DNA of 64,000 bases from Chiloscyllium plagiosum (lineage: Eukaryota). Within the stretch, counting starts at the first letter, position 1. Each line of letters starts with the position of its first letter. The notes beneath the pieces are model-generated. The model searched no databases. It was not told the DNA's origin and saw only the letters and a program-made list of their open reading frames with translations. Location of the stretch: NCBI RefSeq assembly GCF_004010195.1, contig NC_057727.1, positions 47,813,506-47,877,505 of the forward strand, written 5' to 3'. Below are positions 1 to 64,000 of this stretch, piece after piece. The translations under genes and the position numbers were made by a program.

Positions 1-3000
1 CTAGTGGAGAGAGCAGGAGTCAGTTCTGAACTAGTGGAGAGAGCAGGAGGCTGTATCTGAGATAGTGGAGAGATCAGGAGGCAGTTCTGAACTAGTGGAG
101 AGAGCAGGAGTCAATATCGGAGCTAGTGCAGTGAGCAGCAGACAGTATCTGAGCTCGTGGAGCGAGCAGGAGTGAGTATCTGAGTTAGTTGTGAGATCAG
201 GGGTCTGTATCGGAGATAGTGGAGAGAGCAGGATACAGTATCTGAGCTAGTGGAGAGAGCAGGAGGCAGGATCTGAGCTTGTGGAGAGAGCAGGAGGCGG
301 GATCTGAGTTAGTGGAGAGTGCAGGAGTCAGTATCTGAGTTAGTGGAGAGAGCAGGAAACAGGATCTGAGCTAGTGGAGAGAGCAGGAGGCAGGATCTGA
401 GTTAGTGGAGAGAGCAGGAGTCAGTATCTGAGCTAGTGGAGAGAGCAGGAGGCAGTATCTGAGCTTGTGGAGAGAGTCGGAGAGGGGATCTGAGCTAATG
501 GAGAGAGCAGGAGGCAGGATCTGAGTTAGTGGAGAGAGCAGGAGTCAGTATCTGAGCTCGTGGAGAGAGCAGGAGGCAGTATCTGAGCTAGCGGAGGGAG
601 CAGGAGGCTGTGTCTGTGTGAGTGGCGAGAGCAGGAGTCAGTATCTGAGCTATTGTCGAGAGCAGGACGCAGTATCTGAGCTTGTGAAGAGTGCAGGAGT
701 CAGTATCTGAGCTCATCGTGAGTAAAGGAGCCAGTATCTGCGCTAGTGGAGAGAGCACGAGTCATTATCTGCGCTTGTGGAGAGAGCAGGAGGCAGTATC
801 TGAATTAGTGGAGAGAGCAGGAGGCTGTATCTGAATTAGTGGAGAGAGCAGGAGGCAAGATCTGAGCTAGTGGAGAGAGCAGGAGTCAGTATCGGAGCTA
901 GTGGAGAAAGCAGGAGGCAGTGTCTGAGTTAGTGGAGAGAGCATGAGGTAGTATCTGAATTAGTGGAGAGAGCAGGAGGCAGTATCTGAGCTATTGTCGA
1001 GAGCAGGACGCCGTATCTGAGCTTGTGAAGAGTGCAGGAGTCAGTATCTGAGCTAGTCGTGAGTGAAGGAGCTATTATCTGCGCTAGTGTAGAGAGCAGG
1101 AGTCATTATCTGCGCTCGTGGAGAGAGCAGGAGGCAGTATCTAAGTTAGTGGAGAGAGCAGGAGGCTGTATCTGAATTAGTGGAGAGAGCAGGAGGCAAG
1201 ATCTGAGCTAGTGGAGAGTGCAGTAGGCAGTATCTGAATTAGTGGAGAGTGCAGGAGGCAGTACCTGAGTTAGTGGAGAGAGCAGGAGGCAGTGTCTGAG
1301 TTAGTGGAGAGAGCATGAGGTAGTATCTGAAGTAGTGGAGAGAGTAGGAGACAGTATCTGAGTTATTGGAGAGAGCAGGATGCTGGGTCTGAGTTAGTGG
1401 AGAGAGCATGAGGCAGTATCTGAGCTAGTGGAGAGAGCAGGAGGCAGGATCTGAGTTAGTGGAGAGGAAAGGAGTCAGTATCTGAGCTAGTGGAGAAGCA
1501 AGAGGCAGTTTCTGAGCTCGTGCAGTGAGCAGGAGACAGTATCTGAGCTAGTGAAGAGAGCAGGAGTCAGTATCTGAGTTAGTGGAGTGAACAAGAGTCA
1601 GTATCTGCGCTAGTGGAGAGAGCAGGAGGCAGTATTTCAGTTAGTGGAGAGCAGGAGGCTGTGTCTAAGCTCGTGTGAGAGCAGGAGTCAGTATCTGAGC
1701 TATTGTCGAAAGCAGGACGCAGTATCTGAGCTTGTGAAGAGTGCAGGAGTAAGTATCTGAGCTAGTCGTGAGTAAAGGAGCCAGCATCTGCGCTATTGGA
1801 GAGAGCAGGAGTCGTTATCTGCGCTAGTGGAGAGAGCAGGAGACAGTATCTGAATTAGTGGAGAGAGCAGGAGGCAAGATCTGAGCTCGTGGAGATAGCA
1901 GGAGGCAATATCTGAGTTCGTGGAGAGAGCGGGAGGTCGTGTCTGTGTTAGTGGAGAGAGCAGGAGGCAGTGTCTGAGCTAGAGGAGAGAGCTGGAGGCA
2001 GGATCTGAGTTATTGGAGAGTAATGGGGGCAGTATCTGAGCGAGTGGAGAGAGCAGGAGGCTGTGTCTAAGTTAGTGGAGAGAGCAGGAAGCAGTATCTG
2101 AGCTCGAGGAGTGAGCAGGAATCAGTATCTGCGCTAGTGGAGAGAGTAGGAGGAAGTTCTGAACTAGTGGAGAGAGTACGAGTCAGTATCGGAGCGAGTG
2201 GAGAGAGTAGGATGCAGTATCTGAGTTAGTGCAGAGAGCACGAGGCAGAATCTGAACTAGTGGAGGGAGCAGGAATCAGTATCTGAGCGAGTGGAGAGAC
2301 CAGGAAGCAGTATCTGAGTTAGTGGACAGAGCAGGAAGCAGTTCTGATCTAGTGGACAGAGCTGGAGTCAGTATCGGAGCTTGTGGAGAGAGCAGGAGGC
2401 AGTATCGGAGCTAGTGGAGAGAGCAGGAGGCAGTGTCTGAGTTAGTGGAGAGAGCAGGAGGCAGTGTCTGAGTTAGTGGACAGTAAAGGAGACAGTGTCT
2501 GATTTAGTGGAGAGAGCAGGAGGCAGTATCTGAGAGAGTGGAGAGATCAGGAGGCAGTTCTGAACTAGTGGAGAGCAGGAGTCAGTATCGGAGCTAGTGC
2601 AGAGAGCAGGAGTCAGTATCTGAGCTCGTGGAGTGAGCAGGAGTGAGTATCTGAGTTAGTGGAGAGAGCAGGAGTCTGTATCGGAGATAGTGGATAGAGC
2701 AGGAGACAGTATCTGAGCTAGTGGAGAGAGCAGGAGGCAGGATCTGAGCTTGTGGAGAGCAGGAGGCGGGATCTGAGTTAGTGGAGAGTGCAGGAGTCAG
2801 TATCTGAGTTTGTGCAGAGAGCAGGAGACAGTATCTGAGCTAATGGAGAGAGCATGAGGCAGGATCTGAGCTTGTGGAGAGAGCAGGAGGCAGGATCTGA
2901 GTTAGTGGAGAGAGCAGGAGGCAGTATCTGAGCTAATGGAGAAAGCAGGAGGCAGTATCTGAGCTAATGGAGAGAGCAGGAGGCAGTATCTGAGCGAGTG

Positions 3001-4820
3001 GAGAGAGCAGGAGGCCGTATCTGAGCGAGTGGAGAGAGCAGGAGGCAGTATCTGAGCGAGTGGAGAGAGCAGGAGGCAGGATCTGAGCGAGTGGAGAGAG
3101 AGCAGGAGGCTGTGTCTAAGCTCGTGTGAGAGCAGGAGTCAGTATCTGAGCTATTGTCGAGAGCAGGACGCAGTATCTGAGCTTGTGAAGAGTGCAGGAG
3201 TCAGTATCTGAGCTAGTCGTGAGTAAAGGAGCCAGTATCTGCGCTAGTGGAGAGAGCAGGAGTCGTTATCTGAGCGAGTGGAGAGAGCAGGAGGCTGTAT
3301 CTGAGCGAGTGGACAGAGCAGGAGGCAGTATCTGAGTTAGTGGAGGGAGCAGAAGTCAGTATCTGAGCTGGTGCAGAGAGCAGGAGGCAGTATCTGAGCT
3401 ATTAGAGAGTAAAGTTGTCAGTATCTGCGCTAGTGGAGAGAGCAGGAGTCAGTATCTGCGCTAGTGGTGAGAGCAGGAGGCTGTGTCTAAGCTCGTGTGA
3501 GAGCAGGAGTCAGTATCTGAGCTATTGTCGAGAGCAGGACGCAGTATCTGAGCTTGTGAAGAGTGCAGGAGTCAGTATCTGAGCTAGTCGTGAGTAAAGG
3601 AGCCAGTATCTGCGCTAGTGGAGAGAGCAGGAGTCGTTATCTGAGCGAGTGGAGAGAGCAGGAGGCAGTATCTGAGCGAGTGGAGAGAGTAGGAGGCTGT
3701 ATCTGAGCGAGTGGACAGAGCAGGAGGCAGGATCTGAGTTAGTGGAGGGAGCAGAAGTCAGTATCTGAGCTGGTGCAGAGAGCAGGAGACAGTATCTGAG
3801 CTATTAGAGAGTAAAGTTGTCAGTATCTGCGCTAGTGGAGAGAGCAGGAGTCAGTATCTGCGCTCGTGGAGAGAGGAGGAGTCAGTATCTGCGCTAGTGG
3901 AGAGAGGAGGAGGCAGTGTCAGAGCTAGTGCAGAAGCAGGAGGCAGTATCTGAGCTCGTGGAGAGTAGGAGGCAGGATCTGAGTTAGTGGAGAGAGCAGG
4001 AATCACTGTCTGAGCTAGTGGAGAGAGCAGGTGGCAGTATCTGAGCTAGAGGAGAGATCATGAGTCAGTATCTGAGCTAGTGGAGAGAGCAGGAGGCAGT
4101 AGCTGAGTTAGTGGAGGGAGCAGAAGTCAGTATCTGAACTCGTGGAGAGAGCAGGAGGCAGTACCTGAGCTAGTGGAGAGATCATGAGTCAGTATCGGAG
4201 CTAGTGGAGAGAGCAGGAGACAGTATCTGAGTTAGTGGAGAGAGCAGGAGTCAGTATCTGAACTAGTGGAGAGAACAGGAGTCAGTATCTGAGTTAGTGG
4301 AGAGAGCAGGAGGCCGTTTCTGAACTAGTGGAGTGTGCAAGAGTCAGTATCTGCGCTAGTGGAGAGAGCAGGAGGCATGATCCGAATTAGTGGAGAGTAA
4401 AGGAGGTTGTATCTCAACTAGTGGAGAGAGCAGGAGGCTGTGCCTGAGCTAGTGGAGAGAGCTGGAGGCTGTATCTGAGCTAGTGGAGAGAGCAGGAGGC
4501 AGTATCTGAACTAGTGGAGAGAGCAGGAGGCAGTAACTGATCTAGTGGAGAGAGTAGGAGGCAGTATCTGAGCTAGTGGAGAGAGAAGGAGGCAGTATCT
4601 GAACTAGTGGAGAGAACAGGAGTCAGTATCTGAGCTCGTGGAGATAATAGGAGACAGTATCTGAGTTAGTGGAGAGAGCAGGAGACAGGATCTGAACTAG
4701 TGCAGAGAGCAGGAGACAGTATCTGAGCTAGTGTCGAGAGCAGGAAGCAGCATCTGAGTTAGTGGATTGAGTAGGAGGCACGATCTGCGTTAGTGGAGGA
4801 TAAAGGAAGCAGTATCTGAG
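1..4820. repeat. 31-bp tandem satellite/minisatellite (consensus CTAGTGGAGAGAGCAGGAGGCAGTATCTGAG), runs off the left edge
   Basis: Continuous head-to-tail ~31-bp monomers with scattered variants and a strongly purine-rich + strand; decays into unique sequence near 4820. Confidence 0.98.
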
Positions 4821-5024
4821 TTTGTTGATATTGCATCCCATTTCTCTCCAGTCTAACATTTTTCCCTCCTTCAAAATTTTATCAGTTTGCAGAACATAAT
4901 ATAATAATGCGAAGATTAGTTTATTTTTCATCGGCGGAGCGTGTAGTAAAAGAATTATTGGTAACACATCGACAAGTAGTCCAGGGGAAATGGACCGATG
5001 TTTTCAATGTTTCAAATTCTGCTG

Positions 5025-5058
5025 TATGTGTGTGTCTGTGTGTGTGTGTGTGAGAGAG
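5025..5058. repeat. (GT)n(GA)n microsatellite
   Basis: Directly visible. Confidence 0.9.
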
Positions 5059-6605
5059 AAATGGACCTAAAAATGATTGTTCAGGTAACGTATGGGCAAT
5101 TTAGATTTGCAATGTATGTATTAACTGTGTAGCATGGTTAAAATGTTGTGTGAAAAGTGTATCACCATCATAAAATAAAGCAAAACAAAGTGCATTGCTT
5201 TCATTTCATGAAACCGACAGGAAATAGCACTCTTTCGTTCAGAGATTAATGGAACCACATTTAAAAAGAGTAAAAAGCAGCCAAGAATTGCCAATAGAGC
5301 TCAGAGCACCTATTATCTTTCTGTGCAAACTCGTGCGTTCATGCATTGACTTCCCTTTCCCTGCCTAGCCTCATGTGTTTCTTGAACTAGATGTAGAAAT
5401 TTCATTTTGAAGACAAGGCTTAATGTTTTTGATCTATCTTAAACCCACTGCTCAACATAACAAATCGGCCAGAGGTAGAAGAAATCTTAAAATTCATGCA
5501 ATAAGATAATGCTTTTTAGATATAGTTAACCTTTCTAATATCATTTACCAATAGACTTATTTTTACATTGTAATTTTACTTGTGATTAAAACTTCCAGTA
5601 ACTCAAATAAATAAAGTTTTTTTATGTTTTAGTAGTTGTGATAAATATTTCCTTCAAGAAATTCAACAATTATAATTTAAGTTATTCTCGGTTGTATTCA
5701 GGAAATTATTGTTTATACTACAGTTGCATATCCATTTTCATTGCCTTCATTCATGAAAATTCAGAGTACAACAAACAAGTGCACCCGCTATAATAAACAG
5801 TGGAAGTCTGGAATCTTTTTAACATGTTCAAATTTCATTCTCAGTCTTGCAAAAGAAAGTGACGTTTGATTCTTTTAAATCCAAACTACTTGCTTACAAT
5901 AATTGCTTATACTTGATAGCATACACCTGGTTCAAAACACGCATATCAAATAGTCACAAAGAAATGATTAATGGATTAGATTTGAATGGATTATCCATTC
6001 AATGGCATATAATGTACATTGCTACCCTGAGAAGTTTCAAATCCCTATAATTTTGAATGTATGCCATGCACTTAATCTCTCTTTAATAGTGAGATGGTTG
6101 AACTAGGAAGAAATGTAGTAATGAACAATCCTAATTATGTATTAGGCATTTACATTATATTTATATCGATGAATGAAACTGCTATTGGAACTCCTTGATT
6201 TCTTTAGGTGAAGTCTAAAATTAAATTGCACAAACAGTAAGACATTGTTAGATGTATAACTGACTTTAGGTTTGAATAAATAACTTGCGTGGTCTCTGTG
6301 AAACAAAATGTTAATAAGCAACAAGCCATTCAAGGTGAATTTGCAAACTGCCTGTTTCAGGTTTTGTTTTTTTGGATGGTAAAGTTAGTAATAGCTTCAA
6401 TAGTCAGTTGCATTACATAACATAAGTACTATTTTCTGATTGCCATATTTTTACTGAATTTCATTGTTGCTTGATTTGAAAACCTAAAACTAATTATCAT
6501 TTAATTTGGCTTATTTTCATGCATATTGCCGGGTGGATTGTCTGTGAATATTTAATGACTTAATCAACGTACAAAACAGAGTTCAGACACATTTTCCATT
6601 CTAAG

Positions 6606-6687
6606 CCATTGACCAGGAAGGAGCTGCTTTGTGTGTTTGTAGTAGACATTGTAATGTAGGTAGGTTGATGCTGTTGGAAAATCTAGG
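6606..6687 (+). CDS. Candidate small internal exon (AIDQEGAALCVCSRHCNVGRLMLLENLG), host gene unidentified
   Basis: ttttccattctaag acceptor, GG|gtaagt consensus donor, open frame, phase 1 to 2; no recognised homology. Confidence 0.25.
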
Positions 6688-7489
6688 GTAAGTGAACTTC
6701 TAGTAAAAATAATGCTTAGTTTTTGACACATTTAATTGTCATGACATAGTACAATGTGGATGGAAAGAGGTGGAGATAAAGATAATTTAACATGGCATAA
6801 ATTTAAGAAATTGACTTCATAGAATAAGGTCACCTTCACTGCCCTTGTAAGGTCACTAATTCTTTTTACAACATTGAATCCAGATTTGTCGAATGGTTAA
6901 ATTAGTTGAATAAAAAATTCTTTGAGAATAGGAAATATGTAAGATTTAAAGTCTGCAAAAATTCAAATTCCAAACCTTTCTTTTTTGACTCGGAGGATAA
7001 AATTCAATTTGGCCTAAGTGAGGAAGTTGAGAGATGGGAGGGATCTGTAGAATCAGAGAGAGGAAGTAGGGTCTGCCAGTGCCTTAAAGATATTGCACTA
7101 TTATCTCAGGGACGTGGAAGATTTAGGACATTGTTCCTGCGGAGAGGTCAGTTGAGGCCTTTATGTGGCCAATTAAGGGACGTTAGTGGGCCTCTTTCTA
7201 TCACTGTTGGTGCAGTGGAACATTTTGCTAAGTGGAAGAGTATAAAATAAAAACCAACCCCTTTGTCTGTTGAAGGCTAACTTTTATGAGTTGGGTACCA
7301 TGTGGTGCAGGGAGAATTCTACCTATTGCATGACCAGCTAGTATGGAAACACACCTTTTTCTTCACCAATAACAACAACTGCCATCCTGTCAGGGCTTAC
7401 CTTGCTGGCCTCAATGACCTGGATCACAACTACCTACCTCTCCATATTATTGCTTCAGCCTGGATGCAGTCCCAGCAGTGGACAGTGCT

Positions 7490-7810
7490 GCCTGTGTCTA
7501 TCTCAACTTTAAATACAATTAATGACCCAGCCTCTAGCTCGATCTGCCTTAAAGAGTTTTATAGGTTCAGTACCCTCTGAGAGAAGAAATTTCTTCTCAA
7601 CTCTGTCTTAAATTGGTGACACCTTATTCTGAGATTATACCCCTCTGGTCTGAGATTCTCCTACAAGTGAGAGCAACTTTTCCACATCAACCCTGACAAG
7701 CCCAGCCAGAATCTTAAGTAATTCACTAACATAATCTACTCAACCTCTCCTCAGAGAGAAAAATAAATCCCCCCATATCTTAGATTGCCCTAGTGAACTT
7801 TCTTTGGTGC
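7490..7810 (-). mobile_element. CR1 LINE 3' ORF2 fragment, old
   Basis: accctctgagagaagaaatttcttctc is the antisense of the CR1 C-terminal RRNFFSQRV motif. Confidence 0.8.
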
Positions 7811-8619
7811 CAGCCCTCTTGTTGACTTTTGAACTTGGCATATTTTCCCCAAAGATGAATGATGGCCTCAATGTCAGACCATTTAATTGTCTGAAGGCCA
7901 CAAAATAGCTTCAGGACTCCCAGAAATGATGAAGGTTATGCTACTCCTGGATTTTCAGCTTGCTGTCAGGACTCCTTCCTGCTTACTTCACACACAGCCC
8001 TGAGAACATCCCAACTCCTGTTTCATTAATGCAGCTCTTGAAATTTAGTTGTAATAGTTGTGCTAGAGGTGAGGGCCTGCCTTTGGGATGGAAGGAAACT
8101 AAATCTACAGGTCAATGTTGCAATGTGCATGGAAAGAGATGAAAACAAGTGCGATTACATGGTCTGCTCATCACAAAGACTGGAATTGATGCCACAAAAT
8201 ATTTAACAACCTGGCCAGCCATGTTAGCATTACCCAATATAAAGTCAACTTCTTAAGTACTTGTGCAAGTAGAATTTTCTCATCTCCTATTACCTCTACC
8301 CCTCCCTTGTGCCCACACATGTCCTATTTCACAGTATGAAATTGTGCTCACAATTGTTCTCTAACAAAGATAAAAGGATTTATCTTAGTCTTTGTTCTTT
8401 TAAGTCTGTTAAAAATGAAAAAAAATGTTAGAGTGTGCATAGTCAACCTTAATGAATACGTCAATTCCAAAAGCTTCATGTTACTGCTTAGGGTTTTGTT
8501 TCTTTAAAATGATTATTTTAAACATGAGGGTATAGCTAGAAAAATGTATAGTTATATAAGCATAGTAATTTTAATTTAACTTTGTTCAATTAGAACATCT
8601 GCTGTAATATGAAACTCTT

Positions 8620-8708
8620 CGATGCAGAAACAGTTGCTGACTGACTTGTTGAGCATGTCCAATATGTTCTGTTTTTATTTCAGATTTCCAGTATTTTGCT
8701 TTTGTATT
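8620..8708 (+). mobile_element. Penelope-like 3' tail fragment, decayed, no ribozyme core
   Basis: tgctgactgacttgttgagc...ttctgtttttatttcagatttccag matches the tails at 12660, 36021 and 59905. Confidence 0.6.
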
Positions 8709-10084
8709 AGTGTTGTTTAGATGTATCTGTTGGCTTTATCTGGGGGCAATGGTGGATGTTTGATATCTAGGAAGTCCTTTTTGCCCTTTCAGGGATTAAA
8801 AAAAACACTGATTCTGACTTAATCAGGGGAGGCATTTTCTGAGAAAAAGATTATGTGAAGGCAGTGATAATTCAAATTGACCTTCTAAGGAACTATTCAA
8901 ATTACATAGGCTTCTAAAGTGGCAAGAAGATCAAAGAAAATTAATGCTAGTATTAAATATTACTGAAAAGGTTTCTTTTTACCAGATGACAAGGGATGAA
9001 CCCCTTGGTTGACAGCAGCAAAGATTTATGTTCTTTTTGCACACAGCTTTACCTCACTCCAGTTAGAATGGAGGGGGTGCTCCTCATCCTTCTAGAGCAC
9101 CCTTAACAAGATAACACATTCCCACTTCTCCCCCACTGTTTTAAGCACCTTAAAAAAAAGTAATGAATCCTGCTCTTCTCAAACAGCATTGAACCTACAA
9201 TGAAATTACTTAGCCTTATATCGTCTTGTGAAATTACAAACACTTTTCTTTCCTGCAACTTCAGGCTGTTCTTTGTTTCAAAATTTAGAGACAGAAGATT
9301 GAAATGACTTTACAAATTGACAATTCAACACATCTTATTCACTCTTTATGCTAATTTGTGTTGCATCAATAATCTCGAAAACATCCCATGACCTCTGTCA
9401 AATGGGTACTCCAAGTGTCAACACTTGTAAGTGCTCCTTTAAGAGTATTCATTCAAAACATATATTTCCCTGTAATGCAATATCTTGGTCCATGGTAACT
9501 TGAGAATTAATGTATGGCTTCCTGACAATTCAATTCTGTTACCTGTTGTTACCTGAGAGAAAATATCAGGCAAATTTCCTTTCTTTAGTCTCCTACAATA
9601 GACTGTATTTGCTAGTATTTAATATTAATTGGATAATTTGTAACAAATATGCACTCCTTTAAGGTGCAGAAACTTCACAAAACTGTTCCAAACATGGCTA
9701 ACAAGGGGAGTTAAATGCAGTGTTCGATCAAAGGAAAAAACTTATGTTGTCAAATAGAGCAGTAAGTCAGAGGTTTGGTAGTAATTTGGGATTCAATCCA
9801 GGAGCAAGAAATGAATAAGGAAAGATAGAAGAGCTAGAGACAGGCAAAATCATAATGGACAACAAGGAAATGGAAGAGATATTAGATAAATACTTTTTGA
9901 TTCTCATACTGGGAAGACTTCCGGTATTTTTATTCCTTGCCAATGATGGTCCGAACAATCAGTATCCTCTTCTCATGCTGTACAAATGATGTTTCTTCAG
10001 TCAAGTCTACATCCTGGTTCTGATGAGTTCATGATGAAAATCTTCCACTTGTTGTCTCCTTTTAGCAGTATTTAAGGTACATAC

Positions 10085-10465
10085 TGATATACGAGTAAGG
10101 AGCAGGAGTAGGCCATTCAGCCCCCTGAACTTGCTTGGCCATTAAATAAGATTATGGCTGACATGATTGCAGTCTCAAATCAACATTCCCACATCTCTAC
10201 GACTTTTGCTCCTTTGCTTACCAAAGTTCTATCCACCTCTATCCTGACAATATTCAAAGCCTCTGCTTCCAAAACCTCTTGAGGAAGAGAGTTTCAAAGA
10301 TCTTCAACTCTCTGAGAGAAAACAAATATTTTCTCATCTCTGCCTGTAATGAGCAGCTGCTTGTTTTTAATTGGTGATCCCTAGTTCTAGATTCTCTCTT
10401 AAGATCAAACATTCTTTCCGTATCTGCCCTGCCAAGCTTCTTAGAACCTTCTGTGTTTCAATCAA
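10085..10465 (-). mobile_element. CR1 LINE 3' end
   Basis: ggagcaggagtaggccattcagcccc is the antisense CR1 3' terminal stem-loop, followed by antisense ORF2 C-terminus. Confidence 0.85.
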
Positions 10466-11019
10466 ATCAAAACAAATCCCCTGGGCTTGACAACTTATAC
10501 CATTGGGTTTTAATAAAAGTTCCTGCAGAGATAGTGGTTTTGATCTTCCAGGATTCCTTAGATCCTAGAACTGTTCCCAAGGATTAATAGACAGTAAAAA
10601 TAACAGTGCTTTTGAAGAAAAGGAGGAAGAAAGAAATTGGGAAATATAAGACTGTTGGCCTAATATCAATAGTAAAGACAACTTCAAAATCTATTATTCG
10701 AGGCATGGTAACAGGGCACTTAAAAAATCTTAATATGGTTAAGCAGAGTCAATAAGCATTTATGAAAGCATTTTTAAAAATAAATCTGTTCATTTTGTTT
10801 TGGAAGCAACTAATAAGATGAATAAGGGTGAATAGGATGAATAAGGGTGAACCAGTGGACATAGTACATTTTCAGAAAACAATTGCTAAAGTGGCACTTG
10901 GGAGGTTATTAGACTAAATTAGGATTTGTAGTTGGGGTTAATGTCTTATTAAGAATTGAAAATTGTTTAATCAACAAGAATTAAGGGCGGCAGAAAATTG
11001 TTTAATCAACAAGAATTAA

Positions 11020-11327
11020 GGGCGGCACCGTGGCACAGTGGTTAGCACTGCTGCCTCACAGCGCCAGAGACCCGGGTTCGATTCCCGCCTCAGGCGACTG
11101 ACTGTATGGAGTTTGCACATTCTCCCCGTGTCTGCGTGGGTTTCCTCCGGGTGCTCCGGTTTCCTTCCACAGTCCAAAGATGTGCAGGTCAGGTGAATTG
11201 GCCATGCTAAATTGCCTGTAGTGTTAGGTAAGGGGTAAATGTAGGGGTATGGGTGGGTTGTGCTTCGGCGGGTCGGTGTGGACTTGTTGAGCCAAAGGGC
11301 CTGTTTCCACACTGTAATGTAATCTAA
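11020..11327 (+). mobile_element. HE1 SINE (shark V-SINE), full length, young
   Basis: tRNA-like head (A box TGGCACAGTGG, B box GGTTCGATTCC), V-domain GGAGTTTGCACATTCTCCCCGTGTCTGCGTGGGTTTCCTCCGGGTGCTCCGGTTTCC, CR1-type tail GGGCCTGTTTCCACACTGTAA; many CpGs intact. Confidence 0.95.
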
Positions 11328-11521
11328 AATTGACAGCAGGGATAAATGGGACATATTGGGCCTGGCAGTTTATTACTACCAGGGGACAGTAGGGACTGAT
11401 TATTAGCATTTTCTTGAGAGGACTGAGTACAATGTATTTAAGTTTGCTGCTGATAAAAAAAAGATTAAAATAAATAGCCAGATAGATGTAAAGAGGCTTT
11501 GGGGATGTAATCAGGTTGAAC

Positions 11522-12305
11522 ATAATCTTTTCCTATACCTGGGAATGGGAAGAGAGGCAGGTGAGTGAACTTACTTCAATGGGAGGACAAAGATCAGAAT
11601 CCAACATTCAATGAAATTTTGCAATTAACTTCTTGTAGCTTTAAAGGTGTGTCAATTTTCCTGATGCATTGAGCAAGCGCTTATACATGCATTTACATCT
11701 CATGAATGCTCATAAAAATGCCAACTCATCAGAATTAAGTTGCCCAAGAGTGAGCTATAAATGCCTTCTCATTCCAGACTGTATTTAAGAGGTATGCAGC
11801 AGCTAAGGTGCTGGACTTTAGGGTGAGTTAGGGTGAGTTGGCATACCGTGATTGAGGTAAGTTAACAGTAGTCTACATCCACAACCATGGGTGGATGACT
11901 GAAAAAAGGAGGCTGGAGTGTATTGGATACAGAACAGGAGGCTAGTCAAGGGTAGACATCTGTCTCTCCAAGGAGCTAAGGTGACTGAGGAAGGATAGAA
12001 TAGCCAGAATGTTTCACTGCAGGTGTCCATTCCCAGACCAGAATGGAGTTCCTGGCTAGTAGGACGTGAATAGCTTTCTAGGTACTCTTTAGATATGGCA
12101 CGAAATCCTTCAATCCTGAAAGGTAGAAGCCGAGCAAGGAGTTCCACTCCACCATGCCCCAAGTTTCACCGGCTACTTACACATAAATACATTGTGAGCT
12201 GAGAATAGTGTGACTGTGTGAGAGAAGCCAACATGTCTAAGTGGAAGTGACACTCACATTTTTGTCCTATGCTGAACCTAGACTCAGAAATGGAAAATTC
12301 TACCA
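11522..12305 (+). mobile_element. Probable Harbinger-type DNA transposon fragment inserted in CR1
   Basis: ~790 bp interrupts two adjacent CR1 RT motifs; right end ggaaaattctacc resembles other TIR-like ends in the window; weak resemblance to a HARBI1-like N-terminus. Confidence 0.4.
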
Positions 12306-12659
12306 TTGGAGATGTGGAAGAAGGTGGCAGACGCAATATAATGTGAGTAAATGTGACGTTATCCACTTTGGCAGGAAAAGTAATGAAACAGGATATTTTT
12401 GACAAGAGATTGGGAAATGTTTGAATTCAGAAGGACCTTGGTATTCTTTGTAAATGAATCATAAAGTGATAACATATGGATACAACAACAAGTAGGAAGG
12501 CAAATAGTATGCAAACTTCTTTCCCAAAGAGATTAAAGTATAAGAGTAAAGAAGTCTTACCATAGTTACACAGGGAATTGGTCAGTCCACACTTGGAGTG
12601 TTGCTCTCTTTATCTAAACAGGGCATACTTGTCCTAGAGGATGTAAATCTTTTCATCAA

Positions 12660-12826
12660 GATAAATACAACTTTATTGGAGGTGCCAGCAGTTCTGAAAA
12701 AGAGTCACTGCACTCAATATGTTAACTCTGTTTTCTTTCCACAAATGCTTCCAGAGCTACTGAGTTTCTCCAGCAATTTCTATTTTTTTTTCTGATTTTC
12801 AGCACCTGCAGCTTTTTGTTTTATTT
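12660..12826 (+). mobile_element. Penelope-like 3' tail with decayed hammerhead core
   Basis: ctgaaaaagagtcactgcactcaatatgttaac (degenerate CTGAAGA-A-GAGTC..GACTC-GAAACGTT) followed by the PLE tail. Confidence 0.75.
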
Positions 12827-14041
12827 AATCAGACTGGATCCTGGAATGAAGAGATTGTCTGTCTGTTATACATATGAACTGAATAAAGATACCTTTCCCA
12901 ATGGAGAAGAGTATGACCTAAATATCCTTGAGATGGTGTTAGTTAATCTTGGTTAGACTTGTTGATAGTATTTCCATGTTTACTGAAAACCTCTGATTAA
13001 CATGGGCAATCCTCAATTGCCACAATATTTACTGACCTGAAAGTCACTGCATTTAACCACATTATTTATAACACATATTTTCACAGAAACCAATGTAATT
13101 GTTCGGGTTATGTTCCCGGAATATCTAACAAGTACAGAATGCAAGTACAAAGCTAATATAAAACAACAAAATGGATGTGAATATACGGAATTAAAAAAAA
13201 CTTTTCATATTTCTTGCAGCAAATACAAGATTGCTTATCTGGTGGTGGAAAGCAGCTAACAATTTTGAAATATTTATACAGCCTTAATTGTGGCAGTTAA
13301 TGAGTAAAGTGAGTTGAACAGGAACTTACTGAGGAGTGCAATGTTTTAGTACACATTTATTCCTCAACAGTGTTAGGTACTAACCACTATTCCACCAGTC
13401 AGGCATGTATTTTATCAATCATCGCCAATGTCCCCTCCAGTAGCTGCAAGTGTGCATTGCCACTTTGAGGGTCTGTAAAGACCATTAGTGTGCTGGTGCA
13501 TTTGCAGCATTGACTTCTGATTCTAGAGCTCAGTGCTGTGTATGGTCCTCAGAGGATTCTGTAGAAGAAAAAAAATGACAGGAATGCTGGTAATGGCAGT
13601 AAAGTAAAAATTATATTGTGGCAAAGTGCTAATTGTGGACTACCTGCAGTTCATTATCCTTTATAGCTTTTGCAGATAGAGATATTTTAACTTTCCAATG
13701 TACTCTCCTGAAGGAACTGACTCAAGCTAAGTCTGGTTTCATTCATAGGTATCCAAGACATGAGTTAGGTTTTTCCATTGTTAGGCTAAGTATTGTTTTT
13801 GGGACTTTTCATGATTCGCGCCCTATCATGATTCACAGCAACTTTGCTCATACCTTTTTCTGCTCCTCATCTTGTTTGTTATGCATCTAGCATCGTTGGC
13901 ATCCTCTCATATAATCATGCAGCAAAAGGGGAGACATTGCTGCTGCTGGGACCCTCCAGTATATGAACCATTAGCATCATATTTAAATCCCAGGTGCACA
14001 TCACTTCAGAGCTCACGTGCTGTTCTCTTGGGAAAACTGAA

Positions 14042-14274
14042 ATGTCCGAAAAAGGGAAGCTTATACCTGGCTTTCCAGATAGAGACCTGTAGGTCCTGCT
14101 AGGAGAGTGATCAAGAGGAGGGTCATGTCTAACTGTGGACCACCAGAGAATCTCAAGGCACCAAACGCAGCTAACCTGGTTACAGACAGAGGTTTAGGTC
14201 CATGATGTCTTCAGGGTCAGACAGAATGAGTAGCAATTCAGGAAAATAGTCAATGATTTTCTGTGCTACACAAG
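14042..14274 (+). pseudogene. Myb/SANT-like (trihelix) DNA-binding ORF relic, Harbinger-type
   Basis: MSEKGKLIPGFPDRDL*VLLGE...RKIVNDFL; homologous to the copy at 22452. Confidence 0.7.
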
Positions 14275-15386
14275 GCTATGTGCCACCTTCTCTTCTCTGC
14301 TACCTCACATTAATTTTAGTTCTGTCACTGCACACGAACCCCATCAACACCCATGGACTACCCACCTCACTACTGCATACAGCACTTCAACTCAATGTGT
14401 CTCACAAGCTTCATCCTCCATATCTAACCCTTTTTGCACTCTGCTAAAATGTTGTGCAATCCACAGAGCCTGGCAGCCTCTAAGTAAGCACAAAGTGAGA
14501 GAGTGCAAAGAAATGAAGCTAAGAGCCATAAGATGCAAGAGATAGTTGGATATGGTTCTAAGCACAGTGACCTGGCAGGAGCATGCAATCCAAAGGTATC
14601 CTTAGCTCCATAGTAGAGCCCTGAAGGGTTAAAGTAGATATTGAGTCAGTCTGAGGTCAGCTATGATCATGTCATGAGGCTGGTAGTTTGACTGTGCTGA
14701 TTTAAGTGATCAATGGGTGGAGGATCTGGCTGGGCATGGAGCATGCAATGTAATATTGAGTGAAATATGAGCCTTAAACTGGAGCCCTGGAGAAGTGAGC
14801 AATGATCTGCTTCCACTAGGCAACTGCTCTGACTTTCAAGTCAGGAATTGTCAAAGTCTTGTTTCCTGGGGGAGGAGGGGAGAATTGCAAGCTGCATAGA
14901 AATGATACAAGATTAGCCAAACTGAAATGGAAATGCAGGGAAATAAGGTAGTCACTGTTCATTAGCCAGATTTAGCACCCAGCATTGAAACTTAAGAGGA
15001 AAGTCAGCACTTCTTCTCAATGTCAAGATTCAGATTTTTTTCAACCTCACCATATTTTTCCACAGTGCCCACACCAATTAAGCGCTAGGAAAACATCATT
15101 ATTGATAGTCTTTCTTCACATTTCCATCTAAGGAATAAGTACTAATGAACTATTTGACAATTGGGTGCATCACAAGTTGGCTAAACACAGTCCTCATTTC
15201 AAGCCTAGATGTGTATGTTTCCATTGTCACATAAACAAGTGGAACAATTATGCTATTTTCTATTTTTAAATCCAAGCATTTGATGCCATTTGCAGTGTTC
15301 TTTCTGCTCCTTTAGACAAAATGAGTATATTCAGTTTTAGCCATAGTCTCTACTCTGCTCTTTCTTGGTCTAACTTGCTTGATATT

Positions 15387-15493
15387 TTTCTAATCAAACT
15401 ATTCAGTGGTGTTATTACACAGGTGCAGGTGGGGCTTGAACCAAGTCATCCTATCTCAGAGGTAGACACACTACCACTGCACCACAAGAGCCC
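15387..15493 (-). mobile_element. ~110-bp tRNA-derived short SINE-like element
   Basis: Minus strand GGGCTCTTGTGGTGCAGTGGTAG (A box)...GGTTCAAGCCC (B box)...GATTAGAAAAA; second copy at 54091. Confidence 0.7.
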
Positions 15494-15733
15494 AGAACTT
15501 GATACATTTATTCAATTAGATTTGTGTGTTGAGTTGAGGGGTGTTCCAGAAATGCTTATTCACTTGAAAGTATTTAAAGCTATTACAATACTTTATATTA
15601 AAATAACAATTGACACAAATAACAGACTTATTTATTGGCGAATATCCACGATGTGGCTAACAGCAATATTAGTATCTCACTGAAAAATTCACAACTGAAA
15701 TACATGGAGATGTGTTCTTACTTTAATTAACAG

Positions 15734-15788
15734 ACAAATACGTATTAAAGTCTTCAGAAGAGATTAGGGTTTGTCCATTACAGTATAA
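15734..15788 (+). CDS. Candidate small exon (KYVLKSSEEIRVCPLQY)
   Basis: ctttaattaacag acceptor, AA|gtaatg donor, open frame, phase 1 to 2. Confidence 0.2.
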
Positions 15789-16014
15789 GTAATGATTTTC
15801 TAATGATTTGATCATTCTTACAATCCGTGAAACGATGTCACTGACACTGAAAATCAACTTCAAGATGTATGCTGTCTTAATCTCAATCTAAATGATTGCT
15901 AGTGATATAATTTTCGTTCCTTTACTTTTTTTTCTTTCTGTCTCTTTTATTGCTTCCTTCATCACATTTTTTGATCTCTATTTTATTTTCTGCAGTCAAT
16001 TTAACATTGAAGTA

Positions 16015-16231
16015 CAGGTCATTCTGCTATAGTATGTTTTGTTAACGCAAATTCACTATAACGCAAATGATGAATTGGGGACACTGTTTTTAAAGTGCAA
16101 ACTTTTAAAGCATGTATTGGTTATAACATGATTCTAGCCCCATTAGTTTAAATGGTGCTGCTATTACATGATTTTCTTATTATACGGGATTGCATGAGAA
16201 CGAAACTATCGCGTTATAGTAGAACTGACTG
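16015..16231. mobile_element. Tc1/mariner-type MITE (Tigger/MER6-like)
   Basis: TA on both sides; imperfect TIRs CAGGTCATTCTGCTATA / TATAGTAGAACTGACTG; repeated internal TATAAC motifs. Confidence 0.8.
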
Positions 16232-17829
16232 TAACTGTTTAAAGAAATACATCCTAGTTCAGACTCTGTGCTTCTCATTAATGATGCTTCATTAGTTAAA
16301 GAGACACACAGTTGTTTGCTCTGTTCACACAGGTTCTACATGCACTACAAAAGGGGGCTGCACTTGATAATTGGTTAACGGGAACACTCACTGAAATCGA
16401 CAAGAAAGTGCAAGTGTAATAAATGTTTGGCACTGTTTACTGCTCACTGCAGAATCCATCTCAGTAACTTGAAGTTATAAATTGAAAATCTCCCCATCTA
16501 TCTTGTTTCCAGAAAAAAAAGTTGAAATGATAGATATTATTAAAATTAGCGGATTGAAGCATATGAAATATCAAATACCATAGAATATGATGTTAAACAT
16601 GTCTTGTTATGTTTATTTCATAACCACGAAATGTGAATCTCTAGTAGTAGCAAGCTGCACTGCCAAAAACCTATTCAACTATGAATCAGCAGATTGCAGA
16701 GGGTACTGTGAATTTTGTGCAATACTCTGAGCAATCTGGAAAAGATTCTTCTGTAAATTTTGATTGGCATGTTGTTCCATGGGAATTTTTTGTGCTCTGA
16801 CTAACCTAAAGGTGAGAATGAACAACATTGACTGATGGTTCTAAAAGGGAATAAATGGTTACTATAACATTACCTGTGAACTTAACAAGGTTTTGGAAAG
16901 TTCAAAGGCCATCTAAGTAGTAACATTGATTTATATCCTTGACAGTCTTCATTGCCCTTTTAACATCTGTGTGTTTTATATTGGATGCTATCTGTGAACA
17001 TTAACAATTGTTAAAATTAAAAAGATGAAGAATTTGTACTCTATTGCAATTTTTGTGCATACTGTTGTTTACATGATCAGCTGATGCAAATTCCACCCTT
17101 ATGGCTGAATGTAACAATTAATTATGTTGAGTGGTGCAGGACTGAAGAATAGCAACAGACTGTTTATTTAAATGGAAGTAGTTACCTACAGTTTGAAGAA
17201 AGTCAGTGCTTTTGTAAGGAAAGGCAATAAATTAACCTTCCCCTCAGCAGTTAAAGAACACAATATCCGAATAGCTCTACAGATGTGCAGTCTTCAAATT
17301 ATAGCCTTGTGCTGAAATATATAGACAAGGAACACTAACTATCAATGCAGAAAATATTAACCTCGAGAAAATCTAATTTTAGGATTTCATCTTAGAACAC
17401 CACATGACATCTATTTAAATGATCAATTGCCAAACATTTACCTGAGTACATTGCTGAATTGCTTATAATTCAGAGATAGATGTCCCTAGAGGCTGAAGAT
17501 AATCTGCAATAATTTTTATTCATTCAGTTGTATATTTATATAATTATTTATTACTTAAATTATAAGATTCCCATGCGACTATATTAAAGTTTTATTGATG
17601 TTGGTCATATGAATGTAATTAGCATACAACATTCTTGCTTGCAAAGATTACAGTCCGTCTATCGAGATATTTCTACTCAAGATTATTTACGAAAATAAAT
17701 TGCTCCTATGCTGTCCCAAAATATCTTGTTGTTGGAGATATGTTAATTTTTGGTTGAGGAGTGGGTGTTGGCACAAAGAGAAAAATAAGCTTTGGTTCTG
17801 GCAGGCGAAGAGATAAATATTTGCAAATA

Positions 17830-18237
17830 TCCGCCACAGTTCAATGGGCAGCACCATTGCCTCTGTGTTTGAGTTCCACTCTAGGATTTGATCTTGGTTG
17901 ACATACAGCAAAATTCTGAGGAAGTACTGTGCTGTTGGAATTGCTGCTTTTTGGGTGAGACGTTCAACAAAGACTGTTTATAATTTCAAATTGATGTAAA
18001 ATTCTCAAAACAAAAACAGGTGAGTTATCCCAATTACCCTAGCTAATATTTGTCTCTTGATAACAATAAGACAAAAACAAATTGGAATCACATTGCTGTT
18101 TGTTGTGTGCTCATTGTTAACCATGTTTCTTTTGTGAAGGTAATAGTGATACTTAAAGAAAAAGTACTTAATTTGCGAAAAAAAGAACTTTGTGATGTCC
18201 TGGGATTGTGAAAGACATTATATAAGTGGTACTTCTT
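17830..18237 (+). mobile_element. Old Deu-domain SINE (SacSINE1-like) with L2-type tail
   Basis: ctgaggaagtactgtgctgttggaattgctgctttttgggtgagacgttcaac resembles the Deu domain; tail ctttgtgatgtcctgggattgtgaaagacattatataagt. Confidence 0.7.
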
Positions 18238-19962
18238 ACATGTAATTCAGACTTTTTTGTGAACCTAAAGGATAATTCCTACCATTTTTGCAATCATTGC
18301 TGAAAAATGAAGGGTTTTCTCTTTACCTAATCCTCACCTACTTTGTGGTAATCCATGGTGGAACTTCATTTTGACAGATTTGTATAATTTAATCTTCCCC
18401 TTCTTTCAACATTCTTGCTTGCAAAGATGTAAGCTAAATTATTTTTTGATCATAATCATTACAATTCATGGGAAAGATGGGCAGTAAAAATAAGTAGAGA
18501 AATATAGATAACAAAATGTTTTAAAATGCTACATTTATGGCCAAATGAATCATTTTGCTCTAAAGAATGTTTGACATGAAACTATTCATTTAAATTGTAT
18601 CTACTTCAATTAAAAATTCTACATTAATTTGTGTCAGTATGTTATGCTCATAAGGCCAAGTAACCATGCTATTTCCGGAAGAGGCAATTTTGCACAGTAA
18701 ATAATCAGAACATCAAAAGCTATTTACATTTGAATGCAGCATTTAGATGTGACACTGTTTTGTTAAACGTGCTGTAGTAACTTTGAGCTGAGAAATGGAT
18801 TATGGGCACAGCAGTCTACATATGAAACAATCTCACTGATGAATTCAAGCTCATTGTAAGCACACTGTAAATGACACTGAAAGCTTCTTTTTACCCTTGC
18901 ACAATTTGAGAAAAGTTATGTCTTTTTCTTTGTCCTTTTAGATGCTGTATTCAATTGTAAATAGCTTTGGGTTCCTGATCTATTGCCTTGTAAAATCATT
19001 TTCCCACCGCATAACTGAAGATGCTTTTATGCTAAACCTATGATTCGGAAGAGGAATGCCAAAGAGATCTCTGCGTTGCTCATTCACAACTAGTGGTTCC
19101 AAGATGTGTTGGAAGCCATTTTGTAGAACACTACTTCTTGGCTTTACAATTCAGCCTTTAAATAAAGAACAGAGGCACAGACAATATAAAATGTTCCCAC
19201 TTAATTTCAGAGACATTGAATTTATTAGATTTAAAATGTGGCTGATATTGGAATATACATTGAATTGTACAGGTGAGACACATAGATACTGTGTACTCTG
19301 AGCATTTTGGCACTGACCTGTTTCACTACATTTGGCAGCTGTAGAAATAGGTCTTCAGATAATATGAAATATGGGTCTCTTTTGTTGTCAGCTAGAAGGA
19401 GCTTGGGAAATTTATTGGAGGAGTACAGCTTCCATAGGGCTGAGCTATGTAGAACACACAGTTAAGGCAAAAGCACATTTAGTTTGATTATGTTAACACA
19501 AAATGGAGGAAAATTATATGTTTGAATTTGAGATTTTTATGTTGTAAAACTACAGATGTATTAAATATGTTGCTCTCTGTAGCAGATCTGTCAAATGCAT
19601 TTACCCACTAAGTTAGGAAGGGAGGGAAAAGGCAAAAAAGTAAACTGCATCACCTCAAAATGATCACTATTATCAGGGTTTTTTTTTCTGATTTGCACTA
19701 ATATATTAAAGTTTACCACAAAATAATTATACATGTACAGTTAAAATCCTTTGTTTCTGTATACTAGAAAACATAATACAGTTTTAATTGGAAAGGGCAC
19801 TCCAGATTATATGTTAGAAGTTTTATATGACGTCATATTAGTTTAATGGAACTTTGCCTTAAAATATGATTGTACATATTTGGAAGTAACACAAACACAA
19901 TGGCAGATATTTATATGTTTTCAGTGTTCACCCCACATTGTCTCATTGCCTTCACTAAGTAT

Positions 19963-20760
19963 GGCTAGGATTCTCCATTGGGTTGGCATCCCCACAAACC
20001 ACTACCCATGCCCCCAACAGAAATGTTAAGAAGGAGCCTGCCCTTGCTCTGTCAGTTTGTCTTGCAGCCATTTAGCAGCCAGCATTAACTGACATGAGGT
20101 GGACCTTCTATACCATCTGTGAAAAAAAAATCTCCAAAAGCTTCTGGCCAATCATGAGGCTGAGGTAGTGTTCTGTCCTCCAAGGTGATATTCACAGGAC
20201 CTGAGCATCCTGGTAACAGGAGAGGTGTTGGGGAGGGACGTCTATGAATTTTACATTGGAGTCAGGGAAGCAAGCCCCGGAAAGTTGGATGGGTGGCCAC
20301 AGTGACTGGTCAGGAGGGGAGAGGAAATGCTGGGTTGAATGGGAGGAGAATGAGAGAGCTGGGGCAGGTCTGGGAAAGTCACATTGAGCTCAGGATGCAC
20401 ATAAAGGAAAGATTCACTCTGTTGCCCACCATCAGGCCCAGCAGTGAAGTTTGCCAGCATTCACAATTGGTGCACACCTACAATGTCTTGGTAAAAATTA
20501 TGGTGGGAGCAGGAATAAAATTTTAAGTGAACAATTATTGCCATTGGAGTCACATGTAGGCCAGACTAGGCAAAGATGGCAGATTCCTATGCCAGATGAC
20601 ATTAGTGGAACAGGTGGGTTTTTCCCAACAACAGATTCAAGGTCATCATTAGACTCTTACTTCCACAGTATTGTGCTCAATTTTATGCAACCCCACTCCC
20701 ACAACACCTCATCCCTGGAAGAGAGAGGGCTGAGTTTGGGTGTGAGATAAAATTCAGGCC
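19963..20760. mobile_element. Harbinger-like non-autonomous element(s) with a nested SINE fragment
   Basis: Imperfect terminal inverted motifs ggctaggattctcc / gataaaattcaggcc, followed by TAA. Confidence 0.35.
20530..20670 (-). mobile_element. MetaSINE-like fragment
   Basis: ggagtcacatgtaggccagac...gacattagtggaac is the antisense of the core at 21690-21760. Confidence 0.75.
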
Positions 20761-20890
20761 TAAGTTTCAGTATTGTTGGACTTCAGGTGGCCATGAAACA
20801 CAAAGTAATTATATTTCCAAACCCAATAGGCTGACTTAGTGACAGTGTTAGTGTTACCATTGTAATGTTTGTTGTCTTGAATTTTTTCAG

Positions 20891-20974
20891 GAAAGGATAC
20901 TCAAAAGCTTTGAAATCTCACATCGCGCAGCAAGAACTGAATAAAGTCTCAGCTACACTGAAGCAATCTTCAAA
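20891..20974 (+). CDS. Candidate 84-bp symmetric exon (KGYSKALKSHIAQQELNKVSATLKQSS)
   Basis: attttttcag acceptor, AA|gtaatg donor, length a multiple of 3, open frame, helical-looking peptide, retained CpGs in unique AT-rich DNA. Confidence 0.35.
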
Positions 20975-21521
20975 GTAATGTAATATGCATTATATTTTTT
21001 ACTAGCTGTTTCACACATTAATTTTAACCATTCATTTTCCCCAATGCCTTCACACCACAGATATAAGGAAATCACAAGAGCAATGAGATAATTATTTATA
21101 TTCAATTTGTTGCCCTTCTGTTACAGCATCAGCTGACTTGAGGCAAATAGATCACATACCATGGGTTTTTCTAATGTCTCCCTTGTGTCTCTTCCAAACT
21201 GATAAAACAGTCCCATTGCACTATTTGTTGATGTACTGAAAGATTATGCTAGTGTGTCTGTACACAACAATCCTTTGTTGTACAGTACTTAGATTTTTTT
21301 CCTTTTTGTAGTTTATTGACATAATGCTCAGATGAACACATAAATTCTAAAGCTGAGATTTTATTTTATATTTTGCTATTTTATTAAATATATAGTGGTC
21401 TTATACTTACAATTTTGGTTTTCAAAATAATTCCAGGCCCATTTGTAAATTAGGAACATGAACCGTAGTTGAATTAAGTTTCACCAATTGCTAAAAACAG
21501 TGCATTAATTAATGCTCCTAT

Positions 21522-21790
21522 GGGGAGGCAATGGGCTAGTGGTATTATTGCTGGACTATTAATCCAGAGAACCAGGTAATGTTCTGGGGACCTGGGCTCA
21601 AATCCTGCCACAGCAGATGGTGTAATTTGAACTCAGTAAAATCTTGAAGTAAGAGTTTAATGATGAATCTGTTGTTGGGAAAAGCCCACATGGTCCACTA
21701 ATGTCCTATGGCAAAGGAATCTACCATCCTTGCACAGTCTAGCCTACATGTGACTCCAGATCTACAACCTATCTCTGGGTAATTAGGGTA
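21522..21790 (+). mobile_element. tRNA-derived SINE, MetaSINE-like (SlmI/MER131-type core)
   Basis: Head GGAGGCAATGGGCTAGTGG...GGGCTCAAATCC; core ccactaatgtcc...ggaatctaccatccttgcacagtctagcctacatgtgactccaga. Confidence 0.75.
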
Positions 21791-21977
21791 GGTTGTGTGA
21801 GTGATTAGAGAATACAGAGGTCATGCAGGGTTTGTAGTGTTGAGGGAAACAGTGAGTAAGGAAGGATATTGCAAGCATTAGTGAGACTGGTGAAGCTTGA
21901 GTCTGATTGGAAGGGGGCATAGTAGTAGAGATGGACTGAGTGTGAGTTATCAAAGAGAAGATAGTGGGAAAATAGGT

Positions 21978-22205
21978 TGGCAGGGTGGAGAGAATCGTTG
22001 ACTTTCTTCCTACAGTGATGGGCATTCTTCCAGATAGCTGAGACTACTTTAATACTGATGTAAATCTAGGATGGGCCAGGCATGGTGTGATGTTGTGGCC
22101 TCCATTGCTGGTCCGGGGGGAAGAGGATAATCTGTATCTGCACAGCTTCAGGAGCTCCAGCTCCCTGGCCAAAAAGCAGGATAAAGATTTGCTCTGGTCC
22201 GTCAG
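21978..22205 (-). pseudogene. Myb/SANT-like ORF relic (frameshifted)
   Basis: DQSKSLSCFLARELELL / EAVQIQIILFPPDQQWRPQHHTMP / VSAIWKNAHHCRKKVNDSLHPA. Confidence 0.75.
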
Positions 22206-22451
22206 GTCTGGGGCAAATGGAGGTGCAGCTCCAGACAGACAGTGCTTGTCTGGGGATGGGGGTGAGGGGGGAGGGGTGCAATAGATTTTTAAAAATGGTG
22301 GGTGTAAAGGAATCCTGATGACTTCTGGGATATCCGCTGAGTAGAGAATTGTTCTGGTGAAATTTGGACCTAAACCCCAGCTATACATAATCTCAGATGC
22401 TGCTAGCCAAGATCTCTTACATCACAGTGCTCGGCTGTTATTGACCAGGAC

Positions 22452-23010
22452 GTGGTCCAGAAAGGAAAACTCGCTCCTCATTTTGCAAATAGAGACTCAG
22501 AGGTACCGCTGGTAGAAAGGACGGCTGTTCTATTTACTGAAAACTGCCAAAAGAGGCTATACCACTGGGCAGAGCCAGACTGGGCTCAAGAAGTGGCACA
22601 AATCAGACCAGTGTCCCAGGTAAAAAGAAACACCCAGCCGTGCAGGAACAAGATGTTGTGTGTGTCACAGCCTTCTCTATGCTACTGCACACTCAGAAAG
22701 CCAGCAGTCGCTCTAAATCTGACTCTGCACACACATCTCGCTCAGGCTCAAGGACTTCAACTCTGATTATTGCCTGAAGTCCACTCAGTGGTTCTCACCC
22801 AACTCATTCTCAACCCATCCTGCCCTATGTGCCTTCTCTTTTCCACCCTGATGTTGATGACATCACCTCTGCTACCCAGGAATCTCCATTAACTGCTCTT
22901 CTGTCCATGTCTATTGCACATTCCATCCATGGCCCTGCAGGAAAACATGTCTCAAAATTAGAGCAAGAGGACGAAGGTGGGTGGTGGGATGGTGGACAGA
23001 GGAGGAGAAA
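22452..23010 (+). pseudogene. Two-exon Myb/SANT-like gene relic, Harbinger-type
   Basis: VQKGKLAPHFANRDSEVPLVERTAVLF...DWAQEVAQ...RNTQPCRNKM; acceptor cctgcag at 22940, then ENMSQN*SKRTKVGGG. Confidence 0.75.
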
Positions 23011-23124
23011 ATGTGTGACTGTTCATGTGGGAGCATATAGACTTCCATGTGCAATCGGCCCAGAGAGCCTGATTGTGCTGTGCTGCTCGGCCATTAATAC
23101 CAACACTAGAATTTTAACACTAAT

Positions 23125-23270
23125 TTTTTGTGGGACATGAGCATTGTTGACTGACCAGCATTTATTACCTGTCCATCATTGCCTTTGAGCTGCCTTCTTG
23201 AACCATTGCAGTCCACCTGCTGTGGAACCCATTTTGCAGTTAGGAAGGGAATTACAAGATTTATTCTTAA
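23125..23270 (-). mobile_element. 3' end of the second CR1-like family
   Basis: Antisense of the tail at 30540-30645. Confidence 0.7.
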
Positions 23271-23591
23271 CCTGCAAAAGCTTTGATCCCTTTTACACAA
23301 TCCAGTTCCTCTCTTCTTTTATGCAGGAATTGTCACACCCAGTGAAATCTCACCAAGAAAAAGCCAGTGCTGGAGATCCTTGGTTTCAGCTGCACCTCTG
23401 AGGAGTACTCTGCTTGCTATAGATGGGGTGAAATAGAGCAGTACAAGCCTCTTCCTTTTGGAATGGACAGAAGGACAAGGAAAGGCATTCGGCAAAGCAA
23501 GACAGAAAAACATGGAGATGCTGTGAGCATCCGAATAGGGGCAAAGTGGATGAAAACTAAGAGGAAAAGCAAAGACACCTGAGAAGCACCC

Positions 23592-24052
23592 TAGCCAGGG
23601 TTGGAAGAATTGAGCTCCAGGGAGAGGCTGAACAGGCTGGGGCTGTTTTCCTTGGAGTGTCAGAGGCTGAGGGGTGGCCTCATAGAGGTTTATAAAATCA
23701 TGAGGGGCAAGGATAGGGTAAATAGACAAAGTCTGTTCCCTGGGGTTGGGGAGTCCAGAACTAGAGGGCATAGGTTTAGGGTGAGAGGGGAAAGATAGAA
23801 AAGAGGCAACTTTTTCACACAGAGGGTAGTGTGTGTATCGAATAAGTTGCCAGAGGAAGTGATGGAAACTGGTACAATTGCAACATTTAATAGACATTTG
23901 GATGGGTATATGACTAGGAAAGGTTTAGAGGGAGATGGGCCAAGTGCTGGCAAATGGGACTAGATTAGGTGAGGATATCTGGTCGGCATGGATGAGTTGG
24001 ACCGAAGGGTCTGTTTCCATACTGTACACCTCTATGACTGTCTGACTGTATG
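23592..24052 (+). mobile_element. HER1/CR1 LINE 3' end, 5'-truncated
   Basis: LSSRERLNRLGLFSLECQRLRGGLIEVYKIMRG...SRTRGHRF; 3' tail ...ctctatgactgtctgactgtatga. Confidence 0.95.
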
Positions 24053-24579
24053 ATCGGATCCATGCTTGTCCCTGCTGAGTGATCTGGCAACAGCATTGTA
24101 ATGAAAGGTGTCAATGCACTCCAAAGAGCAGCACCACTTGGGTACATGGGCTGAGATGTCCCATGAAGAGGGTGATAAGGCTAATAATTGTTCAATGTCA
24201 ATGTCTGTGAGGGGGGTTGGTGGCATCCATTGAGCGTGACCTGTGATGTTAGTCACTGGTGACTGAAGGGCCAGAGGAGCAAGCGGTGAGCTGGAGTCTG
24301 CAGATAACCACTCTGACTTACATGTCATCAATTGTTCTCATCTACATTCTTTAAGGGTGTGGGAAAATGGGAAGCTGCACATCAATGAGGTGAAGTTAAC
24401 TAATAAGCATGCTGGTCACCATGCCTCACCACTCACAAGAAAGATTCTTGTCTTGCCTTTCAACAGTAAGTTGGAGAATGGAATTTTCTGCTCTCGGTGT
24501 TGGAAATCACCTGATGTTGTTCTCATCTGATTTTCCCAACTTTCTCACTGATGCCCACGCTGTGGCTGGGAAGATTCTG

Positions 24580-24955
24580 CCCTTTCCAGCAGTCTTTGCA
24601 GAGGAAGGCTCAAGATGTCTTCTTGAAATAGATCCAAGCATTTAGTGAGAACATGGAACTGAAGGAAATTAGCATTACTGGAAAAAATAGTATTGAAGAA
24701 ATTATTGAGATTGAAGATTGACAGATCCCTGGACCTGATGGCATTCGTACCAGAATGTTGGAAGGGATGGCTACAAAGGTAATGGATTTACTGATGATGT
24801 TCCATCAAAATTCCATCAATTCCACAATGGTGCCTGTGGGTTTGAAGTTTGTAAATACAATTGAATGTTTAAGAAAGGAAGAAAAGAGAAAACAGTTAAC
24901 TACAAACCTGAGATCCTATCGTTAGTAGTGGGCAAAATCCGAGAATCTATTGTGA
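24580..24955 (+). mobile_element. Old CR1 ORF2 fragment
   Basis: PGPDGIRTR and FKKGRKEKTVNYKP..LSLVVGKIRESI motifs. Confidence 0.8.
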
Positions 24956-25317
24956 TTGTTAGGCTCCCAGCCTATGGTAATACTGGTCAAATCAAAACAA
25001 AACCTGGCTTGATGGACCTGAAGTTTTATTTTTGCAATTGGGTTGCCTTAGTGGCCAGTCACTGAACATATTTATGCAAAGTTACTAGTGTACTTTCAAT
25101 AAAAGAATATAAGTTTATCACACAAAAAAGAAGAAAAATATCAAAAGGCTACATATATTGGATGATTTGTAACTATCTTTTAACCACCAAAGAGAAAGAT
25201 TCAGCCCCATTACCCAGTAATATCCTTTACAGATACTCAACCTCAGAATAATTACCACTCCTAGTTTCACTTTAAATTTTCTAACTCAACTGATGTCCCA
25301 TTTCTTCTTGGTGATTT

Positions 25318-25590
25318 TCTTTTTGGTTTGCTCATGGGACATGGACTTTGCTGGCTGTTCTAACATTTATTGCCTACCCCTAGTTGCCCTTGAGAAGGTG
25401 CCGCTGAACTGCCTTCTTGAACTGCTAGAGTGCATGTCTGTGGGTAGACTCACAATTCCGTTGGGCAGAGGATTCCAGATTTTGACCCAATGATAAGTGA
25501 AGGAACAGTGATATTTTCCAAGTCAGGATGGTGAGTAGTTTGGACGGGAATTTGCAGGCAATGTTGTTTCCATACTTTTGTAAGCATTCA
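25318..25590 (-). mobile_element. 3' end of the second CR1-like family
   Basis: catttattgcctacccctagttgcccttgagaaggtg..., the antisense tail. Confidence 0.8.
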
Positions 25591-25799
25591 CCTAATCTGA
25601 TTCTCTTCCCCCGTGACATACAGACCCAGCCTAACTCACTGACTTTCCTTTCTCAACTCTAAGAGAAGTTTATGGCTTTTTCTAGGCCTGTGTACCTGGT
25701 CTTCTAAAGCAGCTTAAGAGTTTTTATCCAGCTCAGATGACAAGGACACTGCCAAACCTAAAATTACGCTCTTGCCGATATACATCTCTTTTTCTGAAT

Positions 25800-26110
25800 G
25801 GAATCTGCCCTCTGTTGTCTCGGAGATCTAGAACCAAGACCACAGTCTCAAAATAAAAGGCACGGACTGAGATGAAGGAGCATTTATTCACTTCGAGGGT
25901 GGTGAATCTTTGGAATTCTCTACCCCTCAAGGAGTTTGGAAACTCAGGCATTAAGTTAAGATCAAGACAGAGAATGATAATTGCTAGTTACTAATAACAT
26001 CAAGAGGTTCTGAGGTAGTATTGCCATATGTTAGATGATCAGAATGATCTAGAATGATGGAGTGAGCTCAAGGAACTGAATGGCCTTGCCCCTAAATTCC
26101 TACTTCTTGT
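25800..26110 (+). mobile_element. Old CR1 3' end
   Basis: SRTKTTVSK, TEMKEHLFTSRVVNLWNSL, tail gaactgaatggcct. Confidence 0.75.
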
Positions 26111-27611
26111 GAATTGGTGAGTCCAGGAAGTCAATGACAAGTTGAGGATCTCTCAAATAGATCTGCACACTTGCAATTGTAAGCTGGGAATTGACTCACT
26201 TTGCAGGTGAAACACAAGTTTCTTTCCAGAGATCAGACTTTTGATATATTGAGTATTTAGGTCACCTAGAGCCTCTTCTGTTGTCTTCTTTAACTGTTGT
26301 TACAAGAAGACTGATGTAAGAAGTCAAAAAAATTGTAAGTCAAAAGCTTAGGCTACGGCAGCTTTCCATGAGCATGAAATTATTTAGAAGACATTTGGGG
26401 TGTGAAAATGTACTAAATTTTTCTTTTCTATTTTTCTTGCGGGACTGGAATGGCTACCTTTGGCTCAAAAGGATAACTTACGCCTCTCTGAATCCAAGCT
26501 CCCATACATGGCCCTGGTACTCACTTCCCCATTCTTACCGACATGGCAGTGGGTGACCTCTGTTGCTTGACTTTCCACGGGCCAGCAACTGCTTCCTGCT
26601 CAGAACTGGTGGGAAATGAACACATAATATTTTGAGGCCTGACCGATAAAATCATCATGGCTTTCCGTTGTAGCTGGTTGGCGAAATAAACTCTCTAATG
26701 CCATTACTACTGCATACCTGCTGGGAGAAGGGGATGATGGTTAAGATGTTGTTCCCTTCCCATAACACCCTCTCTGCCCCCAACTCCAGATTCCTGTAAC
26801 AATTTTGAGACAGTTGTTGGGTATACAGCCTAGGTCTGGAACAGTAAACTTTTAAATAAAACATCTAGAAAAGTTACTCAGCATTTATTACTAGGCAAAG
26901 GTTTCATGTGATCATTCTTTCCAATTGTATGCCATGAGAGAACATGATTTATCCTCTTTACCGATTTATTGTGGATTAAGAATATGTTTATGATTTTCCT
27001 GTGTATAGCAAACAATGACATTCCTCTCCCTAAGTGGCTGTTGTGACATGGTAGCATATAAATATGATTATCTTCCTTTTACAATGCAGACTTACTGGCT
27101 GCCAAACAGCTGCTTTATGCATGGGTTCCACTTTTAACTGTTTGTGTCTGTCTTAGACTAATGTTGGAGAAATTCAGCAATATGCTGTTGTAGAATTAAT
27201 TAAAATCATATGTTTCTATGTCTTACATATTAATTTGCTCTGTAAGCCCTCTTAAGTTTACATGGAATTTATTTGTACATCTGTTTTCAAAATTCAAACA
27301 TGTGCACTTTAATTCTAATCCACTGTCTCCCACAAACACTAACCATGTGCTATTTTGATTCTATTGTTGTGTGAATCACAGAGTTCTGCAAAAGATATGC
27401 TTTTAGAAAAAAAATGTAGTTTAGCTGCATGGTGCTATAGCGGGCCCAGCATGGGGGTGCTATTAAACTTTATGTCCCCATTTCCACTGTCGCTACAGCA
27501 GAACATTAATAACACATACAGATACGTGAAACATCCATCAAACCTAACAAAACTGAAACCAATATTCTCAGATTGGCATCATGTCTGTTAAAATAATGTG
27601 GTGTGATTGCG

Positions 27612-27664
27612 ATGTCTGTGGGACAATTATGTCTGTGAGACAATTATATATGTGGGACAATTAT
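27612..27664. repeat. 17-bp tandem repeat x3 (ATGTCTGTGGGACAATT)
   Basis: Directly visible. Confidence 0.8.
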
Positions 27665-28887
27665 GACCGAATGAGTCAAAACAAATTCACAATGAAATAG
27701 AGCAAGCCAGCAGAAAGGAAAGGATAGTAGATTGTACGAGATTCACCATTTTATGTGCAGGCAGATGATTCAAACCATACTTATTGTGATGACATTATAT
27801 ACTGTTGAGCGTAAAACATTTTAAATGTGTTTTCATAAGTGTTCACTATTTTTGAGTGCAGACATTATTCACAAACCTTTTATAGCATCATTTTTAAATC
27901 CACAACACCTTTGTAATTTCTATATAAAGAAATGTTAACAGCATTTTGAGTCAAAAATGTTTGATTGCATCTATTGTTCAGTGTTGCGAGTGTTTTTGGT
28001 TTGCTCTGTGGTTAATGATCTCAATATCTTGCACCTTGCTTCATTTAATTAACCTAAGTAAAATACTACATTTCTAAAGTGTTTAGAAGAAAGAGAACAA
28101 AACCATATTGTACTTATAGATCAGCATGTGAAGGATAGTTATAAGATTAATTATCAATTCACATGGAGATATTGCTGGTTACATATCAAAATACTTGCCT
28201 GAAACCAGTATAAAACGGCATTGATTATACGGTCTTTGTATGGTTGAATATAAATTTAACAACATTTTAGCTGATTTGTCAAATTGATAAGGAGCTCAAT
28301 TGGATGAACTGATATGTTTCTTCTATTTCCAATTCTTATAAATTAACCTATCCACAAGGTGCGTATTTAGTGGTGAACATTTTTAAAGTAACTTTTATTG
28401 CTATGCTTTCAAATTACATTTCTTAGTCAAGAGTTTGTACAGAGACCAGTGTTATAGTGCTGCTGGGAAATGATGCGTCTGTTACCAGGCACTGCAAAAT
28501 TTCATTCTCCAATATTTATGTGAATCTTGGATTGAATTCATTGGTCTTCTGTGATTTTAGTTTTGTTTGTGGTTTAAATAAGGTTGCACCATTGATGCTC
28601 CAAATCCATTCAGCTTTTTGATGATCAAAAAGTATCAAGTTTGAATAAAAAAGATCCATACCCTTTCTAGTTGCTCTACTCTATTTCTACAGAAGTGAAT
28701 CATTTTATTCATTATCTCACTCCTGACAGTGCCAGTGTTTACTGAAACACTTGGGAAAGTTAATTTTAATGTAAGCTTAATCTTGAGAGCAGTATCATCT
28801 ATACTTATGGGTTCATGTGACTTAGGCAAACTATCTGGAATTTGAATTGGCTCACATCTTTTTTTTACAGTTAAAAGATCTTGTCCT

Positions 28888-29014
28888 GATTAGGAGATGC
28901 CGGTATTGGACTGGGGTGTACAAAGTTAAAAATCACACAACACCAGGTTATAGTCCAACAACTTTAATTGGAAGCACACTAGCTTTCGGAGTGACGCTCC
29001 TTCATCAGGTGGTT
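28888..29014 (-). mobile_element. Short Penelope-type terminal insert (distinct subfamily)
   Basis: ~125-bp segment in unique DNA; begins with a hammerhead core. Confidence 0.7.
28977..29011 (-). ncRNA. Minimal type I hammerhead ribozyme, intact core
   Basis: cac CUGAUGA a GGAG cguca CUCC GAAA GC UA gug: conserved core, 4-bp stem II, AGCU palindromic stem III, CAC/GUG stem I. Confidence 0.8.
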
Positions 29015-29504
29015 TTGTGTTATTGCGAGATTAGCAATATGACTTCTGTCCACTTTTCAGGTAATTGTGTTTTTTTGGAAAACCAGGCTTCACAGAGGGT
29101 GAGACTTAAGACAGGCCTAGCTCAGCCTGCAGTCTGACTATGATTTGACTAAACCTTGGATTCTAAGGAAATTGATGCTAACACTAACTAGATTCTTATC
29201 AAACTGAAGTAATGTTTCAGAAAATGTACATTTACAGTTTTGTTTTCAAAGGTGAAGATCATAGTCATATGATGGAGCACCTGGATTTCAGCTTAATGAG
29301 GTAGTTTCTATTTGGAAAGTGGTTTCTATCTCCCTTGTCAGAGACATTGTTTGAATGAGATCAAATGGTGAGCCATTCGTGCCATTTGTAATGAGTTTCA
29401 ATAGCTTCCCCCTTGTTCAAAACTGGCTAAGGAGGCATCTTGTTTGTTGGCCTTTTTATGTTTGTGGACTGCAAGGTCCACAAAGTGCAAAGATCTTATA
29501 TTCC

Positions 29505-30649
29505 AGGGGAGGTTATAGTGACTGACTGTGAAGTCGAGGCTGCATTTGATAGAGTATTACATGAAAGAGCCTTAGCAATTCTACAGTCGAAAGGAATCAG
29601 GGAGAAAAATCTCTGCTGGTTGGAATCAATTCTAGCACAGCAAAGATAGTTATTTTTGTTGAAGATCAGTTATTTCAGTTACAGGACATCTCTGCAAGAG
29701 TTCCTCAGGGTAGTCCAGAGTCCAATCATCACCGGTTACCTTGCTTTCAACATGAGGTCAGAAATAGGGATATTCGCTGATGATTATGCAATGTTCAACA
29801 CCATTCACGATGCCTTAGAAACAAATTCAATCTATGTTATAACACAGCAAGATCTGGACAATATCTGGATCTGGGTTGACAAATTGCAGGTAACATTCTC
29901 ATTGCATAAGTGCCAGGCAATGACCATCTCCAACAAGAGACAACCTTACCTATTTTCCCCAGAAATTCAGTGTATTACCATCATTGAATCTCCCCACTGT
30001 CAATATCTTGGAGGATATCATTGACCAGAACTGAACAGCTCCAGCCCCTTAACTACTATCGTTACAGGAGCAGGTCAAGTCTGAGGAATCTTACATTGAG
30101 TAACTCACCTGTTGACTTCCCAAAGCATGTCTACCATCCAGAAGACATAATTCAGGAGTATGATGGAATATTCTCCAGTTGCATGGATGCTTGTAGCTTC
30201 AAGAATAATCAAGAAACTCAATTTATTCAGAACCCGGCAGCATACTGGATTGGCTTCACAGCCACAAACAGTCACTCACTGCATCACCGATGCTCAGTAG
30301 TGGCAATGTGTACCATCTACTGCTCAGATGCTCACCAAGGCTTTTCAGACAGCATCTTCCAAACCCATGGCCACTACCATCTTGAAGGACAAAAGCAGCA
30401 GATACAAGGGAACATGATCATCTGCAATCTATTCACCATCCTGACTTGAAAATACATTGCTTTTCCATCAATGTCACTGGATCAAAATCCTGGAATTTCC
30501 TCCCTAATGGTATTGTGGGTCTACCCTCACTAAATGAGCTGCAATAGTTCAAGAAGGCAGTTCACCACCAGCTTCTCAAGGGCAACTAGAGACAGGTAAT
30601 AAATGCTGACCCAGCCAATTTTTCCCACATCCCATGAATGAATAAAAAT
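29505..30649 (+). mobile_element. CR1-like LINE (second family), 3' RT and tail
   Basis: AAFDRVLH, EIGIFADDYAMF, QQDLDNIWIWVDKLQVTFSLHKCQ; tail cccacatcccatgaatgaataaaa. Confidence 0.92.
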
Positions 30650-30784
30650 AGAATTCCAGTGGGATGATGTCTATGTCCTGGATTGATAATTACTGATTAG
30701 AAACCTTCCAAAAGTCAATATGCAGGTGGAGTGGGAAAATCAGGTTGGTAGGAGATTTCAAGAAAAGGAATTTGTGGATTTTTA

Positions 30785-31012
30785 AAATATATTCCTTCAT
30801 GGGATCTGGATAATGCTGGCCAAGCCAGTATTAATTGCCCAAGCCTAATTGCCCAGAGTGCGGTTTAAGAGTCAACCACATTGCTGTGGGTCTGGAGACA
30901 CATGTAGGCCAGACCAGGTAAGGATGACAGTTTCCTTCCCTAAAGGACATTAATGAACTATATATTTTTTTCTCTACAATCAACAATGAGTTTCACAGTC
31001 ATTATTAGACTC
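30785..31012 (-). mobile_element. MetaSINE-like 3' half
   Basis: Antisense core (ggtctggagacacatgtaggccagaccaggtaaggatg...cctaaaggacattaatgaac) joined to a CR1-type tail. Confidence 0.85.
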
Positions 31013-31019
31013 TTAAGAA

Positions 31020-31870
31020 CATCTACTAGATTTTGGAGCTGTTTGTTGTAGACCCTACAAGGAAACAGGGAATTCTGGATTTGGTGATGTTTTATGAGGC
31101 AGACTTGATTAGGGAGATTAACGTGAAGGAACCCCTCAGGGGCTGTGACCATAATATGATAGAATCCACCCTGCAGCTTGAGGGAGGGAGAAGCTGGAAT
31201 CAGTTCAGGATTCTCTAAAGCTTAACATGCAAATTCAATTGGTGGTTAGGAAGCCAACTGCAATGTTCACGTTCATTTCAAGAGGGCTAGAATAAAAGGC
31301 AGAGATGTACTGCTGAAGCTGTATAAGGCTCTGGTCTGACCATAGTTGGAATATTGTGAGTAGTTTTAGGCTCCATCTCTAAGGAGGATGTGTTGTCATT
31401 AGATAGGGGTCCAGAGGAGATTTAAAAAAATGATCCTGGCGATGTTTGAGGACTCTGGGTCTGTACTCAATGAAGTTTAGAACAATGAGGGAGGATCTCA
31501 CGAAAATGTATAGAGTACTGAGAGGCCTGGATATCGTGGACATGGAGAAAATGTTTCAATTAGTAAGAGAGACTCAAAGCGGGCACAGCCTCAGAATGAA
31601 GGGAAGACCCTTTCGAATTGAGATGAGGAGGAATTTCTTCAGCCAGAGGACAGTTAATCTTTGGAACTTGTTGCTGCAGAGGGTTGTGGAGGCCAAGTCA
31701 TTGAGTGCATTTGTGGCAGTGATAGATAGGTTCTTGATTGGTAAGGAGACCAAAAGTTATGAGAGAAGGCAGGAGAATGGGATTGAGAAACACATTAGCC
31801 ATGATCGAATGGTCGAGCAAACTTGATGGGCCAAATGGCCTAATTCTACTCCTATATCTGATGGTCTTAT
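31020..31870 (+). mobile_element. Internally deleted CR1 (endonuclease piece fused to the 3' end)
   Basis: PTRKQGILDLV...EPLRGCDHNMI joined at ~31203 to 3' ORF2 (MRRNFFSQRTVNLWN) and the tail ggccaaatggcctaattctactcctatat. Confidence 0.9.
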
Positions 31871-31974
31871 TGTCTTATTGTGACCAATTTGCATCATGAG
31901 ATTGGTAACAGCCATATTTTCATTCAGTGAAGTTAATTTCAAAGTTTAAACAAGTAAGTATAGTTTTTGAATCA

Positions 31975-33100
31975 ATGTGTGCAGGAAGGCCAGGAGAAAC
32001 AATGACTGTAATTTAGCAAGGATTATAAAGAAGAAAAATAGGATAATCCACAGACACATAAATCTCAGGATGAGAATAGAGCCAATAAGAGATGTACCAA
32101 TCAATGCACAGGTACTATTATATTCTTCTCTTAAACGTAAAAGTACAAATCACATACAAAGATTGTTAAAACAAGATGTGAGTTCATTATTTTGAAAATA
32201 AGATGACATAAACAGATTTCCTGAGAGGCTTGGTAGAGTATTATGTGATCTCTATTATTACTGCTTCAGGCTGGCTTCAAGCCATGGGATTAATACATCA
32301 CCTCATATCAAGACATGTTATGATAGTCAGCAGCTTAAGCTTACTTCCATTTAAAGATGTATGCACATCATATCACAATGGGTCAAAAATAACAGAGGTA
32401 TTAAATAATTCATTTGCCTCAGTATTTACTGGGACTAACATGGTGAAAATGACATTTGAAGAAAAGTTATAAAAAGGCAAAATTATTCAGGATATGAAGT
32501 GTGAGATTAATTCTGAACTAATTAACTCTGAGGAGATAGAGTCTACGTTGCACTGATGCAATTTTAAATAAGTTGCAGAAAACATACCAAAGGCACAATT
32601 ATACATAGATAGCTATTCATTATAAAAGGGAATATTATCAGAGCATTCGTAGACAGCTTCCTTTTGTTCAAGAAATGAGTTAGAACAAACACCAGAGCAA
32701 TTTGCTTATCACTAATAGTAGGAGAGGTAGTGCAATCCTCAATCAAAGATGTAATTAGATATTCAGCAATAATCCCAAAAGAGAAAATCATACTTGAGAA
32801 ATTTGAGTGAATTACTTGAAGGACTAACAGAAAGGGTGCATATAGTTAATGTAATAGACATGATGTATTTTGATTCCTATAAAAACTTCGATGTGATATC
32901 TCGCAGTAGAAACGTGTCTGAAAGGTCAGAACATGAGAAATTAAGGAATGAATAGCAGTAAAGATTGAAAACTTGATACAAAACATGAAACAGAGAGTTG
33001 AAGTGAAAATTTGGAGAAAAATGAAAAATGGATCACTGCTGAGGCTGTTGATATTCAATATTTATCTGAACAATCTGGACTGAGGAACTGAAAGTGCAAA
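31975..33100 (+). mobile_element. Very old CR1 ORF2 remnants
   Basis: EVLNNSFASVFT and further faint colinear RT motifs. Confidence 0.55.
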
Positions 33101-33739
33101 TGTAAATCTTTTACAATTTCTCCTGGCTGTGGTTGCAATTTTACTCATTTTGAGGACTGTTTTACACTTGATTAAAGTGACAATAATCAAGGGCGTGGTC
33201 TGACAGATATAGAAATATATTTTACTTTGGAGGCATGTACAAAGATACTTTTAAATATAGGTATAGTCTATTGGCCATCCTGTTCACATTGAGCATGACT
33301 GTAAGGATGCAGGATAAGTTACAAGAGGAAAGACAGAAGTAGGGTAAAAAGTGAGGTTGGGGAAAGAGGTCTTGGCAGTAATGGCCAGCCATTTGGGGAT
33401 GGAGAGATACAGTCAAGTCTCACTCCAACTGATTCCTGTTGCCTCCTGGTGCGTGCCACTTTTGCAATTAAGAGAGAGAGTAAAGTGTATTTCTCAGTGT
33501 TGGAGAATAGATTTTAGAAGATGTGGTTATCGTGGTCGACTAGGTACCAGTCTGTATAAGTTGGGAGACATGAATGTAAGACTTGTAACAGTATTATGTG
33601 TAAAAAGATGAATTAAAGCACAGAAAGATTAAATAAGAGTCATAACTGATCAAGGTTGCTGCTAACAGTGATGGTAGTGTAGTTGAGCAGTAGATGAAGC
33701 TAATGGTGCAAATTTGAATATAGCATTTGAAGATTCGGA

Positions 33740-33945
33740 GATCATTAACATCTTCTGGAAGTCCATCCAGATCTTTGAGGTTAACTTCCTGGCATTGATC
33801 TCCACTTCAATCACTTTCCTCTGCCTCTTGAACATATGTCTGGAGGGCTTTGGACTGAGGATGGAGGAAATTGTTCCTTCTTTCCACCTTTTCCACCAAA
33901 ACGCACTGTGCAATGTCTGGAAACCTTGGTGCTTTCTCTGTGCCA
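33740..33945 (-). pseudogene. Myb/SANT-like ORF relic
   Basis: EKAPRFPDIAQCVLVEKVERRNNFLHP / KPSRHMFKRQRKVIEVEINAR...; frameshifted. Confidence 0.75.
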
Positions 33946-35167
33946 CGGTTAACCATTGTTGAAGATTGCACATCTGAATATTCAGAACTGTCTCAGTACC
34001 ATTACAAAACACAATGTTCTTCCCCTATAAAAGATACAACTTTTAAGTAGCACAGAACAGCTCTCAGCAATGCTAGGCGTTCATGCAATTCATTGCTGAT
34101 GCATGCAGCCAATCAACAGCATACGCGTGCTTGCCGAACATAGCAACCAGGAAAATGAGCAAATGGCATAACGTTGATGTCCTATCTGCAGTGCGATGAA
34201 CTGATGAAGGTTGTTCATGCATTGCAATCCCTGGGCCTGTTCTCAGTGGTTATCCAATTTAATCTGTTATATCTGTCTTCAGGATAATTTGAACCACTTC
34301 ACAGCTATTGTATTCAATTTGAGCACAGCAGAAGTCCACAAGCAGAAATGGGATACTGAAAATGTTGACTCCCTGCAGGGATATGGTTCATGATCATCAG
34401 TGTCTCCTCTCCCACATAGTCATTCCAATTGAGAGCTGAAATAACAGGCTTTTATGTGTTGGTTTTACTAAAAGAGATAAAGTATTGAACCAAACATGTC
34501 CCTGCATCACCTGAGTCAAGAGTCATTGGATAGTGCTCGAGTGTAGGAAAACCTATCTATCTGATATTGGTTCCCCTTATTCAGGACTGCGAACTGAGGT
34601 GCTACTCTGGTTGAACACAGGCAGCTGGTCCCCTCAGGGTGCGTAGGGGCCTCAGTAGGGTCACAGTCTTTTGCACTCAAATCTGCTTCCTCAGGGTGAG
34701 AGAGGCACAGCATGGATGTCCCAGGACATTGTGATGGAGCAATGTCAGCTCCTGGATCAGGACCTGAGATCTGCAGGAGTCCGAGACCATTTGTCCCCCA
34801 GTGCTTTTGAAGGTGGCAGTTGTTTTGACGTTCAATGTGACTGGCCCCTTCCAGGGAGCAATAGGTAACCTCTGAGGGATCTCTCAACTGTGCAACACAA
34901 ATACTTCAGTGTCTGATTTCACTGTGCAAGATCATGCTGGCTCATTTTGGCCCCCAGTGATGAGGTCAGTGCTGCAGTCTAGGCAGTAGACTTCAAGAAC
35001 ATAACCTGCTTCTCCTAGGGGCAGTTTTCCATTGTCTGTATGCATGTAACACAGAGAGGGTTGTAACACAACACTACAGAATTCATCAGCCTGCTGGAGT
35101 TTCATTCCATTAACAATCAAGTGATCTATGATCATTGTTACAATTTCCTGGCGTGTGTGCCCTCTAC

Positions 35168-35900
35168 CCTGGCAGCTACCAGGACTCCTACATACTTGAG
35201 CACTTTTATGCAGTGGTACAAGGTGTAACCTTGCAAGGCTGGCCACTGCACTAACGGCTGATGACACTTTGGTACAACTCCCCAAATGATGCAGAGCATC
35301 CATGCTTTGACCATAGAGTCATAGAGATGTACAGCATGGAAACAGACTCTTCAGTCCAACCTATCCATGCTGACCAGATATCCCAACCCAATATAGTCCC
35401 ACCTGCCAGTACCTGGCCCATATCCCTCCAAATTCTTCCTATTCATATACCCATCCAAATGTCTTTTAAAAGTTGTAATTGTACCAGCCTCCACAACTTC
35501 CTCTTGCAGCTCATTCCATACACATATCACCCTCTGCGTGAAAAAGTTGCCCCTTAGGTCTCTTTTATATCTTTCCCCTCTCACCCTAAACCTATGCCCT
35601 CAAGTTCTGGACTCCCCTACCCCAGGGAAAAGACTTTGTCTGTTTATCCTAACCATGCCCCTCATAATTTTGTAAACTTCTATAAGGTTACCGCTCAGCC
35701 TCCGACACTCCAGGGAAAACAGCCCCAGCCTGTTCAGCATCTCCCTATAGCTCAAACCCTCCAGCATGGTGGAGTAGATGGCAGAGATACCGAAGCTGCT
35801 GCAATCTGGATTGTGAGCAGGGAGAGAGAAGATTATCTCCTCCGGTATACTCTGCACGGAGTGTGCCATGTCATCCTGGTGGGCTCTGCTCTGCACAAGT
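35168..35900 (-). pseudogene. Myb/SANT-like ORF relic split by a CR1 insertion
   Basis: HQDDMAHSVQSIPEEIIF on one side; VSSAVSAVASLAR...HCIKVLKYVGVLVAAR|gt on the other. Confidence 0.5.
35312..35765 (-). mobile_element. HER1/CR1 LINE 3' end
   Basis: LEGLSYREMLNRLGLFSLECRRLSGNLIEVYKIMRG...GNFFTQRVICVWNEL; tail tctctatgactctatg. Confidence 0.95.
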
Positions 35901-35940
35901 TGGAGTAGGCAACAAGGCAATGTGCTAAATGTTGATGAAA

Positions 35941-36177
35941 GATACTGAGGAAGAGTCACTGGGACCAGAAACATTAACACTGGGTTGGAGTAAGGACATG
36001 GGAGAGTTCGAGCCCTAAAGTTTCCTAGCTACCATCAGTTCTAAGGAAGGGTCACCACACCCAAAACATTAACTCTGATTTCTCTCCATAGATGTTGTCA
36101 GACCTGCTGAGCTTTTCCAGTAATTTCTGTTTGTGTTTCTGATTTCCAGCATCGGCAGTTTTTTTGGTTTTTATTTT
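35941..36177 (+). mobile_element. Penelope-derived unit with two tandem decayed hammerhead cores
   Basis: ctgaggaagagtcactgggaccagaaacattaac (35945) and ctaaggaagggtcaccacacccaaaacattaac (36041), then the PLE tail. Confidence 0.75.
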
Positions 36178-37469
36178 GCTGAATGCTGACGATGTGGGAG
36201 AACATGAGCAGTCTCCAGCGAATGAAGCTCTCCGTGTGCATGACAGAGCTGAGCTGTACTGGGTTGTACAAACCTGGTTGATGCCTGCTTCCAGTAGATG
36301 AGAGCTGGGTGCAGCAGACTGTTGTGGAATGCTAAATAATCATTAGTCATCAATGCCATTGTGGGGGTGAATGGTAGCCTTTATTTGTTTTGTTTGTATT
36401 TATTTTTTCTGTCTGTGAATCAAAGCTCATGATTCATGTTGTCTGATTATGATGTTTCCTCACTGGACAATGAGAGATGCTGGTTTGCAGTGAGCACTGG
36501 GCAGAGAGTAGTGATGACTTGAGAGAGTAGTTAATGTGAGAATAACTAATGTGACAGGTAGGCTGTGTGAGATAGTGGCTGGACAGCAACTGGGGCAAGA
36601 AAGTGGAGCTGCATCTGCCAGGAAGTGTTAGCCATGCCAGCTAGGTGCTGTAAACACTGTGTGTGTTTGGGGCTGCTGTGCTGACCCCTAACCATATCCT
36701 TCCTATTGTGAGGTGACAAGAACTACACACTCCAGCTGTGGCCCAACTAACATTACCGTCGTCCATTCTCCTAGTCCTCTCCCTTGCTCTAGTGCTGCTT
36801 CCTAACTTCTAAATGAAATATTGCTTTTGAACTCCTGAGCTTACCACTTTGTTGCTTCCACAACTGCTGCTCTCTCTATATATCGACTCTAACTTTTTAG
36901 CTGCTGACTCTATATTCTTTAAGTGGCAATGTTTTGAAAGTGGTCAACTCACTTGCTTGAATTATGTTCTGGACTACTTCTGGATTTCTTTTTCTCATGC
37001 TTGGAGTCCGAACTGTACCATTGCATCCATATGGTATTCTCCCAGATGACCTGAACTAGCATCATGTGATACTTGTCACCTCTTACACGTACGTGGTACA
37101 GTGAAGGTCGTTTGGGGTTGACACTGATTGAAAAAAAACTTGAAAACAATAAACTACTACAGAAAATCTAAAAATAGAACATTTGTTGAAGAATTTAGTA
37201 CAGTCGCTCTGTAATGCAAAGTCTTAAATATAGGGAATGCTACATCAAATCTATCAAGCTGTACAATACTTCAATTTAAAATAACATTTGTGAATGCAAG
37301 AATTCAATGTTAAGAAACAGCAGATAACAAGCAATGTGGCAATGATACTGTTTGAAAACAGCTTTACATTAAAGGATTAATCAACACATTGAGAAGAAAT
37401 GGAAAGCAATGAAATACTTTCTTGAAGACTTATAATAACTTCCTCATTCTTTTATTAAACACTTTGTCT

Positions 37470-37660
37470 AATAAAAGCAAGTTTTCCATGTGCCTTCTTG
37501 AACACCTTATCTCCCTGTCCCACTGCCTTCAAGGAACTATGGACATGCTCACCAAGGGTTATCTGATCCTCTATACTTTCTAGGATCCTACCACCCAACA
37601 TTACTCTCTTGTCTTGTTGGACCTCCCAGAATTCATTACCTCACTTTTAAGGATTAAGTT
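37470..37660 (-). mobile_element. Old CR1 fragment
   Basis: Antisense CR1 segment (VHSSLKAVGQGDK-like). Confidence 0.6.
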
Positions 37661-39429
37661 GTTTCCCTATAAATCTTCTTGTGTAGCTACAGCTTGTGTA
37701 TCTTCTAACACAAATTGTTGGACAAAATCATGGCAAAACAAAGACAAAGGAATTGGTATCAGTGAACTACCATAAACAATCTTTACTCTACCACATACTT
37801 GTAGAGGGGACAAATATTACAAGATACTAGTGCTGACCATCTGGGAAAGTACTCCATGCAGTGGTACAGATCTGACTCCAACCACAAAAAGAAGAAATCC
37901 AGAAATAGTTGTGAACATAATTCTAGCAGTGAGTTTACTACTTTAAGAATATTGCCACTTTAACAAGTCAGAGTCAGAAGCTGAAATATTATAATCAATG
38001 CAGGGAGACAGCAGCAGCTGTGGAAGGGATCTCAAAGGCAGTGTTACATTCAGAAGCAGGGAAGAAGCACTAGACCAAGAGAGTGGGATAGAAAAAGAGA
38101 GAATATCCAGCCAAATGTAAATACAGAGGCCATCGTGAAGGAGGTTCTATAAGGAACAATTGAAGGATCTAGGATATAAGGTTTGAAGATCCCCAAAGAA
38201 AAATTGAATATCTCTATGAAAACCTGTACAAAGACTAGAAAGGGAAGTCAACAGTCCTTAAAAGAAAATTCTCACCTCTCATAACAAGCATCATTGCTAT
38301 CCATATTAGGCTGTGTGACGTAGTGGTGAGGAACAGTGAAATGGCCAGAAAAGAAATTTAAACGATAGCTAGACAATTGGGAAGGACCTCACTGCAACGT
38401 CATTGTTTTAGCTGAAAATGAATTTTGTTTTAGTTGAAAATGAACAGGATTAAAGGAATTGAGTATAAGTTCCTATTCAAAGAAATAATGTCAGAACAAG
38501 TCATAGATTTAAAAGGATCTGAGTAAGATTTATAAGGGGTACTGCCAGAGATTTTAAAAGTATGAGTAGAAAAAAGTTCTTGGTGTTCTTGACCATAAAA
38601 GACAGGAAAACATCCATTTTTACCAGGAAATGAGCAAGAAATCTTCACTTTTCTCTGCGAATGAATGTTAGCAATTCTATTAAATGCTAACTGTTTTCAT
38701 TCTTTCCCTCTAAGTAAGAGTTGACAGATCACATGCTTAGGTAAACACCTCATATCTGAAGATTACAGAATAACATCTTGACTTAAACAGCTCATAGTCC
38801 CTACTTGTCATTCACTGAACCACAAGAAGTTACATTGAGCAACTTTCCCCTCCGGCTCTTTACCAGAGGGTGGTCAGGTCTTTCATCACCAACCATCAGT
38901 TGATGATACGACAAATACAAAGATAGATGTGGAGCATTATGTCAGCTCTTCATTCTGCTCTGTGCAAGATAAAGGAAATTTAATTTTGTCATCAGTTTGG
39001 TTTTAACTTCACTAAATTTTAATGAAATTAGCCTATTAACATGGATAGACCAGTGTCAAATTGTTCTGAAAATTGTGATTAACGATAACATAAAAGGATC
39101 ATTAACATGTGAGATTTCATGAATAGCCACCAGGCAATAAATAGCTTTTGAGTTACTGACAGCCCTCAATTCAATCTCCCTGTGAAGTTATTGACAGGGT
39201 AAAAGTCTCTCCACAAATAACACAATTCTGTGAAAGGAAATCTGGTTTAATTGAGAATGAAGGTGAAGGAATAATAAAACTGCTTGGAAGAGTAGTAGCC
39301 CAGTCAAATAAACTGCCTCAAGAAATGGATGAAAAATCCTAAATCATCCCTTCAGTTCATTGCCATCAGAATATCTTGATGCTGCCTTATTGCAGGCAAA
39401 TATTTATCACTCAAGCAATCTTAAAAAAA

Positions 39430-39953
39430 ATGAACAAGAACAGAAATTGCTGCAAAAGCTTAGCAGGTCTGGCAGCATCTGTGGAGAGAAATCAGAGTTA
39501 GCATTTTGGGTCAAGTGACCCTTCATCAGAATTGATGGTGGCCTGGAAGATATTGGTTTATATGCAGAAAATAGTGTGGAAGCGGGTAAGGAATAAATGG
39601 GATAGAGAGAGAGAGAGAGAGAGAGGAATGGTTGGACAGAGAGAGGAATGGTTGGACAGACAAAGATAATGATCTGGCTACAAGGGTGAATAGTTATTTA
39701 TGGGGTCTGTCAGAAGCTAACAATGGGTTGTGTGTAATAGCCAACTATGTAATAACAAGGCCTATTGTGCGGGCCTGAGGTAAGGACATGGAAGAACTCA
39801 AGCATTAAGGTTTCCTTGCTACCATCAGTTCTGAGGAAAACTCACTTGACCAACAATGTTAATTCTGATTTCTCTCCACAGATGCTGCCAGACTTGCTGA
39901 GCTTTTCCAGTAGTTTCCATTTTTGTTTTTGAACTGCAATTCTTTTGGTTTTT
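39430..39953. mobile_element. Inverted pair of Penelope 3' ends (minus arm 39430-39810, plus arm 39811-39953)
   Basis: The arms are reverse complements over ~110 bp; each has a decayed hammerhead core. Confidence 0.85.
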
Positions 39954-39969
39954 AAAACAACACAATCTA

Positions 39970-40135
39970 GTTGTCATCAAATTGCTGTGTTTGGATGCAT
40001 CTGTGCACAAATTAGTTGTCACATCTTCGAAATTAAAATGATGACTACATTTCAAGGTGCTTCATTGTCTGCAAAGTGTTTTGGACTGTCCTGAAGTATT
40101 AATAGGCACAAAAAAAAAACACAGGTCTCTCTTTC
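39970..40135 (+). mobile_element. 3' half of a Deu-type SINE / L2 tail
   Basis: Similar to 18085-18237. Confidence 0.55.
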
Positions 40136-40189
40136 TTGTGTGCGCAACTATTTCAACAAGACTGACAAAAGTTTTTTGTTCAAAGGGTA

Positions 40190-41220
40190 CCACAGATGCT
40201 GTAAATCAGAAATAAGAAATAGAAAATGCTTGAAAAGGACTCAGCAGGCTAGGACAGTATCTGAGTAGAGAGAGAAACAGAGATAATGTTTTCAGGTCTG
40301 TGACCTTTCACCAGAACCATGAAAAGTTTAAGATATTTGAGCATGTGGTGAATGGTACAAGGACAACAGGAAGATTGTCAAAGGTTTGAAAACAGGAGAG
40401 ATGGAATGGCAGAGAATTGGCCATAGAAGGCCAAAGAAAATGGTTGTGGGACAAGAAAAGAATCAAAACATGGGCTTGGAGCAAGTGCGTTGCTCACTGT
40501 AAGAAATGAAAGAAACCAAGGAGAGAAAAGGAAACAGAATGGAGACAGTATATGGTCTGGACTTGAACTCACCATTGAATCCAGAAGGCTGTTATGTGCC
40601 AGATTAGAAAATGACTTTTCAAGATGAAAGATGGTCCTGAAGCTGACATTGTGTCTCACTCAGGTTGAGAGCAAAAGTAGCAGTATGAAAACAAGAGGGA
40701 GATTAAAGGCTGCTGGAAATTTGGGACCATACCAATTGACAATTGGAGGTGTTTCACTAAGTGGTCATCTAATGTGCATTTGATTTTATCAATATTGAGA
40801 AGTGAATACAGTGTACAAAATTGAAAGGAGATTGCAAAATTGTTACTTCACCTGGAAAAGGCTTTGGACAGTGTGGAGGTTGGAAGTAAAACACTAAGTG
40901 TTTACATGGGTTTTGAAAGGTGCCTTGGGAGAGAAAAGGGATGTTGGTGACTGAGGAGTGGACTAGGGTATCTCAGAGGGAATGGACACTTCGAAGTGTT
41001 GAATCGGGTGGGAAAGGAAGATGTGTTTGAGGGCAACATCACACTGAAAGAATGAAACATGGCAGAAAATGATGCACTGAATGCAGAAGCTGGTGGGATG
41101 GAAAGTGAGGACAAGGAGAATCCCATTGTGGTTCTGGGGAGAGGGAAATGTTGTGGGAAGAACTGTGACTGACATAATCAAGGGATTCATCAACCATGGT
41201 GGGGATGGGGAATGCATTCA
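40190..41220 (-). mobile_element. Penelope-like retroelement 3' portion (RT-GIY-YIG linker, endonuclease remnant, 3' UTR, decayed hammerhead)
   Basis: GILLVLTFHPTSFCIQCIIFCH...LKHIF linker motif; terminal ctggtgaaaggtcacagacctgaaaacatta. Confidence 0.8.
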
Positions 41221-42490
41221 AATTAGTAAGCTAGTTTCATTAAAATTTAGTAAATTTAAAACCAAACTGATGACAAAATTGCATTTCCTTTATCTCGCGC
41301 AGAGCAGGACTAAGACCTGGCATATTACTCTGCATCTATTTTTCTGTTGTATTTGTCATGTCATCAGCTGCACCTACTGGAAGGTCAAACACACATTGAA
41401 TGAACTCCTCCATTCTGTCTAATCCCAGGCTTCCAGTGGTCCCTCATTTTAACTGTCCATTGTATGGACATTGCTGCACAATCTAGTACAACTGACTAGC
41501 AACAAAGAAAATCATTCAAAAGGCTGTAATTTAAACTTCTGGTGATAATGTGAAATCAGATTGGCTTTCTGTGACATTATTTCAAGGCAGTGATGTACAA
41601 CTGTACAGTGTGCTCATTACATCTTCACTGAAAGTTCAGATTTATCTCAAAAATGTGTTGCACACATGCATTACTGTTTTAGTAGCACAGTACATGCATA
41701 GACACATTGGTAGATTTCTTAATCCTATTGTCTATCAGAACTATTAAGCAGGGAATACGACTGCACTATTTGACCGTACTACTCCAATGAGTCTCAACAT
41801 CATGCCATTTTTACTAATCACTCATTAGCTGCATGGATTGAATTCTACTGGCTAGAAGTTATTCATTGTTAAATATTGTTTGTTAAAATTCTGATCGGTC
41901 TAGAGCAGTTGCACAGAATTTATGTCTGGAGGTTGAAAAAGTTCCTGAAGAGAAAGAAAAGAAAATTGCATGTAATTTAAATCTAAAGACAATGGGATTG
42001 CCTGGGTTCTGTAATTTTCCTTGGCTGTTTAACAGCTCTGAGGACTGACACCCCTTTTGTGTCTGGATGATATTTTTGTCTATGGTTTTAAATGAACATG
42101 CTTCAAGGTAAAGTGATCTGTTTCATGGGAGAACATTTTAGATGATGTGGCAACATTTTGAGGAATAGAACAGCTGTCTGAAACTCAGATGTTTTGCACA
42201 AACCATCGCTGAAATCGCTCAGCTGGCACCTGCACATTTAGTGATCATTTGGTGAAAGTAATCATTTGGGGACCTGCTCAAATTGACTGTTTGAATTGAA
42301 TTTCAGTGTAATGAAATTAAATGTGAGAATAATTGTATAGAACAACACTCTTCACAACAGCTTACAACTTGCATTAGTGAACTGCTTATTTAGTGTTGAC
42401 GGAGCCAATTCTATTACATTCGTTACTTTTTGTTCATCTGATTAATTCTTGATAACAAGACTCAACTGTAGTTCCTAAATTAAAATAAAA

Positions 42491-42960
42491 GGCTGAATTT
42501 TCCAATTTGCAGTTAAAGTGTGATGGTGACTGAGTTTCATTGCGTCCAGTCTGCCATGGCCTGGAGCAAGTTTCTCTCCCATGATCTTTCTCTTTTCAAC
42601 TTATTAATTTTTTGACCAAGGTGTCTGTGGGGGATAATATGGCAGATGAGATAGGTTTGCTTGCCACTGGTGCGACCTTGCTGCCTACAGGCTTGTGGTA
42701 CGGTGTTTAAAGCCCAACTTCAGATCTTGCAGTTCAGGAACAATCCCTCACACTGTGGTGCTTGTCACAGAAAAAAGTTGCAGAGAAAAGGAAAGCTAGC
42801 TCCATGAAGGGGTCTGGATGTTTACTGGGTGATAGAGATGAAGGCCATCCTTGGGGACCTTGATAGTGTGTGCTGTGTGTGACAGAGGTAAGACCCCTTA
42901 CTTGCTAGAGGTACAAATATTGGATTTGCCTAGAAAAGAGCGGGAATGCTCATGTGGAGA
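42491..42960 (+). mobile_element. Harbinger-type element: TIR-like left end plus Myb/SANT-like start
   Basis: ggctgaattttcc at 42491; QRKGKLAP at 42781, matching the copies at 14042 and 22452. Confidence 0.5.
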
Positions 42961-44194
42961 TGGAGAGACACCATTGGTAAGCTTCATTGTGTTGTGCTAC
43001 TGTCAAGCACTAACACTTTCTTAATTTGCTCAAACTTTTATCCATCGTCCTTAACTACCTCCCTTTCTCCTCTTATGCGGATACTTGTTCGGACAAAGAT
43101 AGTATTAGAGACACTCAGATCAACATCCAACTTCAAGAAAGAAGCCCAGGAACCCTCAGGAGGATGCACCAGAAAGGTATTCTCTTGCATCTTCCAACAG
43201 TTCAGAGACTTTCACCTTGCCAAGTACTTTTTATAGATTAGACTTGGGAGCACAATTTGGTGAGAACATAATTGACGTATCCCTGCATCTGGTCAAGGAA
43301 GAAAATGCCAGGTCTATAGCACTTAGGGTGCTGCCAGAGACCAGGTAACTGCTAAGACATGTCCATATTCATGACCATTCATTACTTGACCAAACTGCAG
43401 GTAAAGGCACTGGAACAGCAGGTAGGCTTTTTTGGCAATCAGTAATTTAGAACAAAGGATGAAGGAGTCCACTAATGTTCTCAGTACTGTGTTGGTTCTG
43501 CAGCCTGCTTAGCTTCATGGGATAAGTTGGAGACTGCTGCAGAGATTCAAGTCTGGCAGAACTCTCAGTGGCTCAGATCCATTACAATGCATCCTAATGT
43601 TCTGCCTTTATACAGAACTCCATAGTCTCATGCCTTGAGACTTCAGAGATACATGACATTATCCAATTATCTTTTGCACAACCAAGGATTTGATGAAATA
43701 TTGAAATAAGTTCTGTGAGTAAGCCATCATGTCAGCACCCCCAAACCCCCACTCTCTGACCCGCACAGATGATCAAAACTAGTTTGGGGATTCCATTGAT
43801 CTTTGTTTATCTTACAGGACATATACATGCTTGTACACGGAGATCTTTTCCCAGATAGAAACAATCCTACCTCTTGTTATAAAGAATCAGCATTCACCGT
43901 GTGATATATAGCAACCTGCTCTGCAGGTCCAGTGGTGTGTGGGAAAAGGAGAACTGTAACACCTAGCCAAGTTTTTACTTTATATAACTTGTGAGTATAA
44001 TTCCCGATGCTCTCTTATCAAATCCTATTGTAATAATGGTTCATAGGAATAGAATCGAGCTCCTTCATTCTATTATGAACTTTAATCAGATCAACACAAA
44101 GTACACATTACTCTGAAGTACAGGAAGCTAGATAATTGAGCCAATTTGTGTTACTGAGGTTTTAACCTGGGGATTAAGGTTTATTTTTAAAAAG

Positions 44195-44515
44195 GTGCAT
44201 GCAGAAATGTATTTATTGCCCGTTCCTAATTGAATGGCTATTTAAGAGGCGATCAGATTGCTATGGGGCTGGGGTCACCAATAGGCTACATCATCTACAG
44301 ATATCACTCTCTAAAGGCTATTAACAATCAAATAGGTTTTTATGACAATCCGTTAATTACAGGATCACAATTACCGATACTACTTTTTAAAAATTAAAAT
44401 ATAGTCATTAGCTGAATTTGAGTTCCTCAGCTGCTATGTTAGGATCTGAATTTATGTGCTACCAGATTATTAAACTACCCCTCTGGATTGCTAGTCTAGT
44501 CACATAATTACTATA
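44195..44515 (-). mobile_element. Old MetaSINE-like copy
   Basis: Antisense head (ctctggattgctagtctagt), core and tail colinear with 21522-21790. Confidence 0.7.
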
Positions 44516-44859
44516 CTGACACTTCCAAGTGGAATCTTATGGTACTTCTTTGAATTTTTTTCAAAGCATCGATACCACCAGCTGTTTGAAGACAATGAAA
44601 ACTGGATGTTGTGAATGGAAACATTTGTGAGGCAGGAACATGATATAATATTTGTTGAGCTTTATCAAAACACTTTCCCAGAGCCATGGCACATCCTGCT
44701 TCTAGGTTCCCCAGCCATTTTGTTAATTCTGTCAAAGAGAGAGTTTCTGATTAAAGAGACCAAGACATGGGTTATAAGGGCTAACCAGCATTTAGATTTT
44801 TGACACTGCAGCCTGGGAAGGATACCCCTTGGGCCATTTGCTCTAAACCAGAAGTCCAG

Positions 44860-45340
44860 CTGTGGGATCTGAGGTGAAGTGAGGATAACTTTCCCAATAA
44901 TGAGAAAAGGAGCTGGAACTCTCGAACTGAGCATGCATGAGTGGAAACATGAGGAAGTTGGTGGTGGAGGTGTGGCCCCTGCAACCTTCAGACTGTGCAC
45001 TAAGAGGATCCAGTCACTGAGAAAGAAAGGAAAGGTGAGTCATGTAGCACTTTCAAGCTCCACACCCGGCCTAATGCTGTCTACAACAACACAATTTGCA
45101 GCTCCACTGATTCACTCTCTGCTGCATCTCACATCTGCATGTGAGCTTATTATCACACTCACCATCAGTCTAATGCCGTCTGAGACTCATGCCTTCACAA
45201 GCAATGTCTTCTGCTATGCTGCACAGATCTTATTATGTTGCAGTCACATTTTTCTCTGCATTTTTTCTCCCTGCAGGAAAAGGAAGTACATGGCTTGCTG
45301 GAAGAGGTGGGAATATGAAGGCAGCATGAGGTGACTAGAC
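44860..45340 (+). pseudogene. Two-exon Myb/SANT-like gene relic
   Basis: ITFP...EW...EVGGGGVAPATFRLCTKRIQSLRKKGK|gtgagt (donor 45035); acceptor ctccctgcag at 45276. Confidence 0.55.
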
Positions 45341-47039
45341 ACCTTATTAACCACTGGCAATGCATCTCCATCTGGATCACTGGGAGGAATGCTGTTCCTG
45401 GAACCTGCAAATATCAGCAGTGACCTCTGAGATCCTGAGGCTCCTGATGCACGCAAGCTTAGATACGTCAGGACAGATGATTTTACGACTGAGGGTCTTG
45501 TTGTAGTGATCAAGACTTTTTCTTGTTGAATATTGGTATTCAGCCCTTCTGCCCTGTGGAGGGGCATGTGACTGAGAAGGTAGTTGCTGCTTCTACTGGT
45601 GTTACTGCTGCTTGAGATATTTTTGGTGACGTAAGTTGTGCTTGTTTTCGTCATCAGAGGGGAAAGATGGAACAGTATAACCTGCTTCTTTGCTGTGTGG
45701 AGGCTTGTTGGAAAATGATGCTGAATGAAGTGCCAAATGGTGTAGGGACTTCCAAGAAGTTGCCAATCACCATTGCAGTGGTAAGAGCACTCCATGAGAG
45801 GAAATGCTTTCAATAGCCCCCTCTCAATTGGCCAAGGCTGGAGTTCTTCAGTTTCATTGAGCAAAGGCTTCACAACTTGTCAGTTTCAATGAAGAAGCAT
45901 TTTCCATTGTGCAAGCAACTCGTGACTCTGACAAGTTGCTTGTAACACAGGAGATAGGTGCCCTGGCTCTTACAGTTGAATCCAAGAAGATTTATGGAGG
46001 TTATTAGTTAGTTTCCCAATTACCTTAATTGGTTTTTCACCAGATTCTTGGACTTTCTCCACCCAGAATTGATAGAGATAGGATTCTATGCAAGCTTGCA
46101 AGCCTACCCTAACTGGGAATATCTCCCACCCCTCCTGTATTTTAATTATGGCCTCAGCCATGAACGTTTACAAGGCCAAAATAGTATGTTTTTCATTTTG
46201 ATTGATGATACTCCTACAACAATTCTCCAGACATTTTAATACTTTATATAAAAATGTAAATCGTCCTGTGACTGCAAGCTTGAACTTCTGGTGTTTTGAC
46301 GATAGTGCCAGTGATTTGTTGGCGAAACCTTTGCAGTGCAAAAAAAACTGAAGCTTCCAGCCCTCTTTCTTTCACACCACTTTTTCTCCCCTGTAGGGTG
46401 TACCAGTGTTTATAATGTAGAAAACCACATCATAAGATTGTGGGCCATGGCTTCCTGGGCCACTGCTACAGAGGTACAGACAGTCACTTTTCTGGCAACT
46501 AATTGAGGTCCTTATATGGTCAATCAATGCCCACTTGATGGTCTCCTGTTGCTAGCAGTGGGATTTTATGTGTGGTCCAACTGGCAAGCTAAGTTTAACT
46601 GACAGAATGGTGTTCAGAGAAGGAGTGAGGGTGCCTCTTATTTGCTCAATGGAAGCCATACCCATGGTAATTTCTACGCTTCATTTTTCCCTTCCCCCCA
46701 TTACCAGACAGCCCTGGCCCTCAGCACCTTCAATGGGTACTGTCAGCCAAGGCCCATGTTTCACCCCAGCAGCAATGCTAAATGTCCACCTCAGTGATTG
46801 TTGCCATGATAACCATGGCGATATATCGCCCCCGTTGGCACCGCTTGAACAATAGAGCTGCTGGTGATCTGATGGATTGACAACTCTCAGAAGATGGAGT
46901 TCTTCTCCAAAGGGGAAATCCAAACTTGAGCCAAAATAACCCCAAGAATTGGTAAATAACCCCAGGTGATTTGATTTATTTATTTATTGTCACAAGTATT
47001 TTGTTACAACAGTGAATGAAGGCTCACCAATAACTTGTT

Positions 47040-47450
47040 GGGAGAACAAGACTCAGTCCCCAGTGTAAACCTTGGACCCTTGATCTGTAGGATGATTTCC
47101 TATCATCCTAACACTTGTACACACCTTGGCATAATTCATAAACTTGTAGATCATTCCTCCAATATTTACATCAAGATTATTAATTAACGTGGCAAATGGT
47201 CTAACACTATTCACTATGGGTCACCAATAATAATTGGTCTCCAAGCAGATCTAGATCCATCAACGACCAATTTCTGCCCATATGCTTTCAGTCAATTTTC
47301 AAGCCACTGCAACAAATTGTCACTAATTCCACAGTATTCAGTCTTCCAGACAAACTTCTTATATATCTGAATAAAATAAATTTCTGAAACCCAAAATAGG
47401 TCATGTCTATTAGATTACTCTCACTGTAAATGCATTCAAAAATATTTATA
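47040..47450 (-). mobile_element. Very old CR1 RT fragment
   Basis: DMTYFGFQKF...LSGRLNTVELV, a degenerate DVVYLDFQKAF motif. Confidence 0.55.
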
Positions 47451-48239
47451 ATTTTGCTGCATGTGGTGTTCAAAGCATTAAAATATCATTACAATGAAAG
47501 TCCAAGGGAAACAAAAATGACCTTTAATTGAAAGCAAATTTTAATAGCACTGAAAACTTTCAAGAGCCTTCAACATCTGTGATATTGACGGTGGCATTAA
47601 AGCTTTCCATTTATTGGTCATTAGCTGTACAGCACACAGCCTTTCTGAGGAAAGTGGTCTTTTGAGCTTCTTATACCAAGCTTGCAGTCACCTCGCACCT
47701 TTAGCACACGAAGACAGCCAAATGTGCTTGAATCAAATGTGCGTGAATCAAAAAATGAAGCATCAGGAGAGCTGGCTGAAAGCTGATCAAAGAAGGATCT
47801 TAAAAGGTTTGGGGAGGCAGAGAAAATTGCAGAGCTATGGGTCCAAGACAATGATGAAGTAAAAGGCAGGAAGAGTTCAAAAATTCAGAGTTCAGAGAGT
47901 TAGGTGTATACATTTTAAAAATTGCAATATGACATTAACTGGGTGGCTGTGTTTGGACTGAATAATAGAAATATGTTAGAAAGCTCTACTAAATGAATTA
48001 TTGCATTCAAGTGCAAAATTGTACAAAATTAAATATTGAAAGAAGTAGAAATGTTGCAAATCAACATTATGTAAGTATTATATTGATTATATGATTAGTC
48101 ACTAGTTGTAGAAATATTTAAACATGTTTTTAATGATGATACAATTTCTGACTGAAATTTGAAACACGCCTAGTGTGGCAAGCCTGAAGATGAGCAATAT
48201 ATTTCTGTGGTGCGTCACTCTTCTCCTGCTTCTCCAAAG

Positions 48240-49810
48240 CTTGTCCACCTTCACTTGCCTGGATGAGTGAACGCCTGGCAATGCTTAGACAAAGAGCATG
48301 ATTGGGAGGCAAACGTTCTCTCCCTTTACCACCAGCATGCAGCAGCAGCAGAATTAACTAATTGAGAGATGCATTTCAGCAACTTGACAAGCTTCCTGTG
48401 ACAGCAGTTTCCAAATTCTCAACCTCTATCTTCTAAAAAGACAAGGGCAGCCAAGTCTAGAACAATACCTGCATGATCCCTCTTCAAGCCAGGCACTATC
48501 TTATTTTGGAACTATTTGACTGAGTATGGCATCAGGGAACACTGGAATGAATTTGTATCAGGGACAAACTCTCTGGTGGTTGAAGTCAGGTCTGGCACAT
48601 AAGAAGATGGTTGTGGTTGTTGGAGGTCAGTTATCTCAGGTCTGTGACATCTCTGCAGGAGTTCCTTAGGTTAAGTGGCCTAGGCCCAACCATCTTCAGC
48701 TGTTTCATAAATGACCTTCCCTCCATCATAAGTTCAGAAGTGGGGATGTTCGCTGATGATTGCAGAATGTTCAGCACCATTCGTGACTCCTCAGATACTG
48801 AATCAGTCAGTGTTCAAATCCAACAAGATCTGGACAATACCCAGATTTGGGCTGACAAGTGGCAAGTAACATTCACACCACACAAATGCCAGGCTATAAC
48901 CATCATCAATAAGAGACCATCTAAACACCGCCTCTTGACATTCAATAGTGCTACCATCATTAAATTCTTCACTATCAACGTCCTACAGGTTATCATTGAA
49001 ACTCAACTGGATTCACCACATAAACACAGTGGCGACAAGGGTAGGTCAGAGACTAAGAATACTGTGGTGACTAACTCTCCTCCTGACTCCTCAAAGCCTG
49101 TCAACCATCTACAAGGCACAAGTCAGGAGTGTGATGGAATACTTCCCACTTACCAGAAGTAGTGCAGCTCCAACAACACTCAAGAAGCTTGACACCATCC
49201 AGGACAAAACAGCCCGCTTGATTAGCAATACATCCACAAGAATCCATTCCCTCCATCACTAACGCTCAGTAGCAGCAGTGTGTACTAGCTACAAGATCCA
49301 TTGCAGAAATTCACCAAAGATCCTCAGACAGTATCTTCCAAACCCACAACTAATTCCATCTGGGACAAGAGCAGCAGATACATGGGAACACCACCACCTT
49401 CAAGTTCCCCTCCAAGCCACTAACCATCCTGACTTGGAAATATATCAATGCTCCTTCACTGTCACTGAGTCAAAGTCTTGGAATTCACTGCTTAATGGCA
49501 TTGTGGGTCAACACACAGCAAGTGGACTGCTGTGGTTCAAGAAGGTAGCTCACCACCATCTTCTCAAGGGCAATCATGGCTGGGCAACAAATGCTGACCA
49601 GCCAGCGATGCTCACATCCTACAGATGAATAGTTTAAAAAAAAATCACTGCTCCTTAAGTGTAGCTGGGTCAAAATCCTGGAAATTTATTCATAACGGTA
49701 CTGTGGGTTCAAGAGGGCAGCTGACCACCACTTTCTCCAGGTCAATTACAGATAGACAAGAAATACTGACCTTGTTAGTAATATTTGCTTTCCATTAAAT
49801 AATTTTTAAA
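48240..49810 (+). mobile_element. CR1-like (second family) copy at 48516-49643 nested inside an older copy of the same family
   Basis: LGPTIFSCFINDLPSIISSEVGMFADDC...QQDLDNTQIWADKWQVTF; the flanks on either side continue the same 3' consensus. Confidence 0.9.
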
Positions 49811-52220
49811 AATTGTAAACAGGTTAGTTGTTTTGTGTATATCTTGTTAAACTGTTGCAGTTTTAAAAACAAAGAATATTTTTGAATAAATAATCATAAT
49901 TTAGGTGATGTTATACTGTATTCCTTTTAAGTAGTGATTAATAGACACTTTTTCTAGAATTCAACCTGCTAACTACAATAAGGTTACTATTTATTCTTGA
50001 GAATGAGCTGGCAGCTCATGATCTTGCAGCTGAGTTCCTGCTTAGCTCATTTATGAATTGATCTTTATTTTCCAATGTTTGAGTTGTCACAGTTGTAAAT
50101 TTTGTATCACGTCCTCATGACTAAACCTCCCATTCAATGATTTTGGTGCACTCAGACTAATTTCATGGGAAAATCATTACTTCAATTGCTTAGTCAAATC
50201 ACTTTTGTTTGTTAAATGGAAATAGATCGCTATTCAATAGTGTACAATGCACTTTGAAAGCTGTACTGTAAATCTCTTTTTTTAAACTGTATTAATTTTT
50301 CTTGCTTTTGAGTCTTCAACTATTTACCATCACAATTAAGGATAGTTAGATAAAATATATCAGACTCCTGCCAGAACCAAGTACAGGGAAGCATTTATAA
50401 CAGTGAGGGATCACTCGTCAACTGGGATCTTTGAACACAATCCACAACCACAGGCCCCTTTAAAATAGGTGGATTTTTATACTGATCAAAGGGCTGCAAG
50501 GATGGCATAGCGAGAATGGAATCCTTTTTTGATAACCTGAACCTCCCCAGAATAAATGCAGAGCAGGCCTCCCTTTTAAATGCATCCCTGATGATAGAAG
50601 AGGTGCAGGAGGTGAAGCACCCGGTCCAGACGGGTTCCCGAGTGAGTTTTACAAGGCGTTTATGCACATGTTAGCTGAACCACTTCTGGAGATGTATGGT
50701 CATTTGTATAACCAGGACTGCCTGCCACCATCCCTTTGGGAAGCCAATATCACCCAAAAGGGAAAGACCCCGAGGATTGCACGTCATATAGACCTATCTA
50801 GTTGTTGAATGTAGTTTTCAAAATTTTAACAAAAGTCCTGGCCCTGAGGCTGGAAAAGATACTGCCTGTTATGATAAAAGAAAACCAGATGTGTTTTATG
50901 TGTTTTATCATCCATAATATCAGGAGGGTACTGAATATAGTATATGTATGTCAGCAGAGATTGATTCTGTGCTTGGAGGTATCCTTGGATGCAGAAAAGG
51001 TGTTTGATCAGGTGGAATGGTCGTATCTCCTTGATGTTCTAGATCGGTTTAGCTTTGGAGGGGCCTTCGCTTGGTGGGTGGCAGTGATATATAGAGACCC
51101 CAAGGCGGCAGTTATCACGAACGGCAGCCGACAGGAGTGGCCTCTCTCACTGCTGCTATTACTTTGGTAATTGAGCCGCTGGTAGATGCCATCCAGCGGG
51201 ACCCTGAAATAGTGGCACCAAAATTACTCTTTATGCAGACGATGTCTTTCTGTTTCTTGCTAATCTGGAAAAGTCCCCAGCAAACACAAAAAGTTAAATT
51301 ATTCGGCAGTTTCTTGGGATGCAGGATAAATTTCAACAAGTCGGAATTCATGCCTGTGGGAGGATTAATGGAACTGCCTGAGTTGGAGGATAGAATGCAG
51401 TTTCCTTTTTGGTAGTCACAAGAAGGTTTTCTCTACCTGGGAATGTTTATTACCCCTGTCTTCCATCAGCTATATGCAGCTAACTTTGTGCAACTGTTGG
51501 ATAGGATAAAGCAGGACATGCAGCAGTGGGAGGGGCTACCAATAATGTGGTAGGCCATATAGCCCTGATTAAAATGCATGTTCTTTCTCGGTTATTATAC
51601 CCTATGAGGATGTTCCTGTTGTTGCTACCCAGATAGGTGCTGTGGTGCTTTACCGGTTGGCTTGGTCATTTATTTGGCACTGAAGGCACCCCGAATTAAG
51701 TTTATTAAGCTGCATCTCCTGCAGGGTATGGGGGGGAAGTGGGTGGGGTCATGGATCTTATAGATCACAAGAGATGCCAAATAGATGTCCTGTTGTCATA
51801 TGTGGGTGGCTGGGTGTGTAAGGACTTGAGGTCGATGCAGCTTGATGCTGCCTCGCAGGCAAGGTGTCCCCTTGTTAATTTATTGTTTATGGACAAAATG
51901 TGATCTGTGGCTGTGAGAGGCCAATTATCTTCAATATGGTGAAAGCTTGGAGGATAATGCAGCAGGGTGAGGGCAACTTACTTAAGACTTCGCCATTCAC
52001 CCCATTAGTGGGACTCTCAGGATTTAGGCCGGGGTCAATAGACTCCAGCTTTCGAGTATGGAAGGGTAAAGGAATCTCCTGTCTGGGAGATTTATTTGAG
52101 GGAGAGATCTTTATGTCTTTTAACCAGTTAAGTCAGAAATATGGGTTACCTTATAGGGAACTCTTTTGATATTTTTAGGTTAAGGATTATATACAGAAGA
52201 AGACCATGCTCTTTGCTCAG

Positions 52221-52316
52221 AGCTGAAAAATGTGTTGCTGGAAAAGCACAACAGGTCAGGCAGCATCCAAGGAGCAGGAGAATCGACGTTTCGGGCATAA
52301 GCCCTTCTTCAGGAAT
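52221..52316 (-). mobile_element. 96-bp Penelope-tail insert with 16-bp TSD inside the L1
   Basis: Flanks catgctctttgctcag (52205-52220) / catgttcttggctcag (52317-52332). Confidence 0.88.
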
Positions 52317-52317
52317 C
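52281..52317 (-). ncRNA. Minimal type I hammerhead ribozyme, intact core
   Basis: gauuc CUGAAGA a GGGC uuau GCCC GAAA CG UC gauu: core intact, ACGU palindromic stem III, GUC cleavage triplet. Confidence 0.82.
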
Positions 52318-53499
52318 ATGTTCTTGGCTCAGCCCTACAAGTCAGATATAGAGAGCAGAGTGCTCCGATGTGGGGGTATTCCCTTGGTCAGTACCATATA
52401 TTACCTGCAGAGAGGGAGTGCCTTGGGGGATATGGAGAAACTCCATGGGATCTGGTATCAGGAATTGGGGGAAGAAATCTCATTAGAAACATAGGAAGAT
52501 CTATGGGCGAATGTAAAGAAAATTTCAAAATGAAATAAAGCACAAACAATGCAATTAAAGATCCTTCACAGATCCCATATGGCACCAGGGAGGTTAGCAA
52601 AGTTTAAGAAAGGTTCCTCTCCAGAATGTCCCAAATGTAAAATTAGCAAGCGCACCCTTATACATTGCTTTTAGAGCTGCTATTAAGATTCACTGATAGA
52701 GGGGTGCCATAGTGAATGAGTTGGGAAGGATCCTGGGAATTGAAGTTAAGGCGGACCTGGTATCCCTTCTTTTGGGACTGCCGAATCTGCTCTCTCTGGG
52801 TGAACATGGGAAGAGGTTATTTTACATTCGTACACACTGTACCAGGAAGAACATTCTAATGAACTGGATATCAGAAAATCCTCCAGGTCTTGCAGGGTGG
52901 CGCAGACTTGTGATAGAGCACATCCCCCCGAGACTATCTTACAAATATGGTGCACCATAGAACAGGGCAATTTTATAAGATGTGGGGGGCTCTTTCTAAA
53001 TTACATAGACACAGACCTATTGATTAGGGCCTTTAGACAGTTGTGAGGGTCAGGTTTGGCAGTCCGGGTCGCCAAGGAGGGGAAGCTTGGTAAATACGGG
53101 TATAATAAATGTTGGTCCCGTGGACAGGAGCCTCAGTGGAGGTGCAGCGAGTGGAGCAATGTAATATAATCTAATTTAATTTAATTGTAATTTAATTTAA
53201 TTTCATTTTATTTAATTTGTTCTTAATTTAACTTGAGTTAAGTTAAGTAAGTATGAGACAATGGTACCCTGTAGGTTATTATTGTTAATACTATTGTAAT
53301 AGAATAATGTCGTATTATCGCTATTCTTCTGTACCTTTGTATTTTTATAATTCTTTTGTAAAAGAGTAAAACTTCTTTTTTATTAAAAAAAAAAGTGGCT
53401 TTGGCTCTAAGAATGCAATTAGCTACCTTAACCTAAAGCTTAAGAGGAAAATCCTGGCTGGACCAGACACCTGGCCAATGGTGCACTGTGGCTGATGTT

Positions 53500-53802
53500 T
53501 GTACAATCCACTGAATGTATTGCCAGGCTTCTTTGGCAGTATCTTGCTAATCGGCCACCTCCACCACTTAAAAGGACAAGGACAGAATGCCAATGCAAAC
53601 ACTATCACGTCCTAGTTTCAGTCCATCTTGATTTGGACATTTATTGCTGTTTATACATCATAACTGGGTTAAAAGCCTAGAATTTGTTTTGTGGCAGCAT
53701 TGTACGAACATCTACATCACATATGACACGGTTCAAAGCCTCTAAGAGTAATGAACAGATACTAACATTGTCCATAATGCTCACATTCTGAGAATGAATG
53801 AA
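53500..53802 (+). mobile_element. Old 3' end of the second CR1-like family
   Basis: Colinear with 30330-30645; ends gctcacattctgagaatgaatgaaaa. Confidence 0.7.
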
Positions 53803-54090
53803 AAGATGTCAGTCCATGAATAGAAATCTATGGTAATGGTTTCAGATACTTTTGTTTTTGATCTCTGCAAATGTTCACAAATTTCTGCAGCCTTCTGCCA
53901 ATATTAACATCTTCTTAGGGTTTTTTTTTAACGTATGAAATAAATCTTCAATTGCACAAGAAAAATGGTGCTAACAAAACAGAAAGTATTTATAAAACCA
54001 CACAAGAACACGCTTAATGTGCTAATATTCAACATTTCAGAGAAAGATAAAGCATGAAGTTTCATCTCCTTAATTTTTTTTTAACCTATT

Positions 54091-54202
54091 TTTCTAATCA
54101 GCTTGTTCAGTGATGCCATTACACAGCTCTGGAGCAGGTGGGACCTGAACCTACGTCTCTTGGTCCAGGGGTAGAGGCTGTACCTCTGTGCTACAAAAGG
54201 CC
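54091..54202 (-). mobile_element. ~110-bp tRNA-derived short SINE-like element (second copy)
   Basis: Colinear with 15387-15493. Confidence 0.7.
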
Positions 54203-54384
54203 TTTCAGCTCCATGAGGTTTGGGTCCTAAGTTGGAAAAGCTGTACTCAATTTTGCAATTACTGAAAGATAAATGAAATGCACAGCCGGTCTTACAATTG
54301 TGATGTTACATTGAAGTGCGGTTAATCATTCCATCAGTAGTGTCATAAATATCATTTAAATGAGCATATGGGGTGACTTGTGCA

Positions 54385-54709
54385 TAAGTCTTTTCCCTGG
54401 AGTGGGAGAGTCCAGAACTAGAGGGCATAGGTTTAAGGAGAGGGGGAAAGATTTAAAAGGGATCTAAGGGACAACTTCTTCATGCAGAGGGTTTTGCGTG
54501 TTTGGAATAAGCTGCCGGAGGAAGTGGTGGAGGCTGGTACAATGACAACATTTAAAAGACATCTGGATGGGTAGATGAATAGGAAGGGTTTAGAGGGTTA
54601 TGGACCAAGTGCTGGCAAATGGGACTAGATTAAAATTTATAACATCTGGTTGGCATGGATGAGTTGGACGGAAGGGTCTGTTTCCATGCTTTTCATATCT
54701 ATGACTCTA
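54385..54709 (+). mobile_element. HER1/CR1 LINE 3' end
   Basis: SLFPGVGESRTRGHRFK...; tail tctatgactcta. Confidence 0.93.
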
Positions 54710-54963
54710 AGATGATTCTTCCAATTTTTTGTCAAAGTTAACAGTATTTTTCATTGTGCAGATTACAATCAAAGAAGCTGATACCTTTACAAATGAGGAG
54801 ATTCAAGTCATTTCCATTCTGAGGAGCTAGCACATCAGTTACCCAGCTCTCTTAACATGAAATATTTGATTTGTCCTGTTTTGAAAGGAGTAAAGTGAGG
54901 ATATGGAAGCAGAATGAAAGAACACTATTAAATGCAGATCTATACTTAACTTGACACAGAAAG

Positions 54964-55263
54964 TTTAGATTAGATTCCCTACAGCACAGAAACAGGCCCT
55001 TCAGTCCAACAAGCCCACACCAACCCTCTGAAGAGTAATCCACCGAGACCCATTCCCCTATCCTATACTTACCCCTGACCAACTCACCTAACTCTATGGG
55101 CAATTTACCTAACTTGCACATCTTTGGATTGTGGGAGAGAACCCACACAGACACAGAGAGAATATACACACACCACACAGACAGTCACTCAAGGCTGGAA
55201 TTGAACCTGGGTCCCTGGTGCTATAAGGCAGTAGTGCTAACCACTGAGCCACTATGCTGCCCC
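54964..55263 (-). mobile_element. HE1 SINE, older and internally deleted
   Basis: Antisense head gggcagcatagtggctcagtggttagcactactgcc, partial V-domain, tail (aatct)n. Confidence 0.9.
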
Positions 55264-57469
55264 TTGTCGTCCCTTGTCTTTTTTGCTTGCATTAAAATAA
55301 AGATTAATGTTTAAGAAGGCAGAATCTATCTTTTTAGTACTTAATGTTAAATGAACTCAATGTGTATTTGTGGCTCCTGTCTACTTGCTTTCTCAGTGGC
55401 AACTACACTCAAGTCATGAGCTTCTCTGATCAAAGACAAGGTATAGCCGCAGGATTGCAAATAAAGGTCTGAATGTATATCCTCAGCAGAGGGCTGCAAC
55501 TGAGTGCAAACATGTCCAAAACATCATGTACAACACTAAAAATATAATTAATCTTCTTCTTCCCCATTCTCTTTGGTTTTGAAGCATTTATACTCAAAAG
55601 TAGCAGGTATGGCTAGTTGGAAGAACACTTAATGTATAGCTACTCCCTCAATACTAATCTTTGAGTTTTATATTTGCACAGAAGCTTACACTTTGCTGTC
55701 ATTTCACCTGTCCCTAATTTAAACTCCTAAACAGTCATCTATGTAGCTGTCTTGGCTAAACACAATATAGAAGAAAATTCAGAATATCACCATGAAAACA
55801 AGACACAGAGAAATGATTTCTGTATGCCAATTATATTTAGATTAAAACAATCCATTATGAAAGCTGCAGTGAGTTGCACCAAAAACAATGTAAAGTTGCT
55901 AACAAATAAAAATTGCTACTGTGCAAATCAATCAGATGCCCCCCAATGTTGTTGGCATTTTTTCAGCAGCCTACAAAAGCTTTCCATGTTGTTGGCATAC
56001 AAGGCCGACTGCCTCTGGCTTACTCGTTTGTTGCTATCATCCCTGGAGAGGCTTGAATAGATTTGTGGGATGCTTTGCAGCATCAAATTTTCTTTAAATA
56101 AATGAAATTAATGAACAGAATTGCATTAAGGTCCATCTGAACTATTGTTCTCCTGAGGTTAAAATTTCACCAGCTGTAATTTCTTGACTCAACTTTCTGA
56201 TGTCGCATGTCTGTTTCCATTACCGTAGAACAAATATCTAATTTCAAAGTTACATTAATTGTTAACTCTTCTGCTCAAAGCTAGATTAAAACTAGTTAAA
56301 ATATCAAAGCTTTTCCTGGCATGTGTACTGTAATGCTATTGCTTAGTCTGTTTCCTCTCCATCTAATGTACGTGATCAAGATTAATCAACATGAAACATA
56401 CTTCTCTTTACCATTTTATTAATGGCATAGTGAAACATGAACAGGTTAGTTTCTTCCTTTGCATTTTTTGAGGAATAAATGATGCCATGCAAACAAGCCA
56501 ACATGAGCCTGTGCTTCGAGATTTTGCTTTAATTTTATACTTGTGGATTGCTGTTTTGCTGTTATTATACTTCCATTTGGTGCTGGCATATTCCATACAT
56601 CAGAACTACTTTGATGTGATAATAGCCATTTAGTAAGAACAAAGATAAGATTAAAGAAAAGCACTTAAACTCAGGCTTTGCATGAAATAATGTATAATCA
56701 GGTGATTGATGTGTTGTGTGCAGAGGTCGCTTGGCTGTGGGCTTCTCTCAAGCATACATTCATCAAATGGAGTTTTCACACATTACTATTCACCTTAAAT
56801 ATCTATTTTAAAAAGGGCTTGAGCCAAAATATATCTAATTGAAGTACAGAGATACAACAGTAGTCATTATACTATGTTTTAAAGAACCAGAAGGGTGTGA
56901 ATGGAAATAAATGTCAGCAATGTTCTTTTTCACAATCATTGAGATCAAATGGCTGGTATATCAGCATGTTAGCACTCTAATTAATATATTAAATTCATCT
57001 GCTTTATATGTGGTGCATTTTTCTACTGCATCTCCGCTCTGTCATGTTACCATGGCAAAAATGCTTCATGCTTGTGATACACTTATATGATAAGCTCACA
57101 GCATTACTTGCAACTGCAGGAAAAGCCTACAGTGGAGGCTAAACATGTCCACAAAGGGTGGCCTGAAAATTACGTAATATGGCCAAACACGGCCAATCTC
57201 ATTTTCCCACCGTCACAAACAGCATAATGCATTGAGTCTGCAGGAATTTGCTTGCCCATTTTCTTGTTCAATAATTGGCTCCTTTGTGTCACCCTGGAAA
57301 ATTGTCACTCTTTGATTTTAAAGTGCTATTGTTCCCAAGATAGAATGTACCACAGCTTACCCATTAGGTCATGTTGGTGACAAAATGAAGAGGAAAGTAT
57401 TGGAATAAAACATAAAACTACAAACAAATCACAGACAGGTAAGAGAGAGAAAGAGATTGTACTAGAATC

Positions 57470-57830
57470 ATTCAGTACAGAAGAAAGCTATTTGACCCTT
57501 CATGGCCACCATTCATAGAGCAATTCAATTAATCCCACTTCTCTATTCTTTCCCCAGAGTCCTCGAAATTGTTTACCTTTAAATAGTTATCCAATTATTT
57601 TTGAGTGCCATTATTAGATTTGCTTCCACCAGCTGTCCTGGCAGTGCATTCCAGATCACAACAACTGTTTAACAAAATGTTTTTTCATGCTGTTTTTGGT
57701 TCTTTTAATTGCCTTAAATCCACATCCACAGGTAACAACATTTTCATCCTTTTTTCAGTCTTTTTAAAATTGATGATTTTGACCACCCGTGTTAAATTCC
57801 TTTTCTGCTTTGAGAATAAAAGTGACATTT
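57470..57830 (-). mobile_element. Old CR1 3' end
   Basis: ggcagtgcattccagatcacaacaactg, antisense of VVIWNALP. Confidence 0.6.
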
Positions 57831-58528
57831 TCTGGAACAATATGTTGTGGAATGAATTAGGAATAAACTTGTTTTAGATATAGCATTGTGCAACATGTTG
57901 GGGCTAACTGTTAATATCTTAGTAAAATTCCACAGGTGACCATAATATAAAATCAAATCCCATGTCTTTTAGAATAACATTCACCAATCGCAAACATGAA
58001 TCTTAAACTTACAACAAAACCAATTACATCTGCGGAACAGGAATAGGGAGAGCTATTTAAGGTTGTTTGGGTAGATAAACAACAAAGTAAGTTGTTACAT
58101 AAACAATAGGAAACAATTAAAGAAACAATTTAAAACCTTCAACAAAAGTACAGTGTATTGAAACAGAAAACCTTGTTGAGAAAGAAACAACTGTGACGTT
58201 TTAAGGAGTTTAAGAGTAGTATTGGATTAAAAGAGCCTATAATATTTCAAAGAAAGTAATAAATATGAGGTTACAAGTTTTTTAGAAACCTGCAAAGGGC
58301 CACCAAAAGTTGATAAAACATGAAAAATAAAATGGATATTATCTTCAGAAGGGTAGAAAAATAGCTAGGAACATTTACAATTAGAAACAATTGCAACAAT
58401 ACATTGGGGAGACTGGACGCCTTCTAGCAGAGCGCTTTAGGGAACATCTCCGGGACACCCGCACCAAACAACCACACCGCCCTGTGGCCCAACATTTCAA
58501 CTCCCCCTCCCACTCTGCCAAGGACATG

Positions 58529-58957
58529 NNNNNNNNNNNNNNNNNNNNNNNNNNNNNNNNNNNNNNNNNNNNNNNNNNNNNNNNNNNNNNNNNNNNNNNN
58601 NNNNNNNNNNNNNNNNNNNNNNNNNNNNNNNNNNNNNNNNNNNNNNNNNNNNNNNNNNNNNNNNNNNNNNNNNNNNNNNNNNNNNNNNNNNNNNNNNNNN
58701 NNNNNNNNNNNNNNNNNNNNNNNNNNNNNNNNNNNNNNNNNNNNNNNNNNNNNNNNNNNNNNNNNNNNNNNNNNNNNNNNNNNNNNNNNNNNNNNNNNNN
58801 NNNNNNNNNNNNNNNNNNNNNNNNNNNNNNNNNNNNNNNNNNNNNNNNNNNNNNNNNNNNNNNNNNNNNNNNNNNNNNNNNNNNNNNNNNNNNNNNNNNN
58901 NNNNNNNNNNNNNNNNNNNNNNNNNNNNNNNNNNNNNNNNNNNNNNNNNNNNNNNNC
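58529..58957. other. Assembly gap (429 N)
   Basis: Run of N. Confidence 1.
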
Positions 58958-59127
58958 CACAGTCCAAAGATGTGCAGGTCAGGTGAATTGGCCATGCTAA
59001 ATTGCCCATAGTGTTAGGTAAGGGGTAAATGTAGGGGTATGGGTGGGTTGCGCTTCGGCGGGTCGGTGTGGACTTGTTGGGCCGAAGGGCCTGTTTCCAC
59101 ACTGTAATGTAATCTGTAATCTGTAAT
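58958..59127 (+). mobile_element. HE1 SINE 3' half (5' part lies in the gap)
   Basis: Nearly identical to 11168-11325. Confidence 0.95.
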
Positions 59128-59904
59128 CCAGAATCTGGTTTCCAGCATCTGCAGTCATTGTTTTTACCCTGAACCCAGATCCGTATCTCCAGCTTAATCA
59201 ACACCTTTCTGGAAGTTTCAAATACATTGCATGAAAGACTTACCTGTAGATTATCCAACTACAAAACAAAATGAAGCCAGGCATGGGAATATTCAAATTA
59301 ACTCAGGCAATGATTTTTGGGTGAGCAAAAGGAAGGATGATGGATTTGTATCAATAGAAATGCAGATTGTCTTCGACTCCCTGATTGTTTCCCTTCGCCT
59401 TTCAAAAGAAAACAGTATTTTATGATGAAGTTATTCACAGAGAATTCAAAGATAACGACATATATTCACTAAGGTGAGGAAACAAGTTATCAATTAAATA
59501 GTCTTGAACATGAACTAACAACTCAAAGATCCTAAGGACTTTTTAAATGGCAAACTCTTGATCTTTTTTGTACTAGACTTTCTACTTCTTAAAATTTTAG
59601 ACCTGGTGTGACATGTCACATTTAATTGTTTTTCTTGGGGTCAATAAGCAATAAAATTCCTTCATCCATCATACAAGAAAATCTTTCGATTGACTCCTTA
59701 ATTTTGAACTAGTGAATATATTTGCTTTGAATTGTGATATAGCTGTGTGCTTAAAAGAACTTGAAAATCTTTGATGCAGTCAGCCATGAGGATTAAAAAT
59801 TTGGGATCCCGATTCATCTCTTCGCATCTGGTCACACAATAACATTAGAAATACAAAATATTTTTTAAAAGCATAGAAGTTGTAAGCGTTTATATTCAGA
59901 GACA

Positions 59905-60036
59905 GTTCTTCATTCTGATGAAGGGTCACTTGACTTGAAGTGTTAATTCTGTTCTCTCTCTCCACAGAAGCTGCTGACTTTCTCTAGCACTTTGTTTTTG
60001 AGATCTCAAGCATCTGCAGTTCTTTGTTTTATTTTG
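59905..60036 (+). mobile_element. Penelope-tail insert with decayed hammerhead core
   Basis: ctgatgaagggtcacttgacttgaagtgttaa followed by the PLE tail. Confidence 0.8.
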
Positions 60037-60074
60037 TGCTTCGACAGAATTGGCTGTTCTCATGGATGAAATAC

Positions 60075-60350
60075 AGAAACTTAGCATGAAGGAGGAGCAA
60101 GCAATTAGAAAAATAGATGGTGTGGTCTTTAGTGCAAGGGGATTGGTTTACAATGATAAAGAAGACTCGCACAGGGCTTTGGTGAGACTATATCTGAAAT
60201 ACTTTGCACAATTTTGATCTCCAAACGGATGAGAGGTTTTGTTTTCCAATGGAGACTGAAAGGTTGCTTACTTGCATGGGGAATCCATGTCAAGAGACCC
60301 CAGGGTCAGGATAAGGGGTCAATCATCTTCGAGAAAAATAAAGACAATTT
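60075..60350 (+). mobile_element. Old CR1 3' fragment
   Basis: RALVRLYLKYFAQF, a degenerate KALVRPHLEYCVQFW motif. Confidence 0.6.
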
Positions 60351-60786
60351 TCTGCTGATTTGTGGAAGACAGAAGTTCTGAACACAGAAGTGACAGAGGA
60401 TGATTTGTGGGTTTCCAAAGCAGTTGTGGAAATTTCTAGTAATTGAGAAGGTGAGAGATGATGGGAGCAGGGGGTAACGCTAGAACACAGAAGAAATACT
60501 TCTGCTTCACCTGGCCCACAAGCAGTGTCATGAATATGCTTACCTTAAAAATTCAGATCAACTCAACTCTTTTTACTTGATAGATTTGCTGCTGTGTGAG
60601 AAGCCAATTAACTGTGATAAAAGAAAATGGAATCAGTTATTAAAATGAAGGCTTACAGCCATGTGGAAATGTTTGAAAGAACTGACTTGGCTACTGCTTT
60701 CAAATTGATCACTGTTTCCTGTTCTATTTCCACTAAAACCAGAAGAGATTGTGTTTCAGATAGTTTCAATTCCTATTTCAAATTGT

Positions 60787-63700
60787 CCTGGGGAAGGTGG
60801 GACCTCTACAAACAGGATGGTCTTCACCTGAACTAGAGGGGTACCAATATCCCCGGGGGGAAAATCTGCTAATGCTCTTTGGAGTGGGGGGAGGGGATTT
60901 AAACTAATGCTGCATGGGGATGGGAACCTGAATTGTAGTTCTAGTGTACAGGAAGTTGAGGGTAGTGAGGTCAGGGATAGGTTTACAAGGTTGCGAGAGG
61001 ACACTGGCAATCAGGGTGTTAGTTTGAAATGTGTGCACTTCAATGCCAGGAGCATCCGGAATAAGGTGGGTGAACTTGCAGCATGGGTTGGTACCTGGGA
61101 TTTTGATGTTGTGGCCATTTCGGAGACATGGCTAGAGGAGGGGCAGGAATGGTTGTTACAGATTCCGGGATTTAGATGTTTCAGAGAAAATGGTAAAAGT
61201 TTGTAGCAGGCGGTGGCACTGTTAACCAAGGGTAGTATTACAGCAGCTGAGATAACATGTGAGGACTCACCCACTGACGCAGTTTGGGCTGATGTTAGAA
61301 ACAGGAAAGGAGAGGTCACCCTGTTGGGAGTTTTCTATAGGCCTCCGAATTGTTCCAGGGATGTAGAGGAAAGGATAGCAAAGATAATTCTCAATAGGAT
61401 CGAGAGTAACAGGGTAGTTGTTATGGGGGACTTTAATTTTACTAATATTGACTGGGAATACTGTGGTTCAAGTACTTTTAGATGGATCAGTTATTATTCA
61501 ATGTAAGCAGGAGGGTTTTCTGACACAGTACGTAGACAGGCCAACAAGGGGCGATGCCATATTGGATTTGGTACTGGGGAATGAACCCAGCCAGGTGTTC
61601 GACTTGGAGGTAGGTGAGTATTTTGGCAATAGTGACCATAATTCGGTTATGTTTACAATAGCAATGGGCAGGAATAGGTATACATTGCAGAGAAAAAGGT
61701 ATAACTGGGGTAAAGGCAATTATGATGTGATTTGGCAAGGTTTAGGATGCATGGGATGGGGAAAGAAACTGCAGGGGATGGACACACTTGAAATATGGAG
61801 CATATTCAAGGAACAGCTACTGTGGGTCCTTGATAAGTATATACCTATCAGGCAGGGAAGTAGATTTTGAGAGAGGGAGCCATGGTTTACTAAAGAAGTT
61901 GAAGCTTTTATCAGGAGGAAAAAGACTTATGTGAAGATGAGGTGTGAAGGCTCAGATAGGGGGCTGAAGAGTTACAAGTTAGCCAGAAAAGATCTAAAGA
62001 GAGGGCTAAGAAGAGCCAGGAGGGGACAAGTGAAGTTGTTGGTGGATAGGATCAAGGAAAACCCTCAGGCCTTCTAACGGTAAATCAGGAATAAAAGAAT
62101 GACTAGAGTAAGATTACGGCCAATCAAAGATAGTAGTGGAAAGTTGTATGTGGAATCTAAGGATATAGGGGAAACACTTAATGAATATTTTTTGTCAGTA
62201 TTCACATTGGAAAAGGGCAATGTTAGAGAGAATACGGAGATACAGGCTACTAGATTAGATGGGATTAAGGTTGATAATGAGGAGGTTTTAGCAATTTTGG
62301 AAGATCTGAAAATAAATAAGATCCCTGGGCCGGATAGGATTAATCTTGGGATTCTCTGGGAAGCCAGGGAAGAGATTGCAGACCCTTTGGCTTTGATCTT
62401 TATGTCATCATTGTCGATAGGAGTAGTGTCAGAAGCCTGGAGTATAGCAAATGTTGTTCCCTTGTTTAAGAAGGGGAGTCGAGACAATTATAGGCCAGTG
62501 AGACTTACTTTGGTTGTGGGTAAGGTGTTGGAAAAAGTTATAAGAGATTGGATTTATAATCATCTGGAAAGGAATAATTTGATTAGAGATAGTCAACACT
62601 GTTTTGTGAAATGTAAATCGTGCCTTGCTAACCTTATTGAGTTCTTCAAGAAGGTAACAAAACAGGTGGCTGAAGGTAAAGCAGTTGATGTAGTCTATAT
62701 GGACTTCGGTAAGGCGTTTGATAAGCTTCAACACGGTAGGCTATTGCACAAGATATAGAGTTTCAGGATTAAAGATGATTTAGCGGTTTGGATCAAAAAT
62801 TGGCTAGCTGAAAGAGGACAGAGGATGGTGGTTGATAGGAAATGTTCATCCTGAAGCTCAGTTACCACTGGTGTGCCGCAAGGACCTAGCTCCTCCTCCT
62901 CCTGCTCCTCGGATGCTGTCTGACCTGATGTGCTTTTCCAGCACCACTCTAATCTTGACTCTGATCTCCAGCATTTGCAGTCTTCACCTTTGCCCTGCTG
63001 CAAGGATCTGTTTTAGGGCCACTGCTGTCTGTCATTTTTATAAATGATCTGGCTGTGGGCTTGGAAGGATGGGTTAGTAAATTTGTGGGTGACACTGAGG
63101 CAGATTTGTGGAGAGTGCTCAGGGATGTTGTGGGTTACAGAGGGTCATAGATAAGATACATAGCTGGGCAGAGAAGTGGCAAATAGAGTTGAATGCGGAA
63201 AAGTGTGAGGTAGTTCACTTCAGAAGATATAACAGGAATGCAGAGTACTGGGTTAATGATAAAATTCTTGGCAGTGTAGATGAACAGAGAGATCTTGGTG
63301 TCCAGGTGCAAATCCCTGAAAGTTGCTGCCCAGGTTGATAGGGACATATCAACTTAATCGAGACATATAAGATAATCAAGGGGTTAGATAGGGTGGACAG
63401 TGAGAGCATAAGAAGGCATACGGTGTGTTGGCATTTATTGGGAGGGGCATTGTGTTTTAGAGCCACGAGGTCATGCTCCAGCTGTACAAGGCACTGGTAA
63501 GGCCACACTGGAGTACTGCTTACAGTTCTGGTCACTACGTTATAGGAGAGATGTGGAAGCTTTGGAAAGGGTTCAGAGGAGATTTACTAGTATGTTGCCA
63601 GGTACGGAAGGAAGGTCTTACGAGGAAAGACTGAGGGAACTGAGGCTGTTTTTGTTGGAGAGAAGAAGGTTGAGAGGTGACTTAATCGAGACATATAAGA

Positions 63701-63881
63701 TAATCAAGGGGTTAGATAAGGTGGACAGTGAGAGCCTTTTACCTCAGATGGTGAAGGCTAACACAATGGACACAATTTTCAATTGAGGGGTGATAGATTT
63801 AGGACAGATATCAGGGGTAGTTTCTTTACTCAGAGGTGTGGGATGGCCTGCCTGCAGCAGTAGTAGGCTCACCTACATTAA
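60787..63881 (+). mobile_element. Near-full-length CR1 (HER1-like): end of ORF1 esterase plus ORF2 APE endonuclease and RT, with stops and frameshifts
   Basis: ORF1 WDLYKQDGLHLN; EN NARSIRNK, VVAISETWL, GVFYRPPN, MGDFN, PTRGDAILDLVL, SDHN; RT PGPD, NYRPVRLT, VDVVYMDFGKAFDK, VRPHWSTA, RLRGDLIETYKI. Confidence 0.96.
62885..62995 (+). mobile_element. 111-bp Penelope-tail insert (no ribozyme core) with 11-bp TSD inside CR1
   Basis: Flanks tgccgcaagga (62874-62884) / tgctgcaagga (62996-63006). Confidence 0.85.
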
Positions 63882-63883
63882 GG

Positions 63884-64000
63884 AGGAGAAAGTGAGGACT
63901 GCAGATGCTGGAGATCAGAGCTGAAAAATGTGTTGCTGGAAAAGCGCAGCAGGTCAGGCAGAACCCAAGGAGCAGGAGATGATTCCTGAAGAAGGGCTTA
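63884..64000. mobile_element. Inverted Penelope tails: minus arm to ~63979, then a plus arm starting with a hammerhead core (cut by the window end)
   Basis: Minus arm nearly identical to 52218-52280; gattcctgaagaagggctta at 63981-64000 is the reverse complement of 52298-52317. Confidence 0.88.

Follow-up and report, generated by a model that had tools for sequence, protein, structure and literature searches.

As far as the accessible text of Cervera and De la Pena 2014 (PMC4209133) goes, minimal hammerhead ribozymes reside in the pseudo-LTRs (pLTRs) of metazoan Penelope-like elements (PLEs). The insertion unit of these elements is described, in the available parts of two accounts, as carrying an inverted pLTR and a one-sided tail of 30–40 bp (PMC3846280, PMC8557442), the latter of which still calls the origin of inverted ends and one-sided tails undefined. 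In vitro, the anole Poseidon element PAc extends both strands from two internal starts that bound the tail and uses mainly uncleaved RNA; the accessible sections of that report predict a dimer and give no reads ending at the cleavage site (PMC11167929). Non-LTR retrozymes are defined, in the available portion of their description, as head-to-tail repeats with a ribozyme in each unit (PMC7229834). For L1, PMC11702581 traces the additional G found at the 5' junctions of full-length copies to the cap.

We analyzed a window of 64,000 nucleotides (C18:47813506-47877505) in the 3.56-Gb genome of Chiloscyllium plagiosum, for which an earlier note had claimed ten minimal type I hammerhead cores of PLE type. 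All ten are present where that note placed them, three intact and seven decayed, and they are of the CUGANGA/GAAA type of several PLE families, with covarying stems. The intact family B core (28984-29008, minus strand) combines a GGAG/CUCC stem II with the palindrome AGCU and the triplet CUA; in the intact family A core (52289-52312, minus strand), the corresponding parts are GGGC/GCCC, ACGU and GUC. The core at 63986 on the plus strand, cut by the window end, is completed in the neighboring stretch L031 as a second intact family A core. The decayed cores (12694, 35945, 36041, ~39500, 39831, ~40300 and 59915) all represent one old family C. Their description as one to two mutations away from the motif was too lenient for 12694 and 39831, which show more damage once stem II is counted. 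The proposed insert size of ~100–160 bp suits most copies (~100–165 bp) but not the ~370-bp arm at 39433-39802; we agree that the short inserts lack coding sequence. A further copy without a core, at 62899-62990, comes in addition to the ten. Throughout, positions along the hammerhead-bearing module are counted from C3 of CUGANGA (0), with the family A cleavage site between +27 and +28.

Table 1 PLE-derived features in the window (columns: positions, strand, feature, remark).
12661..12826	+	Old family C stub with decayed core 12694	Matches a long copy at ~75% identity
28887..29017	-	Family B (Neptune-like) tailed stub	Starts 9 nt before its intact core; no clear target-site duplication
35945..35982	+	Decayed family C-like core	Forms a partial head-to-tail pair with the 36041 core, which lies 96 nt downstream; missed by the family A/C profile
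35990..36176	+	Family C copy with decayed core 36041	~50 nt of parental upstream sequence
39433..39802	-	Family C arm, left arm of an old head-to-head pair	Reaches 268 nt upstream of its decayed core (~39500-39530)
39780..39954	+	Family C arm with decayed core 39831	Right arm of the head-to-head pair with 39433..39802
40193..40321	-	Family C stub	Starts ~8 nt before its decayed core (~40300)
52215..52317	-	Young family A (Poseidon-like) tail-less stub, core intact	Target-site duplication of 11 bp (one mismatch); extra G; A at -4 initiator-like
58385..58528	+	GIY-YIG endonuclease fragment of a family A PLE, then an N gap; tail end ~59125-59168	PF01541, E=0.011, below curated cut-off
59913..60034	+	Decayed family C stub	Begins at its core (59915)
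62899..62990	+	Family A tailed stub without core	First base 32 nt past C3; target-site duplication of 11 bp (one mismatch)
63867..63883	+	Left copy of the perfect 17-bp target-site duplication flanking the head-to-head pair	Right copy just past the window end (L031)
63884..63979	-	Left arm (tailed, lacking a core) of a family A insertion in head-to-head form	
63980..64000	+	Start of the tail-less right arm, core intact (C3 at 63986)	Ends ~64030 after an internal deletion

Other repeats share the window. Positions 1-4820 hold a tandem array of a 31-bp unit (156 copies, 81% matches) that is unrelated to the hammerheads. A dispersed repeat of ~300 bp recurs at 11020-11325, 54980-55262 and 58957-59115, contains a tRNA T-arm-like hairpin (11073-11087) and is presumably a tRNA-derived SINE of the shark HE1 type; one such copy sits within the PLE fragment at 58385-59168. 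The broken reading frames at 29650-30449, 48584-49628 and 60832-63786 we take to be CR1/L2-type LINE, and both the 62899 stub and the 63884 pair are inserted in the last of these frames.

Motif statistics were collected in a 1.264-Mb sample comprising the window, 200 kb of neighboring sequence and ten 100-kb blocks (arbitrary positions; 41,212 N). A strict core with a stem II of at least 4 bp matched 91 times, as compared to 4, 4 and 0 times in three shuffles, and the genome contains 19,672 copies of an exact 32-mer that includes the family A core (reversed control, 0). In total, 293 family A/C arms and 69 family B arms were found in the sample, corresponding to about a million arms if extrapolated. 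An Rfam search returned no hammerhead match to these cores even at E ≤ 1. The set of CUGANGA, GAAA, NUH triplet and stems I and II is intact in young copies of the families and in three of the ten window copies. Covariation of the stems was borne out, with 82 of 90 cells paired and two-sided changes at seven of nine positions, as counted by motif anchoring (MAFFT misaligned family B). The underlying ten copies from four families were hand-picked, are related and were selected for pairing, which makes the control lenient; shuffles averaged 52 paired cells, and none of 2000 reached 82. Positions 15.2/16.2 are palindromic across the families, again among selected and related copies, as expected of minimal type I PLE hammerheads. 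Such hammerheads reportedly cleave as dimers, according to a 2017 paper. Upon co-folding of two copies, the dimeric hammerhead was not the lowest-energy fold in any of five cases, a result of little weight for an intermolecular stem of 4 bp. In the commonest subfamily, stem I is weak (two pairs, a U-U mismatch, then one or two pairs). Outside the window, L119:8120-8165(-), L086:2199-2244(+) and L129:8905-8947(+) represent a fourth family, whose stem II is long and which has an extra U, and a variant whose stem I is palindromic throughout.

Within the accessible text of PMC4209133, the cores described there resemble ours in their minimal type I architecture, the extra base between positions 9 and 10.1, the G10.1-C11.1 pair, the palindromic 15.2/16.2 and the short stem I, and likewise in the presence of many families per genome, mostly as single dispersed motifs with some opposite-strand pairs 100–700 bp apart. 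Thousands per genome are given there, whereas we count ~20,000 exact copies of a single subfamily core; that text ascribes single motifs to truncated PLEs and contains no map of 5' ends.

The tiny hammerhead-bearing inserts are probably end-module copies, 95–130 bases long, of ordinary autonomous PLEs, a judgment made jointly with that on their run-off from a capped, uncleaved 5' end (see below). In long copies, the module lies ~200 nt behind a GIY-YIG frame, and stretch L181 contains the reverse transcriptase (RT) further upstream. Linkage of the module to an RT with C-terminal GIY-YIG was found for family A, and tblastn placed GIY-YIG upstream in families C and D; long family B copies bear a C-terminal fragment ~650 nt upstream of the module, which we liken to GIY-YIG. 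The Poseidon and Neptune labels are our assumption from motif likeness. The optional 30–40-nt tail and the inverted 5' copy, a trait of EN+ PLEs, are both present. Searching the genome for RVT_1 returned 150 places. None of fourteen stretches inspected for full-length elements contained a complete unbroken one: copies were broken or gapped, and assembly N gaps inside long copies may inflate the short fraction. Beside one PLE copy, L184:6062-7462(+) encodes an intact-looking 467-aa BTB/zinc-finger host frame.

A tail read-through motif has 985 exact matches genome-wide. Rare copies continue past the tail to an ATG 37–38 nt on, with a shared frame in all four loci translated, running for 20–40 codons before each breaks off; no copy joining that ATG to the RT was recovered. 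Since the module runs into this ATG, it is probably the 5' leader of the PLE mRNA, besides being the 3' end of inserted copies. Counted from C3, the likely ATG is ~165 nt downstream, unlike that of PAc, whose ORF starts inside the hammerhead according to the available text (PMC11167929). Module positions +55 to +77 (e.g., 52236-52258, minus strand) contain a branch-point-like CTGAC, a pyrimidine run and CAG, resembling a 3' splice site in the leader; no spliced joint was among the features listed for RNA reads and contigs of related organisms.

Mapping the ends of the copies revealed a sharp 5' edge. A total of 286 of the 293 profile-derived family A/C arms aligned to 29 long natural copies, and 173 passed 84% identity and 35 bits. 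Among the latter, 45 break at -6 to -3 (11.25 per nt), as compared to 12 at -40 to -11 (0.4 per nt) and 14 at -300 to -101 (0.07 per nt); seven break at the cleavage site (+27 to +30; 1.75 per nt), and breaks at +16 to +26 are rare (0.36 per nt). Two classes of copies hence emerge: long truncations, which tail off smoothly, and a sharply bounded group that starts just before the core and trails into it. The family B peak is broader (-12 to -3; 16 of 53 arms). Exact genome-wide counts for one subfamily core gave 19,672 copies reaching -4 and only 10,299 reaching the parental -7; ~5,700 exact copies lack the A at -4, ends at -3 being about as common as ends at -4. A fixed CATG start, suggested by our first genome search, was discarded, as the query itself contained CATG. 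The 3' ends are bimodal, at ~+92 and ~+127 (35 and 39 monomers; 8 other), reflecting the known optional tail. Insertion was target-primed, with target-site duplications of 11–19 bp, in line with the PLE-type retrotransposition that the earlier note had proposed. Upstream flanks were common to only five of 41 short monomers, two of them representing a duplicated locus and three looking like missed inverted arms. No transcription start was seen in RNA from related organisms, where neither starts nor ends of molecules pile up; the data, single-cell polyA reads and contigs, make this a weak test. The reads cover the module on both strands, as passive transcription would, and show the same three edges as loose ends, which are inserted copies within host transcripts, not RNA ends.

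The edge is accompanied by an extra G. At -5, the non-parental letter is G in 3,230 and A or T in 2,129 cases genome-wide—60% G, as compared to 25% expected from a GC content of 40.6%. One base later, at -4, the control gave 759 non-parental G versus 4,948 C or T (13% G), a position whose own pyrimidine excess lowers its G share independently. Reading 30 G-start loci by eye, we found parental upstream sequence in none, and a hidden parent subfamily with G at -5 was rejected on the same count; a double-hammerhead master whose cleavage makes the G start was likewise dismissed, only 12 such joins existing genome-wide. Nineteen of the 30 loci are head-to-head, and in many of these the G could come from the other arm; in most G-start monomers, it lies within target microhomology and could partly derive from the target. 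In families A and C, the sequence around the A at -4 reads TCATTC, TTATTC or TCAGTT, a context that we take to resemble the initiator consensus. By analogy with L1 junctions, the non-parental G at -5 is likely a copied cap.

Inverted pairs constitute 52 of 134 younger insertions (~40%), the window insertion at 63884-64030 being a head-to-head example with its perfect duplication. In 34 of 66 pairs, one duplication scoring at least 10 surrounds both arms (mismatched-flank controls: 0, 0, 0, 0 and 1), with lengths of 11–19 bp around a mode of 14. These 34 comprise 29 tailed/tail-less combinations, a single tail-less/tail-less one and four unclassifiable pairs; the mixed state hence accounts for 29 of 30 classifiable pairs (binomial p = 6e-8), with monomers splitting 39:35 plus 8 other. 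Over all 66 pairs, 41 were mixed, 14 same and 11 unclassifiable, most ‘same’ pairs being old and poorly aligned. Family B behaved similarly (12 mixed, 1 same, 4 unclassifiable; n = 17). Both arms of a pair belong to one subfamily, with loop II agreeing in eight of nine readable pairs, and arm identity is 0.95 within versus 0.91 between pairs. Palindromic junctions occur in some pairs. Since both arms cover the same bases, a pair calls for two RNAs or one RNA copied twice; and with its two cores on opposite strands, it yields no transcript with two sense hammerheads. L1 twin priming, in the available text of PMC11702581, likewise involves priming at both target ends, discrete 12–18-bp duplications and the extra G at full-length 5' junctions, but its inverted pieces are adjacent parts of one RNA, whereas here both arms span the same bases.

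On balance, we favor the reading that the stubs are target-primed copies of the PLE end module, run off a capped, uncleaved 5' end. Transcription would begin four bases ahead of the core, at an A whose initiator-like motif doubles as the 5' arm of stem I; the PLE reverse transcriptase would start inside the RNA and run off its 5' end to leave a stub. The two 3' ends may represent the two internal start sites known in vitro for the anole PLE. A start at the 5' module copy would generate a stub, and one at a downstream copy—in a read-through tandem or a circle—the long, smoothly truncated copies. To make a pair, the two nicked target strands would each be extended, each from a different one of these sites, and microhomology would then join the two cDNA ends. 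We go further only tentatively, in proposing that transcription starts from the first base of stem I and that a protein dimer might prime both nicked strands on sense RNA that is capped and uncleaved, using for each strand a separate fixed site in the RNA, the two sites being 35 nt apart. In the available text on PAc, both strands are likewise extended from two internal sites bounding the tail, on uncleaved RNA and with no ends at the cleavage site (PMC11167929). The same text reports no strand difference in start site for PAc, whereas the asymmetry seen here implies strand-specific starts. The inserted hammerheads themselves are likely decaying passengers, with the motif kept by selection in active parents.

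The earlier note had instead read the inserts as possibly a separate non-autonomous family resembling retrozymes. Such a family would have master copies of its own, cleave itself in dimeric or circular form and be moved in trans. Their defined length, lack of coding sequence and very high copy number would suit such a family, and they share small size, non-coding nature, a type I hammerhead and relatedness to PLE ends with non-LTR retrozymes, as far as two sources are available (PMC7229834, bioRxiv 10.64898/2026.07.22.740005); according to the latter, a preprint, retrozymes descend from PLE ends and occur in tandem in one chondrichthyan genome. Yet short and long copies intermix rather than forming a short-copy clade: in a low-resolution tree of 66 short and 23 long copies (only 80 columns), labels changed 20 times versus 20.6 in shuffles, 211 of 500 of which were as low, giving no lineage distinct from the autonomous partner, and one identical sequence is common to one long and two short copies. 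Monomers and head-to-head pairs dominate, in contrast to the head-to-tail repeats that define retrozymes in the available text (PMC7229834); head-to-tail repeats in which two or more adjacent units each retain a complete ribozyme do not characterize these copies. Same-strand neighbors within 1 kb amount to eight pairs among 157 arms, only three of them closer than 250 nt, and the sole head-to-tail pair in the window (35945/36041) is decayed. Tandems are rare, each with its own junction, and cores are joined directly only 12 times genome-wide. These joins are direct 33-nt core duplications through near-identical stem I arms (exemplified by L265, L269 and L272, around 1480-1560), whose adjacent cores could fold as a cis dimer. 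Short head-to-tail two-core pairs do exist in L192, L195, L199, L202 and L204 (around 1380-1800), which were chosen for tail read-through; with 70–130 nt of ORF start between the modules and different junctions, they are the nearest thing to a retrozyme in the genome. Several such pairs re-enter at -3 or -4, which is consistent with a template jump following run-off; true retrozymes could arise from this minority. Moreover, the cleavage site, where cleavage-released monomers should start, shows no 5' peak. For the bulk of copies, we therefore consider the retrozyme-like reading largely refuted, and overall it is highly improbable.

A smooth length distribution, which the earlier note had named as the mark of mere random 5' truncation of full elements, is indeed found for copies beyond -10, which thin out gradually. 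However, break density at -6 to -3 is 28-fold that at -40 to -11, and about half of the exact copies leave the parent within three bases; random truncation is refuted for the short class and has next to no probability as a general account. Less remote, if still unlikely, is that the edge marks a structural stop, where RT or a nuclease ends at the outer border of a folded, protein-bound hammerhead on a longer RNA, leaving the parentage unchanged. In each of families A, B and C, the edge does fall on the 5' arm of stem I, many ends lie at -3, and the RNA starts were not seen in the related-organism reads. Against a stop stand the confinement of the G excess to -5, the weakness of stem I in the commonest subfamily, and the rarity of breaks at +16 to +26, on the 3' side from which a polymerase would enter the helix. 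As for the pairs, a single cDNA that folds back to prime itself, or else an antisense template, the proposal made for rotifer PLEs, would account for the palindromic junctions and the single subfamily per pair, and is put forward in the available text of PMC3846280. Fold-back of sense cDNA, though, needs the tailed arm to reach furthest 5'. Among the 29 pairs, it is the tail-less arm that does so in 17, sometimes by hundreds of bases, with the tailed arm further in eight and four ties (17/25 alone, p = 0.11), so that sense-cDNA fold-back cannot have produced those 17. The antisense version is untouched by this count, but initiation on a sense template at the tail ends is shown in vitro in the accessible text of PMC11167929, and we regard either version as very unlikely.

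The run-off reading concerns an architecture that is already in print: head-to-head inversion, a tail at one end only, target-site duplications and an initiator-like pLTR motif all feature in the available text on the PLE insertion unit (PMC3846280, PMC8557442). Our insertions differ in usually consisting of only the two ends, and the asymmetry counted here (29/30) argues against the fold-back offered in those accounts. Together with the cap-G count and its control and the link from leader to ATG, this asymmetry sharpens an open mechanistic question; a search of openly accessible article text found no prior report of the cap-G or of the two-strand asymmetry. If our reading holds, the promoter start can be read from the stubs at single-base resolution, and a strand-specific choice between the two start sites follows as a prediction. 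The two-site rule, if true, would explain the one-sided tail, the inverted pseudo-LTR and the solo hammerheads across PLEs, without antisense templates or fold-back. Many stubs are arranged as inverted repeats of ~90 bp, which, as part of host transcripts, would pair into double-stranded RNA. Should the run-off reading hold, dispersed ‘monomeric retrozymes’ in fish, shark or frog genomes may likewise be run-off by-products of autonomous elements.

Follow-up and report, generated by a model that had tools for sequence, protein, structure and literature searches.

How does a hammerhead ribozyme motif come to lie inside a LINE, and did the ribozyme itself have any part in bringing it there? The question is raised by 96 bp at 52221-52316 of the window, by which we mean the whole 64,000-nucleotide stretch of Chiloscyllium plagiosum DNA that was analysed. 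The original prediction regarded this segment as a minimal ribozyme unit, mobile in its own right. We are highly confident that it is the end-piece of a Penelope-like element, itself non-coding, and we consider it probable, from comparison of sequences, that it is a dead 96-base pseudo-LTR end copied from about the first 100 bases of a capped RNA that would start with ATTCC.

An insertion younger than its host

The insert lies on the minus strand between two 16-bp copies of its target, CATGCTCTTTGCTCAG at 52205-52220 and CATGTTCTTGGCTCAG at 52317-52332 (both on the plus strand), and by sequence comparison it corresponds to positions +1 to +96 of the terminal unit of a pseudo-LTR of the tail-less class. 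Microhomology leaves both boundaries ambiguous. Four bases (CTGA) are shared at the 3' junction of the element, the last four of the left target copy (52217-52220) also matching the element's +97 to +100 at its priming end, and the insert's 3' end is +96, or +100 if these bases common to element and target are counted. At the 5' junction a single G is shared: 52317 is the G at -1 on the minus strand, which at this insert may be a target base, a copied cap or both.

A search of the shark's own genome with the right flank gave 40 scored places, from which 29 paralogues of the host LINE (L062-L090) were compared. In all 29 the 16-mer occurs once and the insert is absent, and in L068 an open frame of 278 amino acids runs across the empty site. 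Given this absence from 29 of 29 paralogues, the insertion is real, and the original view of a 96-bp insert with its own 16-bp duplication, arising by an independent retrotransposition, is borne out with its coordinates. The same paralogues mostly read ACG or ACA where the host copy has ATG; CpG decay created the target CATG.

The host is a decayed LINE reading frame on the plus strand, spanning approximately 51000-53050, with a YADD motif near 51220 and a C-terminal CCHC motif near 52620-52680. From these two motifs in the translation we tentatively label it an L1; a Pfam search with the C-terminal frames of two of its paralogues returned no families. The insert had been described as interrupting the L1 frame. 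It does lie inside the LINE, but that frame was already broken, with many stops on both sides of the insert.

The insert is younger than this host. Relative to the family majority it has 2 changes in 100 positions, a CpG transition at +69 and a second transition at +66, besides one subfamily site, whereas the host LINE differs from the column majority of its paralogues at 61 of 453 (13.5%) and 53 of 467 (11.3%) columns. It is not among the youngest copies: each copy of its duplication is one base off the paralogue-type site (2/32; 95% interval 0.8-21%), and the neighbouring insertion at 63868 has a perfect 16-bp duplication. 'Fairly recent', as first claimed, is thus apt relative to the host and not within the family, and since both counts are small and their intervals overlap, it cannot be dated more closely. 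A contig of run X2 equals 52293-52613 without differences, but with only 24 insert-side bases against a bar of 31; in runs X9 and X11 (organisms B and C) the family is abundant, and no piece was assignable to the orthologous site.

The parent element

Long copies of the family carry a GIY-YIG C-terminus upstream of the unit. At one locus (L289), a frame of 561 amino acids matches RVT_1 (E 1.4e-8, above the cut-off) and GIY-YIG (E 5e-4, just below the cut-off), and the unit, 93% identical to the insert, begins 155 bases after the end of this ORF. Since a reverse transcriptase and GIY-YIG frame adjoins so similar a unit, we identify the insert as the last piece of a Penelope-like pseudo-LTR. Several features by which such elements are recognised were found in the family: a parent ORF with reverse transcriptase and C-terminal GIY-YIG, a hammerhead in the pseudo-LTR, an optional tail, inverted arms and duplications of variable length.

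Before the endonuclease stands a CX4CX2C linker (CNRKKCKTC in L010, CKCKRCKTC in L289), which is of the Neptune/Nematis type, unlike that of the PAc Poseidon element (PMC11167929). Neptune and Nematis elements also have a C-terminal GIY-YIG with two cysteines between GIY and YIG, a CX2-5CxxC linker, inverted 5'-truncated copies and an optional tail (PMC8557442), a likeness in features that would make the family a candidate member of these clades. Those elements carry an ORF, whereas the insert at 52221-52316 has no coding part. That minimal hammerheads are dispersed by truncated Penelope-like elements, with tails and inverted arms, is already in print.

The search of 29 loci gave no case of a pseudo-LTR lying upstream of an ORF and joined to its start, and no link of the promoter to a coding RNA was seen there; L312 has one same-strand motif, but unrelated DNA follows it. 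Nor did a tandem arrangement of pseudo-LTR, ORF and pseudo-LTR occur in these 29 loci or in 6 long stretches, several of them with long N runs; the longest 'open frames' in the search for a whole element were mostly such runs.

A hammerhead predicted not to cut alone

The minus strand of the insert holds every conserved hammerhead core base and the GUC triplet, and the original description of a perfect core was correct. The element's first four bases, ATTC (52313-52316), form the 5' strand of a weak stem I and begin at +1, the putative transcription start, which in long copies stands in the initiator-like context TC-A-TTCC. There follow the core CUGAAGA (C3-A9; 52306-52312), an unpaired A at 52305 (an architecture as in PMC4209133), a 4-bp stem II, GGGC-UUAU-GCCC (52293-52304), present in both the MFE and the centroid fold, and GAAA-C-GUC (52285-52292), which, from its sequence and the dimer model of PMC4209133, comprises core G12-A15.1, ACGU in place of helix III, and the triplet. 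The predicted cut falls between 52285 and 52284 (= +32), and GAUU (52281-52284) provides the 3' strand of stem I, with two pairs, a U.U mismatch and one pair. Identical stem I arms occur in 204 motif matches, representing the two commonest variants across loci (not de-duplicated). In a motif scan of the window the insert is the only match of its type, the copy at 63982 running off the window's end.

The motif is not the 'one intact hammerhead' that it was first taken to be. Helix III is impossible in one molecule because A15.1 and U16.1 are only two bases apart; the ACGU is self-complementary, which is the dimer design of minimal hammerheads. Rfam at the gathering threshold gave no matches in the window, and the MFE fold of the insert is no better than that of shuffled sequences (z -0.29), with stem I not formed as the ribozyme needs. 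A dimer with only stem II and the ACGU helix has -18.9 kcal/mol versus -29.9 kcal/mol for the best dimer, and folding therefore does not favour the active form. We rejected a canonical monomeric type I hammerhead on the absence of any possible helix III, the Rfam result and the fold.

What the segment 52285-52312 does display is a conserved core, no helix III, a palindrome at 15.1-16.1 and an unpaired base after A9. The minimal hammerheads of metazoan Penelope-like elements likewise lack helix III and have palindromic 15-16 positions, an unpaired base between 9 and 10.1 and a G10.1-C11.1 pair, and they too are mostly single dispersed motifs from truncated elements (PMC4209133). The stems here are shorter, with 4 bp in stem II and 2+1 bp in stem I compared with 7-8 and 4-5 bp in Schistosoma, and at least 32,254 near-identical copies contrast with about 4,000-9,000 motifs in coelacanth and Xenopus (PMC4209133). 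Of a Schistosoma motif, a single copy gave no cleavage and dimers gave little (PMC4209133).

On these grounds of sequence and folding, the insert's motif is predicted not to cut when alone. It would be a passenger in the insert, cutting only as a dimer or with protein help. It had been put forward as the best candidate for biochemical testing; given that this class, devoid of helix III, was inactive as a monomer (PMC4209133), we consider it a poor one. Nor is it special. In a sample of 120 copies, chosen by their start and stem II, 86 keep GAAACGTC and 83 keep all three core CpGs, and these 83 have an equal core. The statement that the insert keeps its CpGs holds for three of the family's four, the fourth having been lost by the transition at +69.

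In organism C (run X11), three contigs show the 34-base ribozyme core duplicated head to tail, with 52316 running straight back into 52283, and L210 has a similar tandem. Such natural core dimers would be better assay candidates than single copies.

Copy number and 3' ends

The family is very large. An exact 37-mer from the insert has 12,442 genomic matches (reversed control, 0), and the sequence from the ATTCC start through stem II is kept exactly in at least 32,254 copies, counted with a pattern that also excludes G at -8; 13,669 copies keep the upstream CCTC of long copies.

Ends were mapped in 95 arms from the first 90 listed places of the 37-mer, a sample selected by the core and blind to both ends. 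The 3' ends fall into two classes about 35 bases apart, with 49 arms ending at +128 to +131, 41 at +84 to +105 and 5 elsewhere, according to whether an optional tail is present or absent. The insert, ending at +96 to +100, is tail-less; the stretch after its ribozyme, which the original prediction called a tail, is not the Penelope 'tail'. Inverted copies are common (44 of 70 G-headed copies and 22 of 50 others) and duplications measure 7-20 bp; the insert is of the simple type. In the Poseidon element of Anolis, an optional tail of 30-40 bp was traced to two internal start sites of reverse transcription (PMC11167929), and the PAc Poseidon resembles our family in having, downstream of the hammerhead, 3' ends of two classes with a spacing of about 35 bases. 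Priming in PAc proceeded without target homology (PMC11167929), whereas 4 bases of microhomology are present at the insert.

In L289 (866-875) and in many copies of the long class (e.g. L050 and L060), the tail ends with CTCAC followed by a pyrimidine run, several with TAG. This arrangement resembles, in sequence, a branch point and a 3' splice site. Introns near the RNA start are known in Penelope-like elements.

5' ends and an extra G

The 5' ends of the same arms, two of which abut gaps, are most often at +1 (14 of 93, about 15%). A further 44 lie at +2 to +21 and one at +22; upstream, 13 lie within 5 bases and 21 further away, 8 of these between -8 and -59 and 13 running on for 88 bases or more. 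The predicted enrichment at this position is confirmed as a mode and not as a fixed start. Ends frequent downstream of +1 and sparse upstream of it are as expected if many templates begin at +1. The predicted cut is 32 bases downstream of this start; the insert's end is therefore not a product of ribozyme cleavage, which speaks, together with the insert's identity as a pseudo-LTR end, against a ribozyme unit moving in its own right. Our counting patterns took in only copies that hold the core for 10 bases or more ahead of the cut, and copies starting at +33 fall outside the counts.

The base before ATTCC is C in the parent. Among the copies in which it differs, 5,967 have G and 3,816 have A or T, a G share of 61% versus the 25% expected from composition. 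At a control junction one base downstream (+2), matched by 7,764 copies, 15 of the first 100 listed have G as the flanking base, judged by eye. Inversion joins with C or T as the microhomology predominate in this control and depress its share of G; the two counts also differ in the base left out, A in the control and C at +1. In a sister family, 13 G and 7 A were read by eye at -1 among 100 listed copies (p 0.024). The core-selected sample, with G at 9 of 14 ends at +1 versus 15 of 44 at +2 to +21 (p 0.064), is only suggestive. Among 49 bystander copies, a set enriched in long copies, -1 holds only 4 G, 1 A and 1 T.

We inspected 70 G-headed copies, namely the first 30 in the list and 40 of those that follow. 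Inversion joins account for 44 of them, a duplication is present in 17 and could not be found in 8, and one is a long copy with a point change. Since only this last is a mutated long copy, there is no G-bearing master. Of the 17 copies with a duplication, 8 (two of them near-duplicates of each other) include the G in the duplicated sequence, 4 have it as a single extra base and in 5 it ends a longer filler. Of 50 copies headed by A or T, 6 have a duplication and one has a single extra base.

An extra G derived from the cap has been described at full-length L1 insertions (PMC11702581). The likeness is that the extra G appears where the copy reaches the 5' end of the RNA; L1 is a different class of retroelement, and the 'full-length' product here would be only about 100-131 bases. 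Our literature searches on a cap or extra G in Penelope-like elements and on shark hammerheads, made outside subscription papers and supplements, brought up nothing on such a G, and the available text on the PAc Poseidon does not treat capped 5' ends or an extra G (PMC11167929). The G at -1 of the insert fits a cap model without proving it, because it is also the last base of the duplication.

A model for the origin of the insert and its alternatives

Based on these observations, we believe that the ATTCC start, often with its extra G, is likely to be where the capped RNA of the element begins, the sequence context pointing to a Pol II initiator. The +1 A sits in TC-A-TTCC, which fits the initiator consensus YYANWYY, and in L289 an AT-rich patch lies at -32 to -25. 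A promoter and start within the pseudo-LTR have precedents in Penelope of Drosophila virilis (PMC2377424) and in rotifer pseudo-LTRs, where an initiator-like TCACT is present (PMC3846280); in D. virilis the start was mapped, 46 bp before an intron (PMC2377424), whereas here it is deduced from insertion ends.

In our proposal, the pseudo-LTR promoter would direct Pol II to initiate on the A within TC-A-TTCC, leaving four bases ahead of the hammerhead core. The element's protein would nick the target, and reverse transcription would begin inside the RNA at about +96 or +131, helped at the present insert by the 4 bases of microhomology. It would then proceed through the uncut ribozyme to the cap, often adding a C opposite it, and the duplication would arise as the cDNA end, with an inverted arm in some copies and without one in others, is attached at the far side of the staggered cut. 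Uncut RNA was likewise the template in the PAc Poseidon (PMC11167929). As priming would be internal, the thousands of truncated copies that bear the promoter could themselves be sources, which would explain the copy number.

An alternative that we think rather improbable, but which deserves attention, accepts the same element and route and explains the +1 peak as a hot spot of stalling or template switching on read-through RNA, the G being a non-templated or repair base. The reverse transcriptase would dissociate once past stem II, or where a protein is bound, and the 44 of 93 arms that end around stem II, the prevalence of inversion joins among G-headed copies (44/70) and the 13,669 long copies that read through +1 are all in keeping with this. 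The sharp drop of ends upstream of +1 (8 between -8 and -59) and the specificity of the G to the +1 junction are not, and they agree with a capped start at +1, as do its initiator-like context and the AT-rich patch of L289.

Two further explanations seem to us very unlikely. The insert could be an autonomous minimal ribozyme unit, its ends set by self-cleavage, that moved as a retrozyme monomer; the core and GUC are intact, and monomeric retrozyme derivatives exist in vertebrates (10.64898/2026.07.22.740005). A monomer made by cleavage would, however, run from +33 to the GUC and not from +1 to +96, the site holds a single unit and no tandem array, monomers of this class, without helix III, are inactive (PMC4209133), and in Poseidon catalytic mutants left insertion unchanged (PMC11167929). 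A non-LTR retrozyme was rejected likewise, with no head-to-tail units and with ends at +1 and +96 that do not coincide with the cut at +32. The other explanation, now largely refuted, is a short SINE-like subfamily whose 5' end would be fixed at (C)ATG-ATTCC by descent from one master gene. It was suggested by the two copies in the window, since the insert, as originally noted, shares its ATTCC start with the arm at 63981 (63982 by our coordinates) and ATG precedes both, and by the CATG in most of the best BLAST matches, a set selected by a query that itself included CATG. Copies headed exactly by CATG number only 187, against the 5,967 headed by G (the latter counted with a pattern 3 bases shorter at its 3' end), CATG is found in 0 of the first 30 core-selected matches, and at 30 CATG loci the CAT is supplied by the inverted arm or by the target. 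The fixed CATG start was thus an artefact of the choice of query.

We therefore prefer copying from a capped RNA. The insertion itself is ordinary; what it adds is a signature across the family, with thousands of copies ending at one base with a G foreign to the parent. If the G is a copied cap, the start site of the element's RNA has been obtained without recourse to transcript data, uncut capped RNA would be the template in vivo, matching the in vitro result in the anole (PMC11167929), and a testable role would follow for the ribozyme in Penelope-like elements. We put that role forward tentatively, as a possibility that could well prove wrong: the insertion ends would record the start to the base, a cut at +32 would strip the RNA of its cap together with a leader of 32 bases, as an off-switch or a step of maturation, and internal priming on RNA left uncut would yield cap-to-tail copies of about 100-131 bases. 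The first four bases of the RNA would then form stem I of the ribozyme, and every promoter-bearing pseudo-LTR would be a source of such copies in their thousands.

Other features of the window

A fold-back insertion of the same family on the plus strand occupies 63868-64000 and continues beyond the window in L091 (368-545), which has a perfect second copy of the duplication. Within the window it comprises the first 16-bp copy (63868-63883), an inverted arm with a tail (63884-63979) and, from 63982, a direct arm with G at -1, in which an internal deletion has brought the end of the short unit directly against the first base beyond the ribozyme.

At 28982-29008 the minus strand carries a second type of minimal hammerhead, whose stem II is longer and which has AGCU as its palindrome and another triplet. 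Fragments of older or sister pseudo-LTR ends lie at 62899-62990, 36084-36159, 39447-39479, 39881-39910, 59134-59156 and 60002-60023. The first part of the window (1-4820) is a 31-bp satellite of 156 copies with a strong purine skew.
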